From positions 57,625 to 121,624 of IMG/VR virus record IMGVR_UViG_2904560550_000001: a stretch of 64,000 nt of DNA, one strand, 5' to 3'. The position numbers were made by a program, and so were the translations under genes. The notes beneath the pieces were generated by a model. It saw only the letters and a list, made by a program, of their open reading frames with translations, was not told where the DNA came from and did not search any database. Shown piece by piece: positions 1 through 64,000 of the stretch (within the stretch, counting starts at the first letter, position 1; each line of letters starts with the position of its first letter). The stretch comes from a virus (Duplodnaviria; Caudoviricetes).

Positions 1-807
1 AAAGGGATAAACCATAAAAAACTCCATAGTGTACTGTTTATTGAACTGAGATGTAAAAGGTCAATTTTAAAGAATAAAAATAAAGTAACAGAAGAAAAAA
101 AATAAAACGATATGCTGCGGCGACTTATTCCATGCCTTTGCCCAGAAGATTCCCAACGTGAAATAAAACATTTGCGGCAGGAAAGAATGTAAGTATAGGT
201 TACCGATAAGATTCCCAGGCAAGAACTTTAAAGTTACGAAAGAAACCAAAACACTTAAAGCGGAAACAGCAAAAGAACAAAGAATCATTTTCTTAAATCC
301 GAAACGTTTAAATAACCAATAAATAGCTGGTAACACTAAGTAAAAGCTAATTTGAACAGGAATTGTCCAAAGTGAATCGTTAAGGCGACCTGTGCCAATA
401 TGATGGAATATGTCAGGGAAGTATTGAGGGTATAGCACAAGATTGCTCAGAAGCCATATCCAGTAATCTTTTGTAGTGAATACTGTTAATGAAAGAGCTC
501 CTAGAACAATTAACAGTACCGTGGAGGTAATAGCATAGGTGTATATTGCGGGTGCGATCCTGATAATTCGGCTCCAATAAAAATCGGTTATATTGTTTCC
601 TTTAAGCTTGGATCTCTCATAAGAAGTGAAAAGGAAAAATGCGCTTAGAAAAAAGAAGATTGATATACCGGTGTGAAACATTGCTTTACTCTCTGGAGTA
701 TAACCAAAGACAGAAATGTTTAGATCTCTTGTAGCATGACCAACTAACACACATAGAGCAGCAAACAGCCTGATAACAAAGAAACAGTTAGAATGCTTTA
801 CGTTCAT
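1..807 (-). pseudogene. Acyltransferase family 3 membrane protein, frameshifted in an A8 tract at 95-102
   Basis: Motifs IRLFAALCVLVGH, FFFLSAF, RIIRI and SLWTIPV; removing one base from the homopolymer gives a hydrophobic frame open to the window edge. Confidence 0.75.
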
Positions 808-1203
808 TTTAAAGAACCTCTTTCCTATACCGTATGGCGAATAAGCAGTAAGGCTGCCTATAAGCAGTGATGATTATATCATAAAAATGGAAGAAATGTT
901 CTTTAAAATGAATATTTTTGTTCTTTATATAATTTTTTGTGTGGTTTATGATGATATTGATATATATAGACACACATAGATACTCATAGATACATGTATA
1001 TCTTGCTGTATCACGGTGAACACAGATAAAGAAGGAGTTTCATTTCCTAGGCTAAGTACCGATATAAATCATGGAAAAGAAGCAGGAAGGAAAATACAGA
1101 AAATTATGAGGTAGGTTTGGAGATGTGAATATTTTAATTTTACCCAGGAGGAGATCTTATTAAATTTATGGCTGAAAAATAAGAATAAATATAAAATAAA
1201 TTA

Positions 1204-1232
1204 TTGACTATTTTAAGTAGTCGTTGTATACT
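1204..1232 (+). promoter_or_regulatory. sigmaA promoter
   Basis: TTGACT-17bp-TATACT with extended TG, preceded by a variant of the AGAATAAAAATAAAAT repeat. Confidence 0.75.
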
Positions 1233-1262
1233 TAATTTACAAGATGAAAATAAAATTATCGA

Positions 1263-1550
1263 ATGGGAGAGGTCAACATGACAAAATATAAACTTTTCTA
1301 TGGCGTGGGCGGTTCAATAAACGATATCACAAGAGATGAAGAAGCTTTTGATTTTGATAGTTATGACGAGGCTATTAATATTGCTAGGCAGCAAGCCTTT
1401 GAAGCGTTTGAAGATTACGAAGTGATTTGTAGAGTATTAAGTGTTGAAGAAAGAATGCAACAAGAAGGTTTAACAGAAGAAGAGGCCATTGCTGAGTACG
1501 AAGAAGATGTCGAATCTTTTATTGAATATGGCGCAGAAGAAGTAAAATAA
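1263..1550 (+). CDS. Acidic hypothetical phage protein (true start probably ATG 1278)
   Basis: ORF with GGGAGAGG RBS; very D/E-rich. Confidence 0.75.
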   Translation: MGEVNMTKYKLFYGVGGSINDITRDEEAFDFDSYDEAINIARQQAFEAFEDYEVICRVLSVEERMQQEGLTEEEAIAEYEEDVESFIEYGAEEVK

Positions 1551-1629
1551 AAAGTCTCTGTGATGACATCCTATTATAGACCACCCCCTTTTTTAAATGT
1601 AGTATAATTTGGAAGAAGGGGGTGGGGAA

Positions 1630-2067
1630 ATGAAAAAGTTAGGTTTGAGCATTGCTGCTGTGTCTTTAACTTGGTGTTTGAGTAGCGGAAGTACTTTGGC
1701 CAAGATTACAAAAGATGAACATAAGGTCAGCTTTAAAATGACTGAGAATGAAACGGGCTTTTTTATGGCTGATGACACCAATCTCGAGTATTGGCCAACT
1801 AAGTTGGGATACAGGTTCACCATTTACAATGCTGAAGGTTGTACATTAAATTTTAAACTCCAAAGAATTACACTGGCAGGTTATGATTTTACTCTAAGTG
1901 AAAAGAATTTCACGGGAAATCATTTGAACTTGAGCGCAGAGGATAAGGTGAATGGTGATGCAAACAGGAATCATTACTTAAGTATCACAAAAGGAACCGG
2001 CTGCGGTGACGTCTGGATTAAAGGCTTTTATGGATTCGAACATGATGAGCCGGATGATGATTGGTAA
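1630..2067 (+). CDS. Secreted hypothetical protein
   Basis: MKK plus hydrophobic signal peptide ending TLA; G-rich RBS; hairpin at about 2079-2105. Confidence 0.75.
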   Translation: MKKLGLSIAAVSLTWCLSSGSTLAKITKDEHKVSFKMTENETGFFMADDTNLEYWPTKLGYRFTIYNAEGCTLNFKLQRITLAGYDFTLSEKNFTGNHLNLSAEDKVNGDANRNHYLSITKGTGCGDVWIKGFYGFEHDEPDDDW

Positions 2068-2127
2068 GTTTAATACATAGTCAAGGTATATCCTTGACCT
2101 TTTTTATGGATATAATGATAATTTAAA

Positions 2128-2394
2128 GTGATCATACATAATGAATGTGGGGTAGTTAAATTGATTAAATCAAATTTAAAGCCGATATTAGACGAAAGGA
2201 ATATCAGTATTCGAAAGCTGTCCAATGATATTGACCATGGTTTTAACACAGTTAGAAAGCTTTATCATGATGAAATGGAGCGGTATCCAAGAGACCTCTT
2301 AGATAAAGTCTGTTCCTATTTAGATATTGAGCTACATGAGCTGTTGATTTATAAAAAAGATGAAAAAGATATTGATCACTTAAAGTGGTCATGA
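2128..2394 (+). CDS. XRE/Cro-like HTH regulator
   Basis: [16 protein letters not shown]...[16 protein letters not shown] pattern. Confidence 0.8.
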
Positions 2395-2479
2395 TATACT
2401 AAAGTTACAAAAAAAGTAAGGAAATAAAATTTCCAGATGTAATTTAAAGCGCACATTACAATAAAAGGAGAGAGAATAT

Positions 2480-2671
2480 ATGAAAGATTATTCAGTGAAA
2501 TTTTACGATCAGGACTATATGCTATTATCTGAAATAATTAAAGCCGAAAGTTTAGAAGACCTAAAAATGAGCGCGGATAGCAAAGCGAAAACCTTGATGG
2601 AAGAGAATGGAGTTAATGAGATCACTTGGACAGCAAGTGACGTTGTACTTGAAGGAAAGGTTATAGAGTAG
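2480..2671 (+). CDS. Hypothetical phage protein
   Basis: AAAGGAG RBS; TTGATC-17-TATACT promoter at about 2372-2400. Confidence 0.7.
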   Translation: MKDYSVKFYDQDYMLLSEIIKAESLEDLKMSADSKAKTLMEENGVNEITWTASDVVLEGKVIE

Positions 2672-2702
2672 GAACACAAACTTAATTAGAGGAGGAAAGG
2701 CA

Positions 2703-3080
2703 ATGATAAAACAAGAAGAAATCATCTTAATGGAAGCACTTCTAAGAGATGTAAGAGGTAACTGGTCAGATGAAATTATATCCAGGTTGACAGAGGCAAA
2801 CCGGATTGCCAAGAGTCACAATTTTGAAGCAATAGAGAAAAAAACTCGTGGAATTATAGACGCAGAAATGACAGGAAACAATAAGAATTTTGACGGGAGA
2901 TGTTTTAGATCAGACTACAAATCAGGCGGTTATGAAGGCTTGAGCGAATTTTATGGTGGAGATGGCAATTTTAAATTGAAAGCCAGATCAAAAGAATTTT
3001 TGCAAAAAGTGGACGAGCTGATGACAAATGACTGGCTTATCTTTCCGGATTTTGACGAATACAATCAATGCAATGTTTAA
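2703..3080 (+). CDS. Hypothetical phage protein
   Basis: ORF with GAGGAGG RBS. Confidence 0.75.
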   Translation: MIKQEEIILMEALLRDVRGNWSDEIISRLTEANRIAKSHNFEAIEKKTRGIIDAEMTGNNKNFDGRCFRSDYKSGGYEGLSEFYGGDGNFKLKARSKEFLQKVDELMTNDWLIFPDFDEYNQCNV

Positions 3081-3117
3081 ATAAAATCGTACTTTCATAG
3101 GGAAAAGAGGAAAAGAA

Positions 3118-3432
3118 ATGTTGCCAACTTCTTTAAAAGCAAAAGTTCAGCGAATTTTATTAAAAGGTAGCTTTAAAAAATCTGAGAGCTCTAAAAGCGG
3201 AGTAAAAGGACTAAGCAATATTTCTGCGGGTTTTACTTTTGCCAAGACGTTTGACGACGATTACTGCCTCTATTATACAGCTGGTAATATGGCCTTCCGG
3301 GGAATGCCCAACGAAGAAAAGGATAATCAAACAGAAAAAATGTATCAGTTCTTATTGGATCAGGGCCTTCAAAAAAACATTGAACTGATAGAGTTTAGAA
3401 ATCAAAAAGCAATTTTGTTGAAAGTGGAGTAA
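3118..3432 (+). CDS. Hypothetical phage protein
   Basis: ORF with RBS, flanked by junction palindromes. Confidence 0.7.
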   Translation: MLPTSLKAKVQRILLKGSFKKSESSKSGVKGLSNISAGFTFAKTFDDDYCLYYTAGNMAFRGMPNEEKDNQTEKMYQFLLDQGLQKNIELIEFRNQKAILLKVE

Positions 3433-3496
3433 TTTCGCAGCACTTTGAGAAACAGCATAAAATCATTCTTTTATAAAAATAGAAAGGGTTAAATTT

Positions 3497-4042
3497 ATGA
3501 ACTATAAAGGCAATATAAATACTGATTTCTTATTGGCATTAAATGAATGTATTAACTTTCTTCCAGATGATCACAACAACTTAAATTGGACTATTGTGTT
3601 TTATGATCTACAGAACTTCATTAAGGATCATAAAGATAATAAAGTGTATCCAATAGAACACTTTAATAAAATACTAGATATAAATTCACCTGCTTCAGGA
3701 TCTACAGTGAGTCAAATTAAACAAATCCATCTGTTCCTGTTTAAATATGAATTTAATCAAGGTGAATTAATTAAGTTAATCGGAAACATTTATCATGAAA
3801 TAAGACATGCATGGCAATACTCCAATAATATTTATGAAATTGAAAACGAAATCTCTCCTCACGAGGATTTTGAAGCTTATATTAAACAGCCTTGGGAATT
3901 AGATGCATATAAGTTTCAGTTGAAATATATGAGAGAACATTATAACAAGATCTTAGAAATTTTTAATCTGAAAGACTATGTTGTCCCTGTTTACAATTTT
4001 CACGAAAATATAATGAAATTAATTGACGAGGAAATAATCTAA
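3497..4042 (+). CDS. Zincin-like metallopeptidase domain protein
   Basis: HEIRH (HExxH) and downstream PWELDA. Confidence 0.7.
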   Translation: MNYKGNINTDFLLALNECINFLPDDHNNLNWTIVFYDLQNFIKDHKDNKVYPIEHFNKILDINSPASGSTVSQIKQIHLFLFKYEFNQGELIKLIGNIYHEIRHAWQYSNNIYEIENEISPHEDFEAYIKQPWELDAYKFQLKYMREHYNKILEIFNLKDYVVPVYNFHENIMKLIDEEII

Positions 4043-4060
4043 CTGAAAAAGAGCATTAAA

Positions 4061-4243
4061 CTAAATGCTCTTCTTCATACCACATCTACGACACTCACGT
4101 AAAAACACACCACTTTTCACTGAACTCTTGAATAAAGTGTAATCGCAGTTGTCACAGCGACCATATTTAACATCGGGATGCTCCTTATAATCATACACAA
4201 CTGTTACATCGTAGCCGTTAGTCTCTAAATCTTTCTCTTCCAT
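4061..4243 (-). CDS. Small zinc-ribbon protein
   Basis: CDNC...CRRC; AGGTG RBS. Confidence 0.7.
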   Translation of the reverse strand: MEEKDLETNGYDVTVVYDYKEHPDVKYGRCDNCDYTLFKSSVKSGVFLRECRRCGMKKSI

Positions 4244-4313
4244 TAAATTTCACCTACACAAAGTATTTAACACTACTATAATACCAGACGATGTATATAA
4301 GGAGGGTTTTAAT

Positions 4314-4565
4314 TTGATTGGAATAGCATATTTCTTAATACTCTGGCTGGGTGTTGGCTTTCTAACGGGATTTAAGGCCTTATTTGTTGATCAGGTTTAT
4401 GATGAAGAGTTTAAGCAGGAATTGATTGATTCATTTTCACCAGGTATGGAGCAGAATATGATTGAACTGTTCTTTAAGAATAAAATAAATATCATGGTGT
4501 TTTACATATTAATTGGATTGCTGCCACTGACCATAAAAATTGCTGGTCTGCTGAAGAGGCGTTAG
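4314..4565 (+). CDS. yopE: YopE-like membrane protein
   Basis: Two hydrophobic segments; recalled similarity and synteny. Confidence 0.75.
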   Translation: MIGIAYFLILWLGVGFLTGFKALFVDQVYDEEFKQELIDSFSPGMEQNMIELFFKNKINIMVFYILIGLLPLTIKIAGLLKRR

Positions 4566-4567
4566 CT

Positions 4568-4783
4568 ATGCCGGTTATCGATACCTTTTTTGTTATTCAA
4601 TTTGAAAATGATGATTACTTCAAGTCATTTAAATTAGATGGAAGTGGTTATAAGACATCTAAGGGGCTTCATGGAGCTTCTAAATTCACTACAATGTCAG
4701 AAGCTTTAGCGATCGCAAATGAGCTGCATACGGAGTTTAAAGCCACTTCTGCCATAAGACAAATTGAAGTTATTACTAGGTGA
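4568..4783 (+). CDS. yopF: YopF-like protein
   Basis: Recalled similarity and synteny. Confidence 0.7.
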   Translation: MPVIDTFFVIQFENDDYFKSFKLDGSGYKTSKGLHGASKFTTMSEALAIANELHTEFKATSAIRQIEVITR

Positions 4784-4794
4784 GGAGTGTTCAG

Positions 4795-4926
4795 GTGTAC
4801 TGGATTGAATGGATTGAGGATGGGGAGAAGAAAAGTATTGTTGCGGATGGCTGGGTTGAATGGGCCACAATCCTTGAAGACCTTTATCAACAGAGATTTG
4901 AGTATGTTGATTGGAAACAGCTTTAA
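4795..4926 (+). CDS. yopG: YopG-like 43-aa protein (not in ORF track)
   Basis: GTG start after GAGGAG; MYWIEWIEDGEKKSIVADGWVEW... Confidence 0.7.
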   Translation: MYWIEWIEDGEKKSIVADGWVEWATILEDLYQQRFEYVDWKQL

Positions 4927-5144
4927 ATAAATAGTGAGATCATGAAATAATCATCTTATAGACGTATTGAAAAGTTTATGGATTTACTTAATTGGGCCTA
5001 GATTGGTGAATAGTAAAACAGGTCATATAAAATATATAGTAAGGTAAAGTATGTGCTCGAGATCAAGAATTTTGCTGAGGAAATTACCCCCTATTTAAAG
5101 AGATCGCTTATGGCCCTGTAATTTTTTATACAAGAACTTTTAGG

Positions 5145-6923
5145 ATGGAGAGCTTAATGACAAATTTTATTGATGAATTAAAACTAACAGAATCAAATAT
5201 TGAAGAATTTAAATGGGATCTCTCAGCCCCTTTTTTTAAATTGAAGTCAAAATTAGAAGAACAGGATGTGGATAGAAAAAGCATAGCTGATATAGAAAAG
5301 GACATATTGGTATTAGACCTAGAAACAGACCGGGAAACCAAAGGATTTTTTACGCATAGGTATGTCATTACAGAAGAACAAGGGGGACATAATGTATACC
5401 CTAATATTGAAGAACAATTTACAGAAGAAATTAAAACATATTTGATAAGACGAACAATGGAAGTAAGAAACCCCATATTAAAAGCTAGATATAATGATGT
5501 CCTATGGTCAATTTATAAAAGTTTTCCTAACACAAAAGATGCAATAGAAGGATATTTAGAGTGTTCACGGATTTTTTATGATAAAGAATGGATCTGGCAA
5601 ATTTCGAAGACAATCGATAGAGCATTGCAAATTGCAATCGGTATAAAGGACAGCGAAAAAGTATTATTGGTTATCGAGGTATATAAAGATATTTTAACAA
5701 GGGCACATGAAGAAAATAAGTTAATAATATGTATTGACTTAGCTAATTCATTGATGAATTATCATAAGGCATTAAAAAATTATGGTTTTAATTTCGTCGA
5801 ATGTGTAATTCCTTTTTTATTGGTTAGTGAGGATCATTCCGCAGATAAAAGTGAATTTGAATTGAAAAGAAAAGCACTAAGTGTAATTGTTTCAATTTAT
5901 AATGCTGAAAAGAATAGAGAATTGGAAGAAGAGCATTTAATTGAAATAGCAAAATCATATGAGAGTGAGGGTGATTGGAATTCAGTATATGAGGAAAACT
6001 ATATTATCGCAAGTGAAAATTATGAAGAGAGTATGAATATACTCTTACATTTAGGAAACCAAAAAACTAAGGTAGATGCATTAAAAGTTAAGATACAGGA
6101 AAGCAATAAAAAGGGTATCTCGAATTTTCTGAAATTTGAACAGGAAATTAAAATCCCTACAGCAGTTCTTGAACCGTACTTTAAAATTTATAATGAGATT
6201 TCTGATTCAGAAACATTCTTAGCTAACTTGAGTATTGATTCAAATTTATTGCCTGATTGGCAAAAAAGCATAGAGTTTGCACGATCTATGGAAAATGAAA
6301 ACCCCCTCTTGCATTTAATGCCAAAAAAAATTTTCAGTGGAAATATTGCGATTAAAGAAGTAAAGAGTGATCAAGAAAAGCTCAACTATGAAGCAATTAG
6401 GAGTTTTACCTTAAGATATCAAACAAGTGCTAATATTTTCATAATAAAACTTTTCGAAATTTTCAAGTGTAAATTTCAATACCCGGATAAAGAAATTATT
6501 GACTTTCTTTATCAGAGTGAATTAATTGAAAAAAGAATACCTATTATTGGTCTCGGAATTAAAAGATATTTTGAAGAAGACTATATTGGCGCGTGCCATT
6601 TGCTTATATTTCAAATAGAAGGCATTCTAAGAGAAATGTTAGGGTTATTAAAGTTGCCTACGTTTTCATATAGAAACAACGAAATGAAAGAACGGATGCT
6701 TAGCGATTGCTTAGATACTTTGAAAAATAAAGGAATAGAAAAGAATTTCATAAAATTCCTCCAAATTTTTCTTTGTGAAAATATCGGTGATAATTTGCGA
6801 AATGAATTTGCTCATGGCATTGCAGATATTGCTAAAATGAACCAAGTCAATGCTTCTTTATTATTATTGACATACCTAAAGCTTTCACAATATAGGTTGA
6901 CAGAAGTTAAACCCATGGAGTGA
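5145..6923 (+). CDS. Helical-repeat protein with C-terminal HEPN-like (DUF4209-type) domain
   Basis: LLIFQIEGILRE and NLRNEFAHG (Rx4H) motifs. Confidence 0.7.
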   Translation: MESLMTNFIDELKLTESNIEEFKWDLSAPFFKLKSKLEEQDVDRKSIADIEKDILVLDLETDRETKGFFTHRYVITEEQGGHNVYPNIEEQFTEEIKTYLIRRTMEVRNPILKARYNDVLWSIYKSFPNTKDAIEGYLECSRIFYDKEWIWQISKTIDRALQIAIGIKDSEKVLLVIEVYKDILTRAHEENKLIICIDLANSLMNYHKALKNYGFNFVECVIPFLLVSEDHSADKSEFELKRKALSVIVSIYNAEKNRELEEEHLIEIAKSYESEGDWNSVYEENYIIASENYEESMNILLHLGNQKTKVDALKVKIQESNKKGISNFLKFEQEIKIPTAVLEPYFKIYNEISDSETFLANLSIDSNLLPDWQKSIEFARSMENENPLLHLMPKKIFSGNIAIKEVKSDQEKLNYEAIRSFTLRYQTSANIFIIKLFEIFKCKFQYPDKEIIDFLYQSELIEKRIPIIGLGIKRYFEEDYIGACHLLIFQIEGILREMLGLLKLPTFSYRNNEMKERMLSDCLDTLKNKGIEKNFIKFLQIFLCENIGDNLRNEFAHGIADIAKMNQVNASLLLLTYLKLSQYRLTEVKPME

Positions 6924-7516
6924 GATATGTGGAAGATTTCTTTAATTTTAAATTAAAAATAAATGCTAAACCAAGTATGTTTCACGGCAAGACAATTAGA
7001 AAGAATCTAACCGATACTCTTTGGCGTGAAAAAATAAGAGTTGCAATACTTGAGAGAAAAAATTATAGCTGTATGATTTGTAATTACATGCCCCCTAAGT
7101 GATTTAAGCAGACTTCATGTACATGAAGTAGAAGAATATGATTCTGAAAACATAGATCTAAACTTGATATGCGTAAACTGCCATTCTTTTCATCACTTCA
7201 AACGATCTCAATTGGTTCTAACTAAAGATCAATTAGCTAATCTAGCCAAACATTTTTGTAATGTGAACAATTGTACGATGGAGGATTATGAACAGTATAA
7301 GCAATTCCTAAAAGAAAAACGTTTAAAAGAGATGAAGGAAGTAATCAATCGAGAATTGCAACTTAAAAAGCCGTTAGGGAAAAGCGCAACACTGAAATAA
7401 AGTTTGCTATCTTAGGTGATATACCTTATAAAGATTTAGTTATTGAGCGCTTAAAGAAAAAAAGCGTATATTACGAGTACGACAATTTACAAAATAAAGA
7501 CAAGGGTTTATCCTAA
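6920..7516 (+). pseudogene. HNH endonuclease with two frameshifts
   Basis: CMIC, then a shift to LHVHEV...LICVNCHSFHH; second shift near 7395 continues KFAILGDIPY. Confidence 0.7.
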
Positions 7517-7531
7517 AAACCTTGTCTTTAT
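7494..7531 (+). terminator. Inverted repeat or terminator
   Basis: ATAAAGACAAGG...CCTTGTCTTTAT. Confidence 0.6.
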
Positions 7532-7597
7532 AAAATACGAATTTTAATCAGATAAGGATCCTTCAAAAAATAATTAGAATAAAAATAAAATAAATAC

Positions 7598-7626
7598 TTG
7601 TAATTCTGACAACTCTAATGTATATT
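7598..7626 (+). promoter_or_regulatory. aimR promoter
   Basis: TTGTAA-17bp-TATATT with extended TG, just downstream of a repeat copy. Confidence 0.65.
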
Positions 7627-7667
7627 ATAAACAAGGGAACATTAGTTGGGAAGGGGTGGAGTAACCA

Positions 7668-8807
7668 ATGAATCTTAAGCAGAAGATTAAGAATGAATGT
7701 GAAAAAGACAACCAGCTCGCAGCGAAACTCTCAAAAATAGCAGGGTACGAAAAGGTTAATGGTTTTTACAAATTCATCAACACCCCAGAGAAAGAAATGG
7801 ACAACTTAGGCGGTTTAATTAAGATTGTTAAAAACTTGTTTCCTGATAATGAAGAGCAGCTTCTAAGTGATTACTTCTTAACATTGGATCCCAACAAAAA
7901 ATGTGCTAGACAATCTGTTGAATACTCTGATATAAATCAATGGGATTCATTAACTGACAAGATTATTTTAAATTTAAGTAACTCAAAAAACACAACAAGT
8001 CAAGAATGGGGCAACATCTACAACATACATAGAAAGCTATATAAAAACCAAATCTCAATACCAGAAGCAATAAGAGAGTGTGGAAGATGTAAAGCTCCAG
8101 AAATGTCATTTTTCTCAGATGCAATGCTAATGTACAAATACTTGAATATTGGTGAGTTTGGATTGATGAAAAGCACTTTAACACTTTTAGATTTTAGAAG
8201 CTTGCCAGAAGGATTTATAAAGGATTCGTACAAAAGTAGAGTGTCAATGTTACAAGCGAATATAAGCTTAAATGAAAATAATTTAATCGAAGCAAGAAAA
8301 CATTCAAATATTGCAATAATGCAGTCCAATGTGAACCGAATATGTTTCTTTGCGCATCTGACAATAGGGAACACCCTAATTTTTGAAAACTATGAAGAAG
8401 CTATGCTAGCGTATGTTGAGGCAAAGAAGTATGTTCTTAATGATATTCATAAAGAAATGCTAAATGGTGCTCTTTGCTTCTTGGCTAACGTATGGAACAA
8501 GGAAAATTTATGGGTTAACTATGAATCGAATGATATCAAATATCAGCAGCTTAGGGCTTTTTATTACATAAAAAATAATAATCTCGACAAGGCAAACGAA
8601 TTATTGGAAAGCTTATCAAATAGGGATCAAGATGAAAATGAATTAGGATTTTATTTTTATTATAAAGGTTTGATATCAAAACAAAAATCTGATTTTTATA
8701 AATCAATAACATATTTCAAAAAATCAGATGATAAATATTTTATCCAATTGACAATAATGGAGCTCGAAAAATTAGGCTGTGATCCGGAGCTGCTAAATTT
8801 AATTTAG
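7668..8807 (+). CDS. aimR: Arbitrium receptor AimR (RRNPP family)
   Basis: 379 aa, N-terminal HTH plus TPR-like helices, followed by aimP and aimX. Confidence 0.95.
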   Translation: MNLKQKIKNECEKDNQLAAKLSKIAGYEKVNGFYKFINTPEKEMDNLGGLIKIVKNLFPDNEEQLLSDYFLTLDPNKKCARQSVEYSDINQWDSLTDKIILNLSNSKNTTSQEWGNIYNIHRKLYKNQISIPEAIRECGRCKAPEMSFFSDAMLMYKYLNIGEFGLMKSTLTLLDFRSLPEGFIKDSYKSRVSMLQANISLNENNLIEARKHSNIAIMQSNVNRICFFAHLTIGNTLIFENYEEAMLAYVEAKKYVLNDIHKEMLNGALCFLANVWNKENLWVNYESNDIKYQQLRAFYYIKNNNLDKANELLESLSNRDQDENELGFYFYYKGLISKQKSDFYKSITYFKKSDDKYFIQLTIMELEKLGCDPELLNLI

Positions 8808-8836
8808 AATTTAACACTTGAAAGGAGGTGAATTTA

Positions 8837-8968
8837 ATGAAGAAATTTATTTTCGGCACAGCCATTTTAGCAGCTTTAGCAATTTCATTCATTGCAGGTC
8901 AACATTCAGTTAATACGGCATCAGCTTCTGATGAGATCTCTGTAGCAAGTGCAATTCGGGGAGCTTAA
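8837..8968 (+). CDS. aimP: Arbitrium pro-peptide AimP, mature peptide SAIRGA
   Basis: AAAGGAGGTG RBS; MKKFIFGTAILAALAISFIAGQHSVNTASASDEISVASAIRGA. Confidence 0.97.
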   Translation: MKKFIFGTAILAALAISFIAGQHSVNTASASDEISVASAIRGA

Positions 8969-9000
8969 TACTACAACAGGATACTACATAATCAATGGTT

Positions 9001-9033
9001 AGACGTTTGATCCAGTGGATCAGGCGTCTTTTC
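9001..9033 (+). terminator. Terminator between aimP and aimX
   Basis: AGACGTTTGATCC-AGT-GGATCAGGCGTCT followed by a T tract. Confidence 0.85.
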
Positions 9034-9046
9034 TAATTTTAAGAGA

Positions 9047-9083
9047 ATGTTCCAGAAATTCATAATATAAAAAACAAGAACAT
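9047..9083. promoter_or_regulatory. AimR operator
   Basis: ATGTTC-25bp-GAACAT, the 6-bp inverted repeat with 25-bp spacer known for AimR sites. Confidence 0.85.
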
Positions 9084-9095
9084 GGGGGAATTAAA

Positions 9096-9251
9096 ATGAA
9101 AAAGCATTTCGGACAAGCACTTTCTTATGAGGATATGGCCAAAGGTTACGAAGAAATGGCAGCTATTAATCTTGTAATTTCCCAGGAAGACAATCATCTT
9201 GAAAATGAAGCAGAAATGGTTAGATCAAAATATAAAGCAAAGGTATCCTAA
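9096..9251 (+). CDS. aimX: AimX, 51 aa, mimic of the MazE C-terminus
   Basis: MKKHFGQALSYEDMAKGYEEMAAINLVISQEDNHLENEAEMVRSKYKAKVS. Confidence 0.92.
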   Translation: MKKHFGQALSYEDMAKGYEEMAAINLVISQEDNHLENEAEMVRSKYKAKVS

Positions 9252-9335
9252 TGAAGATTAAAGACAAATCAGCAGACATTTTAACACATACATAGGGGAT
9301 GTGTTATTTGTCGTGAATAAAAATAAAATAAATCA

Positions 9336-9364
9336 TTGCATATTATTATGGTAACATATATAAT
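9336..9364 (+). promoter_or_regulatory. sro operon promoter
   Basis: TTGCAT-17bp-TATAAT after a repeat copy. Confidence 0.75.
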
Positions 9365-9400
9365 GAAGTTACAAGATGAACGTTGTTGGGAGATGAAACA

Positions 9401-9613
9401 ATGGAAACTACCAGTGCCACTCAAAAAGAAGAGTTGAAGATTACATCATTAAGACAATATCAATACATAAAACAACTAAAGAACTTCACACGAGTCAATC
9501 TCCACCTAGAGGATCCAGATGTGTTTACACCTAATAATGTAACTACAATGAGAAAAAATCATAAAGAATATAACCTCATTAAAGAACAAAAGAATTCTAT
9601 AAAATGCATTTAA
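9401..9613 (+). CDS. First gene of sro operon (SroA position)
   Basis: GGGAG RBS; synteny. Confidence 0.65.
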   Translation: METTSATQKEELKITSLRQYQYIKQLKNFTRVNLHLEDPDVFTPNNVTTMRKNHKEYNLIKEQKNSIKCI

Positions 9614-9627
9614 GGAGTAAAATTAAA

Positions 9628-9858
9628 ATGAATAATAAATATTACACAGAAGAAAACAAGGCTAAAGTTTGGAAAAAGCATATGATCGTTTTAAAATTTC
9701 TAGAGCAGCCTGAGATAGCAGTTGCTTATAATGAGTTCTTACGAAGAGAAGCAACAAGTGATGAATGGGTTGGGTTCGAAGAGGAGCTTTATGAGGAATT
9801 GACGGGGATGCCAATTATAAACGTCTGTAAGGACGAGAGGGTAAATGTCCTAAACTGA
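9628..9858 (+). CDS. phi3T_93/SroB-like protein
   Basis: AAGGAG RBS; MNNKYYTEENKAKVWKKH recalled from phi3T; synteny. Confidence 0.65.
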   Translation: MNNKYYTEENKAKVWKKHMIVLKFLEQPEIAVAYNEFLRREATSDEWVGFEEELYEELTGMPIINVCKDERVNVLN

Positions 9859-9896
9859 ATTTTATTATAGGATAAAAATAAATTAGGTGTGATAAA

Positions 9897-10061
9897 ATGA
9901 ATACAGACATCTTAATTAACGCTCTTAAAGAATACGACATGTTAAAGCAAATGGAAATCTGTAACGCCAATATAATGCTGCTGAGTAATATTCAAGGTGA
10001 AAATGAATGGATTGTTGCGTGGAAAGAATTTGATCAATACTTAATGAAAAAAATGATATGA
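9897..10061 (+). CDS. 54-aa protein at the SroC position (not in ORF track)
   Basis: AGGTG RBS; MNTDILINALKEYDMLKQMEIC... Confidence 0.65.
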   Translation: MNTDILINALKEYDMLKQMEICNANIMLLSNIQGENEWIVAWKEFDQYLMKKMI

Positions 10062-10070
10062 GGTGTCATT

Positions 10071-11129
10071 ATGGAAGCTCAAAAGAAAGCGTCAACACTA
10101 AGGGATTATTCAATATTCAACAACATAAATAGGTGGTTTGATGAATTAGATTTAAGAAACAGGGATCAAAAAACTGGAGAAATTGAAAAGTCTAATACTA
10201 GAGCCACGTATGAAAGGCATATAAGAGAGTTTTTCAACCACTATGCTGCCAAGGATATTGAATATTTAACTGAGAGTGACCTGGCGATCAAGAAGAGTGA
10301 CCTGTATGATTATCGAAGCCATTTGGCTAAAAATAAAAGTAACTCCAATTCAACAATTAACAACAAGATTGCCGCACTGAAAAGTATGATTAAGTATCTT
10401 GAATCTGAACATGAGTGTGATGCATCTGTATTTAATTTTAGGCCTCTTCCAACAGAAAAGAACCCAGCAGGCTCTTTTGAAGGAATATCTGAAGCTGATG
10501 AATTTGCTGAGGCAGCGTATGTTACTGAGCGGCAGAACAGATTAATGAAAAAGATGTTTATTTTGTTTAGTGCACGCACTGGAGGGCGTAAATCAGAGGT
10601 GCTTAGAGTTGGGTGGGATGATATTACTTATTCAGAAAAGCATCAATGCTATCTCGTCAACTTTAAAAAAACCAAGCAAAAAAAGGCTAGACCAGTTGGA
10701 ATTTCCACAGCTTTTTATGAAGAGTTGTTGCTGTTAAAGCAAGAGTATGGGGAGCATGAACTGTTATTTCATAAGTTAACAGTTGATTCAATACAGGATA
10801 TGTGGAATCGCGTATGTAGAGTTATGGGCATTCCAAAAGAAAGAAAGATAACTCCGCATAGTTTACGCAATACTGCAACAAACTTTTCTTACAGCGTTAA
10901 TGGTGATATTAAAAAAGTTGCAGCGTTCTCTGGTCACAGCAATATCAATGTTTTGAATGATCATTATTTAAACAATGAAAGGGATTATTCTCAAGATCCA
11001 GGGGTTTTGGTTGATCAAAAAGAAGACATGTCCTTTTTAGATGATGTTACCTTAGAGCAATATAAAGAATTCTTTTTAAAATCAGACATGTATATACAGA
11101 GTAAACTTAAAATGTTTTTGAACAAGTGA
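10071..11129 (+). CDS. yopP: Tyrosine recombinase YopP/SroD
   Basis: SAM-like N-domain; TGGRKSE, KTK, HSLR, GH and HY catalytic motifs. Confidence 0.9.
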   Translation: MEAQKKASTLRDYSIFNNINRWFDELDLRNRDQKTGEIEKSNTRATYERHIREFFNHYAAKDIEYLTESDLAIKKSDLYDYRSHLAKNKSNSNSTINNKIAALKSMIKYLESEHECDASVFNFRPLPTEKNPAGSFEGISEADEFAEAAYVTERQNRLMKKMFILFSARTGGRKSEVLRVGWDDITYSEKHQCYLVNFKKTKQKKARPVGISTAFYEELLLLKQEYGEHELLFHKLTVDSIQDMWNRVCRVMGIPKERKITPHSLRNTATNFSYSVNGDIKKVAAFSGHSNINVLNDHYLNNERDYSQDPGVLVDQKEDMSFLDDVTLEQYKEFFLKSDMYIQSKLKMFLNK

Positions 11130-11205
11130 TACAAATAATCATATAAAAGCTTTACTTGCTTATGAAAATAATGATAAATTTAATATGATTATGTGAGGTG
11201 ATAAT

Positions 11206-12555
11206 GTGTCTGAAGTTTTGTTGACAACGGATAAACTTTATAAGTTAAAAACTGAAATAGAGGGAAGGATTATTGATATTAAAGATGATTCCAATATGGT
11301 GAAGGAATTAAAAGCTACGATGGCGGAAAAATACAAGGCCCTCCCTGGTTATATCCAAGAAATTTTAAATAATAATGATAATAACGTACAGCGTTTAAAC
11401 GAAAAAGAAGTGTACATTGTTTCAAAAGAGATGTATTCAATTCTCGGGGCGCCAGCTTTAGATCCGTCAAATTATTTTCCAACCAGATTGGCAAAAGAGC
11501 TTGAAGGTGGGAGAGTATTCGCCGGTGAAGAAGTAGTTAAGCTCCCATACAAGTTTAAAAATGTGATTAAAATCAAAGAGGATAACTATGTCACTTCCAT
11601 TACTGCCAAAGAACTTAGTGAGTTATATAATAGCTCCATCCTGCAGTACAATTACAACACTCAGCGTGAAGGAAAGTATATTAAAGGCAGTCTTATTCCT
11701 GTCCCTAAAACAAACCCTAAATCAGTTGATGAGATCAAAGAATTGTTTATCAAAGGTGATTTAATTGTATCAATGTTAACTTTTAACGCTCGTCTTGGAA
11801 CATCTGATGGTGATGAAGAAGTTGAATATGATCCAAGCACTCAAACCCTCACTGTAACACGCGGAACCTTATTAGATGCTCTAGATGGATACCATCGAAT
11901 TTCAGGTATTGTTAAGGCCATTGCTGAAGTCCCTGAATTGGATCAACCATTCATTTTAAATGTACTCAATTACGATGAAGAAAAGGCTAAGGTTCACTTT
12001 GCTCAAATGAACACAATAAACCCAGTTGAAAAATCCAGAATTGAAGAATTAGGGCAAAAACGGTATTCTTCAACAGTTGTCGAGCAGCTGAAATTTAAAA
12101 GTGAACTTAAAAATAAAATAAGCCCACAAAGTGAAATTGGTATCGATAGCAATTTTCTTGTGACATATTATACTTTATCCGAAGCTATAGACGATGCATT
12201 TGAGTTGAAATCTCGAAAAGATGCGTTGAAAATTGCGAAATACCTGGTCGACTTTTTTGATAACCTTTTTTATGCCTTCCCAGATGAATTTCTTGAAGAT
12301 GATTTATCGTCCATTAGAAAGCAATCATACATTAATCATAACGTAATGTTTTACGGTTATGTTTATTTGGCCAAGAAGATGAAGGAAAACAATGTAGAAC
12401 TAAACAAGCTTGAAAGTATCCTTAATACAATTGACTTTAGTAAGAGCGGAAGAGTGTTTGAAGAATTAGGAAGACGAAATAATGAAAATCAACTGAAGAC
12501 TGCTATGAAGAAGAAACTAAAGAGAATATTTTATGATGAAATTGCTGTTGTTTAA
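11206..12555 (+). CDS. yopQ: YopQ/SroE, ParB/DndB-like (DGQHR) domain
   Basis: LDGYHR motif; synteny. Confidence 0.85.
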
Positions 12556-12575
12556 AGCTTAAAGGAGAATTTAAT

Positions 12576-13559
12576 ATGAGTGAAATGTATAATGCTGAAT
12601 TGAAGGAAAAGTTTTTAGAGAAATACGAAAGTGAAGCAACAAGAAACCATTATTGGCTAAGGCTAAGGGATTTCTCAGCTACAGAAAAAATACTTCAAAA
12701 AGACATATTTAATTTTTCTTTGGAAGAGCTGCGTACGTTATTTTTAGATTTAGATAGCAAATCTATAGATTCACTAAGAGGAGCAAGAGCTGTAATTGGA
12801 CAATACACAACATGGGCAATGGAAAATGGCTTGGCAAACAGTAATATTAACAAAGTGTATCAGATACAGGATGGTGACCTAAAGCAGTTTATAGATAAAA
12901 ACAAAAAAACACTATTCACCAATAAAGAAGTAGAAGAGTATGTTGATTTTATGGTTAATTATCAGGATAAGGCCATGATACAGGCTATTTATGAAGGTAT
13001 AGATGGTTATCAGCATTCTGAGTTACTGAATTTAACAGGTGATGATTTACTCGATGATAACAAGGTGAAGCTGGTAGATGATAAACATGGTATAAGAATA
13101 ATTACTGTAAGTGATAAATGTTATGAGTTGCTTAAGCGTGCTAATGACCAAAGAACATATCATCTTAGCAATGGTTCTCCAGATAGTGGCCTTAAAAACA
13201 AATTTGCCACATTAGTTAAAAGCGAAAATATTTTTAGGCTAAAATATAAGAGTTCTAATCAGAGTATGAAAGCTGACAAATTTTTAGTTCACCGTTCTTT
13301 TAGTCAGTTTCAAAAATTTTTAGAAGAACCTTTCTTTACACCTAAAAATCTTATCAACTCAGGAAAGCTCAACATGGCGTATGAGATATATAAAGAGAAG
13401 GGTGAATTAAAAGTACCTGATTATAAAAAAATAACTCGACAATATGGATTCCTGAATGAAGACGCGGAGTTTAATTCACAATCACTGAGGAAAGTAGTGA
13501 ATATGGAGAACTTAGAAAAATATTGTATCAAGTCTGAAGTAATTGAGGCTAATTCTTAA
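12576..13559 (+). CDS. yopR: YopR/MrpR/SroF master repressor (degenerate tyrosine-recombinase fold)
   Basis: [11 protein letters not shown] start, EGIDG...SELLNL, no HxxR; synteny. Confidence 0.88.
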
Positions 13560-13577
13560 TCCCTGTTACAGGGATTA
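13557..13577 (+). terminator. Hairpin after yopR
   Basis: TAATCCCTG-TTA-CAGGGATTA. Confidence 0.7.
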
Positions 13578-13779
13578 ACTTTACATAACTTTTAGAGTAA
13601 AAATAAAAACAATGTGAATTAACTCGTGATATTTTTAGAAAAATATCAGGATTTTGTTCATATTTTTCAGAATTCGACAAAGTTAGACAGAGACAAATTT
13701 GTACATATGCAGTAAAATAGTTCTATACCCTGAAAAGGGTACAAGGAGGTTCGCTAGGCCAAACTCCCTAGCGTTTAAG

Positions 13780-14001
13780 TCAATGTTTGATTTTCCATTC
13801 ATAGAGATCTTCAATCGAACAGTTAAGTGCAATAGCAATGATTTTAGCCGTTTTTATATTCATGGAAGGTCTAAAGCCGTTTGCATAGTCACTTAATCTT
13901 TGCGTACTAATGCCTGTTCGCTTTGAAAGTTCTCCTAAGGACATTCCTCTACTTTCAAGGAGAATGGATATCAAACATTGTCCGATTTCAACCTCAAGCA
14001 T
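13780..14001 (-). CDS. yopS: YopS XRE-family HTH regulator
   Basis: GGAGG RBS before MLEVEIG; HTH_3 pattern. Confidence 0.85.
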   Translation of the reverse strand: MLEVEIGQCLISILLESRGMSLGELSKRTGISTQRLSDYANGFRPSMNIKTAKIIAIALNCSIEDLYEWKIKH

Positions 14002-14078
14002 CGGACAACCTCCTGTTATAGTATTGCTTATCATACTATATCAATTCTTTCCAAGTTTTTAAATGAAAGAAAAAAGAT

Positions 14079-14137
14079 TTGCCACTAACTAGGTAAAAGG
14101 TTATAATTAAGTCAACAAAAAAGGGAACGTAAGTTCG
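14079..14137 (+). promoter_or_regulatory. sigmaA promoter with downstream LexA (Cheo) box
   Basis: TTGCCA-17bp-TATAAT; GAAC-GTAA-GTTC at 14125-14136. Confidence 0.75.
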
Positions 14138-14166
14138 GTTAATTACTACCAGAGAGAGGGAAACGT

Positions 14167-14466
14167 ATGTCAGAAAAGGATTATTTTATTCAAGGGGAGC
14201 TGTGCATTCCTTTTTTCGGCAGAATAAAAGCCAAGAATGAAGAGGAAGCACTTTTGTTCGCATATCAATCAATTAAAAAGAAATTAAGAAATAAAACAGG
14301 AAAAATGGGGTTTCTTCAAAAAGATCAAGAAAAATATGAGGCACTATTTGATGTAGACATCATGTGTACAGAGGATGCTGAAATAACAACCTCTTATGCC
14401 GAAGAAATAGACGATTCGTTTGAAAATGAAGGCTATAAATCTTCTCAGCTGTTATCAATAAAATAA
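14167..14466 (+). CDS. Hypothetical phage protein
   Basis: ORF with RBS. Confidence 0.7.
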   Translation: MSEKDYFIQGELCIPFFGRIKAKNEEEALLFAYQSIKKKLRNKTGKMGFLQKDQEKYEALFDVDIMCTEDAEITTSYAEEIDDSFENEGYKSSQLLSIK

Positions 14467-14540
14467 ATGCACATACACATCTTGTCAGTCATCATGAGAC
14501 ATAAAAAATTGGTGACTTTTTAGTCAGACTGGAGCATACA

Positions 14541-14786
14541 ATGGATTTTAATCTTGAAATTGACTTGAAAGACATTATGAGATCAGTTTCCATGAGTGTT
14601 GGTTCTAAGAACATACAAAGTGGAGATTACTACATAGAGATTATTTTTAAAAACAATGGGGATTGTTTGAGGATTAGAATGGATCATGCTTCAGTTTTAG
14701 AATTTAGAGACAAAATAAATGAAACTCTTTGGAAACTGGACGGCATGAAGACGTTTATGAAGACAGCAGCTTTACAGTATGAGTAA
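14541..14786 (+). CDS. Hypothetical phage protein
   Basis: GGAG RBS. Confidence 0.65.
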   Translation: MDFNLEIDLKDIMRSVSMSVGSKNIQSGDYYIEIIFKNNGDCLRIRMDHASVLEFRDKINETLWKLDGMKTFMKTAALQYE

Positions 14787-14894
14787 AGCTGATTTTTTTA
14801 AAATTATTTAGAGTAAAAATAAAATAAGTATTTACAACATTTGGTTAAGGTTATATAATCGAATTAGAATAAGGAAAGGAGATAGCTTTAATTA

Positions 14895-15119
14895 TTGATT
14901 AATGAACCAACTAATAATCAAATAAGAACAATGGTTTTAAGGAAATATGCAAAGCTCTTAGCATCATGTGAAAGGTCTTTACGCAGCATAGATAATGGTG
15001 AAATCAGAATGGCAATTGGAGACTTGGATTTTGTTAAAGACAATTTAGAGGAAATACAATACATACTTCGTGATGTTGTGAATCAGCATGAATATATTGA
15101 GGGTAAAAATAAAATGTAA
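14895..15119 (+). CDS. Hypothetical phage protein
   Basis: AAAGGAG RBS; promoter TTTACA-17-TATAAT at 14831-14859. Confidence 0.7.
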   Translation: MINEPTNNQIRTMVLRKYAKLLASCERSLRSIDNGEIRMAIGDLDFVKDNLEEIQYILRDVVNQHEYIEGKNKM

Positions 15120-15151
15120 GTTTTATCAAGAAAGGTAAAGGGGGAAGAACA

Positions 15152-15427
15152 ATGAAATTCTATGAAATCAATGATCCATATTACGCGCTTATCAAAGCGA
15201 AAGACGAGGTGGATGCTGAAAGGATTTACAACGAGCAGATTGCTGACACGGACGATTACGACAATTTTCAAGACGATGAAATCCGAGAAGTGGAACGAGA
15301 CTATGCGCTCATTATGTATTCACAAACGAAGGGTGAAGATGGGGAGTTTATGTCTTACACCTATATTTCAGGAACTTTCAACAATCCGGACATTGAAGTC
15401 CTTATCATGGACGGTTCGCTCCTATGA
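15152..15427 (+). CDS. YopY-like protein
   Basis: MKFYEINDPYYALIKA...MDGSLL, recalled similarity. Confidence 0.7.
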   Translation: MKFYEINDPYYALIKAKDEVDAERIYNEQIADTDDYDNFQDDEIREVERDYALIMYSQTKGEDGEFMSYTYISGTFNNPDIEVLIMDGSLL

Positions 15428-15846
15428 ACACCGCATACAGAGTGTGGGACGGCGAGAAGATGCATTATTGGGATGATGGTGAGCTGAGTCTTATTATCTC
15501 GGGTAGAGAATGGAGGGTGTATCGCAATATCGTTGGAGCTCTTTGTCCCATCCGTATTGCGTCTAGTACTCAAAAAAATACGTCTCTCATGTGGGGCACA
15601 GGTCTAAAGGACAAGAAAGGGAAGGATATATACCAGAAGGATATCACTGAGGAATCGTATGTGAATCCTTTACTCAAAGAAAATGTTATTGACCGTTATG
15701 TTATTGAGAGACGGAAAGGTATCGACAGAATGAACCATGTCAGCAAAAAGAGCCAATTGGATAGGTTCTTATGGTATCGACTTGATGAAATCGAGGTTGT
15801 CGGAAACATTTTTGAAACTCCTGAGTTATTGGAGGACGCGGAGTGA
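15424..15846 (+). CDS. yopX: YopX family protein
   Basis: YRVWD, WGTGLKDKKGKDIY, EVVGNIFETPELL. Confidence 0.9.
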   Translation: MNTAYRVWDGEKMHYWDDGELSLIISGREWRVYRNIVGALCPIRIASSTQKNTSLMWGTGLKDKKGKDIYQKDITEESYVNPLLKENVIDRYVIERRKGIDRMNHVSKKSQLDRFLWYRLDEIEVVGNIFETPELLEDAE

Positions 15847-16029
15847 TGAAGACAAAAAAGAATCCGGCACGTGTTGTTGATACTAGAAATAATGCCACAT
15901 TGTTCACAGGGACAGAATGGGAATGCATGGAGTTCGCATTAAAGAATTATCCTCATGAAGAATTTCCCCATGTCTTGGTTGGTTTAAATGATGATGAGGA
16001 GGGCGTGCAGTGATGCGGGAGGAAGAAGA

Positions 16030-16212
16030 ATGACAGAAAACGAAGAGCTACAAGCAAGATGCATCGAATTGGAAACGCGTAACGAAGATTTAGCGCGGAC
16101 GATTCAGGAACAAAACAAAATGATCCGGGGGCAAAACTGGCGAATCATGTTTTTCGCCCTCTCTTGGGTCCTATATGGCGCTGTGAGTGCTGTGAATTAC
16201 TTTTGGGGGTGA
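16030..16212 (+). CDS. Coiled-coil protein with C-terminal transmembrane segment
   Basis: GGAGG RBS before MTENEEL. Confidence 0.65.
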   Translation: MTENEELQARCIELETRNEDLARTIQEQNKMIRGQNWRIMFFALSWVLYGAVSAVNYFWG

Positions 16213-16216
16213 CGGA

Positions 16217-16405
16217 ATGAACGAATACACCGAATGCCCGGAATGCGGGAACGACCAGATTATTGATTATGGGGAAATGGCGGTTGAGTATGAAATGTCA
16301 TTTAAAACAGGGAAGCTGCTGAAACGTAATAAAGAAGGGGAGTCTATATGGTGCGCGCAAAAGTGCCGTTGCGGCTGGGATAGTTATTCAGAAAAATATG
16401 AGTGA
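16217..16405 (+). CDS. Zinc-ribbon protein
   Basis: CPECG...CRCG. Confidence 0.7.
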   Translation: MNEYTECPECGNDQIIDYGEMAVEYEMSFKTGKLLKRNKEGESIWCAQKCRCGWDSYSEKYE

Positions 16406-16507
16406 GGTGTGCGCGGAGTGAACGACGGAATAATTGGCATTGTAGTATTAATACTCCTGTTGTGGGCGGTTATAGTTTGGTGGAGAAATTACTAAGGGAG
16501 GCGCGGA

Positions 16508-16711
16508 ATGAGCATTAATGCACGTACAATGGCATTCACTTATCATAGGGCACATCAAGAATGGAAGACGCTTGAAGATGCTATGATGATCGTTAATGAT
16601 CCTGATACAAAAAAGGGCATCGCTAAAGAAATTGAAAAAAGAAGACAGAACGCAAGTAAAATCGGGGAAAAGCTTGAACAATTTGAGGTTGATGTGGAGG
16701 ATGGACGATAG
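16508..16711 (+). CDS. Hypothetical phage protein
   Basis: GGGAGG RBS. Confidence 0.7.
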   Translation: MSINARTMAFTYHRAHQEWKTLEDAMMIVNDPDTKKGIAKEIEKRRQNASKIGEKLEQFEVDVEDGR

Positions 16712-16838
16712 AAAGGGAGGGGAATAAATTGACGAAAAGTGAAGGATGAAAAGTGACTATTGAGCTGTCTCATAAAATTAATCGAACCAAATAAAAGATG
16801 CATTTCATATTAAATGAGAATAGGGGGAGTAGTTAATA

Positions 16839-17075
16839 ATGGAGACAAAACACGGATTAAGTCAAGGACGGTTAAATGCAGCGAAAGATTATACTCGGAG
16901 TTTTGTGGAAAGGATCAATAAAATTGAGTTGATGTATCAGCTTTCTGTAAACAAAATGGTGGATGGAGAAAAAGCTGAGAATTTTATTTCAGGAAATATT
17001 AAAGAAATCGAGCGTGATTGGGAATGCTTTAAGAGCTATATTGCACAAAGAGGCGATATGAGAGAATTAGATTAA
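16839..17075 (+). CDS. Hypothetical phage protein
   Basis: GGGGGAG RBS; flanked by palindromes. Confidence 0.75.
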   Translation: METKHGLSQGRLNAAKDYTRSFVERINKIELMYQLSVNKMVDGEKAENFISGNIKEIERDWECFKSYIAQRGDMRELD

Positions 17076-17108
17076 AAGTAAAATTTAAAAGAGAAAGGGA
17101 GTTTAAAT

Positions 17109-17705
17109 ATGCCAACAGGATATACAAGCGAAATTTATCAGGGAGAAGAGGTATCCCCTAAGGACTTTTTATTGACATGTTCACGGGCTTTTGGTGCAAC
17201 CATTTCAATGAGGGAAGAACCTTTAAATGCTGAAATACCTGAGTTTGAACCGAGTAGCTACTATAAAGATGCTTTAACCAAGGAGTTATCAGAGTTAGAC
17301 AGGTATACAAATATGTCACTAAAAGAAGCGGAGATGGCTGTAGACGCCCTGTATCAAAATCAATTAAATGAATATAAGAAAATCTCTGATAACCAAAAGC
17401 AACTCCTAAAACGGTATACGAAATTATTAGAATGTATCAAAGAATGGGAGCCACCTACAAGTGAGCACATAAGTCTTAAAGAGTTTGCAATTGAGCAGTT
17501 AAAAGGCAGTATTAAAACTGATTGTAATCCCAGTCTCATTAGAGAGGTCGTACGACATGATCCTGAAGAATGGTTGAAAATGAAAATTGAGAAGACAAGG
17601 GATAATATCGAATGGTATAAACAAATGCATCAGGAAGAAGTTGAGAGAGTAAACAGACGAAACGAATGGATAAAGAATCTAAGGGAAAGTATGATTGGGA
17701 TTTAA
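17109..17705 (+). CDS. Hypothetical phage protein (MPTGYT start)
   Basis: GGGAG RBS; flanked by palindromes. Confidence 0.8.
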   Translation: MPTGYTSEIYQGEEVSPKDFLLTCSRAFGATISMREEPLNAEIPEFEPSSYYKDALTKELSELDRYTNMSLKEAEMAVDALYQNQLNEYKKISDNQKQLLKRYTKLLECIKEWEPPTSEHISLKEFAIEQLKGSIKTDCNPSLIREVVRHDPEEWLKMKIEKTRDNIEWYKQMHQEEVERVNRRNEWIKNLRESMIGI

Positions 17706-17784
17706 TAAAAAGACTGTTTTAAAGAAAGGATGAGAACCGATAGTCAATTTCAAAAAACTTAGTGATCCTGAATATATTAAGCAG

Positions 17785-18411
17785 ATGGAAATTGAGAGAA
17801 ATGAACGTGAGCGGATATATCAAGAAAAGGAGACTATAAGAAAGAAAACGGTGTGCTTCACTGGTCATAGGCCGAACAAATTGGGTGGATACGATATGAA
17901 AAATCCAACAATGCTTAAACTCAAAGATAAGCTACTTGAAGTCATTGAAGAATTAATCACTAAGGAAAACAAGTCCAGGTTCATAACTGGTGGAGCGTTA
18001 GGAACTGATCAGGCTGCTTGCTGGTGTGTACATATTCTAAAGAAGAAAAACCCACATATCAAAAACATAATTGCTGTACCTTTCAAAGAACAAGATAAAG
18101 TGTGGTCTGAAGAACAAAAAATGTGGTACAAACGAATGCTTGAAGTTGCAGATGAGATTGTTAATGTTGAAGAATTGGAGAAATATAAAGTTAGTGGAGT
18201 TGTACCAGGTGAGTTTTCACCGGCTAAAATGCAAAAACGAAATGAATACATGATTGACCACAGTGAAGTGGTAGTAGCCGTTTATGATGGTAGTAAAAGT
18301 GGGACAAGGAACTGTCTGAATTACGCTAGGAAAACATACTTAGGCCATCAAATTTGGAGGCTGCATCCGAAATGTGATTTTGAATTGGATATAAGCTATA
18401 CGCCTGGATGA
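17785..18411 (+). CDS. SLOG/YpsA (DUF1273) family protein, YoqJ-like; possible ATA start at 17740
   Basis: FTGHRP, GGALGTD, RNEYMID and SGT motifs. Confidence 0.85.
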   Translation: MEIERNERERIYQEKETIRKKTVCFTGHRPNKLGGYDMKNPTMLKLKDKLLEVIEELITKENKSRFITGGALGTDQAACWCVHILKKKNPHIKNIIAVPFKEQDKVWSEEQKMWYKRMLEVADEIVNVEELEKYKVSGVVPGEFSPAKMQKRNEYMIDHSEVVVAVYDGSKSGTRNCLNYARKTYLGHQIWRLHPKCDFELDISYTPG

Positions 18412-18424
18412 GGAGGAATATAAC

Positions 18425-18649
18425 ATGAATGAGTTTAAAATTGTGAATTTAGATGGAGTTAATTGGGGATCGCATAATGACGAAACTTTAGGTTTCAAAG
18501 AATTGATTACAGGAAGAACGACCGCAGCTGGCGATGTTGTTAATGTTGAAAGACGCGACGATTGTCCACTTCCTCTAAGGAAGAACCAATTTTGCATAAC
18601 ATTTACCAAAGAAATTGAGTTGTTTCTTGGAGAACCATTCACCCAATAA
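18425..18649 (+). CDS. Hypothetical phage protein
   Basis: GAGGAGG RBS. Confidence 0.65.
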   Translation: MNEFKIVNLDGVNWGSHNDETLGFKELITGRTTAAGDVVNVERRDDCPLPLRKNQFCITFTKEIELFLGEPFTQ

Positions 18650-18885
18650 GAATGCAAATCATTATTCGGATCAGATTTTAGCTGCAAAACATTAAAATAA
18701 AAGGATTATTTCATTGTAAGGAGGAAGGCACATAGGTTATTTAAAGCACATAATTGATACAGCCTGGTTTAACTTAGTTTGGTTTAGATGGCATCTTGGA
18801 GCGGACATAAGCGTATTTGACGGCTGCGGATGGTATACATATAAATATTTAAAGAGTAAAAATAAAATAAATGGAGGTTATAAGG

Positions 18886-19101
18886 GTGATAAAGAGGAAT
18901 CTGCTTAGTAACCACGTTGATGAGATTATTGGTGAATATTACGCTGCTAAAGGATATTCAGTCCAGAAAATTGACCGTCAGGAGAATGGCCAACTCATTG
19001 TTATTACGGAGCGAGCAGCTAAAGAACAGAAACAAGAAAAAGTCGATATTGCATTTGATTTTGTACATAGAAGACAGCATAAAAAGAAATGCCTTTCTTA
19101 A
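18886..19101 (+). CDS. YoqK-like protein
   Basis: GGAGG RBS, GTG start; recalled similarity. Confidence 0.65.
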   Translation: MIKRNLLSNHVDEIIGEYYAAKGYSVQKIDRQENGQLIVITERAAKEQKQEKVDIAFDFVHRRQHKKKCLS

Positions 19102-19140
19102 AACAAGAAAAAAGGAGCTAAAAAGCCCCTACCTTTAAGC

Positions 19141-19401
19141 TTAAACAACTTTTGTATAAATAGCCGTATAAAACTGAATTGAGTAATCGAAATAATATCT
19201 TGTAAGAGTATAAGTATATCCGTTGTATTCAATAGAAGGCTTGAAGTTTGGTATTGGGCTAATCTGATATATGGTGTCATAATCATATTCATCACTTTTT
19301 ACTACCACTTCAGACGAAGAACTTGTTGCCAAGGCAGGAACAGCGGATGTTAGCATGCCAAATGTTAAAGCAGAACTCAATAAAATTTTTCGAGGGTTCA
19401 A
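19141..19401 (-). CDS. Secreted LCI-like antimicrobial-peptide precursor (YoqM-like)
   Basis: Signal peptide; mature region SPIPNFKPS...NG...YFDYS...YTAIY aligns with recalled LCI. Confidence 0.65.
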   Translation of the reverse strand: MNPRKILLSSALTFGMLTSAVPALATSSSSEVVVKSDEYDYDTIYQISPIPNFKPSIEYNGYTYTLTRYYFDYSIQFYTAIYTKVV

Positions 19402-19525
19402 TTATATCAACTCCATTAACATTTTATACATTAATTATGAGGTAAATGGAAGATGCTTCGGAAGTGAATAATGGATCATAAATAGTTAAAATCGTGATTT
19501 TAAACAGAATAGGAGGCCTTGATAC

Positions 19526-19930
19526 ATGGGCTTATATGTAACACACGGAGCATTCGATGGGGCATACTCGTCATTCAATAATCTTAGAAGATTTTTATTA
19601 AAATCAATTGGAGGTAGTTGGCCACCTCATGATAACCAAAAATTTAAGGACGGCTATTGGTACTTTGGTAAAGGCTATTCAACAATAACCCATAAGGGAC
19701 TAACAGAGTTTTTCGGTCATTCAGATTGTGATGGTGTAATTACACCTGGAATGTGTAAAGTTGTTGCTGATGAATTGGAAGCCATTTTGCCACAAGTAGA
19801 GGAATTAGCTAAATCAGAACCATCATATGGTCATATATTGCGTGATGGCGGATGGGTAGCGGTTACAAAGCAGTTTATTGAAGGATGTAGACTGGCACAT
19901 GAAAGAAATGAACCATTAGAGTTTAGATAA
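19526..19930 (+). CDS. Hypothetical phage protein (HSDCDG motif)
   Basis: AGGAGG RBS; flanked by palindromes. Confidence 0.8.
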   Translation: MGLYVTHGAFDGAYSSFNNLRRFLLKSIGGSWPPHDNQKFKDGYWYFGKGYSTITHKGLTEFFGHSDCDGVITPGMCKVVADELEAILPQVEELAKSEPSYGHILRDGGWVAVTKQFIEGCRLAHERNEPLEFR

Positions 19931-19962
19931 AATCTTGTTTTTAAACAGATAGGAGGAAACGG

Positions 19963-20478
19963 ATGAATCAAGATATTCAGTTTTTAAAAGAGCTTCAGCA
20001 AGAGTTGAAAGATCAAGACAACGACTGTCAAGCTGCACCACGTTTCTGGACAGTTGGTGATTATGAATGGGTCGAAGCTCGAGAGGAAAATGCAGAACGG
20101 TATTCTGTATACCTACCATATATTGCTGAAGCATATGTTTTAGATGATTATTTAGAAGATTTAAAAGAAAGTAGTGAGCTCTCTAAGGAAGCTTTAACAG
20201 AGCTGAAAAAGGACGACTTTGACGATCCTATTGAGTGGATTCAAAAATACATTGATGAAGAAGCAGAATTAATTCCAGAAAGAAAGGTTCACATTGTACG
20301 ACCGGATACAATGTTTTTGACCAAAGAAGAAGCGAAGAGACACATCAAATTGAATAAGCATCATTACACTTCTGAAGCACATACTTACGCAATGACAGCT
20401 TGGAGAGCACCGAAAGTTGAGCGGTTGCTTAACATACTTGAATCCTTTGATTGGAAATCAATAGAGACTTCTAAATAA
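19963..20478 (+). CDS. Hypothetical phage protein
   Basis: AGGAGG RBS; flanked by palindromes. Confidence 0.8.
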   Translation: MNQDIQFLKELQQELKDQDNDCQAAPRFWTVGDYEWVEAREENAERYSVYLPYIAEAYVLDDYLEDLKESSELSKEALTELKKDDFDDPIEWIQKYIDEEAELIPERKVHIVRPDTMFLTKEEAKRHIKLNKHHYTSEAHTYAMTAWRAPKVERLLNILESFDWKSIETSK

Positions 20479-20800
20479 AAGATAGTTATTATTCAAATAC
20501 TCAAGGCAGAGCCTACCGCACCTACAATGCCAGCAAAATCAACTAGTGTTGTTACGTTGCTCATAAAGTCAAAAGAATTGTTTATTAAAAACATAAAATC
20601 AGCCCCTGTAAAAAAATTTAATACTAAGATAAAAAATAATAAGAAGGAGTATTTTATCGCTGGCTTGTTTTTGGTGTAGGAGCAGCCTTGAATATTCGAA
20701 TGTATTACTAATATAGCATAATTTTTACAAATAATCCAATTCTGTCTTACGATCGGAGAGTAAAAATAAAATAGTTATTTTATAGAAGGAGAGGGTGTAG

Positions 20801-21214
20801 ATGGCATCAGGAGAGCAATTGAAAAGAATGAACGACATAAACGATTTGATTAAGCTTATCGCAAGCATTGATAGATGTACTTTCTTCTGTAAGTCAATGA
20901 ATCGCATAGCGTATTTCAGGTTTAAGAAGAAACTGTTTTTCGTTGATGATTACACGGGAGCTGACGTTTACCCATATGAAATGGGATACGGTAGTCCAAA
21001 CGGCTTTTCACATGGAGGCAACATGTGGCAACTGGTCAACAGTTTTAGAAAGTTCATCATAACAGGGAAATTCGGTGAGCTGAGGGATTATAAAGAAATA
21101 TGGGCTTACAGCTATGAAGGATGTATGAAAATCCGTCAGAAGGCAAAAGAAATAGGGTTTATACAGACTGTTGATTATCCTTATAGCTTCGATGAATGGA
21201 TGGAAACTAATTGA
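20801..21214 (+). CDS. Hypothetical phage protein
   Basis: AAGGAG RBS. Confidence 0.75.
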   Translation: MASGEQLKRMNDINDLIKLIASIDRCTFFCKSMNRIAYFRFKKKLFFVDDYTGADVYPYEMGYGSPNGFSHGGNMWQLVNSFRKFIITGKFGELRDYKEIWAYSYEGCMKIRQKAKEIGFIQTVDYPYSFDEWMETN

Positions 21215-21279
21215 TCCATGTACTAAATTTTCATTAAGCTTTAAAGGGCTTGGCATTAAGGAGTTATGTACAGGAGAGA

Positions 21280-22091
21280 TTATACTCTCCAGGATACGAA
21301 GGAAGGTATGCGGAGTTTGCCATGCTTAGTCTTAAATCTGTGCTTAACCTTACATAAGATAGGTTCGATAAATACATATTCATCAGATTCAGACTTTACA
21401 TGTTTCATAGAGTGCAACTTACTTCGTTCCGCGTTCGGCATGAATTCCATAAATCCAGCTGCAGTTCCATCAGGATAAGACAGAAGGAATTTAATATCCT
21501 TCTTCGTGTAGCCGGTTATGAGAACTTCAGTGTAATCATAATTAATCACTTTAAGCCAATTATGCGAACGTTTATTGATCTCATAAGGGGAGTTAGCTTT
21601 CTTGATTACGATTCCCTCTAAATTCTTTTCTTTGGCCAGGTTGAAGTAAGCAAGACCGTTACCTTGAATTCCTTCGATAACACAAACATTTGGATGTTCA
21701 GTTCAAGTGAGTTCAGAACTGTCTTACGCTCAGTGAGCGGCTTAGCTGCTATTGACTGACCGTCTTTGTAAATAACATCAAAGACACAGTAAACGATCTT
21801 ATGGGCTGATTTTTTGGACATGAAACGTTCCATTACAGCTTCAAAGTCAGGAGCACCGCCCGGGGCAGCTACAATAACTTCACCATCGAGTACTGTTCCA
21901 TCTGGGATATCTAAATCCAGGAGTTCAGGAAACTTGCTTGTTACTTCATTATTGTGACGAGTATATAGCTTAATCTGATTATCAAATTTAGAAAGGATCA
22001 GTCTGATTCCATCAAATTTGAGCTCAGTGATATAGTTCTCGTCGTCAAAAGGCTCTTTGATTGAATGCAAAAGCATTGGCGATAAAAACAA
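21280..22091 (-). pseudogene. ligB: ATP-dependent DNA ligase (LigB/YoqV), frameshifted near 21698
   Basis: ELKFDGIR, LDGE and FDV motifs; EGIVIK and WLK motifs lie in the other frame. Confidence 0.85.
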
Positions 22092-22160
22092 AATATCACC
22101 TCCTACTTAGAACATATTAGCTAAGCGAAGGTGATATATAAAGCGATATGGCAGTGGTAC

Positions 22161-22835
22161 TTAATGGGATTGAATGAGCTCAGGTGAATTGTTTTTAGGT
22201 GAATTCACTAAAGATGAAACCTGGTATGCTTCCATGTCATCAGCATCATAAGGCTGCAGTAAGCTTTGTAGATAATCAGGATCAGTATTTTTAGGGTTGA
22301 GCCATTCCTTTTCGTTCTCATCAGTAAGGATAACTGGCATCCGATCATGAATGCCTTCCATAAGCTCATTAGGCTTTGTTGTGATGATTGTGCAAGTGTA
22401 CAAAGGATTGCCTTGTGGTGTGTTCCACTTTTCATATAATCCGGCAAAAGCAAAGAGATTGGATGATTTAAGCTTAATCCGCATAGGAATCTTAGTCTTT
22501 GGATCAAGGCGTTTCCATTCATAAAAACTGTCAGCTGGGATGATACAACGTTTGCTTACGAGTGGCTTTCGAAAGCTGGGTTTCTCGGCCAATGTTTCAG
22601 CACGAGCATTAATCATTTTATAGCCGATCTTTTCGTCTTTAGCCCATGGAGGGATAAGACCCCATCTAAGTTTGCCCAGACGGTTATTAGATCCATCGTT
22701 GATGATTGTCAGGATGTTTTGTGAAGGAGCGACATTATAGCTAGGGTGATACTCACCTTCAGGTAAGAATTGATCTATGTTGAATTGCTCAATAATGTCA
22801 TCAAACTCAGAAAATAAAGTGAACCTGCCACACAT
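22161..22835 (-). CDS. yoqW: SRAP/HMCES abasic-site protein (YoqW)
   Basis: MCGRF N-terminus, INARAET, FYEW, HDRMP. Confidence 0.95.
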   Translation of the reverse strand: MCGRFTLFSEFDDIIEQFNIDQFLPEGEYHPSYNVAPSQNILTIINDGSNNRLGKLRWGLIPPWAKDEKIGYKMINARAETLAEKPSFRKPLVSKRCIIPADSFYEWKRLDPKTKIPMRIKLKSSNLFAFAGLYEKWNTPQGNPLYTCTIITTKPNELMEGIHDRMPVILTDENEKEWLNPKNTDPDYLQSLLQPYDADDMEAYQVSSLVNSPKNNSPELIQSH

Positions 22836-22905
22836 GTTCATCATCCTTTAGGGTTTTTGAATATTGTACAGGCTTGATACACGAAAATCAAAAAGGAGGA
22901 ATGTG

Positions 22906-23127
22906 ATGCAGCAGCCAACAGTTGAGGTTAAAGAAGTAGAAGTGTTGATCAGGGGAGTCTGGAGAAAGAAAAAGTTCACTGACATTCAAAAGGGGCAAAC
23001 CTTTAAGATTGAGGAGAACGGGAATACAAAGAAGTTCATAGCAAGAACAGATCCTTATTGGGATGATATGTATGAGACTTACATAATTGATTTGTTGGAT
23101 AAAAATAAAATTAGAAGAAGTAAGTGA
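22906..23127 (+). CDS. YoqX-like protein
   Basis: AAGGAGG RBS; recalled similarity. Confidence 0.7.
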
Positions 23128-23183
23128 ACAGAAATCTAGATAAAACAGAGATTTTATAAAAATAAAATTAAAAAAGGGGAATT

Positions 23184-24380
23184 TTGATGAGTTATCAATT
23201 TGAAAAGAATAAACTGTACGCATATTTAGGTGAAGAGTTAGTTGAAGCACTTAAAAGGAATGAAGCTATTATTGCAGGTGGGATAATTACAAGTCTATTT
23301 AATAATAAAGAGATAAATGATGTGGATATCTATTTTAGAAGTGATAAAAAAGCATGTTCATTCTTAGAAGAGTGTTGGAATAGCAATGTCTATGTAACTT
23401 CACACACTAAAAAAGCCACGCTGTTTATCAAAAAAGGACTAAAGCTACAAATGATCCACTTTAAATTTTTCTCTGATGCTGAGTCAATTTTCAATACATT
23501 TGATTTTACAGTCTGCATGGGAGCTTTTGATTTTAAGACAGAAGCTTTTACTCTACATGAAGATTTTTTGAAACATAACTCGCAGAGAATTTTAAAGTTT
23601 AATAGCCAAACTGCTTTTCCAATTGTCTCATTGTTAAGAGTGCAAAAATACACAGATAAAGAATACACAATTTCTAAGCCAGAATTCATTCGTATTGTGT
23701 TAACATGCATGGACTTAACCATTAATACATATGAAGAATTGAAAGATCAAATGGGAGGTATGTATGGGATAAACTATGACAAATTGTTCGAAGACGAAAA
23801 AGAAGAAGACTTTAACCTACAAGAAGCTGTAGACAAAATTGCGGACATGGTTTTAGACGAAGATTACTTTAAAGAGCCGGTTAATTTAGAGTTTAATGAC
23901 TTAGACGATCTTTTAAATGACATTAATAAGAGTCCAGTTATGACGTTGAAGATTAATGGTGATCAGTACAGAATTGGTCTTGATGGATTTCTAAAAGAAT
24001 GTGTATCAGCGCCATGTACTGAAATTAAGTTAGATACAAAGGATTTTTTTGATAAAACTAATTTCTATAAATTTGTAAGAAAACAGAACGGAAAATTGAC
24101 GAGCTTCTATGACAAGAACTTTGAGTATGTGATTGGAGAAGAAGCTAAAGCGGAAGGAGTTATAAATAGTTGGTCGAACAGCGGAAGGTTATTTTTTAAT
24201 GAAAAGGCAGCGATCGGACAATCAACTTACTATGGAAAGGAAGACGGAGTACTTATTGAAGTAAATATTAACGAGAAGGATTTTGTAGATGTGAAAGATG
24301 GTAGAGTTGAGGCCACATCATGTCACGTAATTAGAGAAGTTCCAAAAGAAGAATGGAAACGATACATAAGAGCCAGTTAA
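23184..24380 (+). CDS. gad2: Nucleotidyltransferase-fold protein, probable anti-Gabija Gad2
   Basis: AGG...DVD and FDF motifs; about 400 aa; directly upstream of the gad1-like gene. Confidence 0.7.
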   Translation: MMSYQFEKNKLYAYLGEELVEALKRNEAIIAGGIITSLFNNKEINDVDIYFRSDKKACSFLEECWNSNVYVTSHTKKATLFIKKGLKLQMIHFKFFSDAESIFNTFDFTVCMGAFDFKTEAFTLHEDFLKHNSQRILKFNSQTAFPIVSLLRVQKYTDKEYTISKPEFIRIVLTCMDLTINTYEELKDQMGGMYGINYDKLFEDEKEEDFNLQEAVDKIADMVLDEDYFKEPVNLEFNDLDDLLNDINKSPVMTLKINGDQYRIGLDGFLKECVSAPCTEIKLDTKDFFDKTNFYKFVRKQNGKLTSFYDKNFEYVIGEEAKAEGVINSWSNSGRLFFNEKAAIGQSTYYGKEDGVLIEVNINEKDFVDVKDGRVEATSCHVIREVPKEEWKRYIRAS

Positions 24381-24435
24381 ATCTAAAAAAAGGTTTTATA
24401 AGGATAAAAATAAAATTAAAAAAAGGGGAATTTTC

Positions 24436-25323
24436 ATGAAACTGATTGGTATTAAAACAAATAACTGTTTTTTGGTGTCTGACAACATTCAAGGCAGCAG
24501 CTATTTCCATAGTCAATTAGAGGGATTGCTTTTCGATGGGAAACGAGCAACTGCAACGTATAAATCAGACTGGTTTAAGCTAGAAAAGGAACCAAGTGTT
24601 ATTGAAAAGCAAATGCCACCTATAAAAATTAACCATAGATATGAATTAAAAGAAGGATTCCAGGAATCTGAATTAACTCCAAAAGTAATTAATGCTTCTT
24701 ACATAGGTGAAGAAAGTGAATACTATGAAGTGAAGGGTTTATATGATTTGAAATTTGAAGAAGTCCCACAACAGAATCAAAAAATTGAGTTTGAAATGAA
24801 TGTAATTGAAGAAATTGACGGAGAACTTAAGCTACAAAGTCATAATTTTAACTTGAATTATAACTTACTGGATAGAATTCAAACTCATCCAATGCTTCTT
24901 GAAACAAAGCCGTGTTACTTGTCCCATGAAGAAAGCTATAAGATTATCAGAAACCATATAAAAGCCAATATAAACCCTAAATTTGCAAGAATCACGAGTG
25001 ATTATGATTTCTGTTTTACTGTGGTCAAGGTTCTGGAGCTTTACAAACCTCACGAGTATGTAGTTGATCTTAATGCAATGTACAAACGGAGAAAGCCTAA
25101 ACTTGAGAAAAGATTTCAAACAAAGCGGGAAGTTGAAATTTACAATGTTGCACCTAAAGCCTATCAGAGATACCCAATTGTAGAGCCTTTTAGTGGTAAA
25201 GACGTTGAGGATTTGAAGAGTAATATTAAGAAATTTTTATATGATCTGATGGCTAAAATCAACGAGCCTTTAGTCGAATGTAAATGCTGCAAAGGAAGAG
25301 GGGTTATTTTAAATGAAAATTAA
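24436..25323 (+). CDS. gad1: Anti-Gabija protein Gad1
   Basis: 295 aa, MKLIGIKT start, C-terminal CKCC (C282-C285) matching recalled phi3T Gad1. Confidence 0.85.
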   Translation: MKLIGIKTNNCFLVSDNIQGSSYFHSQLEGLLFDGKRATATYKSDWFKLEKEPSVIEKQMPPIKINHRYELKEGFQESELTPKVINASYIGEESEYYEVKGLYDLKFEEVPQQNQKIEFEMNVIEEIDGELKLQSHNFNLNYNLLDRIQTHPMLLETKPCYLSHEESYKIIRNHIKANINPKFARITSDYDFCFTVVKVLELYKPHEYVVDLNAMYKRRKPKLEKRFQTKREVEIYNVAPKAYQRYPIVEPFSGKDVEDLKSNIKKFLYDLMAKINEPLVECKCCKGRGVILNEN

Positions 25324-25585
25324 ATTGGACAAAGATTACATGGTAAATGAATTGGGACTGCCGGAATCCTCAATTTTAGAAGAAATCGCTGACACGTCTA
25401 GGTGGAGCATTCACTATAGAATTGTGTTCTCATATCAGGGTCGCTTTTTTGAAACTTTCTATAGCAAAGTCGCAACTGAAAACCAGTATGAAAGCCCTTG
25501 GGAATTTGAAGATCAAGTGGATTGTTATGAAGTGGAGTTAAAAGAAGTGAAGGTTAGAAAATGGATAAGAAAAGAATCTCAATAA
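25313..25585 (+). CDS. Hypothetical phage protein
   Basis: Overlaps the gad1 end; RBS. Confidence 0.75.
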   Translation: MKIKLDKDYMVNELGLPESSILEEIADTSRWSIHYRIVFSYQGRFFETFYSKVATENQYESPWEFEDQVDCYEVELKEVKVRKWIRKESQ

Positions 25586-25618
25586 AAACGATATTTTACA
25601 GAAAGAGGAGGAGTGAAA

Positions 25619-25762
25619 ATGTTTACCTGCTTCTGCAACGAATGTGAAAAAGTAATCGAAAAAGATGAAGTTGATTATGAGGTTGACGTGGTAGAAGGGC
25701 CTTGGGAAGGAGATTGGGAACACGTGCATTTAGAATGCGGTAGTATTGTGTCTTGGATTTAA
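25619..25762 (+). CDS. 47-aa acidic Cys/His microprotein (not in ORF track)
   Basis: GAGGAGGAG RBS; MFTCFCNECEKVIEKDEV...HLECGSIVSWI. Confidence 0.7.
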   Translation: MFTCFCNECEKVIEKDEVDYEVDVVEGPWEGDWEHVHLECGSIVSWI

Positions 25763-25875
25763 CTTGTATGTCTAAATAAAATCAATTTTTTATTTAAGGG
25801 GGTGATAACAATGTGAGTTACCTATGTGATTTGAGTTTTAAGAATAAAACAAAAATAAAAAGGAGTGGTTATTAA

Positions 25876-26700
25876 TTGTTGAGGATTAAAAACAGAATAG
25901 AGGAAATGTTAAAAAAGATTGATGAGGCAGAGAGGGTTTGCTATGACGGGCGCTCCCAACTCTGCATGCATCGTATCACTACGAAGCTATTAAAGTGTAT
26001 CACAGTTAAGAAGACTTTTCCAGTCCTGGTGACTGCTCTGGTTTCATTCCTTAATCCAGTGAGTATTTTAGCAGCGGACAAGTATCGGAACTTTGAAGAG
26101 CTTAAAGCGAATGAATCACCGTTCAATTTCAGCGTATTCTCAAAAGAGCAAGACACTGATGTATTAATTCTTGCTCCCCATGGAGGTGGTATAGAAGGGG
26201 GAACAAGCGAGCTTGCAAAGGAATTAAGCGAAACATACTCTACATATCTTTTTGAAGCTTTAAAGACACCAGGAGCATTTGATTTACATTTAACCAGTAC
26301 GAATTTTGATGAACCACAAGCACTTGAAATGTTGAAGGAACATGAGTTCACATTGTCACTTCACGGTTATGCAAGTAATGACCAACATGTTTTAGTTGGA
26401 GGCACAGATCGGGACAAAGCTGAAGCGATAACAAACACATTAAATAATGCCGGTTACTCTGCAGAGCTTCTTGATGCAGGAACAAGGTTATCAGGTAGTA
26501 GCCCGAATAATGTTGCCAATAAAAATAAAACAGGAAAGAGTATTCAACTTGAGTTAAGCACTGGATTACGTAAATCAATGTTTAACACCTTTTCTCTAAA
26601 AGGACGCTCAGGCACAAGAAATGAGAACTTTTATAACTTCATTGACACTCTGTCACGGTTTATCAATGGGAATGTAGAAGGGAAGGGTTTGGCAACATGA
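25876..26700 (+). CDS. pghZ: Poly-gamma-glutamate hydrolase (YoqZ/PghZ)
   Basis: APHGGGIEGGTSE, HLTST.FDEP, SLHG, QLE. Confidence 0.92.
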   Translation: MLRIKNRIEEMLKKIDEAERVCYDGRSQLCMHRITTKLLKCITVKKTFPVLVTALVSFLNPVSILAADKYRNFEELKANESPFNFSVFSKEQDTDVLILAPHGGGIEGGTSELAKELSETYSTYLFEALKTPGAFDLHLTSTNFDEPQALEMLKEHEFTLSLHGYASNDQHVLVGGTDRDKAEAITNTLNNAGYSAELLDAGTRLSGSSPNNVANKNKTGKSIQLELSTGLRKSMFNTFSLKGRSGTRNENFYNFIDTLSRFINGNVEGKGLAT

Positions 26701-28439
26701 ACATGCAGCAGCCCTTATACTATTCTGTTGATGCTCTGGATTGGGGAATTGATGATAAAGGGTCAAATGCTATTGAAACGACAGAAGGGATAAACCGAGC
26801 TTTAAAGTACGCAAGCTCAAAATCATTCTATAAAGTACATATACCAAAAGGTACCTATCTAATTGATGCTGTGAATACATCAAGGCGGCTGCCTGAATTC
26901 GGCGGAGGTATTAATATTCCTTCGAATATTGAGTTAATACTTCATCCAGAGGCTGTATTTAAAGTGCAGCCTAATGATTCTCAAGGCTATTCCTGTTTCT
27001 ATATCGGTCAAGCGAGTAATGTAACGATTCGAGGCGGTCAAATTATAGGGGATCGATATGAGCACGATTATTCAAAGATCGAATCAGTTAAGAAGACACA
27101 TGAATGGGGATATGGAATTCATGTTCATGGTAGCAGTAATGTGTTAATTGAAAATGTACAGGTCTCTGACTGTATTGGAGATAACATTTGGATTGCAGCT
27201 GATGGGATGATGAACACTTCAGGAACATATACGCCTTCAAAGAATGTAACCGTTCGAAAGTGCACTCTCTTAAGAGGGAGAAGAAATAACCTAGCTACCA
27301 ATGGTTGTGAAGGTCTTCTTGTAGACGACTGTGATATAGAGGAAGCTGGGGGAGATACAATTGGGCCGCAATTAGGAATTGATTTAGAGGGTTTTGGAGA
27401 AAACGGAATTAAATACGATCACCCGTATAAATTAACTGTGCGAAACTGCAGGTTTAAAAACAACGGACGTGGATCGGTTACAGCTCACACAAGTGGTAAG
27501 GTAATCATTGAGGGAAACTACAGCGACAATGTTATTTCTTACGGATTCAGCACTGATGTCAGTATTAAAAACAACAAGATTATCAATGATGCAGAGACTA
27601 AGAAATACGGAATTGACTCGGTTGGTGTATCAAGTACGGAATCCGGAAACAGAGTTCAAATTGAGGGCAATACGGTAAGAGGGTTTGAAATAGGAATTTG
27701 CGCAAGAGGAAAAGGCGTGTCGATATCAAATAATACTCTAGAAGGGATAAAGGCATGTCCAATTGCAACACATCAGGCAGAAGATGTATTAATCACAGAT
27801 AACAGAATAGAGAACAGTGACTGCATTCAAGTCCAGGTTAGAAACTCAAATGATGTAAGGGTTGTGAACAACAAAGGGAAAGGAACAATCTCAGCATATG
27901 CTGTAAAGATAATGGACTCTACCCGGATCAGTCTAATTAATAATGAATTTGTAAATGTGTACGGAGGAATTTATTGCGAAAGGTCTCAGTCAGTTCGTTT
28001 AAAGGGGAATGACTTATTGTTAAACGGAAGTGGATACGGCATCTTCTGGGATAAGGACTCTTCTGTCTCGCTGCAACGAAATGAAATTCATGAGCCTAGA
28101 AACGTTGCAATTAAAGGTACTCCTGAGAAGTACAGTTGTCAAATTAGTGAGAATCAGATTTATTTCTGTAAAGCATTAATCGCTATTCAACTGACTGGTG
28201 GATCAGAACACATGCTGAAGGATAATGAGATTATGTTTAATCGTTCAACAGACCAGGGATATGGAGTGTATTTGGAGAATACGGACAAAGTACGGCTTGT
28301 AAGAAACGATGTGCGGGGAATTGGAGGCAAGTTATTATCTCACCCTTATTGCACAGATAAAGCAAAGAATACAACGTTAATTCATAACACATATGATAGT
28401 GGAACGCTGAAGACAGCAGAAGGAGATATTGTAGTCTAA
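26697..28439 (+). CDS. yorA: Right-handed beta-helix (pectin lyase-like) protein, YorA-like
   Basis: IPKGTY, HEWGYGI and parallel beta-helix repeats; synteny. Confidence 0.85.
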   Translation: MNMQQPLYYSVDALDWGIDDKGSNAIETTEGINRALKYASSKSFYKVHIPKGTYLIDAVNTSRRLPEFGGGINIPSNIELILHPEAVFKVQPNDSQGYSCFYIGQASNVTIRGGQIIGDRYEHDYSKIESVKKTHEWGYGIHVHGSSNVLIENVQVSDCIGDNIWIAADGMMNTSGTYTPSKNVTVRKCTLLRGRRNNLATNGCEGLLVDDCDIEEAGGDTIGPQLGIDLEGFGENGIKYDHPYKLTVRNCRFKNNGRGSVTAHTSGKVIIEGNYSDNVISYGFSTDVSIKNNKIINDAETKKYGIDSVGVSSTESGNRVQIEGNTVRGFEIGICARGKGVSISNNTLEGIKACPIATHQAEDVLITDNRIENSDCIQVQVRNSNDVRVVNNKGKGTISAYAVKIMDSTRISLINNEFVNVYGGIYCERSQSVRLKGNDLLLNGSGYGIFWDKDSSVSLQRNEIHEPRNVAIKGTPEKYSCQISENQIYFCKALIAIQLTGGSEHMLKDNEIMFNRSTDQGYGVYLENTDKVRLVRNDVRGIGGKLLSHPYCTDKAKNTTLIHNTYDSGTLKTAEGDIVV

Positions 28440-28462
28440 ATAAAATTGTAGTTTTAACAAGA

Positions 28463-29194
28463 TTGGGAGATGGTTTATTGAAGTATGAAACAACATTTGC
28501 TGTAAGCGATATTCATGGCGAGTATGAAAAGTTTATTGAGTTACTGGGACATTGGGATCCTGATTCAATGAATCTAATTATTATGGGTGATTTAATTGAT
28601 AGGGGTAACGATTCACTCAAGGTTGTTCAGAAAGCCATGCAGCTTAAGCAAGATTATAGTGAGCAAGTAGTTGTTTTAAAAGGTAACCATGAAGATATGT
28701 TAATGATGTTTTTAAAAGAACGTGATTATGGGACAGGCTCCTGGTATTTCAATAATGGTGGGAATAAAACATACGAAAGCTTTATTGAAGAAGCTGACAC
28801 GTATTTTCACAGTTATGAAGTTAAAGCACATAAAATGTCTCTTAAAACAAATGAGATTGAATTTATTAAAGACTTACCCTTGTTTCAAGAAGTCGGGAAT
28901 GTCCTTTTTGTTCATGCTGGTATCAATCCTTTCATGTCCGATTGGAAACAAGGAGGTGCAAAAGATTTTCTTTGGACAAGAGGCCATTGGAATCACAAAA
29001 ATGAAACAAATAAACACATTGTGTTTGGACATACTCCTACTCAATTTATGCATAACAGTCAAACAAATAATAATGTTTGGATCAGTAATTGTGGAACGAA
29101 CATAGCAATTGATGGTGGAGCTGTTTTTGGCGGTCAATTAAATGGTCTTGTTATAGATAAAAACGGAAAAATTCTAAACACAATTAGTGTATAG
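28463..29194 (+). CDS. Ser/Thr phosphatase-like metallophosphoesterase
   Basis: SDIHG, GDLIDRG, GNHE, VHAG, FGHTP. Confidence 0.92.
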   Translation: MGDGLLKYETTFAVSDIHGEYEKFIELLGHWDPDSMNLIIMGDLIDRGNDSLKVVQKAMQLKQDYSEQVVVLKGNHEDMLMMFLKERDYGTGSWYFNNGGNKTYESFIEEADTYFHSYEVKAHKMSLKTNEIEFIKDLPLFQEVGNVLFVHAGINPFMSDWKQGGAKDFLWTRGHWNHKNETNKHIVFGHTPTQFMHNSQTNNNVWISNCGTNIAIDGGAVFGGQLNGLVIDKNGKILNTISV

Positions 29195-29216
29195 TCTGAA
29201 CAATGGAGATGGATAT

Positions 29217-29594
29217 ATGACCAATATTTTAAGCAAAGATCAAGATGAAGCAATCCGGTATTTCAAGAACAAGCTGAACATATCTGAAAAACTGTACATA
29301 TCCCTAATTAATTTTAATCTGCTTAGAGATAAACACGAAAACTTTGGTAATAGACTATATGAGCTTTATAAAACAGATCCTTATCTGTATATCAAAGCGC
29401 TCAAAGAAGGTTACGTGGTTGATCAGCCAATTGAATTTAATGAAGCAATTGTGCGGTTCTATGATGGTGAAGAACTTGCTGTAATTCATAAGACCACTGG
29501 GAAAAGATATAATGTGAATGTAAAAATGAAAGAGCTTCCTGACGGTTTTACGCTGCAAACAATGAACATGTGGTCATGGAGTGAAGTTGTTTAA
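29217..29594 (+). CDS. YorC-like protein
   Basis: GGAG RBS; recalled similarity. Confidence 0.7.
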   Translation: MTNILSKDQDEAIRYFKNKLNISEKLYISLINFNLLRDKHENFGNRLYELYKTDPYLYIKALKEGYVVDQPIEFNEAIVRFYDGEELAVIHKTTGKRYNVNVKMKELPDGFTLQTMNMWSWSEVV

Positions 29595-29698
29595 TTTTAT
29601 GAATTTTCACTTGTTTTGATTTGTCATGTTGCTAAGTGGGTACAATTAAGGATGAGAAGGGAAAGGTTCTCTCATAATAATGTTAAGGGGTGTTTAAT

Positions 29699-29866
29699 GT
29701 GTTGGTATATGAATATGGCAGAACGAAGCAAGAAGCTCTGTCTAACCTATGTAGAAAAATGATCCGTGAGTACCCAGATGAAACTTTCACAACGGACTTT
29801 GCAAAAGTTTCTGATTACGGTAATGAAGGATCAGATAAGAGATACGTAGCTGAATTTCGGGTATAG
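29699..29866 (+). CDS. 55-aa hypothetical protein (not in ORF track)
   Basis: AAGGGG RBS, GTG start, hairpin at about 29882-29907. Confidence 0.5.
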   Translation: MLVYEYGRTKQEALSNLCRKMIREYPDETFTTDFAKVSDYGNEGSDKRYVAEFRV

Positions 29867-30056
29867 GATAGTTTGTTATACAGAAGCGCCTAAGCAAAGG
29901 TGCTTCTTAACTCTCGATATGATTTTATAAAATTACGCTGTTGGGGGTGGAAACAAGAAAATCATTCTTCAGATGCAGTCTGTACCCCAATTGATAAAGA
30001 TACTCAGCAGAAGAGAGAACTTTTTAAAACCTTTTAGAATAAAAATAAAATAGTTA

Positions 30057-30085
30057 TTGACCATCCCTTTTTAATGATGTAAGAT
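30057..30085 (+). promoter_or_regulatory. Replication operon promoter
   Basis: TTGACC-17bp-TAAGAT after a repeat copy. Confidence 0.7.
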
Positions 30086-30118
30086 TAAGTTATCCCAAAG
30101 AGAGAAAGGAGGAAAGAG

Positions 30119-30493
30119 ATGAAAAAGGAATTAAAGATACTGAAAGTATCTGCTGAAGCTTTACATACCTACAAAAACGATGTAAAAAGGAATTACAACA
30201 TTGACGAAGACCAAGCAAGAAGAAAATTAACCAGGAATGTAATGTTGGTTAAGGAATTTAAACCAAGAGGAATTAAAAGAGGTCTTTTTTCTAAAACATA
30301 TTCATATGGAAACTTAAAGATCACAATCCGGCATGGAACAGTAATAAGGATTGAAAATGTAAAAGGTGATCCTGAACCTTGGGACTTTCCAAAAAAGAGA
30401 TACATAGAATTAAACAAGCTACTTGGTATTAGGGATTGTAAGTTTAGTAGCAAGTCTCATTATAGACATTTTAAGAATAAAAATAAAATATAA
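30119..30493 (+). CDS. YorE-like protein
   Basis: AAAGGAGG RBS; synteny. Confidence 0.75.
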   Translation: MKKELKILKVSAEALHTYKNDVKRNYNIDEDQARRKLTRNVMLVKEFKPRGIKRGLFSKTYSYGNLKITIRHGTVIRIENVKGDPEPWDFPKKRYIELNKLLGIRDCKFSSKSHYRHFKNKNKI

Positions 30494-30512
30494 AATTAAC
30501 GGAGGCGTTATA

Positions 30513-31754
30513 TTGAGCAAACTTTATAATACATTTGAATTTATTGGTAACCTATTTATTTCAAATAATAAAGAGAAATTCCATGAAATTAAGGAATATG
30601 ACAGCGGATGGGTTAAGGAACGGTTAAGCTTCGCAGTTCAAGAGTCAAAAACAAACAGTGTTTTTGTTGAGATTGAAGGTGGTTACTCAAAAAGTAAACA
30701 AAATAAAGTGTTTTCATTTAGCAAGGGTACAGAAAATGAAAAAGGATCAAGACTCGAAATTCCATGGGAAGATCGGTTGAAAGAAGAAACAGTAAACATG
30801 GTTGCTGATTTTTCTAAGATCCTAATTAACTTAAACGATGAGTCAACAAAAGCCAAATTAAATGAATTGAAATTTAAAATTAGAGGGTTGGAAATGAAAG
30901 GCTCTCTTACTGAAGAAGAAAATAAAACTTTATCTACTCTCAAGGGAGAATATAAACAATTAAACGTAAACGGTGCAGAATTCATTCATGAATATGATGC
31001 TATTCAGTACTTGTCCCAAAACCTCGAAAAGCATAAAGACAATAAATTTAAAATCACAGGCAATATTGAATACAATTCATGGAATGGACGGAATTTTAGA
31101 AAGTTCAAAATCAAAACCATTGAAATTGTAAGTAGTGATACACCATCTCAACTAAGAGCCACCATGGATGTATTTTTCACAAGTGAATCTTTAGATGAAT
31201 CGTCATTTGAGGAAGAAAAAAGGTTCTTTGTTGATGCGTACGTACTTAGCTATGATAATCAGGCAAAAAAAGATCGATTTTTTCCTCAGCAATTAGTCAT
31301 CAATGCACAAAAATTGGACTTTGAAAATGAATTACATATGAAACGGTTAGATCTCTTGAAAAACTTCTTTAAAGTTGAAAATGATGAAGTATTTCACCTT
31401 CAATGGGTTGTGAATATTTTCAGGGGTGCTGATGAGATTGAGTTTACCGAAGAGGAACTCACGGAAAGTCAAAAGGAAATGATTGCTTTAGGTTTAAACA
31501 CAATGGATGACTTTAAACCTAAAGGAGGGTTATTGGGAGAAAATCGTGAAGAAAATAGACTTTTAAAACCTATTTTAAAAAAGATTAATGATTCTAATGA
31601 TTTTACAGAAGGTGCCGCAACATCTACATATGAAATTGAAGATCTTACATATATTCCACAACAGATTCAAAATTCTACACCACCCGTAGAAAAAGAAGAA
31701 CCTAAAGTGACTGAAGAAGAAAAAGATAATGCATTTGATGGGTTATTTGCTTGA
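30513..31754 (+). CDS. YorF-like protein, probable ssDNA-binding protein
   Basis: GGAGG RBS with TTG; acidic tail ending FDGLFA; synteny. Confidence 0.65.
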   Translation: MSKLYNTFEFIGNLFISNNKEKFHEIKEYDSGWVKERLSFAVQESKTNSVFVEIEGGYSKSKQNKVFSFSKGTENEKGSRLEIPWEDRLKEETVNMVADFSKILINLNDESTKAKLNELKFKIRGLEMKGSLTEEENKTLSTLKGEYKQLNVNGAEFIHEYDAIQYLSQNLEKHKDNKFKITGNIEYNSWNGRNFRKFKIKTIEIVSSDTPSQLRATMDVFFTSESLDESSFEEEKRFFVDAYVLSYDNQAKKDRFFPQQLVINAQKLDFENELHMKRLDLLKNFFKVENDEVFHLQWVVNIFRGADEIEFTEEELTESQKEMIALGLNTMDDFKPKGGLLGENREENRLLKPILKKINDSNDFTEGAATSTYEIEDLTYIPQQIQNSTPPVEKEEPKVTEEEKDNAFDGLFA

Positions 31755-31808
31755 TTTGAAAAACCTAACTAACATTTATTTAAAAACAATAAGGAGATGT
31801 TTATCCAT

Positions 31809-32924
31809 ATGGCAAGAAAATTTGGTAAAAAGAATAAAATTAAAGTTAATCCTCTCGATTATAACACTGGAATTATTGGTGAATCGGGGATCGGTAAAAC
31901 AACTCTAGCTAAAGAAGTTTGCGAAAAATTAGTCGGAGAAGACGGGTATATAATCTTGAATATTGGTAAAGAGGATGGTATTGATGCCATCCCCAATGCC
32001 TCTTATGAAGATGTTCCTGATTGGACAACCTTTGATGAAATTACTAAAGATATTATTAAAAACAGAACAACAGATTATGCTGATTTAAAGGTTTTAGTAT
32101 ATGACACATTTGATGAGTTGATTAAAATTACAGAACCAGAAGTTATTAGACTACACAATAAAGCAAATCCTGAAAAAAGAGTGAATACCATTAAAGCAGC
32201 ATTCGGTGGTTTCCAGGCAGGAGAAGACAAGGTAATTGAGTTAATTCTTGAAAAGATGTGGAAACTTAAAAAGGTCGGTATTAGCATGTTTATTTTAGGT
32301 CATACGAAGAAAAGAACAATGACAGACGTAGTTACTGGTTTGGAATATGACATGCTGACAACCAATATGACACATAAATACTTCAATGCGATTAAAACCA
32401 AGCTCCACGTCTTAGGAGTAGCATCTATTAATCGGTCGATTGAAAAGAAAACAGTAAAACAAAAAATTGGGCCTGATAAAACAGTGGGAACAGTTGTTGA
32501 CGAATCAAGAATCATCACTTTTAGAGATGACAACTTTAATATTGATTCAAAGTCGAGGTTCTCAGATATCACACCGTCTATTCCATTAGATCCGAATGAA
32601 TTTATTAAAGCAATTGAACAAGCTATCCATGAGGCTTTTGATAAACAAAAAAATAACACAAATAACATTGAAGAAGAAAGAAAAGAACAAGAGCAAATTA
32701 AAGAAATTCAAATTCACAACGAAGTTATCAACTCCTCTTTTATTGATAAAGAAGAGAATGAAAGATTAGCAGAAGAGATTAAGACACTATTCCCTAATGC
32801 AACTAATCAAGCTAAGGGTGAAATGAAGAAAATTATGGATCAATTTAATATGAAAGATTTTAAAGGGGTAGACATTGTACCAACTACAGCATTCGAAAAG
32901 ATAGTCGAAGCATTATCTAACTGA
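31809..32924 (+). CDS. AAA/Sak4-like ATPase (YorG-like)
   Basis: Walker A GESGIGKTT; LVYDT. Confidence 0.85.
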   Translation: MARKFGKKNKIKVNPLDYNTGIIGESGIGKTTLAKEVCEKLVGEDGYIILNIGKEDGIDAIPNASYEDVPDWTTFDEITKDIIKNRTTDYADLKVLVYDTFDELIKITEPEVIRLHNKANPEKRVNTIKAAFGGFQAGEDKVIELILEKMWKLKKVGISMFILGHTKKRTMTDVVTGLEYDMLTTNMTHKYFNAIKTKLHVLGVASINRSIEKKTVKQKIGPDKTVGTVVDESRIITFRDDNFNIDSKSRFSDITPSIPLDPNEFIKAIEQAIHEAFDKQKNNTNNIEEERKEQEQIKEIQIHNEVINSSFIDKEENERLAEEIKTLFPNATNQAKGEMKKIMDQFNMKDFKGVDIVPTTAFEKIVEALSN

Positions 32925-32972
32925 AGGAAAAGAGGGGGAGACTCTCCCCCTTATTAATAGGAGAGGGTATTC

Positions 32973-33524
32973 TTGGCCAGAAGATGTGTATGTCAAATAT
33001 GTAAAGCTAATGGAACTGTCGATACTTTTTTCAGGGTTTCTGACGATAAGGGGAAAAATAAATACTACTGTTCTATGGATGAATATGAAAACTATATCAA
33101 GGATAAGGCGAAACGAAAAAACCTCTTAAATTACATAGCGAAAGATGTCTTGAATTATAGCGAGGGTCAAGTCATTCCTCCAATTTTTCTAAAAAAGATA
33201 GCCGAACTAAAAAGTTTTTATGATTATGAAGTGATACAAATTTGCTTTGAGAAGAACCAACAAACAATTCAATATTGGTTAACTAATAAAGAGTTTTACA
33301 ACGAGTATGGAATGATTAGCTATATTTTTAAGATTGTTGAAAGTAACATCAATGATGTTTATAAGGAATGGCTGCATGAACAAAATCAGAGAATGATTGA
33401 AAAAAATCATCATCTAGATATTGCAATCGTAAATCAAACTAATATCGTTGATTCCACATCTTTAAAACAAAACAATTCACCAAAAAATATAACAGAGTTT
33501 CTGGATGGGGAGGACGAGTATTGA
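32973..33524 (+). CDS. YorH-like replication protein
   Basis: CQIC...YYCS; synteny. Confidence 0.7.
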   Translation: MARRCVCQICKANGTVDTFFRVSDDKGKNKYYCSMDEYENYIKDKAKRKNLLNYIAKDVLNYSEGQVIPPIFLKKIAELKSFYDYEVIQICFEKNQQTIQYWLTNKEFYNEYGMISYIFKIVESNINDVYKEWLHEQNQRMIEKNHHLDIAIVNQTNIVDSTSLKQNNSPKNITEFLDGEDEY

Positions 33525-35002
33525 ACAACTTAGATTCTTATCCAAAGGAATTAGTTGAAAACAGGGGACAAATTGAAGGAAGCTTTATATTCTGTTTATG
33601 GAAAAACCCTGATTTGTATGAGGATTATAAAGACCACGTGAGGGCGGATAGAGATTTTCTAACAGAAGACGGGAAATTTTATTACTCTCTAGGTTTAGAA
33701 CTGAGCAACATGAATTATAAGAGCTTTGATGATGCGAGTGTTTTCAGCTACATAGAAGGTAAAGAAACATTAAAAAATGGTTTTATTCGGCGAGGTGGAA
33801 TGAAAACCATTGATGAACTCAAGCACGTATTAAACGATGAAAACGTTGATACATACTATGATGAGCTAATTAAATTTAACATGATACTTAAACTTCATGA
33901 TAAGGGATTTAATGTTACGAACGAGCTTGATAAATTCAAAAAAATGACGAGTCAGCAATTGTACAGTTACTTTGAATTTCAATTAGATAATGTTTTTCTA
34001 GGTCGAGGTTCAGGAGTTAAAATTGAAGATCTGGATTTGAATGAAGAGTTTGTCGAATCAATTGAAAACGGGGAAGAAATGGGATTAAGCTATTCAGCTG
34101 CATGTCCATTATTAAATTATCACACACTTGGACTTCATAAATCTAATGTTCAAATTTTTGCTGGATTTAGTGGGACAGGAAAAACAAGTTTTTGTGTTTC
34201 TTCTTATATCATGTCAATTTTGGATCAGGGTGAAAAGGTAACAATTATCGCCAATGAAATGAATAAAAGGGCTTGGCAACATATTTTTATGGCAACAATT
34301 TTAAGTCATAAACTTGGTTATTATGGTTTGCCAAGAAAGAAACAAAAAATGGGCAACCTAAAGCATGAGCAAAAAGAAATGTTACAAAAGGCAATTGAAT
34401 ATTATGAGAAGCATTACAAGGGGCGTATCAAATTTGCCAAGATATACGATTACAGCATTAATGACGTAAAGAGAATAATGAGAAGAATGGCAAAACAAGG
34501 CTTCGGTTATATGCTTTACGATACATTTAAAGCTGAAGATTCTGCTTCAACTAATGTAACAGGTGAGCTAATTGAAGCTTCAAAACAGTTATTACAAGTT
34601 GCGGAAAAAGAGGATATTTGTATCATCATTACAATGCAATTAGCCATCTATATGGAGAATACAAGATATCTAACAGCGTCTTGTTTATCAAATGCCAAAG
34701 CAGTTAAGGAGATTGTTTCCGAGTTAGTTCTAACAAGACCTTTATGGGAAGATGAATTCCCAGGAGGAAAATTCGATGTTAAACCCTATAGATTCAAAAA
34801 AGACTCGTCGGGAAAATTTACAAACATTAAAGAAGAAATTCAGTTAGACCCAAATAAGAAGTATAGATTATTCTTTTTGAATAAGACACGGAATGACGAA
34901 GGCGATACAGTGTTGCTATACCAATTTGACGGTGCATGGAATAAATGGATTGAGCTCGGTTATTGTACTCCTAAACATCAGAGAACTACAGAGCGGACAT
35001 GA
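33521..35002 (+). CDS. DnaB-like replicative helicase (YorI-like)
   Basis: GFSGTGKTS, ANEM, YD, MQL, KTR. Confidence 0.9.
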   Translation: MNNLDSYPKELVENRGQIEGSFIFCLWKNPDLYEDYKDHVRADRDFLTEDGKFYYSLGLELSNMNYKSFDDASVFSYIEGKETLKNGFIRRGGMKTIDELKHVLNDENVDTYYDELIKFNMILKLHDKGFNVTNELDKFKKMTSQQLYSYFEFQLDNVFLGRGSGVKIEDLDLNEEFVESIENGEEMGLSYSAACPLLNYHTLGLHKSNVQIFAGFSGTGKTSFCVSSYIMSILDQGEKVTIIANEMNKRAWQHIFMATILSHKLGYYGLPRKKQKMGNLKHEQKEMLQKAIEYYEKHYKGRIKFAKIYDYSINDVKRIMRRMAKQGFGYMLYDTFKAEDSASTNVTGELIEASKQLLQVAEKEDICIIITMQLAIYMENTRYLTASCLSNAKAVKEIVSELVLTRPLWEDEFPGGKFDVKPYRFKKDSSGKFTNIKEEIQLDPNKKYRLFFLNKTRNDEGDTVLLYQFDGAWNKWIELGYCTPKHQRTTERT

Positions 35003-35023
35003 TTACCAAGGGACGGTGAAATC

Positions 35024-36040
35024 ATGGACGTATATGATCTTAAGAATCACATTATTGAAAAGCCAGATTACATAGAACTTATTTTAGAAAAGACGGGGTT
35101 TTACAACGTTGATGAACGCGGAAATGAGTATAGATGTGCAAGAAAAAAAGGAAGAAATCCGACATCAGTAAAAGTAAATAAAACCACTTTAGGTGCAACC
35201 TGTTTTTCAACCAACTTAAAAGGTGACTTGATAACACTTGTTCAAAATAAATTGGGTTTATCTTTTCCCAAAACAATCAAAAGGATATCTGAAATAGTTG
35301 ATTATAAAAGTGAAGAAGAATATAAACCACCTGAGTTACCATTCGGAGGTTTTTATAAGAAGATAAGAAAACTAAGTAATCCAATGGATTTGGATCTAGA
35401 AACGTATTCCGATGACATTTTAGATCAATTTGAATCTGTTCCAAATAAGCTGTTTTATGAGGATGGAATATTACCTATAACCCAATCTTTGTTCCAGGTT
35501 GGTTACGATAGTGTTTCCGGAAGAATAACGGTTCCATGGAAATCTCTTAGTGGTGAATTGTGTGGTGTAATGGGGCGTCTTAATAAGAAGGAAGTTAATG
35601 ATGAGGAAACAAAATGGCTGCCTATTATTTCATTTCCTAAGTCCAAAACGCTATACGGGTTTGTTGAAAATTACGGTTCAATTAGAGAAAAGAGCATTGT
35701 TATGATCGGGGAATCGGAAAAACATTCAATGGCCTTAGCAAGTAAGGGATTGAATGTTGGAGTTTCTTTAGGCGGTAGCTTTTTAAGTGAAATTCAAGCA
35801 AATCACATAAAATCAATGTTTCCGAAAAAGTCATTAGTCATGATGGATGAAGGATTAGGTGAAGAACATAGCGTAGAAATTGCCAACAGCCTAAAGTTTG
35901 AAAATTTCTTTGAAAATGAAGTTGGGTACATATTTGATCGTGAAAACAAGTATCTGCCTAAGGGATCAAAAATGGCACCAGCAGACCTTGATAAAAGCAC
36001 TCTACACTGTCTAATTAGAGACTGTACAGTTTGGATATGA
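35024..36040 (+). CDS. DNA primase (TOPRIM), YorJ-like
   Basis: RITVP, GR, LYG, GESE, MMDEG. Confidence 0.85.
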   Translation: MDVYDLKNHIIEKPDYIELILEKTGFYNVDERGNEYRCARKKGRNPTSVKVNKTTLGATCFSTNLKGDLITLVQNKLGLSFPKTIKRISEIVDYKSEEEYKPPELPFGGFYKKIRKLSNPMDLDLETYSDDILDQFESVPNKLFYEDGILPITQSLFQVGYDSVSGRITVPWKSLSGELCGVMGRLNKKEVNDEETKWLPIISFPKSKTLYGFVENYGSIREKSIVMIGESEKHSMALASKGLNVGVSLGGSFLSEIQANHIKSMFPKKSLVMMDEGLGEEHSVEIANSLKFENFFENEVGYIFDRENKYLPKGSKMAPADLDKSTLHCLIRDCTVWI

Positions 36041-36055
36041 AAAGGAGATGATTGA

Positions 36056-37123
36056 TTGAAAGAAAAATTAAATGAATTGAGACAACAAGGGAAAAACATT
36101 TATTCCTTTTCAAAGCTCGGAACCTTTAATAACTGTGAATATGAATACTACAATACATACGTTTTGAAAAAGAAAGGCATAGATAATATTTACACCCTTA
36201 TGGGTTCTGAATTACATAACGGGATTGAACAGATTTATAAAAATGAATTAAACATTGGAGAATTTAAAAAGGGATTTGAAAATAGATTAATTGAATTAGA
36301 GCTGAATGGAGTCAACTTTCCGAGTGACTCAATCGGGGACAGCTGGAAAGCAGACATTGGTCATTTCCTAAACAATTTTAATAAAATTGACAGCAAAATG
36401 GTTTTAGAGAAGCTGCTTGTATTTGAAATATCAGATGGAATATATCTTCAAGGATATGTAGATGCAATCCTGCCCAGTGAAAAAGGAAAACCGTACGTTA
36501 GTATTTATGACTGGAAGACATCAAGTAAGTTTGCCGGCAAGAAATTAAATGAAGCAGGAAGACAGTTATTGATGTACAAGCTTGCGTTGGAGCAAACAAC
36601 TGACTTAAAAGTAGATAAAATCCTATGGTTCATGGTGAAATACGTTTATGTATGTACCCAAGGAAAAACCAAAGTGAAAAAGAAAATGTGTAACAGGGGT
36701 AAGTGGGTAAAGGAAATACGAATGCAGCTAGAAAAAGAGATGCGCACTCTGGAATATGATGATTTCGAAATTGACCTGTTGTTAGATAATGCAGTAAAAG
36801 AAAATAGCATAGACTGCTTACCTGAAGAGATTAAAAATAAGTATTGGCTTGAAGATTGTTTAGTTGAATACGAAGTTACTGAAGAGAAAATTAATGAACT
36901 GAAAGAATATATTACTGATACTGTTAAAAAGATTGAAAATAAAGACCGCGAAGATGAAACCCAATGGGAACCAGTGAAAATAGATAAATACAATTCCTTT
37001 TATTGTAGTGTCTTATGTGGTCACCGAAAAACATGCAAGTTTTATAAGGATTTTTTAAATAAATCATCAAATAAATTTAAGAAAAAGGATAAGACTGATT
37101 TGTTTGATAACCTATTTTCTTAG
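36056..37123 (+). CDS. PD-(D/E)XK nuclease (AddB/Cas4-like, Cys-coordinated)
   Basis: YSFS..C, GSELH, GYVD, DWKT, QL..Y, C-terminal CSVLC...C. Confidence 0.85.
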   Translation: MKEKLNELRQQGKNIYSFSKLGTFNNCEYEYYNTYVLKKKGIDNIYTLMGSELHNGIEQIYKNELNIGEFKKGFENRLIELELNGVNFPSDSIGDSWKADIGHFLNNFNKIDSKMVLEKLLVFEISDGIYLQGYVDAILPSEKGKPYVSIYDWKTSSKFAGKKLNEAGRQLLMYKLALEQTTDLKVDKILWFMVKYVYVCTQGKTKVKKKMCNRGKWVKEIRMQLEKEMRTLEYDDFEIDLLLDNAVKENSIDCLPEEIKNKYWLEDCLVEYEVTEEKINELKEYITDTVKKIENKDREDETQWEPVKIDKYNSFYCSVLCGHRKTCKFYKDFLNKSSNKFKKKDKTDLFDNLFS

Positions 37124-37129
37124 GGGGTA

Positions 37130-38854
37130 ATGATGAGGAAGATATTCTATGACTTTGAAGTTTTTAAACATAACTGGATGGTTGTACTGATCGATTACGA
37201 TACTAAAAAGGGTAAGGTTATTGTAGATGATGTTGATGAACTGAAACGATTCTATAAGATGTTTAAAGATGATATTTGGATTGGTTACAACTCTAGAATG
37301 TACGACCAATACATTTTAAAAGGAATTTTATTGGGAATGAACCCATATTTCATTAGTTCGAGAATCATTAATGATAATGTAAAGGGATTTAATGTTGTTG
37401 GAAAAGGTTATAAAATCCCACTGAATAACTTTGACATAACAACCGGTTTCCATAGCTTAAAGCAGCTAGAAGGCTTTATGGGTTCAAGGATTAAAGAGTC
37501 ATCAGTACCATTTGATATCTCAAGAGCATTAACAGAAAAAGAAATTAAGGAAGTAGTTGAGTACTGTATTCACGATGTGAAACAAACAATTGAAGTGTTT
37601 GATAATAAAAAAGAGGAATTCGAAAGCCAATTGGCCCTAATTGAAGCCTTTGATTTGGAAATGTCTATGTTTACAAAGACAAAAGCCCAATTATCTGCAT
37701 TTATCTTGGGGGCCGAAAAGCAAGGAAACAGGGGAGATGAGTTTGAACTTAGATTTCCTAATACATTAAAAATTGAAAAATACAAACACATTGTTGATTG
37801 GTATAGAAATCCTGAAAATCTAGATTATAAAAAAAATTTAAAGGTTGATGTTGCAGGTGTACCTCATATTTTTGCCTGGGGAGGCTTACATGGTGCATTA
37901 CCAAAGTATAAAGATGAAGGGATAATTTTATGTTGTGATGTTGCATCTCTATACCCTTCAATCATGATTGAATATGATTACATCAGTCGTAACGTGAAAA
38001 ATCCTTTAAAATATACTGAAATCAGAGATACACGGTTAGAACTCAAACGGAAAAAAGATCCTAAACAAGCCCCCTATAAGATCGTCCTAAACTCAACGTA
38101 TGGAGCAATGAAAGATCAGTATAATCCACTTTACGACCCGTTAATGGCCAATAACGTATGTTTAGCCGGACAGCTGCTGTTATTAGATTTGATCGAGAAA
38201 ATTGAACCGTATTGCAAACTGATTCAGTCAAATACTGATGGGTTGTTTATGAAAGTTGAAAAGGAATCTGATATTGATTTAATTAAGGAAGTGGCAAAGG
38301 AGTGGGAAATCAGAACACGATTAGATTTAGAGTGGGATGTTTATGAGAAGATTTATCAGAAGGATGTAAACAACTATATAATCATTGATAAAGATCAGAA
38401 GTATAAATCTAAAGGTGCTTATGTTAAAAAACTAAACAACCTGGATTATGACTTACCAATTGTAAATAAAGCCATGATTGAGTATTTTACAAAAGACATT
38501 CCAGTTGAAAAAACCATCAATGAATGTGATCAGTTAAGAGAATTTCAAAAGATATCAAAGGTTTCAAACAAATATATGTACGCTCTCTATGGAGAAGAAA
38601 GGCTACCCGAAAAAGTTTTAAGAGTTTTTGCTTCTAATGATGAAGATGCTAAAGGTGTTTTCAAGGTTAAAACAGAAGAACGAATTGAAAAAATCGGAAA
38701 TACTCCACCGCGCTGCTTTATAAATAATGATAACGTTATTGATTTAAAAGTTCCTGATTATCTTGATAAGGAATATTACATAGAGATAGCCAAAAAACGA
38801 ATAAATGATTATTTAGGAATATCGAATAGAAAGAAAACAAAGAAGGAGAAGTGA
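37130..38854 (+). CDS. Family B DNA polymerase with 3'-5' exonuclease
   Basis: DFE, YN...YD, YCIHD; DVASLYPS, KIVLNSTYG, NTDG. Confidence 0.92.
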   Translation: MMRKIFYDFEVFKHNWMVVLIDYDTKKGKVIVDDVDELKRFYKMFKDDIWIGYNSRMYDQYILKGILLGMNPYFISSRIINDNVKGFNVVGKGYKIPLNNFDITTGFHSLKQLEGFMGSRIKESSVPFDISRALTEKEIKEVVEYCIHDVKQTIEVFDNKKEEFESQLALIEAFDLEMSMFTKTKAQLSAFILGAEKQGNRGDEFELRFPNTLKIEKYKHIVDWYRNPENLDYKKNLKVDVAGVPHIFAWGGLHGALPKYKDEGIILCCDVASLYPSIMIEYDYISRNVKNPLKYTEIRDTRLELKRKKDPKQAPYKIVLNSTYGAMKDQYNPLYDPLMANNVCLAGQLLLLDLIEKIEPYCKLIQSNTDGLFMKVEKESDIDLIKEVAKEWEIRTRLDLEWDVYEKIYQKDVNNYIIIDKDQKYKSKGAYVKKLNNLDYDLPIVNKAMIEYFTKDIPVEKTINECDQLREFQKISKVSNKYMYALYGEERLPEKVLRVFASNDEDAKGVFKVKTEERIEKIGNTPPRCFINNDNVIDLKVPDYLDKEYYIEIAKKRINDYLGISNRKKTKKEK

Positions 38855-39576
38855 TATGCATCGTCATTAAGAGTAAAAATAAAATAAAAACACACATTTT
38901 CAAGTCCGTTTATGGTATGATGATTTTAATTCCTTTAACCACTTTTTCTTACATAAGTTATGAGCAACATTTACATAAAACAGAGGGAAATGAAGACTCA
39001 ATAAAAGAATCATTTTATAAGAAGCCTAGACAGATTAGGATCCCATCAAGTGAGAATATTGTCTTAGGGCTTTTTAAAAAAGCCCTAACGAACAAAGAAC
39101 AACAATTAAAAAGGCATACAGAGAAGATTATCTCAGCAAAACTCATTAAACCTAAGCAAAGTAAGAAAAGGCACATGAGAGGAGGTGAGAAGGCAAAGTA
39201 TAGAGTTTTTAAGAGTAAAAATAAAATATATAAACACAAAAAAGAAAACGAGGCACCAGCCGCAAAGAAAACCATCCAGGTTAAGCTGAGTGCTTATATT
39301 GCCCACTGCCAAGAAGGATGCACAGGAACAACTAGAACAGGTGTTGATGTTACTCAATCAATCTATTACAAAGGGTATCGTGTTATTGCAACCGATCCAA
39401 GTGTCATTCCCTTGAATTCAATTGTTGAAATAAGCATTGGTGGGGAAACGTTCAAAGCAATTGCAATTGATACTGGTGGCGCAATCGTTGGAAATAAAGT
39501 GGACTTGCTCGTAGCAACCGAGCACGACGCAATTAATTTTGGTAAGCAAAGTGGGACAATTTCAATTATTAGTTAG
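38851..39576 (+). CDS. 3D-domain protein (YorM-like)
   Basis: IATDPSVIPL, DTGGAI, VDLL; N-terminal transmembrane segment. Confidence 0.85.
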   Translation: MICIVIKSKNKIKTHIFKSVYGMMILIPLTTFSYISYEQHLHKTEGNEDSIKESFYKKPRQIRIPSSENIVLGLFKKALTNKEQQLKRHTEKIISAKLIKPKQSKKRHMRGGEKAKYRVFKSKNKIYKHKKENEAPAAKKTIQVKLSAYIAHCQEGCTGTTRTGVDVTQSIYYKGYRVIATDPSVIPLNSIVEISIGGETFKAIAIDTGGAIVGNKVDLLVATEHDAINFGKQSGTISIIS

Positions 39577-39587
39577 GAGGCGGTTTA

Positions 39588-39791
39588 TTGCCTAAGTTTT
39601 GGTCTTATCCAGAAGGGTTAAAAGTTATCATAAATGAGAATGCAAAGAGTGCTTGTCCTCATCATGTGGGACGGGAAGGGAAAATTATTGAGTTGCTTCA
39701 CTCTGCTACATATGATTACGCAGTCAGTGATGAAACAGGTGATATTACATTCTTCAAGGAGCATGAATTAAATCCAGCTAAAGGAGGTTAA
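39588..39791 (+). CDS. yorP: YorP family protein
   Basis: MPKFWSYPEG; synteny. Confidence 0.75.
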   Translation: MPKFWSYPEGLKVIINENAKSACPHHVGREGKIIELLHSATYDYAVSDETGDITFFKEHELNPAKGG

Positions 39792-39795
39792 TTGT

Positions 39796-39954
39796 ATGTT
39801 TAAAAAGGGAGAGAAGGTGATTGCTGGTTTCACAGAAGAAATTGGTGTTGTTGCACAAGTTGATAAAGGACATGAGCAATTAGAAGTTGAGTATCCAGAT
39901 GGCTCATATAGAGTGATTGGCTTCAGCAATGTGAGAAGGGTGGAAGATAAATGA
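39796..39954 (+). CDS. YorQ-like 52-aa protein (not in ORF track)
   Basis: AAGGAGG RBS; MFKKGEKV. Confidence 0.65.
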   Translation: MFKKGEKVIAGFTEEIGVVAQVDKGHEQLEVEYPDGSYRVIGFSNVRRVEDK

Positions 39955-40448
39955 CGATGATAATTTTAGAAGGAACTGACTGCTGCTACAAATCAACAGT
40001 GGCAGATAAGCTTAGCAAAGAACTGGGATATCCGGTCATAAAGGGATCCAGCTTTGAATTAGCTAAGAGCGGTAATGAGAAGCTGTTTGAACACTTCAAC
40101 AAACTGGCCGATGAGGACAATGTAATTATTGATCGATACATATATTCAAATTTGGTTTATGCGAGAAAGTTCAAGGGTTACTCAATCTTAACGGAAGATC
40201 AGCAAAGGGAGATTGAGGAGAAGATTAGATATAAAGCAAAAGTGGTTTATTTACATGCTGATCCGAAAGTTATTAAGCAGCGTTTACTTGAACGTGGTGA
40301 TGAATACATAAATGATCGAGACATTGAGCCGGTCTTAGAGTTATACCGAGAAGTAATGAGCAATGTAAGATTACATACATATTCGTGGGATACAGAACAA
40401 TGGAATAGTGATGAGATCGTAGAAGGTTTGATTCAATTATTTGAGTAA
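39951..40448 (+). CDS. Deoxynucleotide kinase (YorR-like)
   Basis: EGTDCCYKST P-loop variant; IDRY. Confidence 0.85.
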   Translation: MTMIILEGTDCCYKSTVADKLSKELGYPVIKGSSFELAKSGNEKLFEHFNKLADEDNVIIDRYIYSNLVYARKFKGYSILTEDQQREIEEKIRYKAKVVYLHADPKVIKQRLLERGDEYINDRDIEPVLELYREVMSNVRLHTYSWDTEQWNSDEIVEGLIQLFE

Positions 40449-40486
40449 AAAATAGAGAGAAGGAGTGAATTAACACTCCTCAGTAA

Positions 40487-40834
40487 CTAACGTGCTTCTA
40501 CTGTAATTTTAAAAATTACATAATTGTCGTTAATGTCATACGCGTAAACCAATGCTGTGCCCAATGTTGAATGAGAGGATACAACACCACTGGAACTAAT
40601 GCTAATAAGGTTGCTTCCAGAAACAATTTCCCACCGGGTGTAACCTTTTAATAGAGATACGTTAGAATTCCTAAGCATGTGGTAATCAACTGTACCGAGC
40701 GGATCGCCTAGCTGCTTAACTTGGTCAACTGATTTGACAGGTGTTAGGGCTGAAGCTTGTGATGTGAATGCAGGGAGAGCTAGTGTTGTAAGCGATAGAG
40801 CAGAAACAATCAATCCTTTGTAAAACTTTTTCAT
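40487..40834 (-). CDS. Secreted protein with Ig-like domain
   Basis: Signal peptide ending ASA; AGGAGG RBS; W...ISISSSGVV...GTALV. Confidence 0.7.
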   Translation of the reverse strand: MKKFYKGLIVSALSLTTLALPAFTSQASALTPVKSVDQVKQLGDPLGTVDYHMLRNSNVSLLKGYTRWEIVSGSNLISISSSGVVSSHSTLGTALVYAYDINDNYVIFKITVEAR

Positions 40835-40963
40835 AAGAATTACCTCCTAGGTTTTGATTGTAAGTACAACCCTAGTCTAACATGTAAAAAATTTGAAATG
40901 TGTGAAGTGTTTGTGAAACCGATTAAAATATCTCTTTTAAAGAGTAAAAATAAAATATAAGAG

Positions 40964-41191
40964 GTGGAGTCTGCGGTGAACTATCCAGAAAGCTTAAAAG
41001 AGAAAGCCGAAAAGATTAAAGACGAAGCAAGAAGCGGAAAATTAGACGAGGAAAAAATAAAAGCGATTGCTAAGTCTGCAGTTGAACTTTTAAGATCCGA
41101 AGAGAAGAGCCATACACATTATGCAGAAGTTGTCGGTGCAATTGCTGCAAACCTAGAAGATTTCTTTAAGTCTTATCTAAAAGAGGATTAA
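40964..41191 (+). CDS. Hypothetical phage protein
   Basis: GAGGTGGAG RBS; start may be GTG 40976. Confidence 0.7.
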   Translation: MESAVNYPESLKEKAEKIKDEARSGKLDEEKIKAIAKSAVELLRSEEKSHTHYAEVVGAIAANLEDFFKSYLKED

Positions 41192-41228
41192 TATAACAGG
41201 ATTAAAAGAAAGGATAAAGGGATGTTTA

Positions 41229-41456
41229 TTGAAAAGGTACTATGTTAGATGTAAAGATCACAAAGACGAAAATACGTCTTTAATAATTGAGGCGTTATCA
41301 CCTGAACAGGCAAAAGAACAAGCATATGAAGTACATAAAGTAAGAGATATTTATAATGTGAGTCTGGGAGAAGAAAAGTCAAGGAATTATCTTGAACGAA
41401 AATATGCTCCATACATAAAAAATAACAACAGCAAGGCGGTAATTATCTTTTCATAA
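41229..41456 (+). CDS. Hypothetical phage protein
   Basis: ORF with RBS. Confidence 0.7.
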   Translation: MKRYYVRCKDHKDENTSLIIEALSPEQAKEQAYEVHKVRDIYNVSLGEEKSRNYLERKYAPYIKNNNSKAVIIFS

Positions 41457-41468
41457 GGGAGGACGTCC

Positions 41469-41666
41469 GTGCGCATATCTGATCCAATAAAAGAAACACT
41501 TGTGCAAAATATAGATCAACTTAGTAGCAGAGTTGATGAGTTGTTCATTTATCTTGAAAATGAGTTGCCTTCAACATCTGAAAGACAATGGAAAACTATA
41601 GACAAAAAATTCGGTGAGATTTTTACTAAATCTAAGGAATTACAAAATTACATAAGTTGTTTATAA
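41469..41666 (+). CDS. Hypothetical phage protein
   Basis: GGGAGG RBS. Confidence 0.7.
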   Translation: MRISDPIKETLVQNIDQLSSRVDELFIYLENELPSTSERQWKTIDKKFGEIFTKSKELQNYISCL

Positions 41667-41853
41667 AGGTGAGCAATATCCCCTTGATATAAGGACATCT
41701 GTGTTACTTAATATTCAAAATCATCAGTATTTCTTAACAATTATTTATATGATTGGTAGCATTTATTAAAGAAAGAAGGTGATTTATGAGATTGTTTGTT
41801 TGATAAGTATTGGTGCCAGATGCGAATTATATTTTTACAAAGGGGATATTTTA

Positions 41854-42612
41854 ATGAACAATTTTTATCGAACGATCTTAGCACTAGTTGCCGTATTTGT
41901 CCTGGCCTTTTCAACATTTCCTCCGAACAGTGATGCAAAGAGCACAATCTCAACAGATAATGTCGACAAGGATAAAGTAAAATCAGAGGCAGAATTTATT
42001 GCAGATCACACTATTGATGTGAGTAAAAAGACTAAGGAAAAACTTCTATCCAAGGCAGAAAAAGCAATTGAAGATGGAGACATTAAGTATCATAAATCAA
42101 ACGAAAAGGTATTTGATAATGCATCAGTTAGAGCTATTAAGTATGATGATGGTACAGTAACTTATTCAGTTTCTTATTTATACGTGGACACTGAAAAAGT
42201 AGACAGAGTTAGCTCATTTAATGTTTCGTTTGATAGCGATATGAATATTGAAGAATACTATGAAGTTGACATGAAGAAAATCAGCAGCACTCAAAACGAA
42301 ATGAATTATTGGGTTAATGGTGTTAAGGATGAGGACAAGTCTGGGGTCTTTGAAACAAAACAAACTTCAGAGGACAAAGGAAGTACATCTAACATGATGA
42401 GTGCTCAGAAGAGTTGGACTGGATGCGTATCAGATTGCTTAGGTGATAAGAATATTAGCCAATGGGCAATTACCGGTTTAGCTATTTTATGTGGAGTTTC
42501 ATGCACAGCTGGTGTTCCAGCAACAGCAGGGACTGCTTGCTATGCTTGTGTAAATTCTGCTGGTATTATTGGTGTAAATGCATTCTTTGATTGTATGGAG
42601 AAGTGTAAATGA
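41854..42612 (+). CDS. Secreted precursor with C-terminal Cys-rich hydrophobic domain (halocin C8-like bacteriocin)
   Basis: Signal peptide; last 66 aa contain 8 Cys in paired pattern. Confidence 0.65.
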   Translation: MNNFYRTILALVAVFVLAFSTFPPNSDAKSTISTDNVDKDKVKSEAEFIADHTIDVSKKTKEKLLSKAEKAIEDGDIKYHKSNEKVFDNASVRAIKYDDGTVTYSVSYLYVDTEKVDRVSSFNVSFDSDMNIEEYYEVDMKKISSTQNEMNYWVNGVKDEDKSGVFETKQTSEDKGSTSNMMSAQKSWTGCVSDCLGDKNISQWAITGLAILCGVSCTAGVPATAGTACYACVNSAGIIGVNAFFDCMEKCK

Positions 42613-42773
42613 TCAATATCTTAAGTAAAATACTATTTATTTTGTCTGGTTGCGCTTTGTTGATCTTTGGGATAATTTTAAAGGATGGATCAATGGCTTT
42701 TGGATTGTTTGCCTTATTCTTCATAGCGGCAATAATTGTTCGTGTATTTCATAAACGAACTCAAAACCATTAG
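42609..42773 (+). CDS. 54-aa two-transmembrane protein, candidate immunity protein (not in ORF track)
   Basis: ATGA overlap; MINILSKILFILSGCALLIFGIILKDGSMAFGLFALFFIAAIIVRVFHKRTQNH. Confidence 0.65.
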   Translation: MINILSKILFILSGCALLIFGIILKDGSMAFGLFALFFIAAIIVRVFHKRTQNH

Positions 42774-42791
42774 CAGCAGCCTTATTGTACT

Positions 42792-42819
42792 GTAGGGGAG
42801 GAAACTCTCCTACTTTTTA
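42792..42819 (+). terminator. Intrinsic terminator
   Basis: GTAGGGGAG-GAAA-CTCTCCTAC-TTTTT. Confidence 0.85.
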
Positions 42820-42905
42820 AAAAATATTTAGAATAAAAATAAAATAGTTATTGATTGTTCGGGTGAAAGCGAGTATATTAGAAATATAGGAAGCGAGGTG
42901 ATGCA

Positions 42906-43091
42906 TTGGGGTGTGTTAAATGCAAGGATCACATTGGCGACATCGTTTATTACATAAGAATAGCTGACAACAAAGAATACAAGGAATTCCCGGTACATAA
43001 AGAATGCGGAGAAGCAATTAAGAAAGAATGCATTGAGAATTGCAAAGACATGAAATTAGAAAAGACATTGGATTACTTGCAGTTATTTTAA
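42906..43091 (+). CDS. Small Cys/His protein
   Basis: GAGGTG RBS; promoter TTGATT-17-TATATT at 42851-42879. Confidence 0.7.
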   Translation: MGCVKCKDHIGDIVYYIRIADNKEYKEFPVHKECGEAIKKECIENCKDMKLEKTLDYLQLF

Positions 43092-43137
43092 GAGTAAAAA
43101 TAAAATATTCCTTTTATCGAGAATGGAGAGATGCTAA

Positions 43138-43368
43138 ATGGATAAATTGAAAGTTTGTTTACATAAAAAAGGTGCTCATACGTTAGAAAGAACTGTTAAT
43201 GGGGCCTGGATATTAGATTCAAAACCAATTACTCAGGATCAAGCAATTAAAGAACTAGTTGAAGCGGTTAGTGATTTAGGATATTGGTGCCAAGTAGCAA
43301 AAGATGTTTTAGATAAAGAAGATTTTAATGCAGTTCAAGAAGCGTATGAATACAAAGAGGAGGTATAA
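43138..43368 (+). CDS. Hypothetical phage protein
   Basis: GGAG RBS. Confidence 0.7.
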   Translation: MDKLKVCLHKKGAHTLERTVNGAWILDSKPITQDQAIKELVEAVSDLGYWCQVAKDVLDKEDFNAVQEAYEYKEEV

Positions 43369-43608
43369 ATGGCGAAATCAAGATTAAACGGTTATTGGGA
43401 TAACAAGTTGGATGCCAACGAAACAGTTTATGTTGAGAGGGTTTATAAGAAAGGATATGTAACTGGATTTAAGTATTTACAAGTTGGTGAGAAAGAATAT
43501 GTAACTGGATTTAAGTATTTACAAGTTGGTGAGAAAGAAGTTACTTCACCATTTAGGGCTACATATGAAGAGTTAGAGGGGAATTATAATCAACGGAAAT
43601 ATTCATAA
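43369..43608 (+). CDS. Hypothetical protein with in-frame 14-aa duplication
   Basis: GGAGG RBS. Confidence 0.7.
   Translation: MAKSRLNGYWDNKLDANETVYVERVYKKGYVTGFKYLQVGEKEYVTGFKYLQVGEKEVTSPFRATYEELEGNYNQRKYS
43455..43538. repeat. Perfect 42-bp tandem duplication
   Basis: ATATGTAACTGGATTTAAGTATTTACAAGTTGGTGAGAAAGA twice. Confidence 0.97.
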
Positions 43609-43665
43609 TTTCCCGGGCAAGCGCAGTATACGACAAATCAAAACAAATAATGAGGGGTGAGGGGT

Positions 43666-44136
43666 ATGCAAACCTTAAATGCACCGATTTATGAAGTTAA
43701 ACAGGAGAGCGACTGGTATAAAGCAGAGAAGAAACGAAAAGAGGGCATTAACAACTTCTTCGACAAGTTTGAAGAAAAGTATGGCGTCGAGGAAGGTTTC
43801 TCGTTTTATCACTCTGAATATTTCGGAGTCTATGAAGGAACTGAAGCGTATGAAGTATTTAAAAATGACATTGTTAAAAATCCAAAAGACGGTTTTTACG
43901 CTTTCAAAAAACGATCTAAGCATTTTAACGAGATAAAATCTATGATTGAGAAAATTGAAAAGGTAAGTCCTTTCAAGTCTCATGATGAACTTGGTTTAAA
44001 TAACATGACTGGTCGTCAGTGGATAGACGACAGGTGGTTCTTTGGAGTTAAAAGTGAACAATTTGTCAAAGGAGACAATGTGGTTGCTATTGACTATAAG
44101 GATTATCTAAAAATTGTAATGGAGCATTTAGATTAA
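43666..44136 (+). CDS. Hypothetical phage protein
   Basis: G-rich RBS. Confidence 0.75.
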   Translation: MQTLNAPIYEVKQESDWYKAEKKRKEGINNFFDKFEEKYGVEEGFSFYHSEYFGVYEGTEAYEVFKNDIVKNPKDGFYAFKKRSKHFNEIKSMIEKIEKVSPFKSHDELGLNNMTGRQWIDDRWFFGVKSEQFVKGDNVVAIDYKDYLKIVMEHLD

Positions 44137-44174
44137 AATTCAATTTTTAAAGAGACTTATAAGGAGGCGAATAA

Positions 44175-44570
44175 GTGGGACGCCATAAAGCAACGATAGA
44201 AGGATTGGTTATGAAAGAAAGCTATTACGCACATCGTGCACCAGGCACAGTAAGATGGATTGCTCAGCCAGTGTGTAAAGTAATTCGCACTGACCCAATC
44301 TTCGAGGGGCATATAGATATTGAGCCTATAGAAATTGGAGGCAAGGTTTATATCCCCGGACTTAATGAATATGTCATAGTGACTGACAGGCAGCGAAACA
44401 TACATAACGAATGGACATATCAAACAGACAGAGTGATTAAGACAATTGTGGATGAAAGAAGCTTGAAGGAATGCGAAGAACTCAATGAGGAGAAAGCAAA
44501 AAGCAATGGTGATCTTAGACAAAGGCTTATAAAAGTTTCTTGGTGGAAGAGGTTTTGGAATTCTGTGTAG
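44175..44570 (+). CDS. YosD-like protein
   Basis: AAGGAGG RBS; EPIEIGGKVYIPGLNEYV recalled. Confidence 0.7.
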   Translation: MGRHKATIEGLVMKESYYAHRAPGTVRWIAQPVCKVIRTDPIFEGHIDIEPIEIGGKVYIPGLNEYVIVTDRQRNIHNEWTYQTDRVIKTIVDERSLKECEELNEEKAKSNGDLRQRLIKVSWWKRFWNSV

Positions 44571-44648
44571 CAGGTGAGATATAAATGAAGGAGTTGTTTT
44601 TTTAAAAGTCTAAATGAAAATTATATTCATATTAAGAGGTGTATTCCT

Positions 44649-45158
44649 ATGGAATGGTTAGTTAATATATTGCAGTTGAGTGCTGTAGGAGCAATAACAG
44701 CATCGCTGATAAATTGGAATTCAAATAAAGTTAGACAAAGGGATCAGGCAAAGATATATGAAAAGATTGAGAAAATAAAAATTTATGAGAATCAGTCAGC
44801 AACCAAAAAATCGGAACAATTAGAAGAGTTTTGGAATATGTTTTTAGACTGTTTTGATACCAATAATTTAACCGAAGAAGAGCTTTTAAAATTTAATAAA
44901 GATTTCAATAAAAGAATGATGAAGTTAATAATCAACTTAGTTGGTAGCGCTTCTGATTCCACAATTTTAAAATTTAAAGAATACAAAACATTCGATTTTG
45001 ATGGGCAAAATAAAGAAAAACAAATTGAGGCGATACTTTTGTTAGCAGAATTAATAATTGAGTATAGAAAAGATCTTGGGCATAAAGATACCAAGATAAC
45101 ACCAAATGATATTTTACCTCTTTATATAACAGATTGGACTACATTTTCTACAAATTAA
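44649..45158 (+). CDS. Low-GC protein with N-terminal hydrophobic helix
   Basis: GAGGTG RBS. Confidence 0.7.
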   Translation: MEWLVNILQLSAVGAITASLINWNSNKVRQRDQAKIYEKIEKIKIYENQSATKKSEQLEEFWNMFLDCFDTNNLTEEELLKFNKDFNKRMMKLIINLVGSASDSTILKFKEYKTFDFDGQNKEKQIEAILLLAELIIEYRKDLGHKDTKITPNDILPLYITDWTTFSTN

Positions 45159-45196
45159 ATAAAAGGATGATTTTAAAGAGATAAGGGGAGTGAGAA

Positions 45197-45313
45197 ATGA
45201 TATGCAGAGAATGTGGGAACTCAACTGATTCAATGTTTTGCAGCAAGAAGTGCCGAGAATCTTATTTAGACTATCTCAACAGCAGTTCGTCGTTGACCCC
45301 AGAAGACAAATAA
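45197..45313 (+). CDS. 38-aa zinc-finger microprotein (not in ORF track)
   Basis: GGGGAG RBS; CRECG...FCSKKC. Confidence 0.6.
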   Translation: MICRECGNSTDSMFCSKKCRESYLDYLNSSSSLTPEDK

Positions 45314-45333
45314 AGAATAAAGGATGATGAAGA

Positions 45334-45696
45334 CTGGAATACACTAAACATGGAAATTTAGTAGAAGGCTATATAACATTCAATCTTTATTTTGAGACAT
45401 TTGAATACAAAGAAGATAGCTTATTAGAACAAGAAAAATTCACCACAGTTAAAGAGTTATTCAACATGATGCAGCCAGACTATATTGAGGAACTAAAGCA
45501 AGAAAACGGTGCAGATCAGGTTGAGGTTCATGATATTGCGTTTAGAGCTAAAGAGGATGACACTGAGGCTTTCATCACAATGTATGACAACTCAGGAAAC
45601 TATCGAATCTCAACAAATCTTGATGTAAGTGGATTGGATAGCGAGTACAAGCAAACATTACAAAGCATTAAAAGCATTGTAGATAAAAAACTCTAA
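45334..45696 (+). CDS. Hypothetical protein, probable CTG start
   Basis: Frame open from AAAGGA-CTG; ORF track gives only 45466-45696. Confidence 0.6.
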   Translation: MEYTKHGNLVEGYITFNLYFETFEYKEDSLLEQEKFTTVKELFNMMQPDYIEELKQENGADQVEVHDIAFRAKEDDTEAFITMYDNSGNYRISTNLDVSGLDSEYKQTLQSIKSIVDKKL

Positions 45697-45713
45697 GAGT
45701 AAAGAAAAGGAAG

Positions 45714-45965
45714 ATGAGGATGAATAAAAAATTCGGATTGTACATTAGGGGAGAACTTGTTAAAACTTATGATGATGCGGTTAAAGCTCACAAAGATGCT
45801 ATTTTTGCTCAAGAAGAAATTGGAGTTCCACATGAGGTGATTCAAATGAATTTACATATGGATGAGGCAATTGAATTCCTCAATAAATATGATAGCAGTT
45901 CAAAAAGCGCACAAGATGCTCAGACTTTGTTAAGAAATTTAAGGGCACTATTCCAACAAAACTAG
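45714..45965 (+). CDS. Hypothetical phage protein
   Basis: ORF with RBS. Confidence 0.7.
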   Translation: MRMNKKFGLYIRGELVKTYDDAVKAHKDAIFAQEEIGVPHEVIQMNLHMDEAIEFLNKYDSSSKSAQDAQTLLRNLRALFQQN

Positions 45966-45999
45966 ATAAAATCACAGTTTCATAGGAAGGGGAAGTAAA

Positions 46000-46149
46000 A
46001 TGAGTGCAGCAAGAAAGTGGAGAGATCTAAGAAGCAAATTAATTGGTTATAAGGCATTCGGTAAATTTAGCGATGTTGTTATTGACCATATTCTCAATGA
46101 TATGAATGAGTTGGACGTAAGACACGAAAAAGATAAAAACAAAAAATAA
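46000..46149 (+). CDS. 49-aa hypothetical protein (not in ORF track)
   Basis: AAGGGGA RBS; MSAARKWRDLRSKL. Confidence 0.6.
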   Translation: MSAARKWRDLRSKLIGYKAFGKFSDVVIDHILNDMNELDVRHEKDKNKK

Positions 46150-46167
46150 AGAAAAGGGAGTTGTGGA

Positions 46168-46518
46168 ATGGGAGCTGCTAAACAGTTATACGTTAAGCGC
46201 AGTCACTTTGTAACCTTGGATGAAGCAAAAGAAAATACGCAAGTACATATGAAGAATGGTGGTTCATACACTGCTTTAAAAGGAGAACTGATTGCGACCA
46301 ATTTAGAAGGGGATCAAATGGTTATCACGCAAGAGCAGAAGGATAACTACGTTCCAGTACCGATGACAGAGCTATCAGACTATGAAGCTCAAATGGCCAA
46401 AGGCTATGCTGAGATGGCTGAGATCAATTTAGAAATGTCTGAAGCATTCCATCATGCTGAAAATGAAGCAGAAACAAGCAACAACAGCTTGGTTAACGGG
46501 GAATATAAAGAATATTGA
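46168..46518 (+). CDS. yosL: YosL, MazE-mimic protein
   Basis: MAKGYAEMAEINL...ENEAE; position upstream of nrdI. Confidence 0.85.
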   Translation: MGAAKQLYVKRSHFVTLDEAKENTQVHMKNGGSYTALKGELIATNLEGDQMVITQEQKDNYVPVPMTELSDYEAQMAKGYAEMAEINLEMSEAFHHAENEAETSNNSLVNGEYKEY

Positions 46519-46910
46519 TTATTACATATGAAAGCAAGACAGGTAACGTGAAAAGGTTTGCTCAAGCATTACAAAGGGAGTTAAACTTCGACATCATTGA
46601 AATTACAGATGACTTAATTGTCGAGGAAGAATTCATACATATTACATATACGATAGGCTTTGGGGAAGTACCTGAAAGGACTTTGCATTTTATTATTAAG
46701 AATAAAAATAAAATAAAAGGAGTTGTTGTGAGTGGTAACAAGGTTTGGGGTGATAACTATGGTTTAGCTGGGGACAAGCTTTCAGCAATGTTCCATGTAC
46801 CATTGTTATTAAAGTTTGAACTAAGTGGAACAAAACAAGACTTGCAGAAGATTAATCGGGAGGTACAACTTATTGACAAACACAATACCAAAGTGGATCA
46901 AGCTCAATAA
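46515..46910 (+). CDS. nrdI: NrdI flavodoxin
   Basis: YESKTGNV, SGNKVWG, FELSGT. Confidence 0.95.
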   Translation: MIITYESKTGNVKRFAQALQRELNFDIIEITDDLIVEEEFIHITYTIGFGEVPERTLHFIIKNKNKIKGVVVSGNKVWGDNYGLAGDKLSAMFHVPLLLKFELSGTKQDLQKINREVQLIDKHNTKVDQAQ

Positions 46911-48972
46911 TGAGATCATGATTCAGAAAGACGGTAAGTTTCAATTTGAGAAGGATAAGGAGGCAGTACACAGTTACTTTGTTGATTACATTAATCAAAA
47001 CACAGTCTTTTTCCATGACTTAAAAGAAAAACTGGATTACCTGATTAAAAACGATTATTACGAAGAAGAATTCTTAAGTAAATACACATTTGAACAGATT
47101 AAATCAATTTATAAAATTGCTTACAGTTACAAATTCAGATTCCCTTCTTTCATGAGTGCCTTTAAGTTCTACAATGACTATGCATTGAAGACAAATGACA
47201 AAACAAAGATTCTGGAAAGATATGAAGATCGCGTTTCAATTGTAGCTTTGTATTGTGCAGATGGTGATTATGAAAAGGCTATTGAGGAAGTACACGTCAT
47301 GATGAAACAAGAGTATCAGCCGGCAACACCTACTTTTCTTAATGCAGGGCGTAAGCGAAGAGGTGAAATGGTAAGCTGTTTCTTGCTTGAAGTGGGAGAC
47401 AGTTTGAATGATATTTCACGGGCGATCGATATCTCCATGCAGCTTTCTAAGCTAGGTGGAGGAGTAGCGCTTAATCTAAACAAATTAAGAGCCAAAGGTG
47501 AAGCGATTAAAGATGTAGAGAATGCGACTAAAGGTGTCGTAGGTGTTATGAAATTATTGGACACTGCTTTTAGATACGCAGACCAAATGGGACAAAGGCA
47601 AGGGTCTGGAGCAGCTTATCTAAGTGTATTCCACCCAGACATTACAGACTTCCTGGATACCAAAAAAATCTCAGCAGATGAAGATGTCCGAGTTAAAACA
47701 CTGTCTATTGGTGTAGTTCTTCCTGATAAATTTATTGAATTGGCAAGAGAAGATAAGGACTTTTACATGTTCTATCCTCATTCAGTTTACAAAGAATACG
47801 GACAAAATCTCGATGAGATGGATATCAATGAAATGTATGATGAGCTTGTTGAAAACCCTAAAGTTAGGAAAGCAAAGGGGAATGCTCGAAAGCTGTTAGA
47901 GCAATTGGCCATTCTTAGGAGCGAATCGGGCTATCCGTATATCATGTTTGCTGACAACGTAAACAAAGTGCATCCAAATGAACATATTTCAAAAGTGAAG
48001 TTTTCCAACCTCTGCAGCGAGGTACTCCAATCATCTGAAGTATCAATTTATACAGATTACGATCAGGAAGATGAAATTGGATTAGATATCTCATGTAATC
48101 TTGGATCCATGAACATTGTAAATGTAATGAGTAACCAATCAATTGCTTCAACGGTCAGAATAGCAATTGACTCCCTGACAACTGTCACAAGGAAAACAAA
48201 CATTGTAAATGCCCCAGCTGTTGCGAGAGCAAATTCACTAATGCGATCAATTGGTCTAGGGCAGATGAACCTGCACGGTTTTCTAGCTCAAAATAAAATT
48301 GCTTATGAAAGTGAAGAAGCTAAGGATTTTGCAAATACATACTTTATGATGGTTAACTTTTACTCCCTGCAGCGTTCAATGGAAATTGCAAGAGAAACAG
48401 GGGAGACGTACTACAAGTTTGATGGATCGACCTACAAATCAGGCGAGTATTTTGATAAGTACGTGACAAATGATTATAGCCCTAAATATGAAAAGGTTAA
48501 AAGCCTGTTTGGAGATCAACATATTCCTAACATTGAAGATTGGGGCAAGCTTAAAGATGATGTAATGAAATATGGTTTGCATCATTCGTATAGGCAAGCT
48601 GTTGCACCTACAGGTAGTATCTCATATGTTCAATCATCTACGGCCGGTGTAATGCCTATTATGGAGAGAATTGAGGAACGTACATACGGAAACAGTAAGA
48701 CATATTATCCAATGCCAGGTTTATCGGCTCAGAATTGGTTCTTCTATAAGGAAGCGTACGACATGGATATGTTTAAGGTAGTTGATCTAATTGCAACTAT
48801 TCAGCAGCACGTCGATCAAGGCATTTCGTTTACGCTGTTCTTGAAGGATACGATGACGACAAGAGATTTAAACCGGATTGACTTATATGCGCATTACAAA
48901 GGAATTAAGACGCTGTATTATGCGCGAACAAAGGATACTGGGCAGGATAGTTGCTTGTCATGTGTTGTTTAA
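46873..48972 (+). CDS. nrdE: Class Ib ribonucleotide reductase alpha subunit, uninterrupted
   Basis: PATPTFLN, SCFL, SNLCSE, APTGSIS, TLYY, C-terminal CLSC. Confidence 0.97.
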   Translation: MTNTIPKWIKLNNEIMIQKDGKFQFEKDKEAVHSYFVDYINQNTVFFHDLKEKLDYLIKNDYYEEEFLSKYTFEQIKSIYKIAYSYKFRFPSFMSAFKFYNDYALKTNDKTKILERYEDRVSIVALYCADGDYEKAIEEVHVMMKQEYQPATPTFLNAGRKRRGEMVSCFLLEVGDSLNDISRAIDISMQLSKLGGGVALNLNKLRAKGEAIKDVENATKGVVGVMKLLDTAFRYADQMGQRQGSGAAYLSVFHPDITDFLDTKKISADEDVRVKTLSIGVVLPDKFIELAREDKDFYMFYPHSVYKEYGQNLDEMDINEMYDELVENPKVRKAKGNARKLLEQLAILRSESGYPYIMFADNVNKVHPNEHISKVKFSNLCSEVLQSSEVSIYTDYDQEDEIGLDISCNLGSMNIVNVMSNQSIASTVRIAIDSLTTVTRKTNIVNAPAVARANSLMRSIGLGQMNLHGFLAQNKIAYESEEAKDFANTYFMMVNFYSLQRSMEIARETGETYYKFDGSTYKSGEYFDKYVTNDYSPKYEKVKSLFGDQHIPNIEDWGKLKDDVMKYGLHHSYRQAVAPTGSISYVQSSTAGVMPIMERIEERTYGNSKTYYPMPGLSAQNWFFYKEAYDMDMFKVVDLIATIQQHVDQGISFTLFLKDTMTTRDLNRIDLYAHYKGIKTLYYARTKDTGQDSCLSCVV

Positions 48973-49023
48973 ACAAATAAAGGAGTCAGCATATGTAACT
49001 CTGTCTGACTCCTGGGTTTTTAA

Positions 49024-49458
49024 TTAAAGTCCTCTTGCTTTAACAAAAGCCTTGATATCTTCACCATCATCATTTGTTACGCGGACTTTATACGTACCTT
49101 CAATATCTTTTACGTAAAAGGTTGATTCTGTGGACTTTCCTGGTTTCACTGTTAAACCGTCTGCTATTCTCTTACCGTCAGGGTTCGTAATTCTGTACTC
49201 AAAGGGGTACTTCCCATCATTTGCAATGTAAATTCTGATTTGATCGTCTTCACTTCCATAATAATCGAAATAAAGAGTTCCTTTAGCTGAAAATATACCA
49301 GTTTCACAAATTAGAGTGCCACCGCCTTTACACCTATCATCTGCTAAAGGATTTATGACTTTCACAGGATTTTGAAGCGGCTTAGCTGAAGCAGCAGTAC
49401 TACCAATAGTAGGTATTAGCCCTAAAACTAAAGCACCAATAATCAGTTTCTTTTTCAT
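49024..49458 (-). CDS. Secreted hypothetical protein between nrdE and nrdF
   Basis: Signal peptide ending ASA; GGGAGG RBS; hairpin at about 48980-49013. Confidence 0.8.
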   Translation of the reverse strand: MKKKLIIGALVLGLIPTIGSTAASAKPLQNPVKVINPLADDRCKGGGTLICETGIFSAKGTLYFDYYGSEDDQIRIYIANDGKYPFEYRITNPDGKRIADGLTVKPGKSTESTFYVKDIEGTYKVRVTNDDGEDIKAFVKARGL

Positions 49459-49574
49459 TTTTTATTCCTCCCTTAATAGTGAATATGTTGCATTATAAGA
49501 CTTACAACATTTATAAAATATTTCCTTCATTTTACAAGTGTTAAGGGAGGAAATATATCTAGGAGGTCACATTT

Positions 49575-50561
49575 TTGTCACAACTAAAGAAAAACAAGCA
49601 GTATACTGCAGCAAACTGGTCAAAGCATGAAGATGATTTCACCCAAATGTTTTACAACCAAAACGTAAAGCAGTTTTGGCTTCCGGAAGAGATCGCATTA
49701 AACGGCGATCTTCTCACTTGGAAGTATTTGGGTAAAAATGAGCAAGACACTTATATGAAAGTTTTAGCCGGCCTGACACTGCTTGATACAGAGCAGGGGA
49801 ACACTGGCATGCCGATTGTGGCCGAGCACGTCGAAGGCCATCAAAGAAAAGCAGTATTAAACTTTATGGCCATGATGGAAAATGCTGTCCATGCGAAATC
49901 TTACAGCAACATCTTTCTTACATTAGCTCCAACAGAGCAGATCAACGAAGTGTTTGAATGGGTTAAAAACAATAAATTTCTTCAAAAGAAAGCAAGAACA
50001 ATTGTTTCAATTTATGAAGCAGTTCAGAAAAACGATGATATTTCCTTATTCAAAGCGATGGTTGCGTCTGTGTTTCTGGAGAGTTTCCTTTTCTATTCAG
50101 GGTTTTATTATCCACTTTACTTTTATGGACAAGGGAAGCTCATGCAGAGCGGGGAAATTGTAAATTTAATTATCCGTGACGAGGCGATACACGGCGTTTA
50201 TGTCGGATTGTTAGCACAGGAGATATATAAGAAACAAACTCTTCAGAAGCAAAAAGAACTGTATGGATGGGCTTTAAGCTTTCTACAGGAGCTTTATGAA
50301 AATGAATTGGAGTATACAGAAGATGTTTATGATCAGGTTGGTTTAGCTCCAGATGTAAAGAAATTCATCAGATACAATGCGAATAAAGCTTTAAACAATC
50401 TGGGATTCGATCATTGGTTTGAAGAAGAGGATGTTAATCCAATCGTTATTAATGGATTGAGTACTAAAACTAAGTCGCATGACTTCTTTTCAATGAAGGG
50501 CGTTGGCTATAAAAAAGCAACAGTAGAATCATTAAGGGACACGGATTTTATATTTGATTAA
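49575..50561 (+). CDS. nrdF: Class Ib ribonucleotide reductase beta subunit, uninterrupted
   Basis: [29 protein letters not shown]. Confidence 0.97.
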
Positions 50562-51273
50562 CCTTAAAAAAGACAGTCTTGTCGGTAAAGTTTATGTGAA
50601 TAACGCAAACCAAAAGTACAAAGTGGTTCAAGTTTTTAGAGAAATGAACAGATATAAATATAGAATTCGTTTTCTTAAAACTGGGTATGGAAGAGTTGTT
50701 GAAAAAGTTGAAATGAAACGCGGGAAGATAAAAGATAAGTTTGAGAAGTCTGTATTCGGAGTAGGGTACATGGGCAATGTGAAAATGACTGATCATAAAA
50801 AGGAGTACAGTGTTTGGAGTGGAATGCTTGAGCGTTGCTATCATCCAAGGGGATGTGGTTATGAAAGATACGGTGCCAAAGGAGTGACTGTGGAAAGAAG
50901 GTGGCATTGCTTCGAGAATTTTTTAGAGGATCTCCCTTTAATCAAAGGGTATGATGAGATCCTGTTTTCTCAAGGAAAGATTCATTTGGATAAAGATAAA
51001 ATTCAAATAAATGTGCCAATAAATAAAAGGAAATACTCACTTGTAACATGTTGCTTCTTAACTAAGAAAGAAAACAACAATTATAGAGACTTAGAAAATA
51101 TAAAAAAAGAAATATTCGCATTATCTCCTGAAGGAGTTTTGATTGAAGCTAAAGGAATTAGGGAGTTTGCAAGAGACCATGGATTAATTAAACAAGGTAT
51201 TATGCGGTGTTTATCTGGAAGGGCTAAAACACATAAAGGATGGAAATTCAAATATAAAAGAGAGGCGATTTAA
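50554..51273 (+). CDS. Free-standing HNH-type homing endonuclease with C-terminal NUMOD1-like HTH
   Basis: [23 protein letters not shown]; [16 protein letters not shown]. Confidence 0.75.
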
Positions 51274-51516
51274 ATGAGATTAATTAAATTAGAGCAACCG
51301 AATTGTAATCCCTGCAAAATGGTATCTAATTATTTAAATGAAGTAGGAGTTAAATATGAGACAGTTGATGTTACACAAAAGCCAGAAGTAGCAGCGCAAT
51401 TTGAAGTAATGGGTGTACCGGTGACTATCTTGCTTAATGAGCAAGGAGAGGAAGTAAAACGAAGTATTGGCTTTAAGTCGAATGAACTTGATGAGTTGTT
51501 AAAGGAATTACGATAA
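51274..51516 (+). CDS. Thioredoxin/NrdH-like redoxin (YosR-like)
   Basis: CNPC motif; GVPV. Confidence 0.9.
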   Translation: MRLIKLEQPNCNPCKMVSNYLNEVGVKYETVDVTQKPEVAAQFEVMGVPVTILLNEQGEEVKRSIGFKSNELDELLKELR

Positions 51517-51545
51517 AAGGGTAATTTATTAAAGGAGGGCTGACC

Positions 51546-51722
51546 ATATTCGGTTGGAATTTTAATAGGCTTTTATGGTGGAATTACATATTGTTGTTTA
51601 TTTTTTTAATCACTATCCTACCCTTATGGATAATTGATTGGATAACCTTCTGTAAGATTAAACGTGTAGACTGGATTATTCAACGGTACTCAGATTGGGC
51701 TACTTATTTAATTTTTGGATAA
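51546..51722 (+). CDS. 58-aa membrane protein with apparent ATA start
   Basis: AAAGGAGG RBS; hydrophobic, W-rich. Confidence 0.5.
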   Translation: MFGWNFNRLLWWNYILLFIFLITILPLWIIDWITFCKIKRVDWIIQRYSDWATYLIFG

Positions 51723-51761
51723 CAGATGTTTTACATAAAAAACTAAAGGAGTTAATACATT

Positions 51762-52190
51762 ATGCAAATTAAAATCAAATATTTAGATGATACACAAACA
51801 AGAATCAGCAAAATTGAACAGGGCGATTGGATTGATCTGCGGGCAGCTGAAGATGTAGTAATCAAAAAGGACGAATTTAAACTTATCCCATTAGGAGTGG
51901 CAATGGAGCTACCAGAAGGGCATGAGGCTCATATCGTACCTCGGGGAAGTACATTTAAAAACTTTGGTATCATTGAGACAAACTCAATGGGTGTTATTGA
52001 TGAGTCCTACAAGGGAGACAATGATTTCTGGTTCTTCCCTGCATATGCATTACGGGATACAGAAATTAAAAAAGGGGATCGTATTTGTCAGTTCAGAATT
52101 ATGAAGAAAATGTCTGCAGTTGAATTGATTGAGGTAGATCATCTAGGCAACGATGATCGCGGTGGGCACGGATCGACTGGAACTAAGTAA
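51762..52190 (+). CDS. dut: dUTPase (YosS-like)
   Basis: [25 protein letters not shown]. Confidence 0.95.
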
Positions 52191-52478
52191 TACAAGCCCT
52201 GGCTTAGATGATGATGTTTGTCCAGTGGAGGGTCTTAGCCAGGGTACAACTTAAAATACTCAAAAAATTCAACAATTATACCTACAAAGGAGATGCTGGA
52301 TGAAAAAAAGATTACGTAAAAAGGCGTGGATGACAGGGAATACAAAACATGGCGAATTCATGTTTAATGTAATTGATAAGGTAAATGCAGATGGATATGT
52401 GTATTATCCAAAAGGACGCTATCATGTAGACAGAAAAGGGAACATGTACAAGTTTAAAATTTAGAAAAAAGCGAAATT

Positions 52479-52787
52479 GTGATGACTGAAGTTTATAAAG
52501 AACTTAGGGATACCAAAGGGTGTCGATTGAACGAACATCTCTATAAAAGAAGACTTTTATCTAAAACAATAAGGAGGAAAAAGATCATAAACAATAACAG
52601 TCGTAAAGATTTACAAACAAAGTATGATGACATGCTCTTCAGAAACGGACTTTGTTTGGGATTTATTCAAAAACATGGGCTTGAAGATAAGTTCTTAGGG
52701 CATATGAAACAAGTTGCAGCTTATGAAGAAGACCAAAGGTATAGAGTTGCAGCAGTTAATTTTTTGAGTTTATTAGAATCAAACTAA
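52479..52787 (+). CDS. Hypothetical protein (start probably near 52587)
   Basis: Internal AAGGAGG at 52571. Confidence 0.55.
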   Translation: MMTEVYKELRDTKGCRLNEHLYKRRLLSKTIRRKKIINNNSRKDLQTKYDDMLFRNGLCLGFIQKHGLEDKFLGHMKQVAAYEEDQRYRVAAVNFLSLLESN

Positions 52788-52806
52788 AACAAAGAGGGGT
52801 AAAAAT

Positions 52807-53073
52807 ATGGAGAATACTTATCATTATTATAAATTAAACAAAGATCTACAGGCTGTAAAAGCTGTCTCTAGATTTCTTCCTAAAGAAAGCGAAGCTTATA
52901 GAGAACTGATTAAAGTTGAAATTGGAATTTTGGAGGAAAAGAGAGAGCTTCTTAATGGCAAAGGAAAAATGAACAAACTGGATCAGGAACAAACAGGAGA
53001 CCTGGGAAGACAGCTAACAGATAAGATCGCTGAAGTTTTAGAAATTGTTGAAAGGATTAGCCATCATGGATAA
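52807..53073 (+). CDS. Hypothetical phage protein
   Basis: GAGGGG RBS. Confidence 0.7.
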   Translation: MENTYHYYKLNKDLQAVKAVSRFLPKESEAYRELIKVEIGILEEKRELLNGKGKMNKLDQEQTGDLGRQLTDKIAEVLEIVERISHHG

Positions 53074-53365
53074 ACACATAGAGAAAATAAAAGCTCATCT
53101 AAAAGGAATAAACAACCTTGAACAGGGTCTCAAACTTTTCAGTGAAGACGATGAAGAATATATAAGCTTATTAGCTAAGATACAACGGCTGTTTGATTTA
53201 ATATCAGACGAATCAATGGAGGCCTTTAAAGAACTATCAATACATATAAGAAACACAGGTCAGAAAAGAATACAACGAGGAATTGATCAGCTGCCTCACA
53301 CAATCAAAGAAAGTGTAAGTGAAGAAATCAAAGACATGAAGAGAGCTGGAGAGTTGTTTGATTAA
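53066..53365 (+). CDS. Hypothetical phage protein
   Basis: AAAGGA RBS before MDKHIEK. Confidence 0.7.
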   Translation: MDKHIEKIKAHLKGINNLEQGLKLFSEDDEEYISLLAKIQRLFDLISDESMEAFKELSIHIRNTGQKRIQRGIDQLPHTIKESVSEEIKDMKRAGELFD

Positions 53366-53408
53366 TTATAGTTATTTATAGGGTAAAAATAAAATAAGGA
53401 GATGTATT

Positions 53409-53822
53409 ATAATTACATACTTTACGTTATTACTTGCAGCATACTTGTTTGCACTAAACATTAATGAAATTAGATTAATTACACGAGGAGAACAGAACGT
53501 TTACTCAAAAGTTACACATATGCTTTCTAACACACCTTATAAAGAACTGAAGAAAAATAAGAACCTAGTGTATGCCATTACATTGTTCAAGGGGATTTCG
53601 TTCATTATCCCCTTGGCTACTATTGGACTGATTACGCATGGTAACTTGCTAATGTTAGCTTGGACAGCTTTTGCTTTAATTTATACCGGTTTAACAATGT
53701 TTAGAATTCTTGATGTTTTGGACGGTGACTCAAACAATAAACAAAACAAGTTCGTGTACATGCTTTTTGTTTGCGGTAATATTGTCTTCGTGGTTAACTT
53801 TATTATCAGTTGGTTTCAATAA
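53409..53822 (+). CDS. Membrane protein (possible ATA start)
   Basis: AAGGAG RBS; several transmembrane segments. Confidence 0.65.
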   Translation: MITYFTLLLAAYLFALNINEIRLITRGEQNVYSKVTHMLSNTPYKELKKNKNLVYAITLFKGISFIIPLATIGLITHGNLLMLAWTAFALIYTGLTMFRILDVLDGDSNNKQNKFVYMLFVCGNIVFVVNFIISWFQ

Positions 53823-53836
53823 AGGAGAATAGAAAT

Positions 53837-54676
53837 ATGACTCAGTTTGATAGGCAATACAACACAATCATAAATGACATTATTAATAATGGGGCATCAG
53901 ACGAAGAATTCGATGTCAGAACCAAATGGGATACTGATGGAACACCAGCACATACGCTCAGTGTTATCAGTAAGCAAATGCGGTTTGATAATTCCGAAGT
54001 ACCGATTTTAACGACTAAAAAAGTCGCATGGAAAACAGCAATTAAGGAATTACTTTGGATATGGCAGCTTAAATCAAACAATGTTAACGAATTAAACAAG
54101 ATGGGCGTACATATTTGGGATCAATGGAAACAAGAAGATGGTACGATCGGCAAAGCATATGGATACCAGCTTGGTAAGAAGAACAGAATGCTAAACGGTG
54201 AAGAGGTTGATCAGGTTGATTATCTTATTCATCAGTTGAAAAATAATCCATCATCACGCAGACATATTACAACGCTTTGGAATCCTGATGAATTAGACTC
54301 GATGGCATTGACGCCCTGTGTCTATGGTACTCAATGGCTTGTAAAAGGCGGGAAGTTGCATTTAGAAGTTTTCTGTCGCAGTAATGATCTCGCGCTCGGG
54401 AATCCGTTTAATGTGTTTCAGTACAATGTTTTACAGCGTATGATCGCTCAAGTTACTGGCTATGAGCTGGGTGAGTACATCTTCAATATTGGAGACTGTC
54501 ACGTATACACTCGTCATATAGACATTTTGAAAATTCAAATGGAAAGAGAGCAATACGAAGCACCTGAGCTATGGATTAATCCGGATGTAAAAGACTTTTA
54601 TGATTTCACAATTGACGATTTCAAACTGATTAATTATAAGCATGGAGACAAGCTTTACTTTGAGGTAGCAGTATAA
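53837..54676 (+). CDS. thyA: Thymidylate synthase (ThyP3/ThyA type)
   Basis: SRRH, LTPCVY, RSND, GNPFN, HVY. Confidence 0.97.
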   Translation: MTQFDRQYNTIINDIINNGASDEEFDVRTKWDTDGTPAHTLSVISKQMRFDNSEVPILTTKKVAWKTAIKELLWIWQLKSNNVNELNKMGVHIWDQWKQEDGTIGKAYGYQLGKKNRMLNGEEVDQVDYLIHQLKNNPSSRRHITTLWNPDELDSMALTPCVYGTQWLVKGGKLHLEVFCRSNDLALGNPFNVFQYNVLQRMIAQVTGYELGEYIFNIGDCHVYTRHIDILKIQMEREQYEAPELWINPDVKDFYDFTIDDFKLINYKHGDKLYFEVAV

Positions 54677-55230
54677 TGCTATCTCTTATTGCTTGCTGCG
54701 ATAAATCAATGGCCATTGGGTATGAGAATAATTTGCTTTACCATATTCCTGAAGACATGAAACGTTTTAAAGAACTCACTACAGGAAAGTTGTGTATTCA
54801 GGGAAGGCTTACATATGAATCGATCGTAAACATTACAGGAAAACCACTTCAAAACCGAAGGAATATCATATTGACCAAAAATAAGGATTTCAAGCCTGAT
54901 CATTCTTCATTTGTTTATCATTCGGTTAACGATGTCTTAAAGCTTATACGTGGTCAATTGGATAGAAATGAAGAAGTAATGGTAATTGGAGGAGGCGATA
55001 TATACGAGGCATTCTTACCTCATGCAGATAAGGTTTATTTAACGATTGTTGATTCAGCTGCTGCGAAGGCAGATTCCTATTTTCCAAGGTTAAATGATGA
55101 TTGGAGAGTAATTGAAAAGGATCACAGGAAAGCAGGCAACAATACTGCATATAATTATTCATTTTTGACTTACTCAAAACAAATTAAGAGTAAAAATAAA
55201 ATAGTTATAGACTTTCGGGAAGTTGAATGA
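54676..55230 (+). CDS. dfrA: Dihydrofolate reductase
   Basis: IG, PEDMKRFK, GRLTYES, IGGGDIY, DSYFP. Confidence 0.95.
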   Translation: MLSLIACCDKSMAIGYENNLLYHIPEDMKRFKELTTGKLCIQGRLTYESIVNITGKPLQNRRNIILTKNKDFKPDHSSFVYHSVNDVLKLIRGQLDRNEEVMVIGGGDIYEAFLPHADKVYLTIVDSAAAKADSYFPRLNDDWRVIEKDHRKAGNNTAYNYSFLTYSKQIKSKNKIVIDFREVE

Positions 55231-55236
55231 TAAGAT

Positions 55237-55265
55237 AAAGACAAGTTAAAAGCTTGTCTTTTTTT
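55237..55265 (+). terminator. Intrinsic terminator
   Basis: AAAGACAAG-TTAAAAG-CTTGTCTTTTTTT. Confidence 0.75.
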
Positions 55266-55310
55266 ACATACTTTTAGAATAAAAATAAAATAATTTATAG
55301 GAGTGGCGAT

Positions 55311-55667
55311 ATGAAAACTGCAACTGATTATCTTGTTTCCATTTCAAAACCTCTTGCAGCAATTGAGGAGACTAAACAACGACTTCAAAATGAAATTGAT
55401 AACCTTTATAAAGAGCTCGGGAAAGTTGATAAAGAGCTCAATGAATTTTATCACAAGCTAGAAGAAGACAAATTTAATGCTTCAGAGGGATATCATCTTT
55501 CGTTAAAAGGTCAAAAGATATTGAGAAAGCGGAGAAGCTTAAAACAAGAACTCCAATTATTGAACACACTTTTAGGGAGTCTAAACAATAACGGATGGAC
55601 TCTTGAATCACTAAAAATTGCAGAGTATAGAATTAGCAAAAAGAAAAACAAGCACTTACAGTATTAA
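55311..55667 (+). CDS. Coiled-coil phage protein (YosV-like)
   Basis: AGGAG RBS; FNASEGY motif. Confidence 0.7.
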   Translation: MKTATDYLVSISKPLAAIEETKQRLQNEIDNLYKELGKVDKELNEFYHKLEEDKFNASEGYHLSLKGQKILRKRRSLKQELQLLNTLLGSLNNNGWTLESLKIAEYRISKKKNKHLQY

Positions 55668-55735
55668 TCAGTTTAAAGACATAATCCACATTCACATTGT
55701 AATTACATATTAAATCCTTATAAGGAGGTGATTAA

Positions 55736-56062
55736 TTGCAACAAAAGGAGCAAGAATTGTTGTCAAAGAAAGAACAGCTTGAAATTGATGTTTTAGAAAA
55801 GGAAGCAGCTTTACTCCGGCTAGAAGTGGAACAAGAAGATTTCAATCTCCACAAAATTGGGGAGATCGGAGTACTTAAAGATTTTCTTTTATACATAAAG
55901 AAATACAGATCAATGTTTACTGTGCAGCAAGCAGAAGAGTTTAGAAATATGGATGGCCGGATAAAAGAAATTGTTAAAGTCCATGATGAACAAGTTATGG
56001 TTGATGAAGAAGCTTTAGAGGGATTTATTGAAGAAATTGAGAATCAAATTAAATTAATATAA
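55736..56062 (+). CDS. Coiled-coil phage protein (YosW-like)
   Basis: AAGGAGGTG RBS. Confidence 0.7.
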   Translation: MQQKEQELLSKKEQLEIDVLEKEAALLRLEVEQEDFNLHKIGEIGVLKDFLLYIKKYRSMFTVQQAEEFRNMDGRIKEIVKVHDEQVMVDEEALEGFIEEIENQIKLI

Positions 56063-56079
56063 ATTGGAGGAGATGAGGA

Positions 56080-56826
56080 ATGAAAAACGTAAATCAAACG
56101 GTGATCAATAATGCGAATACGGTATTTGAAAAGAAGGACGATAAATATTTCGGCTATAAATCTCGTTTTGGAGATGTCGTTATTGGTGGAGCATATTCGT
56201 ATAGGTTCGTAGTTCACTACGCAAAAACGAACCAAGACGTTATTATTATGCCTTGCGATGTGAATACAGTAACGACTCCGGTCTGTACGACGTTAGAGGA
56301 ACGTTTATGGAAGCCAGAGAAAACCGCCCAAGCCCGCCGTGATGAAATCGTTAAGCAGGCGAAGGTAGACGTTTGGGAATTAACGAAAAACGGTGATGGA
56401 GTCAGATATAAATTAGACGCATTCTACCACGCATCCTGTGAAGTTGAATTCGTAGTAAATCGCCATAAGCGAACTGTTGTCGTCTTGTTGAAAGGGATTC
56501 GTACCCGAGAGGTCTACGCAAGAGGAATCGCTAAAGCCGCATCTGATGACTGCTTCAACGTTCACATCGGAAAGGCGATTGCGCTAAGACGTGCGCTAGA
56601 CTTGACGGTGCCGGACGAATACTTGAATGCGCCGCAGCCGACGGAGGTTCGTGTGGGCGATGTTATAGAAGTTACATTAGATAGCGGAGAAATAGAGAAA
56701 AAGCCCGTTATTTCTTTAAAAGCAGGAAGTCTAAATGCGCATTTGCCGGGAAGGATTATACAGTACCCATCGCATTATGCAAAAATCATCGACGACTCAC
56801 GTGAAGAGGTGGGCGGTGAGCGGTGA
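56080..56826 (+). CDS. Hypothetical phage protein, higher GC
   Basis: GIAKA..DDCFNVHIGKAIALRRA. Confidence 0.75.
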   Translation: MKNVNQTVINNANTVFEKKDDKYFGYKSRFGDVVIGGAYSYRFVVHYAKTNQDVIIMPCDVNTVTTPVCTTLEERLWKPEKTAQARRDEIVKQAKVDVWELTKNGDGVRYKLDAFYHASCEVEFVVNRHKRTVVVLLKGIRTREVYARGIAKAASDDCFNVHIGKAIALRRALDLTVPDEYLNAPQPTEVRVGDVIEVTLDSGEIEKKPVISLKAGSLNAHLPGRIIQYPSHYAKIIDDSREEVGGER

Positions 56827-57055
56827 GTGACGCATCATAGACGCTTAAAAACAACGGTGTTTAAAAAGTATAGCGGGTACGATTGGACTTGCGATGGAAT
56901 GTTTGAAACACCAAAAGTTAAAGGAAGCGATAAAAGAAAGAGATCCAAACACGAACGAGCAATTCGAAAAGCGATGGATAAAAAAGATATTAGTTATTAC
57001 GACTAAATTAATATGAAATCTGTATTTTAATTAAATTTGAAAAGAAGGCGAATAT

Positions 57056-57259
57056 ATGAAAGATGAAACTAGTAATATCCCAAACTGTCCGGCATTGAAT
57101 TTTAATTATCCTCATCACCTGGGGAAAATGTACATGGGAGCAGGATTGGATTTTGTTATTAATTTTTGTAAATGTAAGTATTGTGGAGCGATAATTGAAG
57201 AAAAAATAAGAGGAAGACGAACATCATATACAGTAAAAGAGGGGAAGGGAAGTAGCTAA
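57056..57259 (+). CDS. Small Cys-rich protein
   Basis: CKCKYCG. Confidence 0.55.
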   Translation: MKDETSNIPNCPALNFNYPHHLGKMYMGAGLDFVINFCKCKYCGAIIEEKIRGRRTSYTVKEGKGSS

Positions 57260-57275
57260 CCTACCCCCTCACAAA

Positions 57276-57488
57276 TTAATGAAATTGACCATTCATGCTT
57301 TGTTGAGCCAAGCGAACCAAACGTTTTGTAATTTCTCCACCTACTGATCCGTTTGCTCTGCTAGTTGTCTCAGGCCCTAAGTTCACACCGAACTCAGAAG
57401 CAATTTCATACTTCATTTGTTCAAGTGCACCAGCAGCTTGAGGTACGAGTAATTCATTGCTGTTGTTTGATCTGTTTTGTTGAGCCAT
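57276..57488 (-). CDS. sspC: Alpha/beta small acid-soluble spore protein
   Basis: [25 protein letters not shown]; AGGAG RBS. Confidence 0.95.
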
Positions 57489-57533
57489 ATGATCATCTCC
57501 TAAAGTAGTATGTAAAACAAGTTTGTTCAATTG

Positions 57534-57562
57534 TATTGTGTGGAGATGATTTGAGATTATAC
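57534..57562 (-). promoter_or_regulatory. Candidate sigmaG promoter of sspC
   Basis: GTATA-17bp-CACAATA on the minus strand. Confidence 0.6.
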
Positions 57563-57648
57563 ACATTAATTTGAAAAGAGGGGATTTAAATGTCAATTGG
57601 TCATGGAGCATGAGTTAACTCGTACTTAAACAAAGAAGGGGGGATAAA

Positions 57649-58479
57649 ATGAAAATCGATTATGTTTCAGATCTGCATATTAACCACTGGATTCCTTGGA
57701 ATAATAATCAAATCAAGTGGGAAAAGCGAACAAGGGAGATTATTAGAAGGTTAATATCGAATGGAAATGGAGAGGTATTAACCATTGCCGGTGACTTTAC
57801 TGAGTGGAATCAGCAAACACTGTGGGTACTGGATGAAGTAGCAAAGCAATATGAAAAGGTTTATTTCACATATGGCAATCATGATCTTTATTTACTCAGC
57901 AAAAATCAGCAACGAAAATACTCAGATTCATTGGGAAGGTTAAATGATCTAATTCAAAAGGCTACAGATATCAAGAATGTCACTCCATTGATAAAGTCAA
58001 CGGATACATACAAAGGGAAAGTCTTTGCAGGAGATGTTATGTGGTATCTTCCTAAAGGAAATGAAGGGTGGGATTTCTTCAAAGGAGTCTCAAATGATTC
58101 AAACTATATCAGCCTTAATGGATACAGCAAAGAAGATGCGGTAAGAGCAATGTGGAAAGAATCAATGGACTGGTATGATACCCTTCAAAACACTCACATT
58201 GATGTATTTGTTTCGCATGTCCCTCCTGTACACAATCCATATTCACCATTTGAGCCTAACAGCTGCTATATGGTCGATTTGCCATTCATTAATGCTGAAC
58301 ATTGGGTTTGTGGACACGACCATTTACAAGCCGAGTTTGATAAAGAAGGAACGAGCTTTCACATGAACTGCATTGGGTATCCGTATGACTACGATATGTA
58401 TCCAAGAGTAAATGAGATACCTGGTAATAAAGTTGACACGTATAAAACGTTTGAGCTAAAGACATTTGAGATCAAATGA
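57649..58479 (+). CDS. Metallophosphoesterase (YotB-like)
   Basis: SDLH, AGD, GNHD, SHVPP, GHDH. Confidence 0.9.
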
Positions 58480-58509
58480 AATTCTAATTTTATACAGTGA
58501 GGGATACGA

Positions 58510-58704
58510 ATGATAAAGTTTAGCGGTAAATCGGTTGGTTTTGGTAGTGAAGACAATCTTGAAATTATGGGTGACTGTAAGAAAGATAGTATTACTATTA
58601 GTCATGAAACGGATGGAGTAGGTGGATTAACAACGATTTACGTAAATGGCAACTATATCTGCGTAGATACAAACTCTTTAAAATGTGAAGCAGTTAATGA
58701 ATAA
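58510..58704 (+). CDS. Hypothetical phage protein
   Basis: GAGGG RBS; flanked by a 14-bp direct repeat. Confidence 0.65.
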   Translation: MIKFSGKSVGFGSEDNLEIMGDCKKDSITISHETDGVGGLTTIYVNGNYICVDTNSLKCEAVNE

Positions 58705-59111
58705 AAGTTGATTCTTCTAATTTTATACGGAAGAGAGGGATTGCTATTGTGATTGGAAAAGCACTATACAATAATTCATGGTTTGAAGTTGCAAATATCA
58801 ACTTTGACTCAGGGCATATCATAATTAAAAACGAAAGTGAAAACTCGTTGGGTTTGAGAATAGGTGAAACACTGACACTTGACCTTGACTACGTCGATGA
58901 TGTAAAAATTGGACTTTTGCTGTGAATGCATAAAATGTTGATTTCATTTAGAAGGGATAAACCTCAATGAAAGAAATTGAATTTGAAGAAATTAAGCAAT
59001 TCGTTGAAGTAATGTCTCGGCAAGCTGGATCGACCAAGGTGATGAAAATTCACATTAGTTATGCAGAATGGTTGGTCGCTGAAGTCGAACGCTTAAGGGG
59101 GGTAACCATTC

Positions 59112-59504
59112 ATGGATAATGGAGGCACAAAGGTAAATATTCATTTTAATAACGGTTCTCTAATTGAGGGTTTCAAAGTGTTTAGTGAACTAACCGAATC
59201 TTCGACTGTATATGAAAAAATAATGAATCATCCGGAAAGCAAAAAGGTAGCGTTAATTAAGTTTGGCTTTGGGCAATTGTCACCAATTAAAGTTGAAAAA
59301 TGGTTTAAGTCATATAATCCGCCCAAATACTACGAATTTAGAAAAGCAGCAAACAACAATAAAGTTACTGACTTACATACTCAAGCAATGACAAAGGAAC
59401 AACGGACACGCCTATTAAATCTTGAAGAGGTCTTTAATGACGAAAAGTCTAGAAAGGCATTATTAAATTTAGCTGAACAAAACACCAAGAGAAATAGGGA
59501 TTGA
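59112..59504 (+). CDS. Hypothetical phage protein
   Basis: G-rich RBS. Confidence 0.65.
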   Translation: MDNGGTKVNIHFNNGSLIEGFKVFSELTESSTVYEKIMNHPESKKVALIKFGFGQLSPIKVEKWFKSYNPPKYYEFRKAANNNKVTDLHTQAMTKEQRTRLLNLEEVFNDEKSRKALLNLAEQNTKRNRD

Positions 59505-59543
59505 CTAACTGTTAATGAAAAACATGATTCTTGGAGGGATTAA

Positions 59544-59975
59544 ATGAACAATGAAAACTCTACAAAATGGTTTGATATAGACTTCAAGACTAAAACAGAC
59601 AATAACATTGATAGAGCTCTATTGCGATTATTTGATCTCATGAAGAAGAGTCTCCACATTTATTTCAATATTAAAAACTCTTCTGATATTCATGAGTTTT
59701 TAAAAATCGCAGCAGCAAAAAACAATGTCGATCATTCTTTTATTGAATGGATTAGGGAAAAGGGCATCCAAAGATTAAAGAAAATTGATTTTGGAAATTT
59801 ACCAAGCAATGATCAATTTCTTGCAATGATTGAGTTCGATGAATACTGTCTTAAATGTGAGATGGATTTTAAAGAACCAGAAGAGGTAAGGAGCTGTATC
59901 ATCACGATTATTAATAGTATTCAAGAATATATTAATATCTGCAACCAGTTAATTAAAGGAGGGCGAGTGATCTGA
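59544..59975 (+). CDS. Hypothetical phage protein
   Basis: GGAGG RBS. Confidence 0.7.
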   Translation: MNNENSTKWFDIDFKTKTDNNIDRALLRLFDLMKKSLHIYFNIKNSSDIHEFLKIAAAKNNVDHSFIEWIREKGIQRLKKIDFGNLPSNDQFLAMIEFDEYCLKCEMDFKEPEEVRSCIITIINSIQEYINICNQLIKGGRVI

Positions 59976-60142
59976 TTGTTACTGCATGGGTTTTATTAGT
60001 TGTATTTGGGCTTGTGTTATTAGCAAACATGGATTCCCAAGAGGATATTAAATTTGCAGTCTATATTGGTGTAATTAAATTTATTTCAGTTTTCATTGTT
60101 GCCATTGCAGCAGGAGTGATTTGGGGAGGGTTATTTCAATGA
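59972..60142 (+). CDS. YotH-like small membrane protein, CTG start
   Basis: (M)IVTAWVLL...AGVIWGGLFQ; GGAGG upstream. Confidence 0.55.
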   Translation: MIVTAWVLLVVFGLVLLANMDSQEDIKFAVYIGVIKFISVFIVAIAAGVIWGGLFQ

Positions 60143-60303
60143 TAAAGAGGATTATGAGTTTTAAGTCTGACGACTGGAGACATATTTTTTTCTTATTAAA
60201 GAGTGCGGCGAAGAATTTTTTTAAAGGTGATTTTCATGAAGCAAACGATGCGCTTTATTGGATACGGATACACTTGTCTTTTGAATCAAATAAAGTGAAG
60301 TGA
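60139..60303 (+). CDS. Hypothetical protein
   Basis: GGAGG RBS; ATGA overlap. Confidence 0.55.
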   Translation: MIKRIMSFKSDDWRHIFFLLKSAAKNFFKGDFHEANDALYWIRIHLSFESNKVK

Positions 60304-60557
60304 ACATTAGATAAAATCGGTCTTTTAATGAAAGGCATGAAGGGAGGAAGCGGTCATGTCATTAGTTAAGAAATGGGACAAGATTAGAGTAACAAAGGAA
60401 GCACAAGGTCATTGGGCCACATTATCTACCCTGTTGGAAGCGAATGGGTAGTCAAAAAGGTAATTACACCTGACACAGGAACGGTTTTTTGCAAAGGGAA
60501 TGATTATGGAATACCACAGACACATTATAAGGTTATTTAGGATAAAAATAAAATGAG

Positions 60558-60752
60558 GTGAAAGGTATAAACGAGGAATATAAAACAATTCAAATACTGT
60601 TCAACAAAATGGAAAGACAAATGGGTACGGTGAAAGAAGCTCTCGAGAACAAAGAATACGAAAGAGCCCACCGTAACCTAATCAACCTTTCGGATAATAA
60701 TGAAGAATTGATGCAGGAAATCAGATGGGCTCGAAAAGGAATTAAGATTTAA
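60558..60752 (+). CDS. YotK-like protein
   Basis: Synteny; GAGGTG followed by in-frame ATA. Confidence 0.6.
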   Translation: MKGINEEYKTIQILFNKMERQMGTVKEALENKEYERAHRNLINLSDNNEELMQEIRWARKGIKI

Positions 60753-60999
60753 CTTTTCTTCTTTCTTCATGGTTCCATTCGTACAGCTCTTCAATTGAGC
60801 AACCAATGGCATCAGCAAAAGTCATTCCTGTAGCTAAGTTCATATTTGCTTTTGCTCCACTTATATAATCGTGGATACGTTGTCTCGGGTATCCTGTACG
60901 TTTGAAAAGGTCATCAACTGTGAGGTCATATTCAAACATTAATTCATTTAAACGAGGGCGCAGGGGTGTCCATTGCTTCATTTCATACACTTCTTTCAA
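60742..60999 (-). CDS. YotL-like XRE HTH regulator (start probably ATG 60981)
   Basis: HTH pattern, paralogous to YopS. Confidence 0.8.
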   Translation of the reverse strand: MKEVYEMKQWTPLRPRLNELMFEYDLTVDDLFKRTGYPRQRIHDYISGAKANMNLATGMTFADAIGCSIEELYEWNHEERRKVKS

Positions 61000-61078
61000 T
61001 ATTAATTAACATAAAACAGTGTAGCAAAGGTCTATTCTAATTTCAATTTTGGTTTCAATAATTTAGGAGAGTGATTGA

Positions 61079-61678
61079 TTGGGAGGTACAAACCAAGGTA
61101 AGGTTTTTGAAGCAAACATAGAAAAATCAGCTGCAGACCAAAAGCTGTTCTTCTACAGAATTAAAGATGTTAATCCAATGTTTTTAAAAAGGGGAGCAGC
61201 AGTATCAAAAAACAATTATGATTGTTTCCTACACTTTAAAGGATACTTATTTCCCTTAGAACTTAAATCAACAAAAGACAAGTCTATAGCCTTTCGAGAG
61301 AAGATTATAAAGCCGCAGCAGATAAAACACTTAAAAGAGGCTACGCAATATCCGAACATAATTCCTGGTTTTCTGTTTCAATTTAGAGAGCCTGAGAATA
61401 AGGTTTATTTCGTACATATTAATGATTTCCTTACATATAAGACCATAGCTGAAAATCAGTTACCACATACATATAAGAATAAAGTAAACAAGTCCAGCAT
61501 TCCGATTTCCATATGTGAAGAGATCGGTACTGAAATACGCTGGATGAAGAAAAAAGTTAACTATACATATTATTTGAACAAACTTTGCGATGATTTGATT
61601 AAAAGATCCAATGCATTGGACAACCCCAATAATTCATACATTGATGGCAAGTCATCAATAGGGGTGATACATCAATGA
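61079..61678 (+). CDS. RecU-like Holliday junction resolvase (YotM-like)
   Basis: GKVFE, YD, ELKST, QQIKHL. Confidence 0.85.
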   Translation: MGGTNQGKVFEANIEKSAADQKLFFYRIKDVNPMFLKRGAAVSKNNYDCFLHFKGYLFPLELKSTKDKSIAFREKIIKPQQIKHLKEATQYPNIIPGFLFQFREPENKVYFVHINDFLTYKTIAENQLPHTYKNKVNKSSIPISICEEIGTEIRWMKKKVNYTYYLNKLCDDLIKRSNALDNPNNSYIDGKSSIGVIHQ

Positions 61679-61821
61679 GCAAGCGAAAAGAGTGCCCAGA
61701 GAATTACAAAGTAACCACAGAAGTAACAGAGAGTGTGCGTGAATGGATTGATGAGGTAATGGGGGGCAAGGAGTTTTATGATTTTGCTGCAATGCTTATG
61801 TACAAGTACAAAAAAGCTTAA
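61675..61821 (+). CDS. 48-aa candidate recombination directionality factor (SprB/YotN position; not in ORF track)
   Basis: AGGGGTG RBS; MSKRKECPENYKVTTEVTESVREWIDEVMGGKEFYDFAAMLMYKYKKA. Confidence 0.6.
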   Translation: MSKRKECPENYKVTTEVTESVREWIDEVMGGKEFYDFAAMLMYKYKKA

Positions 61822-61826
61822 GACTT

Positions 61827-61856
61827 AAGTATACCGTCGATTATGATGGTATACTT
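61827..61856. terminator. Inverted repeat between the candidate RDF and the integrase
   Basis: AAGTATACCGTC-GATTAT-GATGGTATACTT. Confidence 0.6.
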
Positions 61857-61899
61857 CTTAACATGTACAGACGTAAAAGATTAAACAATAGGGGGAAAG

Positions 61900-63609
61900 A
61901 TGACATTGCTTATATTAAAAGGTGATCAAAAATTAAATACTGAGCAGATTATGTCCCTCATTGGAAAAGTAAATGCGCTAATTTATGCAAGGGTATCAAC
62001 CACAGATCAAGCTAAAAAAGGTTTCTCAATTGAGTCACAGTTGGATAGGTGCAAAGAAAGGGCTATGAGCAAATTCGGTTACAAGGACAGTGAGCTGATT
62101 GCTTTAGTTGAACCAGGAGGAATGGGCGATGATCCTAATAGACCGGCTCTAAATCATGCTCTTTATTTACTCCAAAAGGGATTAGGTAAGAAATTTTTAG
62201 TTCTTCACCCAGATCGCTTAACAAGGGATAACACTTTACAAGGAGTTATTTCACGGAGAATCTGGGGGATGGGTGTTGACATTGAGTTTATCGAGTTTGA
62301 AGTGAATCCGAATGATCCTGAATCGATGCTAATGTACAACATTCAAGGATCTATTGCTCAATACAACAAAGCGAAAATACATGCAAACTCAAAACGTGGA
62401 CGCCTTGCAAAAGCAAAGAAAGGTGAGTTTCCTTCATTTAAAAGGTTGTACGGTTACAAGTTTAATACGGTAACAGACCTTCCAGAGTACAATGAAGAGG
62501 AAAAAGAAATATTGTTAGAGATGAAGGATATGTTGCTAAATAAAAAATTATCTTCAAATGAAATTGCCAAAGAACTTTCCAGAAGGGGCGTGGCAGCTCC
62601 GAATGGTAAAACGTGGTTCCAGTCTACGGTAAGCAGGATGCTACAAAATGAAGACTACACTGGAGACTTTTATTACGGTAAGTCAAAAGTGGTTCAAGTA
62701 AACGGCAAGAAAAAGCAAATTCCAACGCCTGAAGAAGAATGGATTCTTATTAAAATCCCTCCAATGTGGGATCATGAGACACGGGATCAAATAATGAAAC
62801 AATTAAAAGCAAATTTCAAAGGGCGGAGTCGGTCTACACGCGATTACTTATTGAAAGGAAAAGCGGTGTGTGGAAGATGTGGGGGCTCATGTGGTTCAGG
62901 AATAACATCAAAAACGAAATCGGGAACCTATAAATATTATTCATGTCGAAATAAGAACGCAAAAGCATACCAAAACGGCAAAGAGCTTTTTAAATGTAAA
63001 GGGAAAAACTGGAGAGTGGATATTGTAGACGACGTTTTTTGGAAATGGTTTAAGAAACTAATTAAGAATCCAAAAAAGTTCTTGGATCAATTCTTAGAAG
63101 AAGCATCTAATGAAAAAAGTATCGAGGAGATAAAAATCAAGATTAGTCGGTTGGAAAAACAACTTGAGGAAATCGATTCGGAAATAGCCAATTACGTAAT
63201 CCTTTTTGGTAAAGGGAAAATAAAAGAGAGCATGTTCGATGAATTAACAAAACCATTAGAGCTAAATAAAGAACATGTTGAAAATGAATTAGAAATACTG
63301 CAATCACAGTTAAATGCAAACAAGAAAGTGGAGGACAGAAACGAAAAAACAATCAAGTACATGAATTCTTTTGCTGAAATGGTTGACAAGGATTTATCAA
63401 TGAGTGAGAAAAGAAACTTCTTAGACTTTTTCATCGAAAAGGTCACACTGTATGATGACGATCATATGGAGGTTGTTTGGAAGAACAAAACACTAAATGA
63501 TGAGAGGAGTCAAAAGATTGATCTTACTGAGGATAAACCGGGAGAGAATTTTGATAATCAACATAAAAGATTAAACCATATTCAAGCATATGGAAGACAA
63601 ACAGCATGA
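61900..63609 (+). CDS. Large serine integrase
   Basis: YARVST, DRLTR, YGY, CGRCG...YYSC zinc ribbon, coiled coil. Confidence 0.96.
   Translation: MTLLILKGDQKLNTEQIMSLIGKVNALIYARVSTTDQAKKGFSIESQLDRCKERAMSKFGYKDSELIALVEPGGMGDDPNRPALNHALYLLQKGLGKKFLVLHPDRLTRDNTLQGVISRRIWGMGVDIEFIEFEVNPNDPESMLMYNIQGSIAQYNKAKIHANSKRGRLAKAKKGEFPSFKRLYGYKFNTVTDLPEYNEEEKEILLEMKDMLLNKKLSSNEIAKELSRRGVAAPNGKTWFQSTVSRMLQNEDYTGDFYYGKSKVVQVNGKKKQIPTPEEEWILIKIPPMWDHETRDQIMKQLKANFKGRSRSTRDYLLKGKAVCGRCGGSCGSGITSKTKSGTYKYYSCRNKNAKAYQNGKELFKCKGKNWRVDIVDDVFWKWFKKLIKNPKKFLDQFLEEASNEKSIEEIKIKISRLEKQLEEIDSEIANYVILFGKGKIKESMFDELTKPLELNKEHVENELEILQSQLNANKKVEDRNEKTIKYMNSFAEMVDKDLSMSEKRNFLDFFIEKVTLYDDDHMEVVWKNKTLNDERSQKIDLTEDKPGENFDNQHKRLNHIQAYGRQTA
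63560..63605. other. Prophage-host junction (att site), crossover near 63582-63585
   Basis: The spoVK frame matches the host protein only from (K)HMEDK onward. Confidence 0.8.
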
Positions 63610-64000
63610 ATTTATTCTGATCCTGGCAGGGTACTCGAGAGAAATGACACATTTCCTGTCATTAAATCCCGGCCTGCAATCGCGTTTCCCTATCAGCATC
63701 GATTTTCCGGATTACTCTGTCACTCAGCTGATGGACATCGCAAAGCGCATGATAGCAGAGCGGGAGTATCAATTAAGCCAGGAAGCCGAGTGGAAGTTAA
63801 AAGATTACTTAATGACAGTGAAAAGCACGACAAGCCCCATTAAATTCAGCAACGGGCGCTTTGTCAGAAACGTGATTGAAAAATCAATCCGCGCTCAGGC
63901 CATGAGACTTTTAATGGGAGACCAATACTTAAAAAACGATTTAATGACGATCAAAAGCCAGGATTTACTTATAAAAGATGAGGCGGCAGCTCACGAATAG
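63584..64000 (+). pseudogene. spoVK: 3' part of host SpoVK AAA+ ATPase, split by the prophage
   Basis: KHMEDKQHEFILILAGY...NPGLQSRF...FSNGRFVRN; no Walker A/B upstream. Confidence 0.93.

Follow-up and report, generated by a model that had tools for sequence, protein, structure and literature searches.

Locus-specific spacers in an inverted-repeat site at gene junctions of SPβ-family phages

Results

Phages of the SPβ family carry at their gene junctions a short dyad, TRAAA-N6-TTTYA, whose 6-bp spacers are locus-specific addresses and not free variables. This is the main new result: an address is kept when either or both of the genes that flank it are replaced. The genes between addresses vary, while an ordered scaffold of addresses is common to the whole family, and the dyads mark the points at which adjacent genes have been exchanged among phages. 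A preliminary description of the motif knew of no earlier account for SPbeta-like phages, and our literature search likewise found no description of this dyad.

Enrichment and distribution

The window is the 64-kb stretch of phage DNA that was analysed. It contains 27 exact matches to TRAAA-N6-TTTYA, where about 3 are expected, and all eight examples quoted in the preliminary description are among them. None of 100 dinucleotide shuffles of the window reached 27 dyads (mean 2.74, sd 1.68, maximum 9). A scan of spacer lengths from k = 0 to 15 gave 27 matches at k = 6 and 1–8 at any other k, against a background of about 3.5 per k in 200 third-order Markov simulations; a peak at k = 6 only is what had been expected. 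In the whole phage (121,624 bp) a second-order null confined to intergenic DNA predicts 1.45 ± 1.2 dyads, with a maximum of 6 in 300 simulations, and 32 were found; k other than 6 gave 0–4. The enrichment stands under three nulls.

Five relatives have 34–48 copies per genome, versus 2–6 for a reversed control motif; SPBc2 has 36. Other Bacillaceae DNA (1.21 Mb at equal GC) has no k = 6 peak (67 matches at k = 6, 65 at k = 7). It is concluded that the dyad is specific to the SPβ phage family.

Our own heuristic gene model places 25 of the 27 sites in the window at junctions, in line with the 23 or more counted previously, and two (39002 and 55780) in coding sequence. As described before, all 27 spacers are distinct from each other, and no strict site lies at the junctions of the sro genes, which were identified in the aimR/sro region (7547–15109). 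Strict sites are also absent from 28457–39001 and 45983–52543. The near matches previously added to the exact ones fared less evenly. Those at 17073, 20476 and 51514 are decayed copies of real addresses, which are intact at syntenic positions in relatives, but near matches as a class show no peak, since one-mismatch matches in junction DNA are not raised at k = 6 (10, versus 7–29 at other k).

Addresses were compared among seven genomes (21 pairs), namely this phage and six reference relatives: SPBc2, SPbetaL6, SPbetaL2, Goe11, Goe14 and phi3T. The sites in the window are as follows, none being assigned a strand.

54..69: dyad, ggtcaa; upstream of a minus-strand gene, then a third-repeat copy; address absent from the six relatives
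3082..3097: dyad, tcgtac, right arm TTTCA; also in Goe11, phi3T
3458..3473: dyad, tcattc; absent from the six relatives; in IMG/VR loci L081, L098
7531..7546: dyad, tacgaa; upstream of ORF 7668-8807 and a third-repeat copy; IMG/VR loci L045, L081, L098
15110..15125: dyad, tgtaag; in all six relatives, order unchanged
16792..16807: dyad, gatgca, right arm TTTCA here; from exact match and address comparison
17073..17088: decayed, gtaaaa, right arm TTTAA; left arm is stop of ORF 16839-17075; intact in relatives
17706..17721: dyad, agactg; all six relatives
18698..18713: dyad, ggatta, TTTCA; also SPbetaL6, SPbetaL2
19487..19502: dyad, tcgtga; also SPbetaL6 (neither flank homologous), SPbetaL2
19928..19943: dyad, tcttgt; left arm is stop of ORF 19526-19930; also SPbetaL2
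20476..20491: decayed, gatagt, right arm TATTA; left arm is stop of ORF 19963-20478; intact in relatives
20767..20782: dyad, tagtta; left arm overlaps third-repeat copy; also SPbetaL2
23141..23156: dyad, cagaga; precedes ~1.2-kb insert absent from SPBc2; also SPbetaL6
25583..25598: dyad, acgata; left arm is stop of ORF 25313-25585; also SPBc2, SPbetaL6, Goe11, Goe14
25777..25792: dyad, tcaatt; absent from the six relatives
28441..28456: dyad, ttgtag; absent from the six relatives
39002..39017: motif match inside an ORF (heuristic gene model), uncertain
40924..40939: dyad, tatctc; third-repeat copy and RBS directly after; also phi3T
43101..43116: dyad, tattcc; left arm overlaps third-repeat copy; all six relatives
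44134..44149: dyad, ttcaat; left arm is stop of ORF 43657-44136; all six relatives
45160..45175: dyad, ggatga; five of six relatives
45967..45982: dyad, tcacag, TTTCA; also SPbetaL6, neither flank homologous
51514..51529: decayed, gggtaa, right arm TTTAT; 217–234-bp insertion begins in right arm; intact in relatives
52544..52559: dyad, gaagac; absent from the six relatives
55780..55795: motif match inside an ORF, probably chance; no RBS follows
57014..57029: dyad, tctgta, left arm TGAAA; five of six relatives
58477..58492: dyad, ttctaa, left arm TGAAA; left arm is stop of ORF 57649-58479; all six relatives
58931..58946: dyad, tgttga, TTTCA; also SPbetaL6, SPbetaL2, Goe14
60312..60327: dyad, tcggtc; all six relatives

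ORF 7668-8807 sits at the putative aimR position, by synteny with SPBc2. Goe11 and Goe14 have a decayed copy of cagaga, with right arm TTTAT. Copies of the third repeat follow or overlap the dyads at 54, 7531, 20767, 40924 and 43101.

Architecture and placement

The geometry of inverted arms around a 6-bp spacer is as first described. The half-sites TRAAA and TTTYA have their centres 11 bp apart, and weaker symmetric flanks, which had been overlooked, extend this to an 11-6-11 dyad some 28 bp long, TCT-nn-A-TAAAA-(t....a)-TTTTA-T-nn-AGA. Strong information is confined to 5 bp per arm.

The dyad occupies the gap between the upstream stop codon and the next ribosome-binding site, these intercistronic gaps being 30–41 nt long. 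The earlier remark that an RBS soon follows the right arm is borne out: of 151 oriented non-redundant sites, 99 have a Shine-Dalgarno-like sequence 3–20 nt downstream and 13 have one on the opposite (mirror) side. The start codon is mostly 17–25 nt past the site, and dyads flank RBS+ORF units, single genes among them, as described. That the left arm is often the stop codon is true at 19928, 25583, 44134 and 58477, and at the decayed 17073 and 20476, but phage-wide it holds for 4 of 36 sites, with the stop 1–2 nt upstream in 5 more.

Spacers as ordered addresses

Shared addresses are collinear in 21/21 genome pairs. IMG/VR contigs keep the same order with differing distances between addresses; tgtaag, for example, usually comes just before gatgca there (18/31). 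Comparison between genomes gives 490 pairs of sites with identical spacers, versus about 39 under the null, and 158 of these pairs lack homology in both 120-bp flanks. The seven genomes are related, and p-values throughout therefore overstate the evidence. The islands common to paired sites have a median length of 20 bp.

Where one flank has been swapped, the spacer is kept in 72/77 and 77/79 pairs (149/156 together), leaving 7/156 junctions with a hybrid or different spacer. Mismatched spacers almost never recombine. Spacer bases are identical in 174/174 positions among 29 pairs, not independent of one another, whose flanks are 80–95% identical, while the adjoining 8+8 nt are 77–94% identical. 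Around a single address, gatgca (TTTTA form, 34 loci), 14 classes of upstream module are combined with 16 downstream classes; 24 different combinations occur, a four-gamete quartet among them. Retention of the address with swapped flanks, together with the 14 and 16 classes around one address, shows that crossovers occur in register inside the ~20-bp site.

Breakpoints and laboratory hybrids

Alignment of relatives had been proposed as a check, and homology breakpoints do pile up at the edges of the site (+15..+24 and -10..+4 of its start); none of the simple indels, in contrast, is bounded by two sites (0/65). Junctions with the motif are breakpoints in 69/116 cases, versus 102/286 without it. 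Dyads lie at 205 of 1,230 unique breakpoints and at an end of 149 of 623 homology blocks, and 670 of 866 intergenic breakpoints are away from any dyad. They occur at 90 block starts versus 45 block ends: the site accompanies its downstream gene twice as frequently as its upstream one. Where an indel breakpoint touches a site, it lies in either arm, left or right, with no single fixed position; the 217–234-bp insertion at the decayed 51514 site starts within its right arm.

Laboratory hybrids of phi3Ts and SPbeta arose by homologous recombination in long identical blocks, in one case in a 39-bp stretch, and switched parent only 1–4 times. The parents have 24 addresses in common, and none of the hybrid crossovers is assignable to a dyad.

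Discussion

What has to be explained is the enrichment and geometry of the dyad, its DNA-type half-sites (see below) and family specificity, and the observed collinearity, spacer retention and reassortment around one address. Our best explanation, to which we would give a little under an even chance, is that the dyad is an intercistronic site read by a protein and doubles as a short-homology linker. The arms would be bound by a symmetric dimer, probably encoded by the phage, for a purpose that we infer to be tied to expression of the downstream gene. The binder is putative, and a Pfam scan of eight conserved proteins found none with a DNA-binding domain. Since the 16-25-bp site is often the only sequence common to two otherwise unrelated modules, homologous recombination between co-resident relatives, of the general or annealase type, would cross over inside it, and always in register because only sites of the same address share enough identity. 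As a linker, the dyad would allow one RBS+ORF module to replace another while both neighbours stay intact. SPBc2 is annotated with a Sak4-like annealase, a RecJ-like exonuclease and a Holliday-junction resolvase, and annealases are said, in the passages covered, to recombine short and diverged DNA.

Some facts fit the linker poorly. An island of 20 bp is at the low end for homologous recombination, which alone explains neither the shared arms of all sites nor spacers that look better conserved than adjacent bases, and most mosaic joints are elsewhere (all but 205/1,230 breakpoints and 149/623 blocks). Exchange may be the selected function or a by-product.

A site-specific alternative, which we regard as unlikely, is that the dyads are lox-like heterospecific sites, whose 11-bp arms are bound by a tyrosine recombinase that exchanges strands across the 6-bp spacer. 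Only sites of the same address would recombine, so that the ~40 sites would act as ordered, in-register crossover points. The candidate reader or enzyme, judged from its sequence, is SroD:

10071..11129, plus strand: SroD/YopP-type Xer-like tyrosine recombinase; only PF00589 match in the phage

It was found in 6/6 genomes checked and combines a SAM-like N-terminal domain with a catalytic one; the passages on SroD that were covered state no function for it. Xer/dif core sites have the same 11-6-11 geometry as the dyad, and one mechanism would cover the shared arms, the 6-bp spacing, the conserved addresses, collinearity and the absence of between-address indels. No spacer is repeated within a genome, where about 6 repeats are expected under independent draws, although as support this is weak because the genomes are related. 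By eye, the canonical residues R, K, HxxR, H and Y can be read in the protein of this phage, and they are retained in the phi3T-type allele; the Tyr is invariant between alleles. However, the SPbeta-type allele has Lys for the second catalytic Arg and its last His does not align cleanly, and the two alleles are only 32% identical although the arms are invariant. A recombinase site also does not require polar placement by an RBS, strong information covers only 5 bp of each arm, breakpoints at sites are scattered over either arm, blocks from dyad to dyad are not enriched, and the hybrids switched 1–4 times in long blocks despite 24 common addresses. The preliminary description had instead proposed integron-like shuffling, in which promoterless RBS+ORF units are inserted, excised or moved at any site by a Tn916-like, spacer-tolerant recombinase. 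Sites do bracket single genes, the phage does encode a tyrosine recombinase, and one insert is flanked by cagaga and acgata where SPBc2 has acgata alone. This model is nevertheless largely refuted and we consider it scarcely credible. Tn916-type enzymes tolerate non-matching spacers, whereas exchange here is the opposite, between same-spacer sites (149/156, with 7/156 different). None of 65 non-redundant simple indels has a site at both ends, whether the match is strict or one arm mismatch is permitted; homology blocks that both start and end at a dyad do not exceed the number expected under independence (14 versus 9.8, p = 0.14); and addresses never change order or position, in 21/21 pairs or in the IMG/VR sample. 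No long imperfect repeat of the attC kind is present, the sites are scattered through ~120 kb of phage and do not form an array beside the integrase, 670/866 intergenic breakpoints are not at a dyad, and the hybrids crossed over in long identical blocks.

Two further readings leave recombination aside. It is improbable, in our view, that the dyad is purely a regulatory operator for a dimeric DNA-binding protein, such as a second repressor or a roadblock before lytic genes. The association with mosaic joints would then arise because viable rearrangements must keep the site, stop codon and RBS, with no special recombination activity. DNA-type half-sites, family specificity, the fixed position beside the RBS and the excess of block starts (90 versus 45) agree with this, as do junctions so compact (30–41 nt) that breakpoints there must fall at the site edge. 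SroE has been reported as a second repressor, with no target given in the passages covered. Selection alone, however, explains neither the 158 identical-spacer pairs with both flanks unrelated, nor the rarity of hybrid or different spacers (7/156), nor the quartet and 24 combinations around one 16-mer, which need repeated crossovers inside the site. An RNA-level element in polycistronic mRNA (a hairpin, processing site or translational enhancer before the Shine-Dalgarno sequence) is very improbable. The site is A/U-rich and lies in the transcribed intercistronic leader, 3–20 nt before the Shine-Dalgarno sequence in 99/151 cases and mostly 17–25 nt before the start codon. However, no symmetric arm pair covaries, and arm deviations on the sense strand comprise 13 A.C, 8 G.U and 2 G-C (p = 0.38), with A.C mismatches exceeding G.U. 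The dyad hairpin is the minimum-energy fold in only 4/8 sites, at -0.1 to -1.4 kcal/mol; one site reaches -4.4 kcal/mol, only with an added outer stem, and two folds with z <= -1.9 rely on pairings other than the dyad arms. The dyad matches no Rfam family, and for a protein that binds single-stranded RNA inverted-complement half-sites would not be equivalent. The arms act as independent DNA half-sites rather than as an RNA hairpin.

The published SPBRE/MrpR (SroF) operator was also considered as the identity of the dyad, and was rejected because the sequence differs. SroF binds about 24 nt as a monomer, through a motif that is not the same in phi3T as in SPbeta, whereas the dyad is identical in both types.

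Placement and geometry of the dyad

The dyad TRAAA-N6-TTTYA is a 16-bp site between genes, in which two inverted arms flank a 6-bp spacer. The preliminary description had listed it at many positions in the window and had predicted a sharp peak at a spacing of 6 bp, and both statements held up. The window, which covers the final 64 kb of an SPbeta-type provirus record of 121,624 bp, contains 27 copies; dinucleotide shuffles lead to an expectation of 2.74, and 0 of 100 shuffles reach 27. When the spacer was varied from 0 to 15 bp, 27 occurrences were found at 6 bp and 1–8 at other lengths, and 200 third-order Markov simulations gave about 3.5. The whole phage has 36 sites, 33 of which lie within the non-coding 18% of the genome, as defined by gene models based on an ORF-plus-RBS heuristic. 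A null model trained on intergenic sequence of the whole phage gave 1.45 ± 1.2 expected against 32 observed, with 0–4 at other spacings. Chromosomal DNA of other Bacillaceae at matching GC content (1.21 Mb) shows no peak at N6 (67 matches at a spacing of 6 and 65 at a spacing of 7). Chance or A/T composition is ruled out by the three null models and this control DNA. The sharp N6 preference and the lack of a peak in this DNA from other Bacillaceae also argue against a general host-factor site; the ComK box (A4N5T4) and the CodY box were among those considered.

On both strands the layout is a stop codon, 0–10 nt, the 16-bp site, approximately 18–29 nt, and a start codon. Of 151 non-redundant sites that could be oriented, 99 have an SD-like sequence 3–20 nt downstream, compared to 13 on the mirror side, and therefore there is no room for a promoter between dyad and gene. 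The symmetry extends further than the preliminary description had noticed, to TCT-nn-A-TAAAA-(t....a)-TTTTA-T-nn-AGA, which is an 11-6-11 arrangement of 28 bp, with strong information confined to the inner 5 bp of each arm and the outer arm positions weakly conserved. With inverted arms and a sharp peak at a 6-bp spacer only, the dyad has the geometry of a tyrosine-recombinase core site.

Dyads are spread across the whole 121.6-kb phage, and lie mostly in the early region. A few, with the same geometry, are found in the late region between minus-strand structural genes (positions 4000, 20378, 22635, 25668 and 31473 of the whole phage), those at 25668 and 31473 being about 21–23 nt upstream of a start codon. 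The element is thus not confined to the early accessory region.

Occurrence in related phages

SPBc2 has 36 sites at N6, against 0–10 at other spacings. Five further relatives (SPbetaL6, SPbetaL2, Goe11, Goe14, and phi3T) have 34–48 sites each, where a reversed-pattern control gives 2–6. The dyad is not marked in the deposited annotation of SPBc2, which does mark stem-loops and two other palindromes, both unrelated to the dyad:

SPBc2 27856–27871: 16-bp palindrome upstream of yopM
SPBc2 32394–32411: 18-bp palindrome downstream of yopR, also among the short identity islands

The preliminary description knew of no report of the element in SPbeta-like phages. This agrees with the literature passages on SPbeta, SPBRE, MrpR, SroD, SroE, SroF, PeSL, Sak4, and YonO, which make no mention of the dyad, in a search that extended neither to supplements nor to Brady et al. 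(2023) nor to the first description of the SPbeta genome by Lazarevic et al. (1999).

Spacers and their order

Seven genomes, namely this phage and the six relatives, were compared all against all, and breakpoints were taken as the ends of BLAST HSPs. These genomes and the IMG/VR contigs used below are related, so that the counts do not represent independent events. Where the downstream flank of a site has been swapped and the upstream flank is the same, the spacer is unchanged in 72 of 77 pairs. Where the upstream flank has been swapped and the downstream flank is the same, it is unchanged in 77 of 79. Between genomes there are 490 pairs of sites with identical spacers, compared to about 39 in a column-shuffled null, and in 158 of the 490 (32 distinct 16-mers) gapped alignment shows no homology in either 120-bp flank. 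The island in common is 20 bp long at the median and 34 bp at most, extending beyond the core by 1.7 bp on the left and 4.0 bp on the right (0.9 and 0.8 bp in a consensus-only control). The comparison places the crossovers at these loci to within this island of about 20 bp containing the dyad.

The spacer sequence is characteristic of the locus and is referred to here as its address. The circular order of the addresses in common (11 to 34 per pair) is the same in all 21 genome pairs, and none was out of order in the IMG/VR contigs, which contradicts the suggestion in the preliminary description that units are shuffled at these sites. One address, gatgca, was searched for in public viral contigs and was found at 34 SPbeta-like loci, where its upstream neighbors fall into 14 classes and its downstream neighbors into 16, joined in 24 different combinations; among these, a four-gamete quartet was checked at the sequence level. 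Neighboring addresses in these contigs keep their order, while the distances between them vary, for example 739–2386 bp and 328–3366 bp. Spacer retention, collinearity, and the reassortment at gatgca together show that the dyads are addressed linkers in a fixed order, forming a scaffold for cargo that varies, and that crossovers have taken place repeatedly inside the site.

In 29 pairs with distal flanks 80–95% identical, 174 of 174 spacer bases are identical, compared to 77–94% for the adjoining 8 + 8 nt. This is suggestive only of a spacer more conserved than the bases next to it. No spacer is duplicated inside one genome, where about six duplicates would be expected; avoidance of duplicates is again only suggestive, because the genomes are related.

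Breakpoints and indels at the dyad

Homology blocks that end at a dyad stop at +15 to +24 from the start of the site, and blocks that begin there start at −10 to +4. Among codirectional junctions with a gap of 28–150 nt, breakpoints occur at 69 of 116 with a dyad versus 102 of 286 without, an odds ratio of 2.65 for junctions which are not independent. The dyad is one joint type among others: it is the location of 205 of the 1,230 unique breakpoints, and 670 intergenic breakpoints are found elsewhere. At dyads there are 90 block starts versus 45 block ends, implying that a dyad is more often transferred together with the gene downstream of it. Exchange of complete dyad-to-dyad blocks, as cassettes, was rejected: 14 blocks have a dyad at both ends, which is not significantly more than the 9.8 expected from independent ends (p = 0.14).

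The preliminary description proposed that the region resembles an integron, with units inserted and excised at the sites. Not one of 65 non-redundant simple indels is bounded by dyads at both ends, whether sites are defined strictly or with one arm mismatch allowed, and 43 to 52 of the 65, depending on which of these definitions is used, touch no dyad at all. For those that do touch a dyad, breaks were seen in the left arm or the right arm, or else on just one side. The gain and loss breakpoints at dyads, which had been expected in the spacer, therefore have no fixed position. There are indeed likenesses to the integron system (attC/attI and IntI), namely promoterless ORFs in one orientation, palindromic separators and the presence of a gene of the tyrosine-recombinase family, but integron cassettes move and change order, and neither is seen at dyads. 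An integron array beside intI was rejected, given that the only PF00589 gene (window 10071–11129) is in the sro operon, and there is no strict site between 7547 and 15109. An attC identity was also rejected. Integron attC sites are long (57–141 bp) imperfect repeats with R''-L''/L'-R' boxes, recombined as folded single strands, while the dyad has a 16-bp core (28 bp at most), TRAAA/TTTYA arms and no stable fold. The integron model is almost certainly wrong.

DNA half-sites or RNA element

No covariation was found in any symmetric variable pair of the dyad. Deviations in the arms occur singly, giving on the sense strand 13 A.C and 8 G.U pairs and only 2 compensated G-C pairs (p = 0.38). The predicted energy of the hairpin alone is only −0.1 to −1.4 kcal/mol across the eight sites folded, in four of which it is also the fold of minimum energy. 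The RNA runs listed, 24 in number, are all assembled contigs, and contain at most 0.12 of the words sampled. No Rfam family reached its gathering score across window 1–64000. Group I intron models also gave no match in the window; introns are annotated in bnrdE and bnrdF of SPBc2. A structured RNA element (hairpin, terminator or processing site) was rejected on the basis of the missing covariation, the weak hairpins and the lack of an Rfam match, and it is very improbable that the dyad acts as an RNA element in the mRNA. Two inverted half-sites that vary independently, with centers 11 bp apart, would rather be the target of a symmetric dimer on double-stranded DNA.

A Pfam scan of eight conserved proteins, made in search of the protein that reads the site, found no DNA-binding domain. 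YonN, SroD, and SroE are candidate readers; YonN is HU-like according to the SPBc2 annotation, and is 77–97% conserved.

Relation to the SroF operator and to a third repeat

Our initial guess was that the dyad is SPBRE, the operator of the master repressor SroF (MrpR/YopR). This was rejected on sequence, binding mode and repressor-type specificity. SPBRE is described as a dispersed intergenic repeat at promoters, with about 10 bound sites, and its reader MrpR has a tyrosine-recombinase fold (Kohm et al., 2023, PMC10516654). In the published passages, SroF binds approximately 24 nt as a monomer, with a motif that differs between phi3T and SPbeta. The regions upstream of the ten MrpR-bound genes named in the passages of PMC10516654, as read from SPBc2, share approximately ACAAATACAAAwAATATGTATA and not the dyad. 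SPBRE and the dyad are thus both dispersed intergenic repeats in the same phage family, but they have different sequences and different numbers (about 10 bound sites versus 34–48 dyads), and SPBRE is specific to the repressor type while the dyad is the same in both types. A YonO promoter was also rejected: YonO is described as initiating transcription of the late operon from one site only, which is upstream of yonK, whereas dyads are mostly in the early region.

A third repeat, approximately ttTTwAGAR-TAAAAATAAAATA on the sense strand, occurs 29 times in this phage, 23 times in phi3T and only 3–7 times in SPbeta-type genomes.

Third repeat in the window: start positions of the TAAAAATAAA core
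Starts 1: 75, 7580, 9318, 13598, 14814, 18857, 23157, 24405, 30040, 30478
Starts 2: 38874, 39216, 40945, 42834, 46703, 53384, 55191, 55280, 60543

It is often located just upstream of sigma-A-like −35/−10 pairs or of an RBS, and at times overlaps or abuts a dyad (window 15104/15110, 20761/20767, 43095/43101, 54/75, and 40924/40945). The SroD, SroE, and SroF proteins of this phage are 76–78% identical to those of phi3T and 32–39% identical to the SPbeta type. The copy number of the third repeat tracks the allelic type of SroF, suggesting that it is probably the phi3T-type SroF operator, and the counterpart of SPBRE.

The protein at the SroE/YopQ position (window 11206–12555, + strand) matches Pfam DndB (PF14072, 60 bits). 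SroE is described in the passages on it as a second repressor.

Laboratory hybrids and recombination genes

In phi3Ts x SPbeta laboratory hybrids, for which the parents are known, crossovers are in identical blocks of 1.4, 3.3, 4.9, and 18.2 kb, and in one stretch of 39 bp that contains no dyad. Each hybrid changes parent just one to four times, even though phi3T and SPbeta have 24 addresses in common. Identical parental blocks begin or end right at dyads, as in the 1,404-bp block between gatcaa and tttgtc. Crossovers in such long blocks imply that ordinary homologous recombination dominates given long homology, and dyads are not hyperactive hotspots where long homology is available. The SPBc2 annotation includes a Sak4-like annealase, a RecJ-like exonuclease and a Holliday-junction resolvase; annealases of this kind are described, in the passages available, as able to recombine short and diverged DNA.

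The sole PF00589 protein of this phage is SroD/YopP, which is present in all six genomes checked and has an Xer-like domain layout. The phi3T-type allele has canonical catalytic residues, and the tyrosine is invariant across alleles that are 32% identical (as judged by eye, against the known consensus). In the SPbeta-type allele, the second Arg is replaced by Lys. A comparison of SroD with PDB sequences gave no match at E 0.001, and no function of SroD was found stated in the literature passages on the sro genes.

Comparison with known systems

The PeSLs of T4-type phages are elements of about 100 bp, composed of a sigma-70 promoter and a terminator hairpin, whose copies are reported to recombine with each other to give indels and mini-circles (Arbiol et al., 2010, PMC2839356; Comeau et al., 2014, PMC4122927). 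Dyads resemble them in being short, conserved and intergenic, and in their concentration among small accessory genes. For both, a role is proposed in directing recombination to positions between genes where it does no harm, which would allow modules to be exchanged while genes stay intact. The dyad differs in its core of 16 bp (maximum 28), its lack of a stable hairpin, a spacer particular to each copy and exchange only in register, and no indel between two copies was found among the 65. A PeSL-type composite of promoter and stem-loop was rejected, since there is no stable stem-loop and no space for a promoter before the SD.

The boundary or linker sequences of lambdoid phages are short conserved junction sequences, proposed to allow homologous exchange between unrelated modules. 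We know of no common dyad consensus among them, whereas all dyad linkers carry the same symmetric arms at a fixed 6-bp spacing, which implies a sequence-specific reader. These and the PeSLs are the nearest systems known to us, both being conserved intergenic sequences that guide modular exchange. The dyad sets itself apart by its 16-bp core, common dyad consensus, locus-specific spacers and strictly in-register exchange.

Heterospecific lox and FRT sites, as used in recombinase-mediated cassette exchange, have inverted arms around a short asymmetric spacer and recombine only with partners of the same spacer, so that order and orientation are kept; loxP is a crossover hotspot of phage P1. Dyads likewise exchange with the same spacer and preserve order. 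They differ in having strong information over 5 bp per arm compared to 13 bp for lox, in hybrids that show no dyad preference, and in dyad-to-dyad blocks that are not enriched. The Xer/dif core has 11-bp arms and a 6-bp central region, and thus the same 28-bp, 11-6-11 geometry, with SroD resembling Xer in layout, but there are dozens of dyads per genome, with differing central regions and weakly conserved outer arms. Dyads work like a set of heterospecific recombination sites, and are at most candidate members of a recombinase-site family.

Possible mechanisms

Homologous recombination is dominant in the hybrids and the phage family encodes recombination genes, and we therefore favor, tentatively and at somewhat less than even chance, a protein-bound intercistronic dyad acting as a short-homology linker between unrelated modules. 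The dyad would be bound in the intercistronic gap by a predicted protein and, as the only sequence common to unrelated modules, may provide the short homology needed for exchange. It is quite unlikely that the site is regulatory only and that the breakpoints owe their pattern to nothing but selection.

Spacer-matched, lox-like site-specific recombination would bring arms, spacing, addresses and collinearity under one mechanism, and SroD/YopP, with its Xer-like layout and its presence in six of six genomes, is a candidate enzyme. However, the SPbeta-type SroD lacks the second Arg, the arms are invariant despite strong divergence of SroD between types, the hybrids show no preference for dyads, and indel breakpoints have no fixed position. 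We consider this mechanism unlikely. A more specific form of it is also unlikely: a natural multi-site, spacer-addressed system of about 40 Xer-like 11-6-11 core sites with common arms and a unique 6-bp overlap each, in which a phage tyrosine recombinase (SroD/YopP being the candidate) would pair only same-address sites of a co-resident relative, and ordered in-register crossovers would reassort anti-defence and accessory genes.

Significance and further observations

SPβ is a classic and genetically tractable model phage, and its relatives count as a main source of recently discovered anti-defence genes; annotations of relatives include Gad1 and Gad2. The dyad is a family-wide element of 34–48 copies per genome, separate from the known repressor operators, whose ordered addresses provide a coordinate system for the variable gene slots of SPβ-type phages and a testable account of how small accessory genes are swapped without damage to their neighbors. 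Should the sites be read by a dedicated enzyme, they would represent a novel type of programmed recombination and offer a ready-made toolkit of orthogonal sites, and spacer-addressed recombination, if true, would be nature's equivalent of cassette exchange with heterospecific lox sites. If there is no dedicated enzyme, the dyads are still a clear example from nature of phage mosaicism guided by short linkers, and point to a putative DNA-binding factor in a phage that has been studied extensively.

Two opposite-strand genes, located centrally within the most variable region, encode the most conserved proteins of the window across the six relatives:

Window 21618–22091, − strand
Window 22161–22844, − strand

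One of the pair has an ATP-dependent DNA ligase domain and is 86–95% identical, and the other, at the yoqW position, is an SOS-response-associated peptidase (SPBc2 annotation) and is 97–98% identical. A homolog of the window 22161–22844 protein, 94% identical, was also found in a record titled Streptomyces sp. NPDC058103 (locus L165). This locus carries an SPbeta-like segment and has seven dyads with the usual Bacillus-phage addresses, and its filing under Streptomyces is probably the result of contamination or a mislabelled assembly.

Follow-up and report, generated by a model that had tools for sequence, protein, structure and literature searches.

Arbitrium phages of the SPbeta type serve as a model of how viruses make decisions, and their repressor SroF has a recombinase fold that works without recombinase chemistry. 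Two genes upstream of it, sroD keeps that chemistry almost invariantly, which raises the question of what DNA, if any, the SroD protein acts on. A sequence-only reading had described the substrate of YopP (SroD) as unexplained and the protein as known mainly through the sro operon, and the parts of the literature that we consulted agree: they name no substrate and present it only as a XerC-type domain protein of that operon. We address the question in the window, a stretch of 64,000 nucleotides that spans positions 57,625 to 121,624 of a 121,624-base virus record (Table 1). SroD is a simple tyrosine recombinase of the Xer/Cre type, and we consider it somewhat probable that it is not the integrase and that it binds DNA sequence-specifically, probably cleaves it and serves the lysogeny module as an accessory.

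Table 1 Features of the window that bear on the function of SroD.
Feature	Position	Strand	Basis
TAAAA-N6-TTTTA palindromes, 19 copies, candidate SroD substrate; starts at 54, 3458, 7531, 15110, 17706, 19487, 19928, 20767, 23141, 25583, 25777, 28441, 39002, 40924, 43101, 44134, 45160, 52544, 60312	54..60327		Motif count, spacing, intergenic context
SroF/MrpR operator counterpart (SPBRE, phi3T box), AGRRTAAAAATAAAAT, 25 copies (≤1 mismatch)	71..60554	24 on +	Motif count
aimR (arbitrium receptor)	7668..8807	+	Pfam AimR, E 1.2e-96
aimP-like 46-aa ORF right after aimR	8828..8968	+	Position only, as aimP/yopL in phi3T, SPbeta
sroA, sroB, sroC candidates (9383-9613, 9604-9858, 9897-10061)	9383..10061	+	Position relative to phi3T_92-94
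sroD/yopP homologue	10071..11129	+	Pfam; similarity to phi3T_95 and SPbeta YopP; AF2 model
Stretch with the six catalytic codons of SroD	10587..10967	+	Codon positions checked, family conservation, XerA alignment
sroE/yopQ homologue, DndB/ParB-like, 449 aa	11206..12555	+	Pfam DndB E 2.7e-16; phrog_5732 E 7e-148
sroF/yopR/mrpR homologue, recombinase-fold master repressor without catalytic residues	12576..13559	+	Pfam MrpR_N_CB, MrpR_C_cat; hhalign
yopS-like Cro/C1-type HTH protein, 84 aa	13780..14034	-	Pfam HTH_26, HTH_3; position of yopS, phi3T_98
Large serine recombinase, SprA-type integrase candidate, 569 aa	61900..63609	+	Pfam Resolvase, Recombinase, Zn_ribbon_recom

By sequence comparison, the open reading frame at 10071-11129 begins with ATG and codes for 352 aa; it is the orthologue of SroD (YopP) in an SPbeta-like arbitrium phage and a new member of an already known family that has more than a thousand representatives. 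Its product shares 77% amino acid identity with phi3T_95 and 31% with SPbeta YopP (NP_046638), with 96-97% of the query covered, and the gene order (aimR, aimP, small ORFs, sroD, sroE, sroF, yopS-like gene) is that of SPbeta and phi3T; at the DNA level, the surroundings of sroD are only ~74% identical to phi3T. The three small ORFs at the positions of sroA-C have no match in Pfam or PHROG. In SroD, a SAM-like core-binding domain at the N terminus is followed by a catalytic domain and by a helical C-terminal tail of ~50 aa that is specific to the family; the alignment columns of this tail are filled in all of 147 family representatives (pairwise ≤50% identical). Identity, operon order and the shared tail together uphold the orthology proposed earlier. 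The catalytic domain matches Pfam PF00589 Phage_integrase at residues 154-302 (E 5.7e-14, 52.7 bits against a cut-off of 27.1), the N-terminal domain matches Phage_int_SAM_1 (E 8.8e-06), and NCBIfam models and PHROG 1 'integrase' (E 9e-33) also match the protein.

SroD does not have the features of a lambda Int-type integrase: Pfam finds the core-binding and catalytic domains and no arm-binding domain, and the gene lies at ~67.7 kb of the 121.6-kb record, away from an att end. The large serine recombinase, by comparison, is encoded near the end of the record, and its Pfam matches support, at the level of the family, the earlier assignment of a serine integrase at this position; in the SPbeta literature as far as consulted, the integrase is SprA. 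We would assign integration to this serine recombinase and not to SroD.

We then asked how complete the active site of SroD is. The sequence-only reading had credited the protein with an intact R-K-H-R-H-Y set, and every string that it named is present: ArgI is R173 (codon 10587-10589, in GGRKSE), the lysine is K202 (codon 10674-10676, in KKTKQKK), HisII and ArgII are H263 and R266 of HSLR (codons 10857-10859 and 10866-10868), HisIII is H289 (codon 10935-10937, in GH) and the catalytic tyrosine is Y299 (codon 10965-10967, in HY). In a family profile alignment, the corresponding motifs of XerA (5hxy, E 2.9e-24) match these residues. Amongst the 147 representatives, ArgI and HisII are kept in all, the lysine in 145 and the tyrosine in 144, while the HisIII position holds His in 141 and Trp in four. 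The ArgII position is always basic, with Arg in 84 and Lys in 63; SroD of the window and phi3T_95 have Arg, and SPbeta YopP has Lys. With a mean column identity of 22%, the alignment contains 16 invariant or nearly invariant columns, and these include five of the six catalytic positions. This near-invariance argues for retained chemistry, and the lysine at ArgII, which extends to SPbeta YopP, suggests that full recombinase activity may be unneeded or absent in much of the family. The active site of SroD is complete and, in our judgement, probably functional, and we infer that its chemistry is in actual use. SroD would most likely act on phage DNA, through sequence-specific binding and probably cleavage, as an accessory to lysogeny; if it does cut or clamp phage DNA, the lysogeny module holds an enzyme besides its repressors.

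The neighbouring SroF offers an inactive counterpart from the same fold family and the same operon, and SroD-like and SroF-like genes are distributed identically across the genomes examined, occurring together in nine of nine. In a profile-profile alignment of the SroD family with SroF (hhalign, 94% probability), 'RTGGRKSE' falls on 'GIDGYQHSE' and 'PHSLRNT' on 'PKNLINS', which bears out the earlier statement that YopR has lost the catalytic set: the SroF family is without ArgI, HisII and ArgII, whereas SroD retains all six residues. Such residues are evidently not required for a repressor role alone. SroF, with its paralogous fold, is the catalytically dead master repressor of the lysogeny module, and the part of the SroF study that we consulted describes a monomeric repressor without catalysis that binds an asymmetric box of 24-26 bp (10.1101/2025.11.27.690993). 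The counterpart of this box in the window, AGRRTAAAAATAAAAT, was found 25 times against 0.19 expected, and the reverse complement of the published 26-bp phi3T box includes AAGAATAAAAATAAAAT. In SPbeta, as far as the source was consulted, ChAP-seq of SroF gave peaks at SPBRE-bearing promoter regions, with ten genes named and nine peaks for the motif (PMC10516654).

A second repeated sequence in the window, TAAAA-N6-TTTTA, had been put forward as the DNA that SroD binds or recombines, and it is one candidate target of the protein. We found 19 copies against 1.09 expected, a number reached by none of 100 shuffles, and the copies are intergenic. Over whole genomes, which we preferred since counts local to sroD-only loci are unrepresentative, the palindrome outnumbers its reversed control by 25 to 3 in the phage's own genome, 34 to 2 in SPbeta, 30 to 2 in phi3T, 30 to 7 in E3, 23 to 1 in PBC2, 23 to 3 in Tsamsa and 14 to 1 in G009; in a 4.5-Mb Bacillus genome, the count was 72 against 40 with the prophage included. 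The spacing is strictly N6, with 25, 34 and 30 copies in these first three genomes, whereas each alternative spacer length between 0 and 14 gives 0-4. With imperfect matches, the arms reach ~11 bp, giving a layout of ~11-6-11 and an extended form TCTnnATAAAA-N6-TTTTATnnAGA. Palindrome density is highest in the genome half represented by the window, where the 25 SroF boxes are also located: 19 of the 25 genome copies lie there, seven of them ≤45 bp from a box, and composite box-palindrome sites are present at 15100-15125, 20757-20782 and 43091-43116.

Base-pair covariation was not seen in the outer arms or the spacer of the palindromes, a pattern that favours a duplex DNA site bound by a symmetric protein over a hairpin. 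We accordingly rejected a hairpin or RNA-structure reading: the outer arms pair at some positions only, and no covariation links spacer positions 1 and 6. A SigmaA promoter reading was also set aside: inspection of the flanks by eye revealed no consistent -35 element 17 bp upstream of TAAAAT, and in PBC2 and Tsamsa the TTGATA-TACAGT spacing is 14 bp. The proximity of palindromes to ribosome-binding sites can be explained by short gene gaps (median 70-83 bp) and was not taken as evidence of function.

One specific form of SroD action is that SroD dimers bind the extended palindrome, either as roadblocks or auxiliary operators of the early region or to cleave and rejoin it; the cleaving version would amount to site-specific nicking-closing, or to recombination between co-infecting relatives at sites whose spacers match. 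We regard this as a tentative and rather unlikely reading. In its favour, the motif is real and phage-specific, its strict ~11-6-11 layout is that of the core sites of simple recombinases, and in the SPbeta source as far as consulted the SroF peaks are far fewer than the 34 palindromes of that phage (PMC10516654). Against it, half-sites 11 bp apart from centre to centre would also suit a dimer of a helix-turn-helix protein, such as the YopS-like product of 13780-14034.

We next asked whether the palindromes keep company with SroD. Seven of nine genomes with an SroD-like gene are motif-rich, compared to none of five Bacillus phages without one (SPO1 0, SP-10 1, phiNIT1 1, 0305phi8-36 0 and SPP1 0 sites; P = 0.010, one-sided Fisher test on genomes that are not phylogenetically independent), and in four of five contigs that seemed to have no sroD beside sroE-sroF, the gene lies elsewhere on the contig. 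However, this co-occurrence is confounded by shared ancestry, and SroF-like genes show the same distribution. The other two of the nine genomes, G008 and G010, carry SroD-, SroE- and SroF-like genes and are unenriched, with five palindromes against four in the control each; we found no other dominant palindrome that replaces the motif in either. Loci with a split or truncated sroD also keep the motif, with 11 and 5 copies at the split loci L137 and L148 and 6 at the truncated L138, per ~21 kb (18.5 kb for L148). PBC2 and Tsamsa are motif-rich and have SroD-like and SroF-like genes without SroE, so SroE is not the palindrome binder everywhere. The proposal that SroD itself acts on the N6 palindromes is consistent with the 11-6-11 architecture, the co-occurrence and this exclusion of SroE, and G008, G010 and the broken sroD loci count against it.

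Another candidate binder, YonK (63 aa, encoded outside the window), was found by tblastn in six of six motif-rich and neither of two motif-poor genomes and was dropped when Pfam YonK was detected in the motif-poor G008. Matches to a 3D-domain ORF of the window (38851-39576) have the same tblastn distribution, six of six and zero of two. As a strongly enriched, strictly spaced sequence confined to phages that encode SroD-family proteins, the palindrome is a concrete target for tests; should SroD prove not to work on it, the motif stays an unexplained genome-wide signal of these large phages.

The sequence-only reading had further suggested that SroD action at the palindromes would link gene shuffling to the lysis-lysogeny switch. 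Of the gene gaps with a palindrome, 27-40% contain a BLAST breakpoint, compared to 16-23% of those without (P < 0.05 in two of six comparisons), which amounts to odds ratios of only 1.4-3.1, and gaps with a palindrome are also ~2x longer. Relative to random positions, mosaic junctions are strongly enriched at palindromes (6-10 sites versus ~0.8-1.0 within 25 bp), but this enrichment is weak once other gene gaps serve as the comparison, and we rejected the idea that palindromes set the junctions. Tyrosine recombinases require matching spacers for strand exchange. The spacers of all 25 palindromes in this genome differ, so productive exchange between sites of one genome is not expected. Furthermore, the consulted part of a study of laboratory phi3Ts-SPbeta hybrids reports joining at homologous regions at 15 of 16 sites (10.1101/2020.05.06.055103). 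The gene-shuffling part of the earlier proposal is accordingly weak.

Because the spacers differ, nicking-closing or a covalent roadblock would be a better description of a possible SroD activity at the palindromes than classical recombination. In its fullest form, SroD would be the enzyme of 25-35 dispersed intergenic 11-6-11 sites, nicking and closing them or blocking them covalently, with exchange limited to co-infecting relatives whose spacers at an orthologous junction are the same, a proposal that we think doubtful. If it were true, genome-wide DNA transactions and an occasional exchange of modules would be tied to the lysis-lysogeny switch, and an active recombinase, SroD, would be paired with the dead SroF on overlapping sites.

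We also considered whether SroD might be an Xer/Cre-like housekeeping recombinase, with a single dedicated site for multimer resolution or for circularisation of the injected genome, and a place in the operon for the sake of expression. The AlphaFold2 model (pLDDT 93, pTM 0.86) shows a two-domain C-clamp fold of core-binding and catalytic domains, and its top Foldseek matches, at TM ~0.5-0.6, are active recombinases on DNA: Tn1549 Int, XerH-difH, XerA, Cre and lambda Int. Xer-type enzymes were matched with a Foldseek probability of 1.00, and XerD (E 5.8e-18) joins XerA amongst the best PDB profile matches. Solved or curated relatives of SroD are nearest in XerA, XerC, XerD, XerH and Cre. Like XerA (5hxy), XerD (1a0p) and XerH-difH (5jk0), SroD combines two domains and the R-K-H-R-H-Y set with no arm-binding domain, a domain that Cre is without as well, and like Cre of P1 it is a phage-encoded simple tyrosine recombinase outside the route of chromosomal integration. 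These likenesses, the strong conservation of the active site and the unlinking of sroD from sroE-sroF in several lineages are what a housekeeping enzyme would show. However, SroD differs from Xer proteins in its extra conserved tail, its phage origin and its seat in a repressor operon, and it scores far under the NCBIfam Xer equivalog cut-offs (73 versus 220 bits for XerA, 50.4 versus 335 for XerC and 41.9 versus 330 for XerD); its identity to Cre in structural alignment is 11-12%.

Xer targets are 28-bp sites of 11-6-11 layout, which the palindromes here share, and Cre uses one defined 13-8-13 site adjoining its gene. In 14 lineages, the flanks of sroD yielded no conserved inverted repeat of the lox or dif kind, the best arms matching at 7-10 of 11 positions (one at 10, one at 9); dispersed 11-6-11-like palindromes are present instead. 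The single flank site common to the window and phi3T has arms matching at 9/11 and 8/11 around a 7-bp spacer, no clear excess over what AT-rich DNA gives by chance. The literature, in the parts consulted, mentions no such role, and we consider a housekeeping function improbable. Very improbable, in our view, is that the chemistry goes unused and SroD is a structural DNA-binding partner of, for example, SroF or SroE whose pocket grips a backbone phosphate: the lysine at ArgII, the constant company of SroF-like genes and the example of SroF, a monomeric repressor of paralogous fold that dispenses with catalysis in the consulted part of its description (10.1101/2025.11.27.690993), would fit, but ArgI, HisII and the tyrosine are kept almost without exception, the ArgII position never ceases to be basic, and the SroF family shows how quickly such residues go once unneeded.

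An accessory enzyme of the lysogeny module, the reading that we favour, would be expressed with that module, SroD, SroE and SroF being co-produced from the sro operon. We infer a role of SroD in lysogeny control, and Brady et al. (2023, Cell Host Microbe) are said to have called it an 'auxiliary repressor'. Geobacillus virus E3 and an SPbeta-like phage of Staphylococcus also carry the D-E-F triad, which is complete in 49 of 78 loci retrieved via SroD and 73 of 79 retrieved via SroE. In several proviruses, SroD lies 20-46 kb away from SroE-SroF, which, together with the SroE-less PBC2 and Tsamsa, indicates that the function of SroD is separable from the operon. RNA-library contigs cover sroD in four of four runs from four studies, and in X12 one contig of 4,036 nt extends over 9395-13430, from sroA to sroF, although such contigs neither prove one transcript nor exclude DNA carry-over; for run X2, parts of the stretch without contig cover were not counted as evidence. 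In the literature as far as consulted, yopP is part of the yopMNOPQR (sroA-F) operon (PMC8612738, PMC10769878) and, in one of three data sets, is among five conserved genes active in a dormant prophage (10.1101/2021.11.22.469490).

The recombinase gene lies in the final 64 kb of a 121,624-base virus record, within DNA (9000-14500) that shares ~74% identity with Bacillus phage phi3T, and its surroundings follow the annotated gene order of SPbeta (yopK, L, M, N, O, P, Q, R, S) and phi3T (phi3T_89 to _98). By tblastn, its product shares 77.6% identity with phi3T_95 and 31.3% with SPbeta YopP, both over 96-97% of its length. Based on this shared gene order and identity, we assign the predicted protein as the SroD/YopP orthologue and thus as a member of an already known family, whose operon received its new name, sroABCDEF, in the accessible text of PMC10769878.

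Features of the sro neighbourhood and other sites in the window
Feature	Coordinates	Strand	Description
aimR	7668-8807		Pfam AimR (1.2e-96)
AimP-like ORF			46 aa; among sroD neighbours
Three small ORFs			among sroD neighbours; no family matches (Pfam, PHROG)
sroD/yopP homologue	10071-11129	+	352 aa; Pfam Phage_integrase (E 5.7e-14, above cut-off), Phage_int_SAM_1, PHROG 1 'integrase'
Imperfect palindrome, sroD-sroE gap	11165-11193		11-7-11, AAATAATGATA-AATTTAA-TATGATTATGT; arms match 9/11
sroE (DndB-like protein)	11206-12555		449 aa
sroF homologue	12576-13559		both MrpR domains matched
Cro/C1-type HTH gene	13780-14034	divergent	
Composite sites, offset -10	15100-15125, 20757-20782, 43091-43116		SroF box 3' end is palindrome left arm
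Composite sites, offset +17	54-86, 40924-40956		palindrome right outer arm runs into box 5' end
3D-domain ORF	38851-39576		241 aa; C-terminal 3D domain (Pfam, 2.2e-13); SroF boxes at 38870 and 39212, palindrome at 39002
Serine recombinase ORF	61900-63609		Resolvase, Recombinase and zinc-ribbon domains

The catalytic set that the sequence-only reading described as intact is indeed present (R173, K202, H263, R266, H289 and Y299; codons checked). Searching 1.84 billion representatives with phmmer returned 1,184 relatives at E ≤ 0.001, 269 of them at E ≤ 1e-10. We built a 147-sequence alignment of the window protein, 141 near-full-length proteins from the 150 matches listed (nine short hits were excluded) and five hits from a separate search. 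Among these sequences, mostly taken from the matches listed, ArgI and HisII were found in 147/147, Lys (K202) in 145/147, Tyr in 144/147 and HisIII in 141, with W in four, while the ArgII position held R in 84 and K in 63; a helical tail of ~50 residues C-terminal of the tyrosine was present in all 147. Mean column identity in this same set was 22% with only 16 invariant or nearly invariant columns, and five of the six catalytic positions fell within these 16. Lysine at ArgII also occurred in SPbeta YopP and four others among the 12 sequences of a smaller alignment. The family profile matched XerA (2.9e-24), an archaeal XerC-like protein, XerD (5.8e-18), IntI4, XerH and Tn1549 Int, with the catalytic motifs in register in the printed alignment, and the structures closest to a confident AlphaFold2 model (pLDDT 93.0, pTM 0.86) were active recombinases bound to DNA. 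Given this likeness in profile and structure, together with scores far under the cut-offs of the NCBIfam Xer equivalogs, SroD is similar to, yet not a member of, the Xer group.

SroF aligned with the SroD family at 94% probability, but carries Tyr-Gln-His at the Arg-Lys-Ser of SroD and 'KNLI' at its 'HSLR'. The catalytic residues of this neighbour are therefore lost, as had been claimed, in agreement with the loss of recombinase residues described for MrpR in the accessible text of PMC10516654. The assignment of prophage integration to a serine integrase likewise held: the ORF has the expected domains, and integration of SPbeta is assigned to the serine recombinase SprA (PMC8612738, accessible text).

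These results raise the question of what role a recombinase that appears active from its residues plays inside a repressor operon. Brady et al. reportedly characterised the sro operon in 2023 and labelled SroD an auxiliary repressor. The accessible literature on the operon and SPbeta-like phages names no DNA substrate for SroD, and within that literature the substrate is, as first noted, a real question. In the accessible portions of three preprints, SroD is unmentioned where SroF and SroE are treated (10.1101/2025.11.27.690993), 'sroDEF' serves as a signature for SPbeta-like phages (10.1101/2025.11.23.689978), and yopP is listed with four other conserved genes as active during prophage dormancy, in one data set out of three (10.1101/2021.11.22.469490). 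Contigs from 4/4 RNA libraries, from four different studies, covered sroD. In one RNA-library run (X12), a single 4,036-nt contig (9395-13430) begins with the first small sro ORF and stops shortly before sroF ends, which fits co-transcription of sroA-F, although contigs are no proof of a single transcript and DNA carry-over is possible.

Two repeated elements are spread across the window. The first, AGRRTAAAAATAAAAT, has 25 copies at ≤1 mismatch where 0.19 would be expected, and 24 of these lie on the + strand; because the published phi3T SroF box of 26 bp includes AAGAATAAAAATAAAAT in its reverse complement, these copies are predicted SroF/MrpR operators (SPBRE). The second, TAAAA-N6-TTTTA, is present 19 times in the window, where 1.09 copies would be expected (0/100 shuffles reached 19), and 25 times over the whole virus record. 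Its spacing is strict, with 25, 34 and 30 copies in three SPbeta-type genomes compared to 0-4 at other spacings from 0 to 14. Symmetry extends imperfectly into the flanks (roughly TCTnnATAAAA-N6-TTTTATnnAGA): pairing is seen at outer position 6 in 23/30 and 23/34 sites, and in 13/25 in the phage's own genome, but at outer positions 2 and 3 in only about a fifth (12-26%), and the spacer ends do not covary. This patchy outer-arm pairing and lack of covariation point away from a hairpin and indicate a conserved double-stranded sequence that would be read by a symmetric protein. The palindromes sit directly 5' of ribosome-binding sites in short gene gaps (70-83 bp), a location for which genome compactness alone suffices. 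Seven of the 19 window palindromes lie ≤45 bp from a SroF box, at three recurring offsets (+17, -10 and ±45), and at the composite sites SroF and the putative palindrome binder would overlap.

In an IMG/VR provirus of 138,080 bases (G009; L202-L208), 16 copies of the variant TGAAA-N6-TTTCA accompany 14 of TAAAA-N6-TTTTA, for which reason the half-site of this lineage may tolerate, or have shifted to, G at position 2. The 5' part of the 3D-domain ORF is probably non-coding, given the boxes and palindrome inside it; by tblastn, this was the only ORF besides YonK found in 6/6 motif-rich and 0/2 motif-poor genomes.

A role at a single site, as a Xer/Cre-like recombinase, fits the fold of SroD. It also agrees with the unlinking of sroD from sroE-sroF in other contigs (G004-G010; L179-L182, L186-L208), where sroD lies 20-46 kb away from the adjoining pair; in the phages PBC2 and Tsamsa, SroD-like and SroF-like genes are far apart and SroE is missing. 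However, a search of 14 lineages for a conserved lox/dif-like site adjoining sroD found none. The imperfect palindrome in the sroD-sroE gap recurs in phi3T (8/11) and is absent from more distant lineages; taken alone, it does not clearly exceed what chance would give in AT-rich DNA. Elsewhere, among IMG/VR loci, sroE in L035 (same contig as L122; two ORFs) and sroF in L135 are apparently split, disruptions that may be real or assembly errors.

The sequence-only reading proposed that SroD binds or recombines the N6 palindromes. Layout, phage specificity and co-occurrence stood in its favour, but we consider a link between the two improbable, and SroD a doubtful candidate for the protein of these sites. 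The 11-6-11 layout, shared by dif and typical for a simple tyrosine recombinase, suits SroD, although half-sites 11 bp apart suit an HTH dimer equally well. The motif is specific to the phage: in a Bacillus genome of 4.5 Mb, prophage counted in, there were 72 sites versus 40 for the reversed-motif control, and 24 of the 25 palindromes in a 9.1-Mb assembly lay on the single contig bearing this phage. Palindromes exceeded control sites in SPbeta (34/2), phi3T (30/2), Geobacillus virus E3 (30/7), PBC2 (23/1), Tsamsa (23/3) and G009 (14/1), all with an SroD-like gene, while five Bacillus phages not among the 49 tblastn-positive records for SroD had 0, 1, 1, 0 and 0. Overall, 7/9 genomes with an SroD-like gene were motif-rich versus 0/5 without (one-sided Fisher P = 0.010), a generous test because the motif-rich genomes represent only about four lineages; the other 2/9 were not enriched. 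G008 and G010, which carry SroD-, SroE- and SroF-like genes, had 5 palindromes versus 4 control sites, and a palindrome search there found no other dominant palindrome in place of TAAAA-N6-TTTTA. Palindromes also persist where sroD is apparently split (L137, 11 per ~21 kb; L148, 5 per 18.5 kb) or truncated (L138, 6 per ~21 kb). Whole contigs were searched for five of the six SroE loci without nearby sroD; four had a full-length SroD-like gene elsewhere, and the fifth, without one, is a fragment (49% complete).

Other proteins were weighed as binders. SroE is excluded as the common one by its absence from PBC2 and Tsamsa. For SroF, the 34 palindromes of SPbeta compare with ChAP-seq peaks at SPBRE-bearing promoter regions, with ten genes named and 9 peaks used for the motif (PMC10516654, accessible text), a point in favour of SroD; yet SroF-like genes are distributed identically to SroD-like genes, and shared ancestry confounds all SroD-palindrome co-occurrence. 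YonK, considered from its phyletic profile, was dropped when its Pfam model found it in motif-poor G008. In both PBC2 (32705) and Tsamsa (34809), a palindrome directly precedes the SroF-like gene.

A purely structural role for SroD agrees with the ArgII R/K dimorphism, but the near-invariance of Tyr, ArgI and HisII is difficult to reconcile with it. Useful leads are an active site conserved throughout the family, this dimorphism, and a strictly spaced palindrome restricted to SroD/SroF-bearing phages.

The further proposal, that palindromes and SroD are tied to gene shuffling, proved weak because spacers differ, the breakpoint excess is small and laboratory hybrids join at homology. All 25 spacers in the phage's own genome are different, so a tyrosine recombinase is not expected to exchange strands between palindromes of one genome; across three genomes, 89 palindromes carry 59 distinct spacers. 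Some orthologous palindromes share the entire 16-mer across three phages, and one phi3T palindrome resembles the left flank of an SPbeta site fused to the spacer of the next. BLAST segment ends were enriched close to palindromes relative to random positions, but the excess over other gene gaps was small (6/22 vs 29/158, 8/22 vs 36/158, 10/27 vs 27/171, 9/27 vs 31/171, 7/25 vs 38/170 and 10/25 vs 34/170), with P < 0.05 in two of six comparisons and palindrome gaps twice as long. In laboratory evolution, homology regions held 15/16 unique phi3Ts-SPbeta recombination sites (preprint 10.1101/2020.05.06.055103, accessible text).

A 98%-identical copy of the window phage occurs on a 133,358-base contig (L020) of a 9.1-Mb assembly titled Streptomyces sp.; this contig looks like a foreign low-GC one within a high-GC assembly. 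Within an AimX-like ORF (9096-9251), an 82-nt stretch (9135-9216) shares 73% identity with 46393-46474, 37 kb downstream, in line with the annotation of phi3T AimX as similar to SPbeta YosL. At 43441-43524, two 42-nt copies, 90% alike, form a tandem pair.
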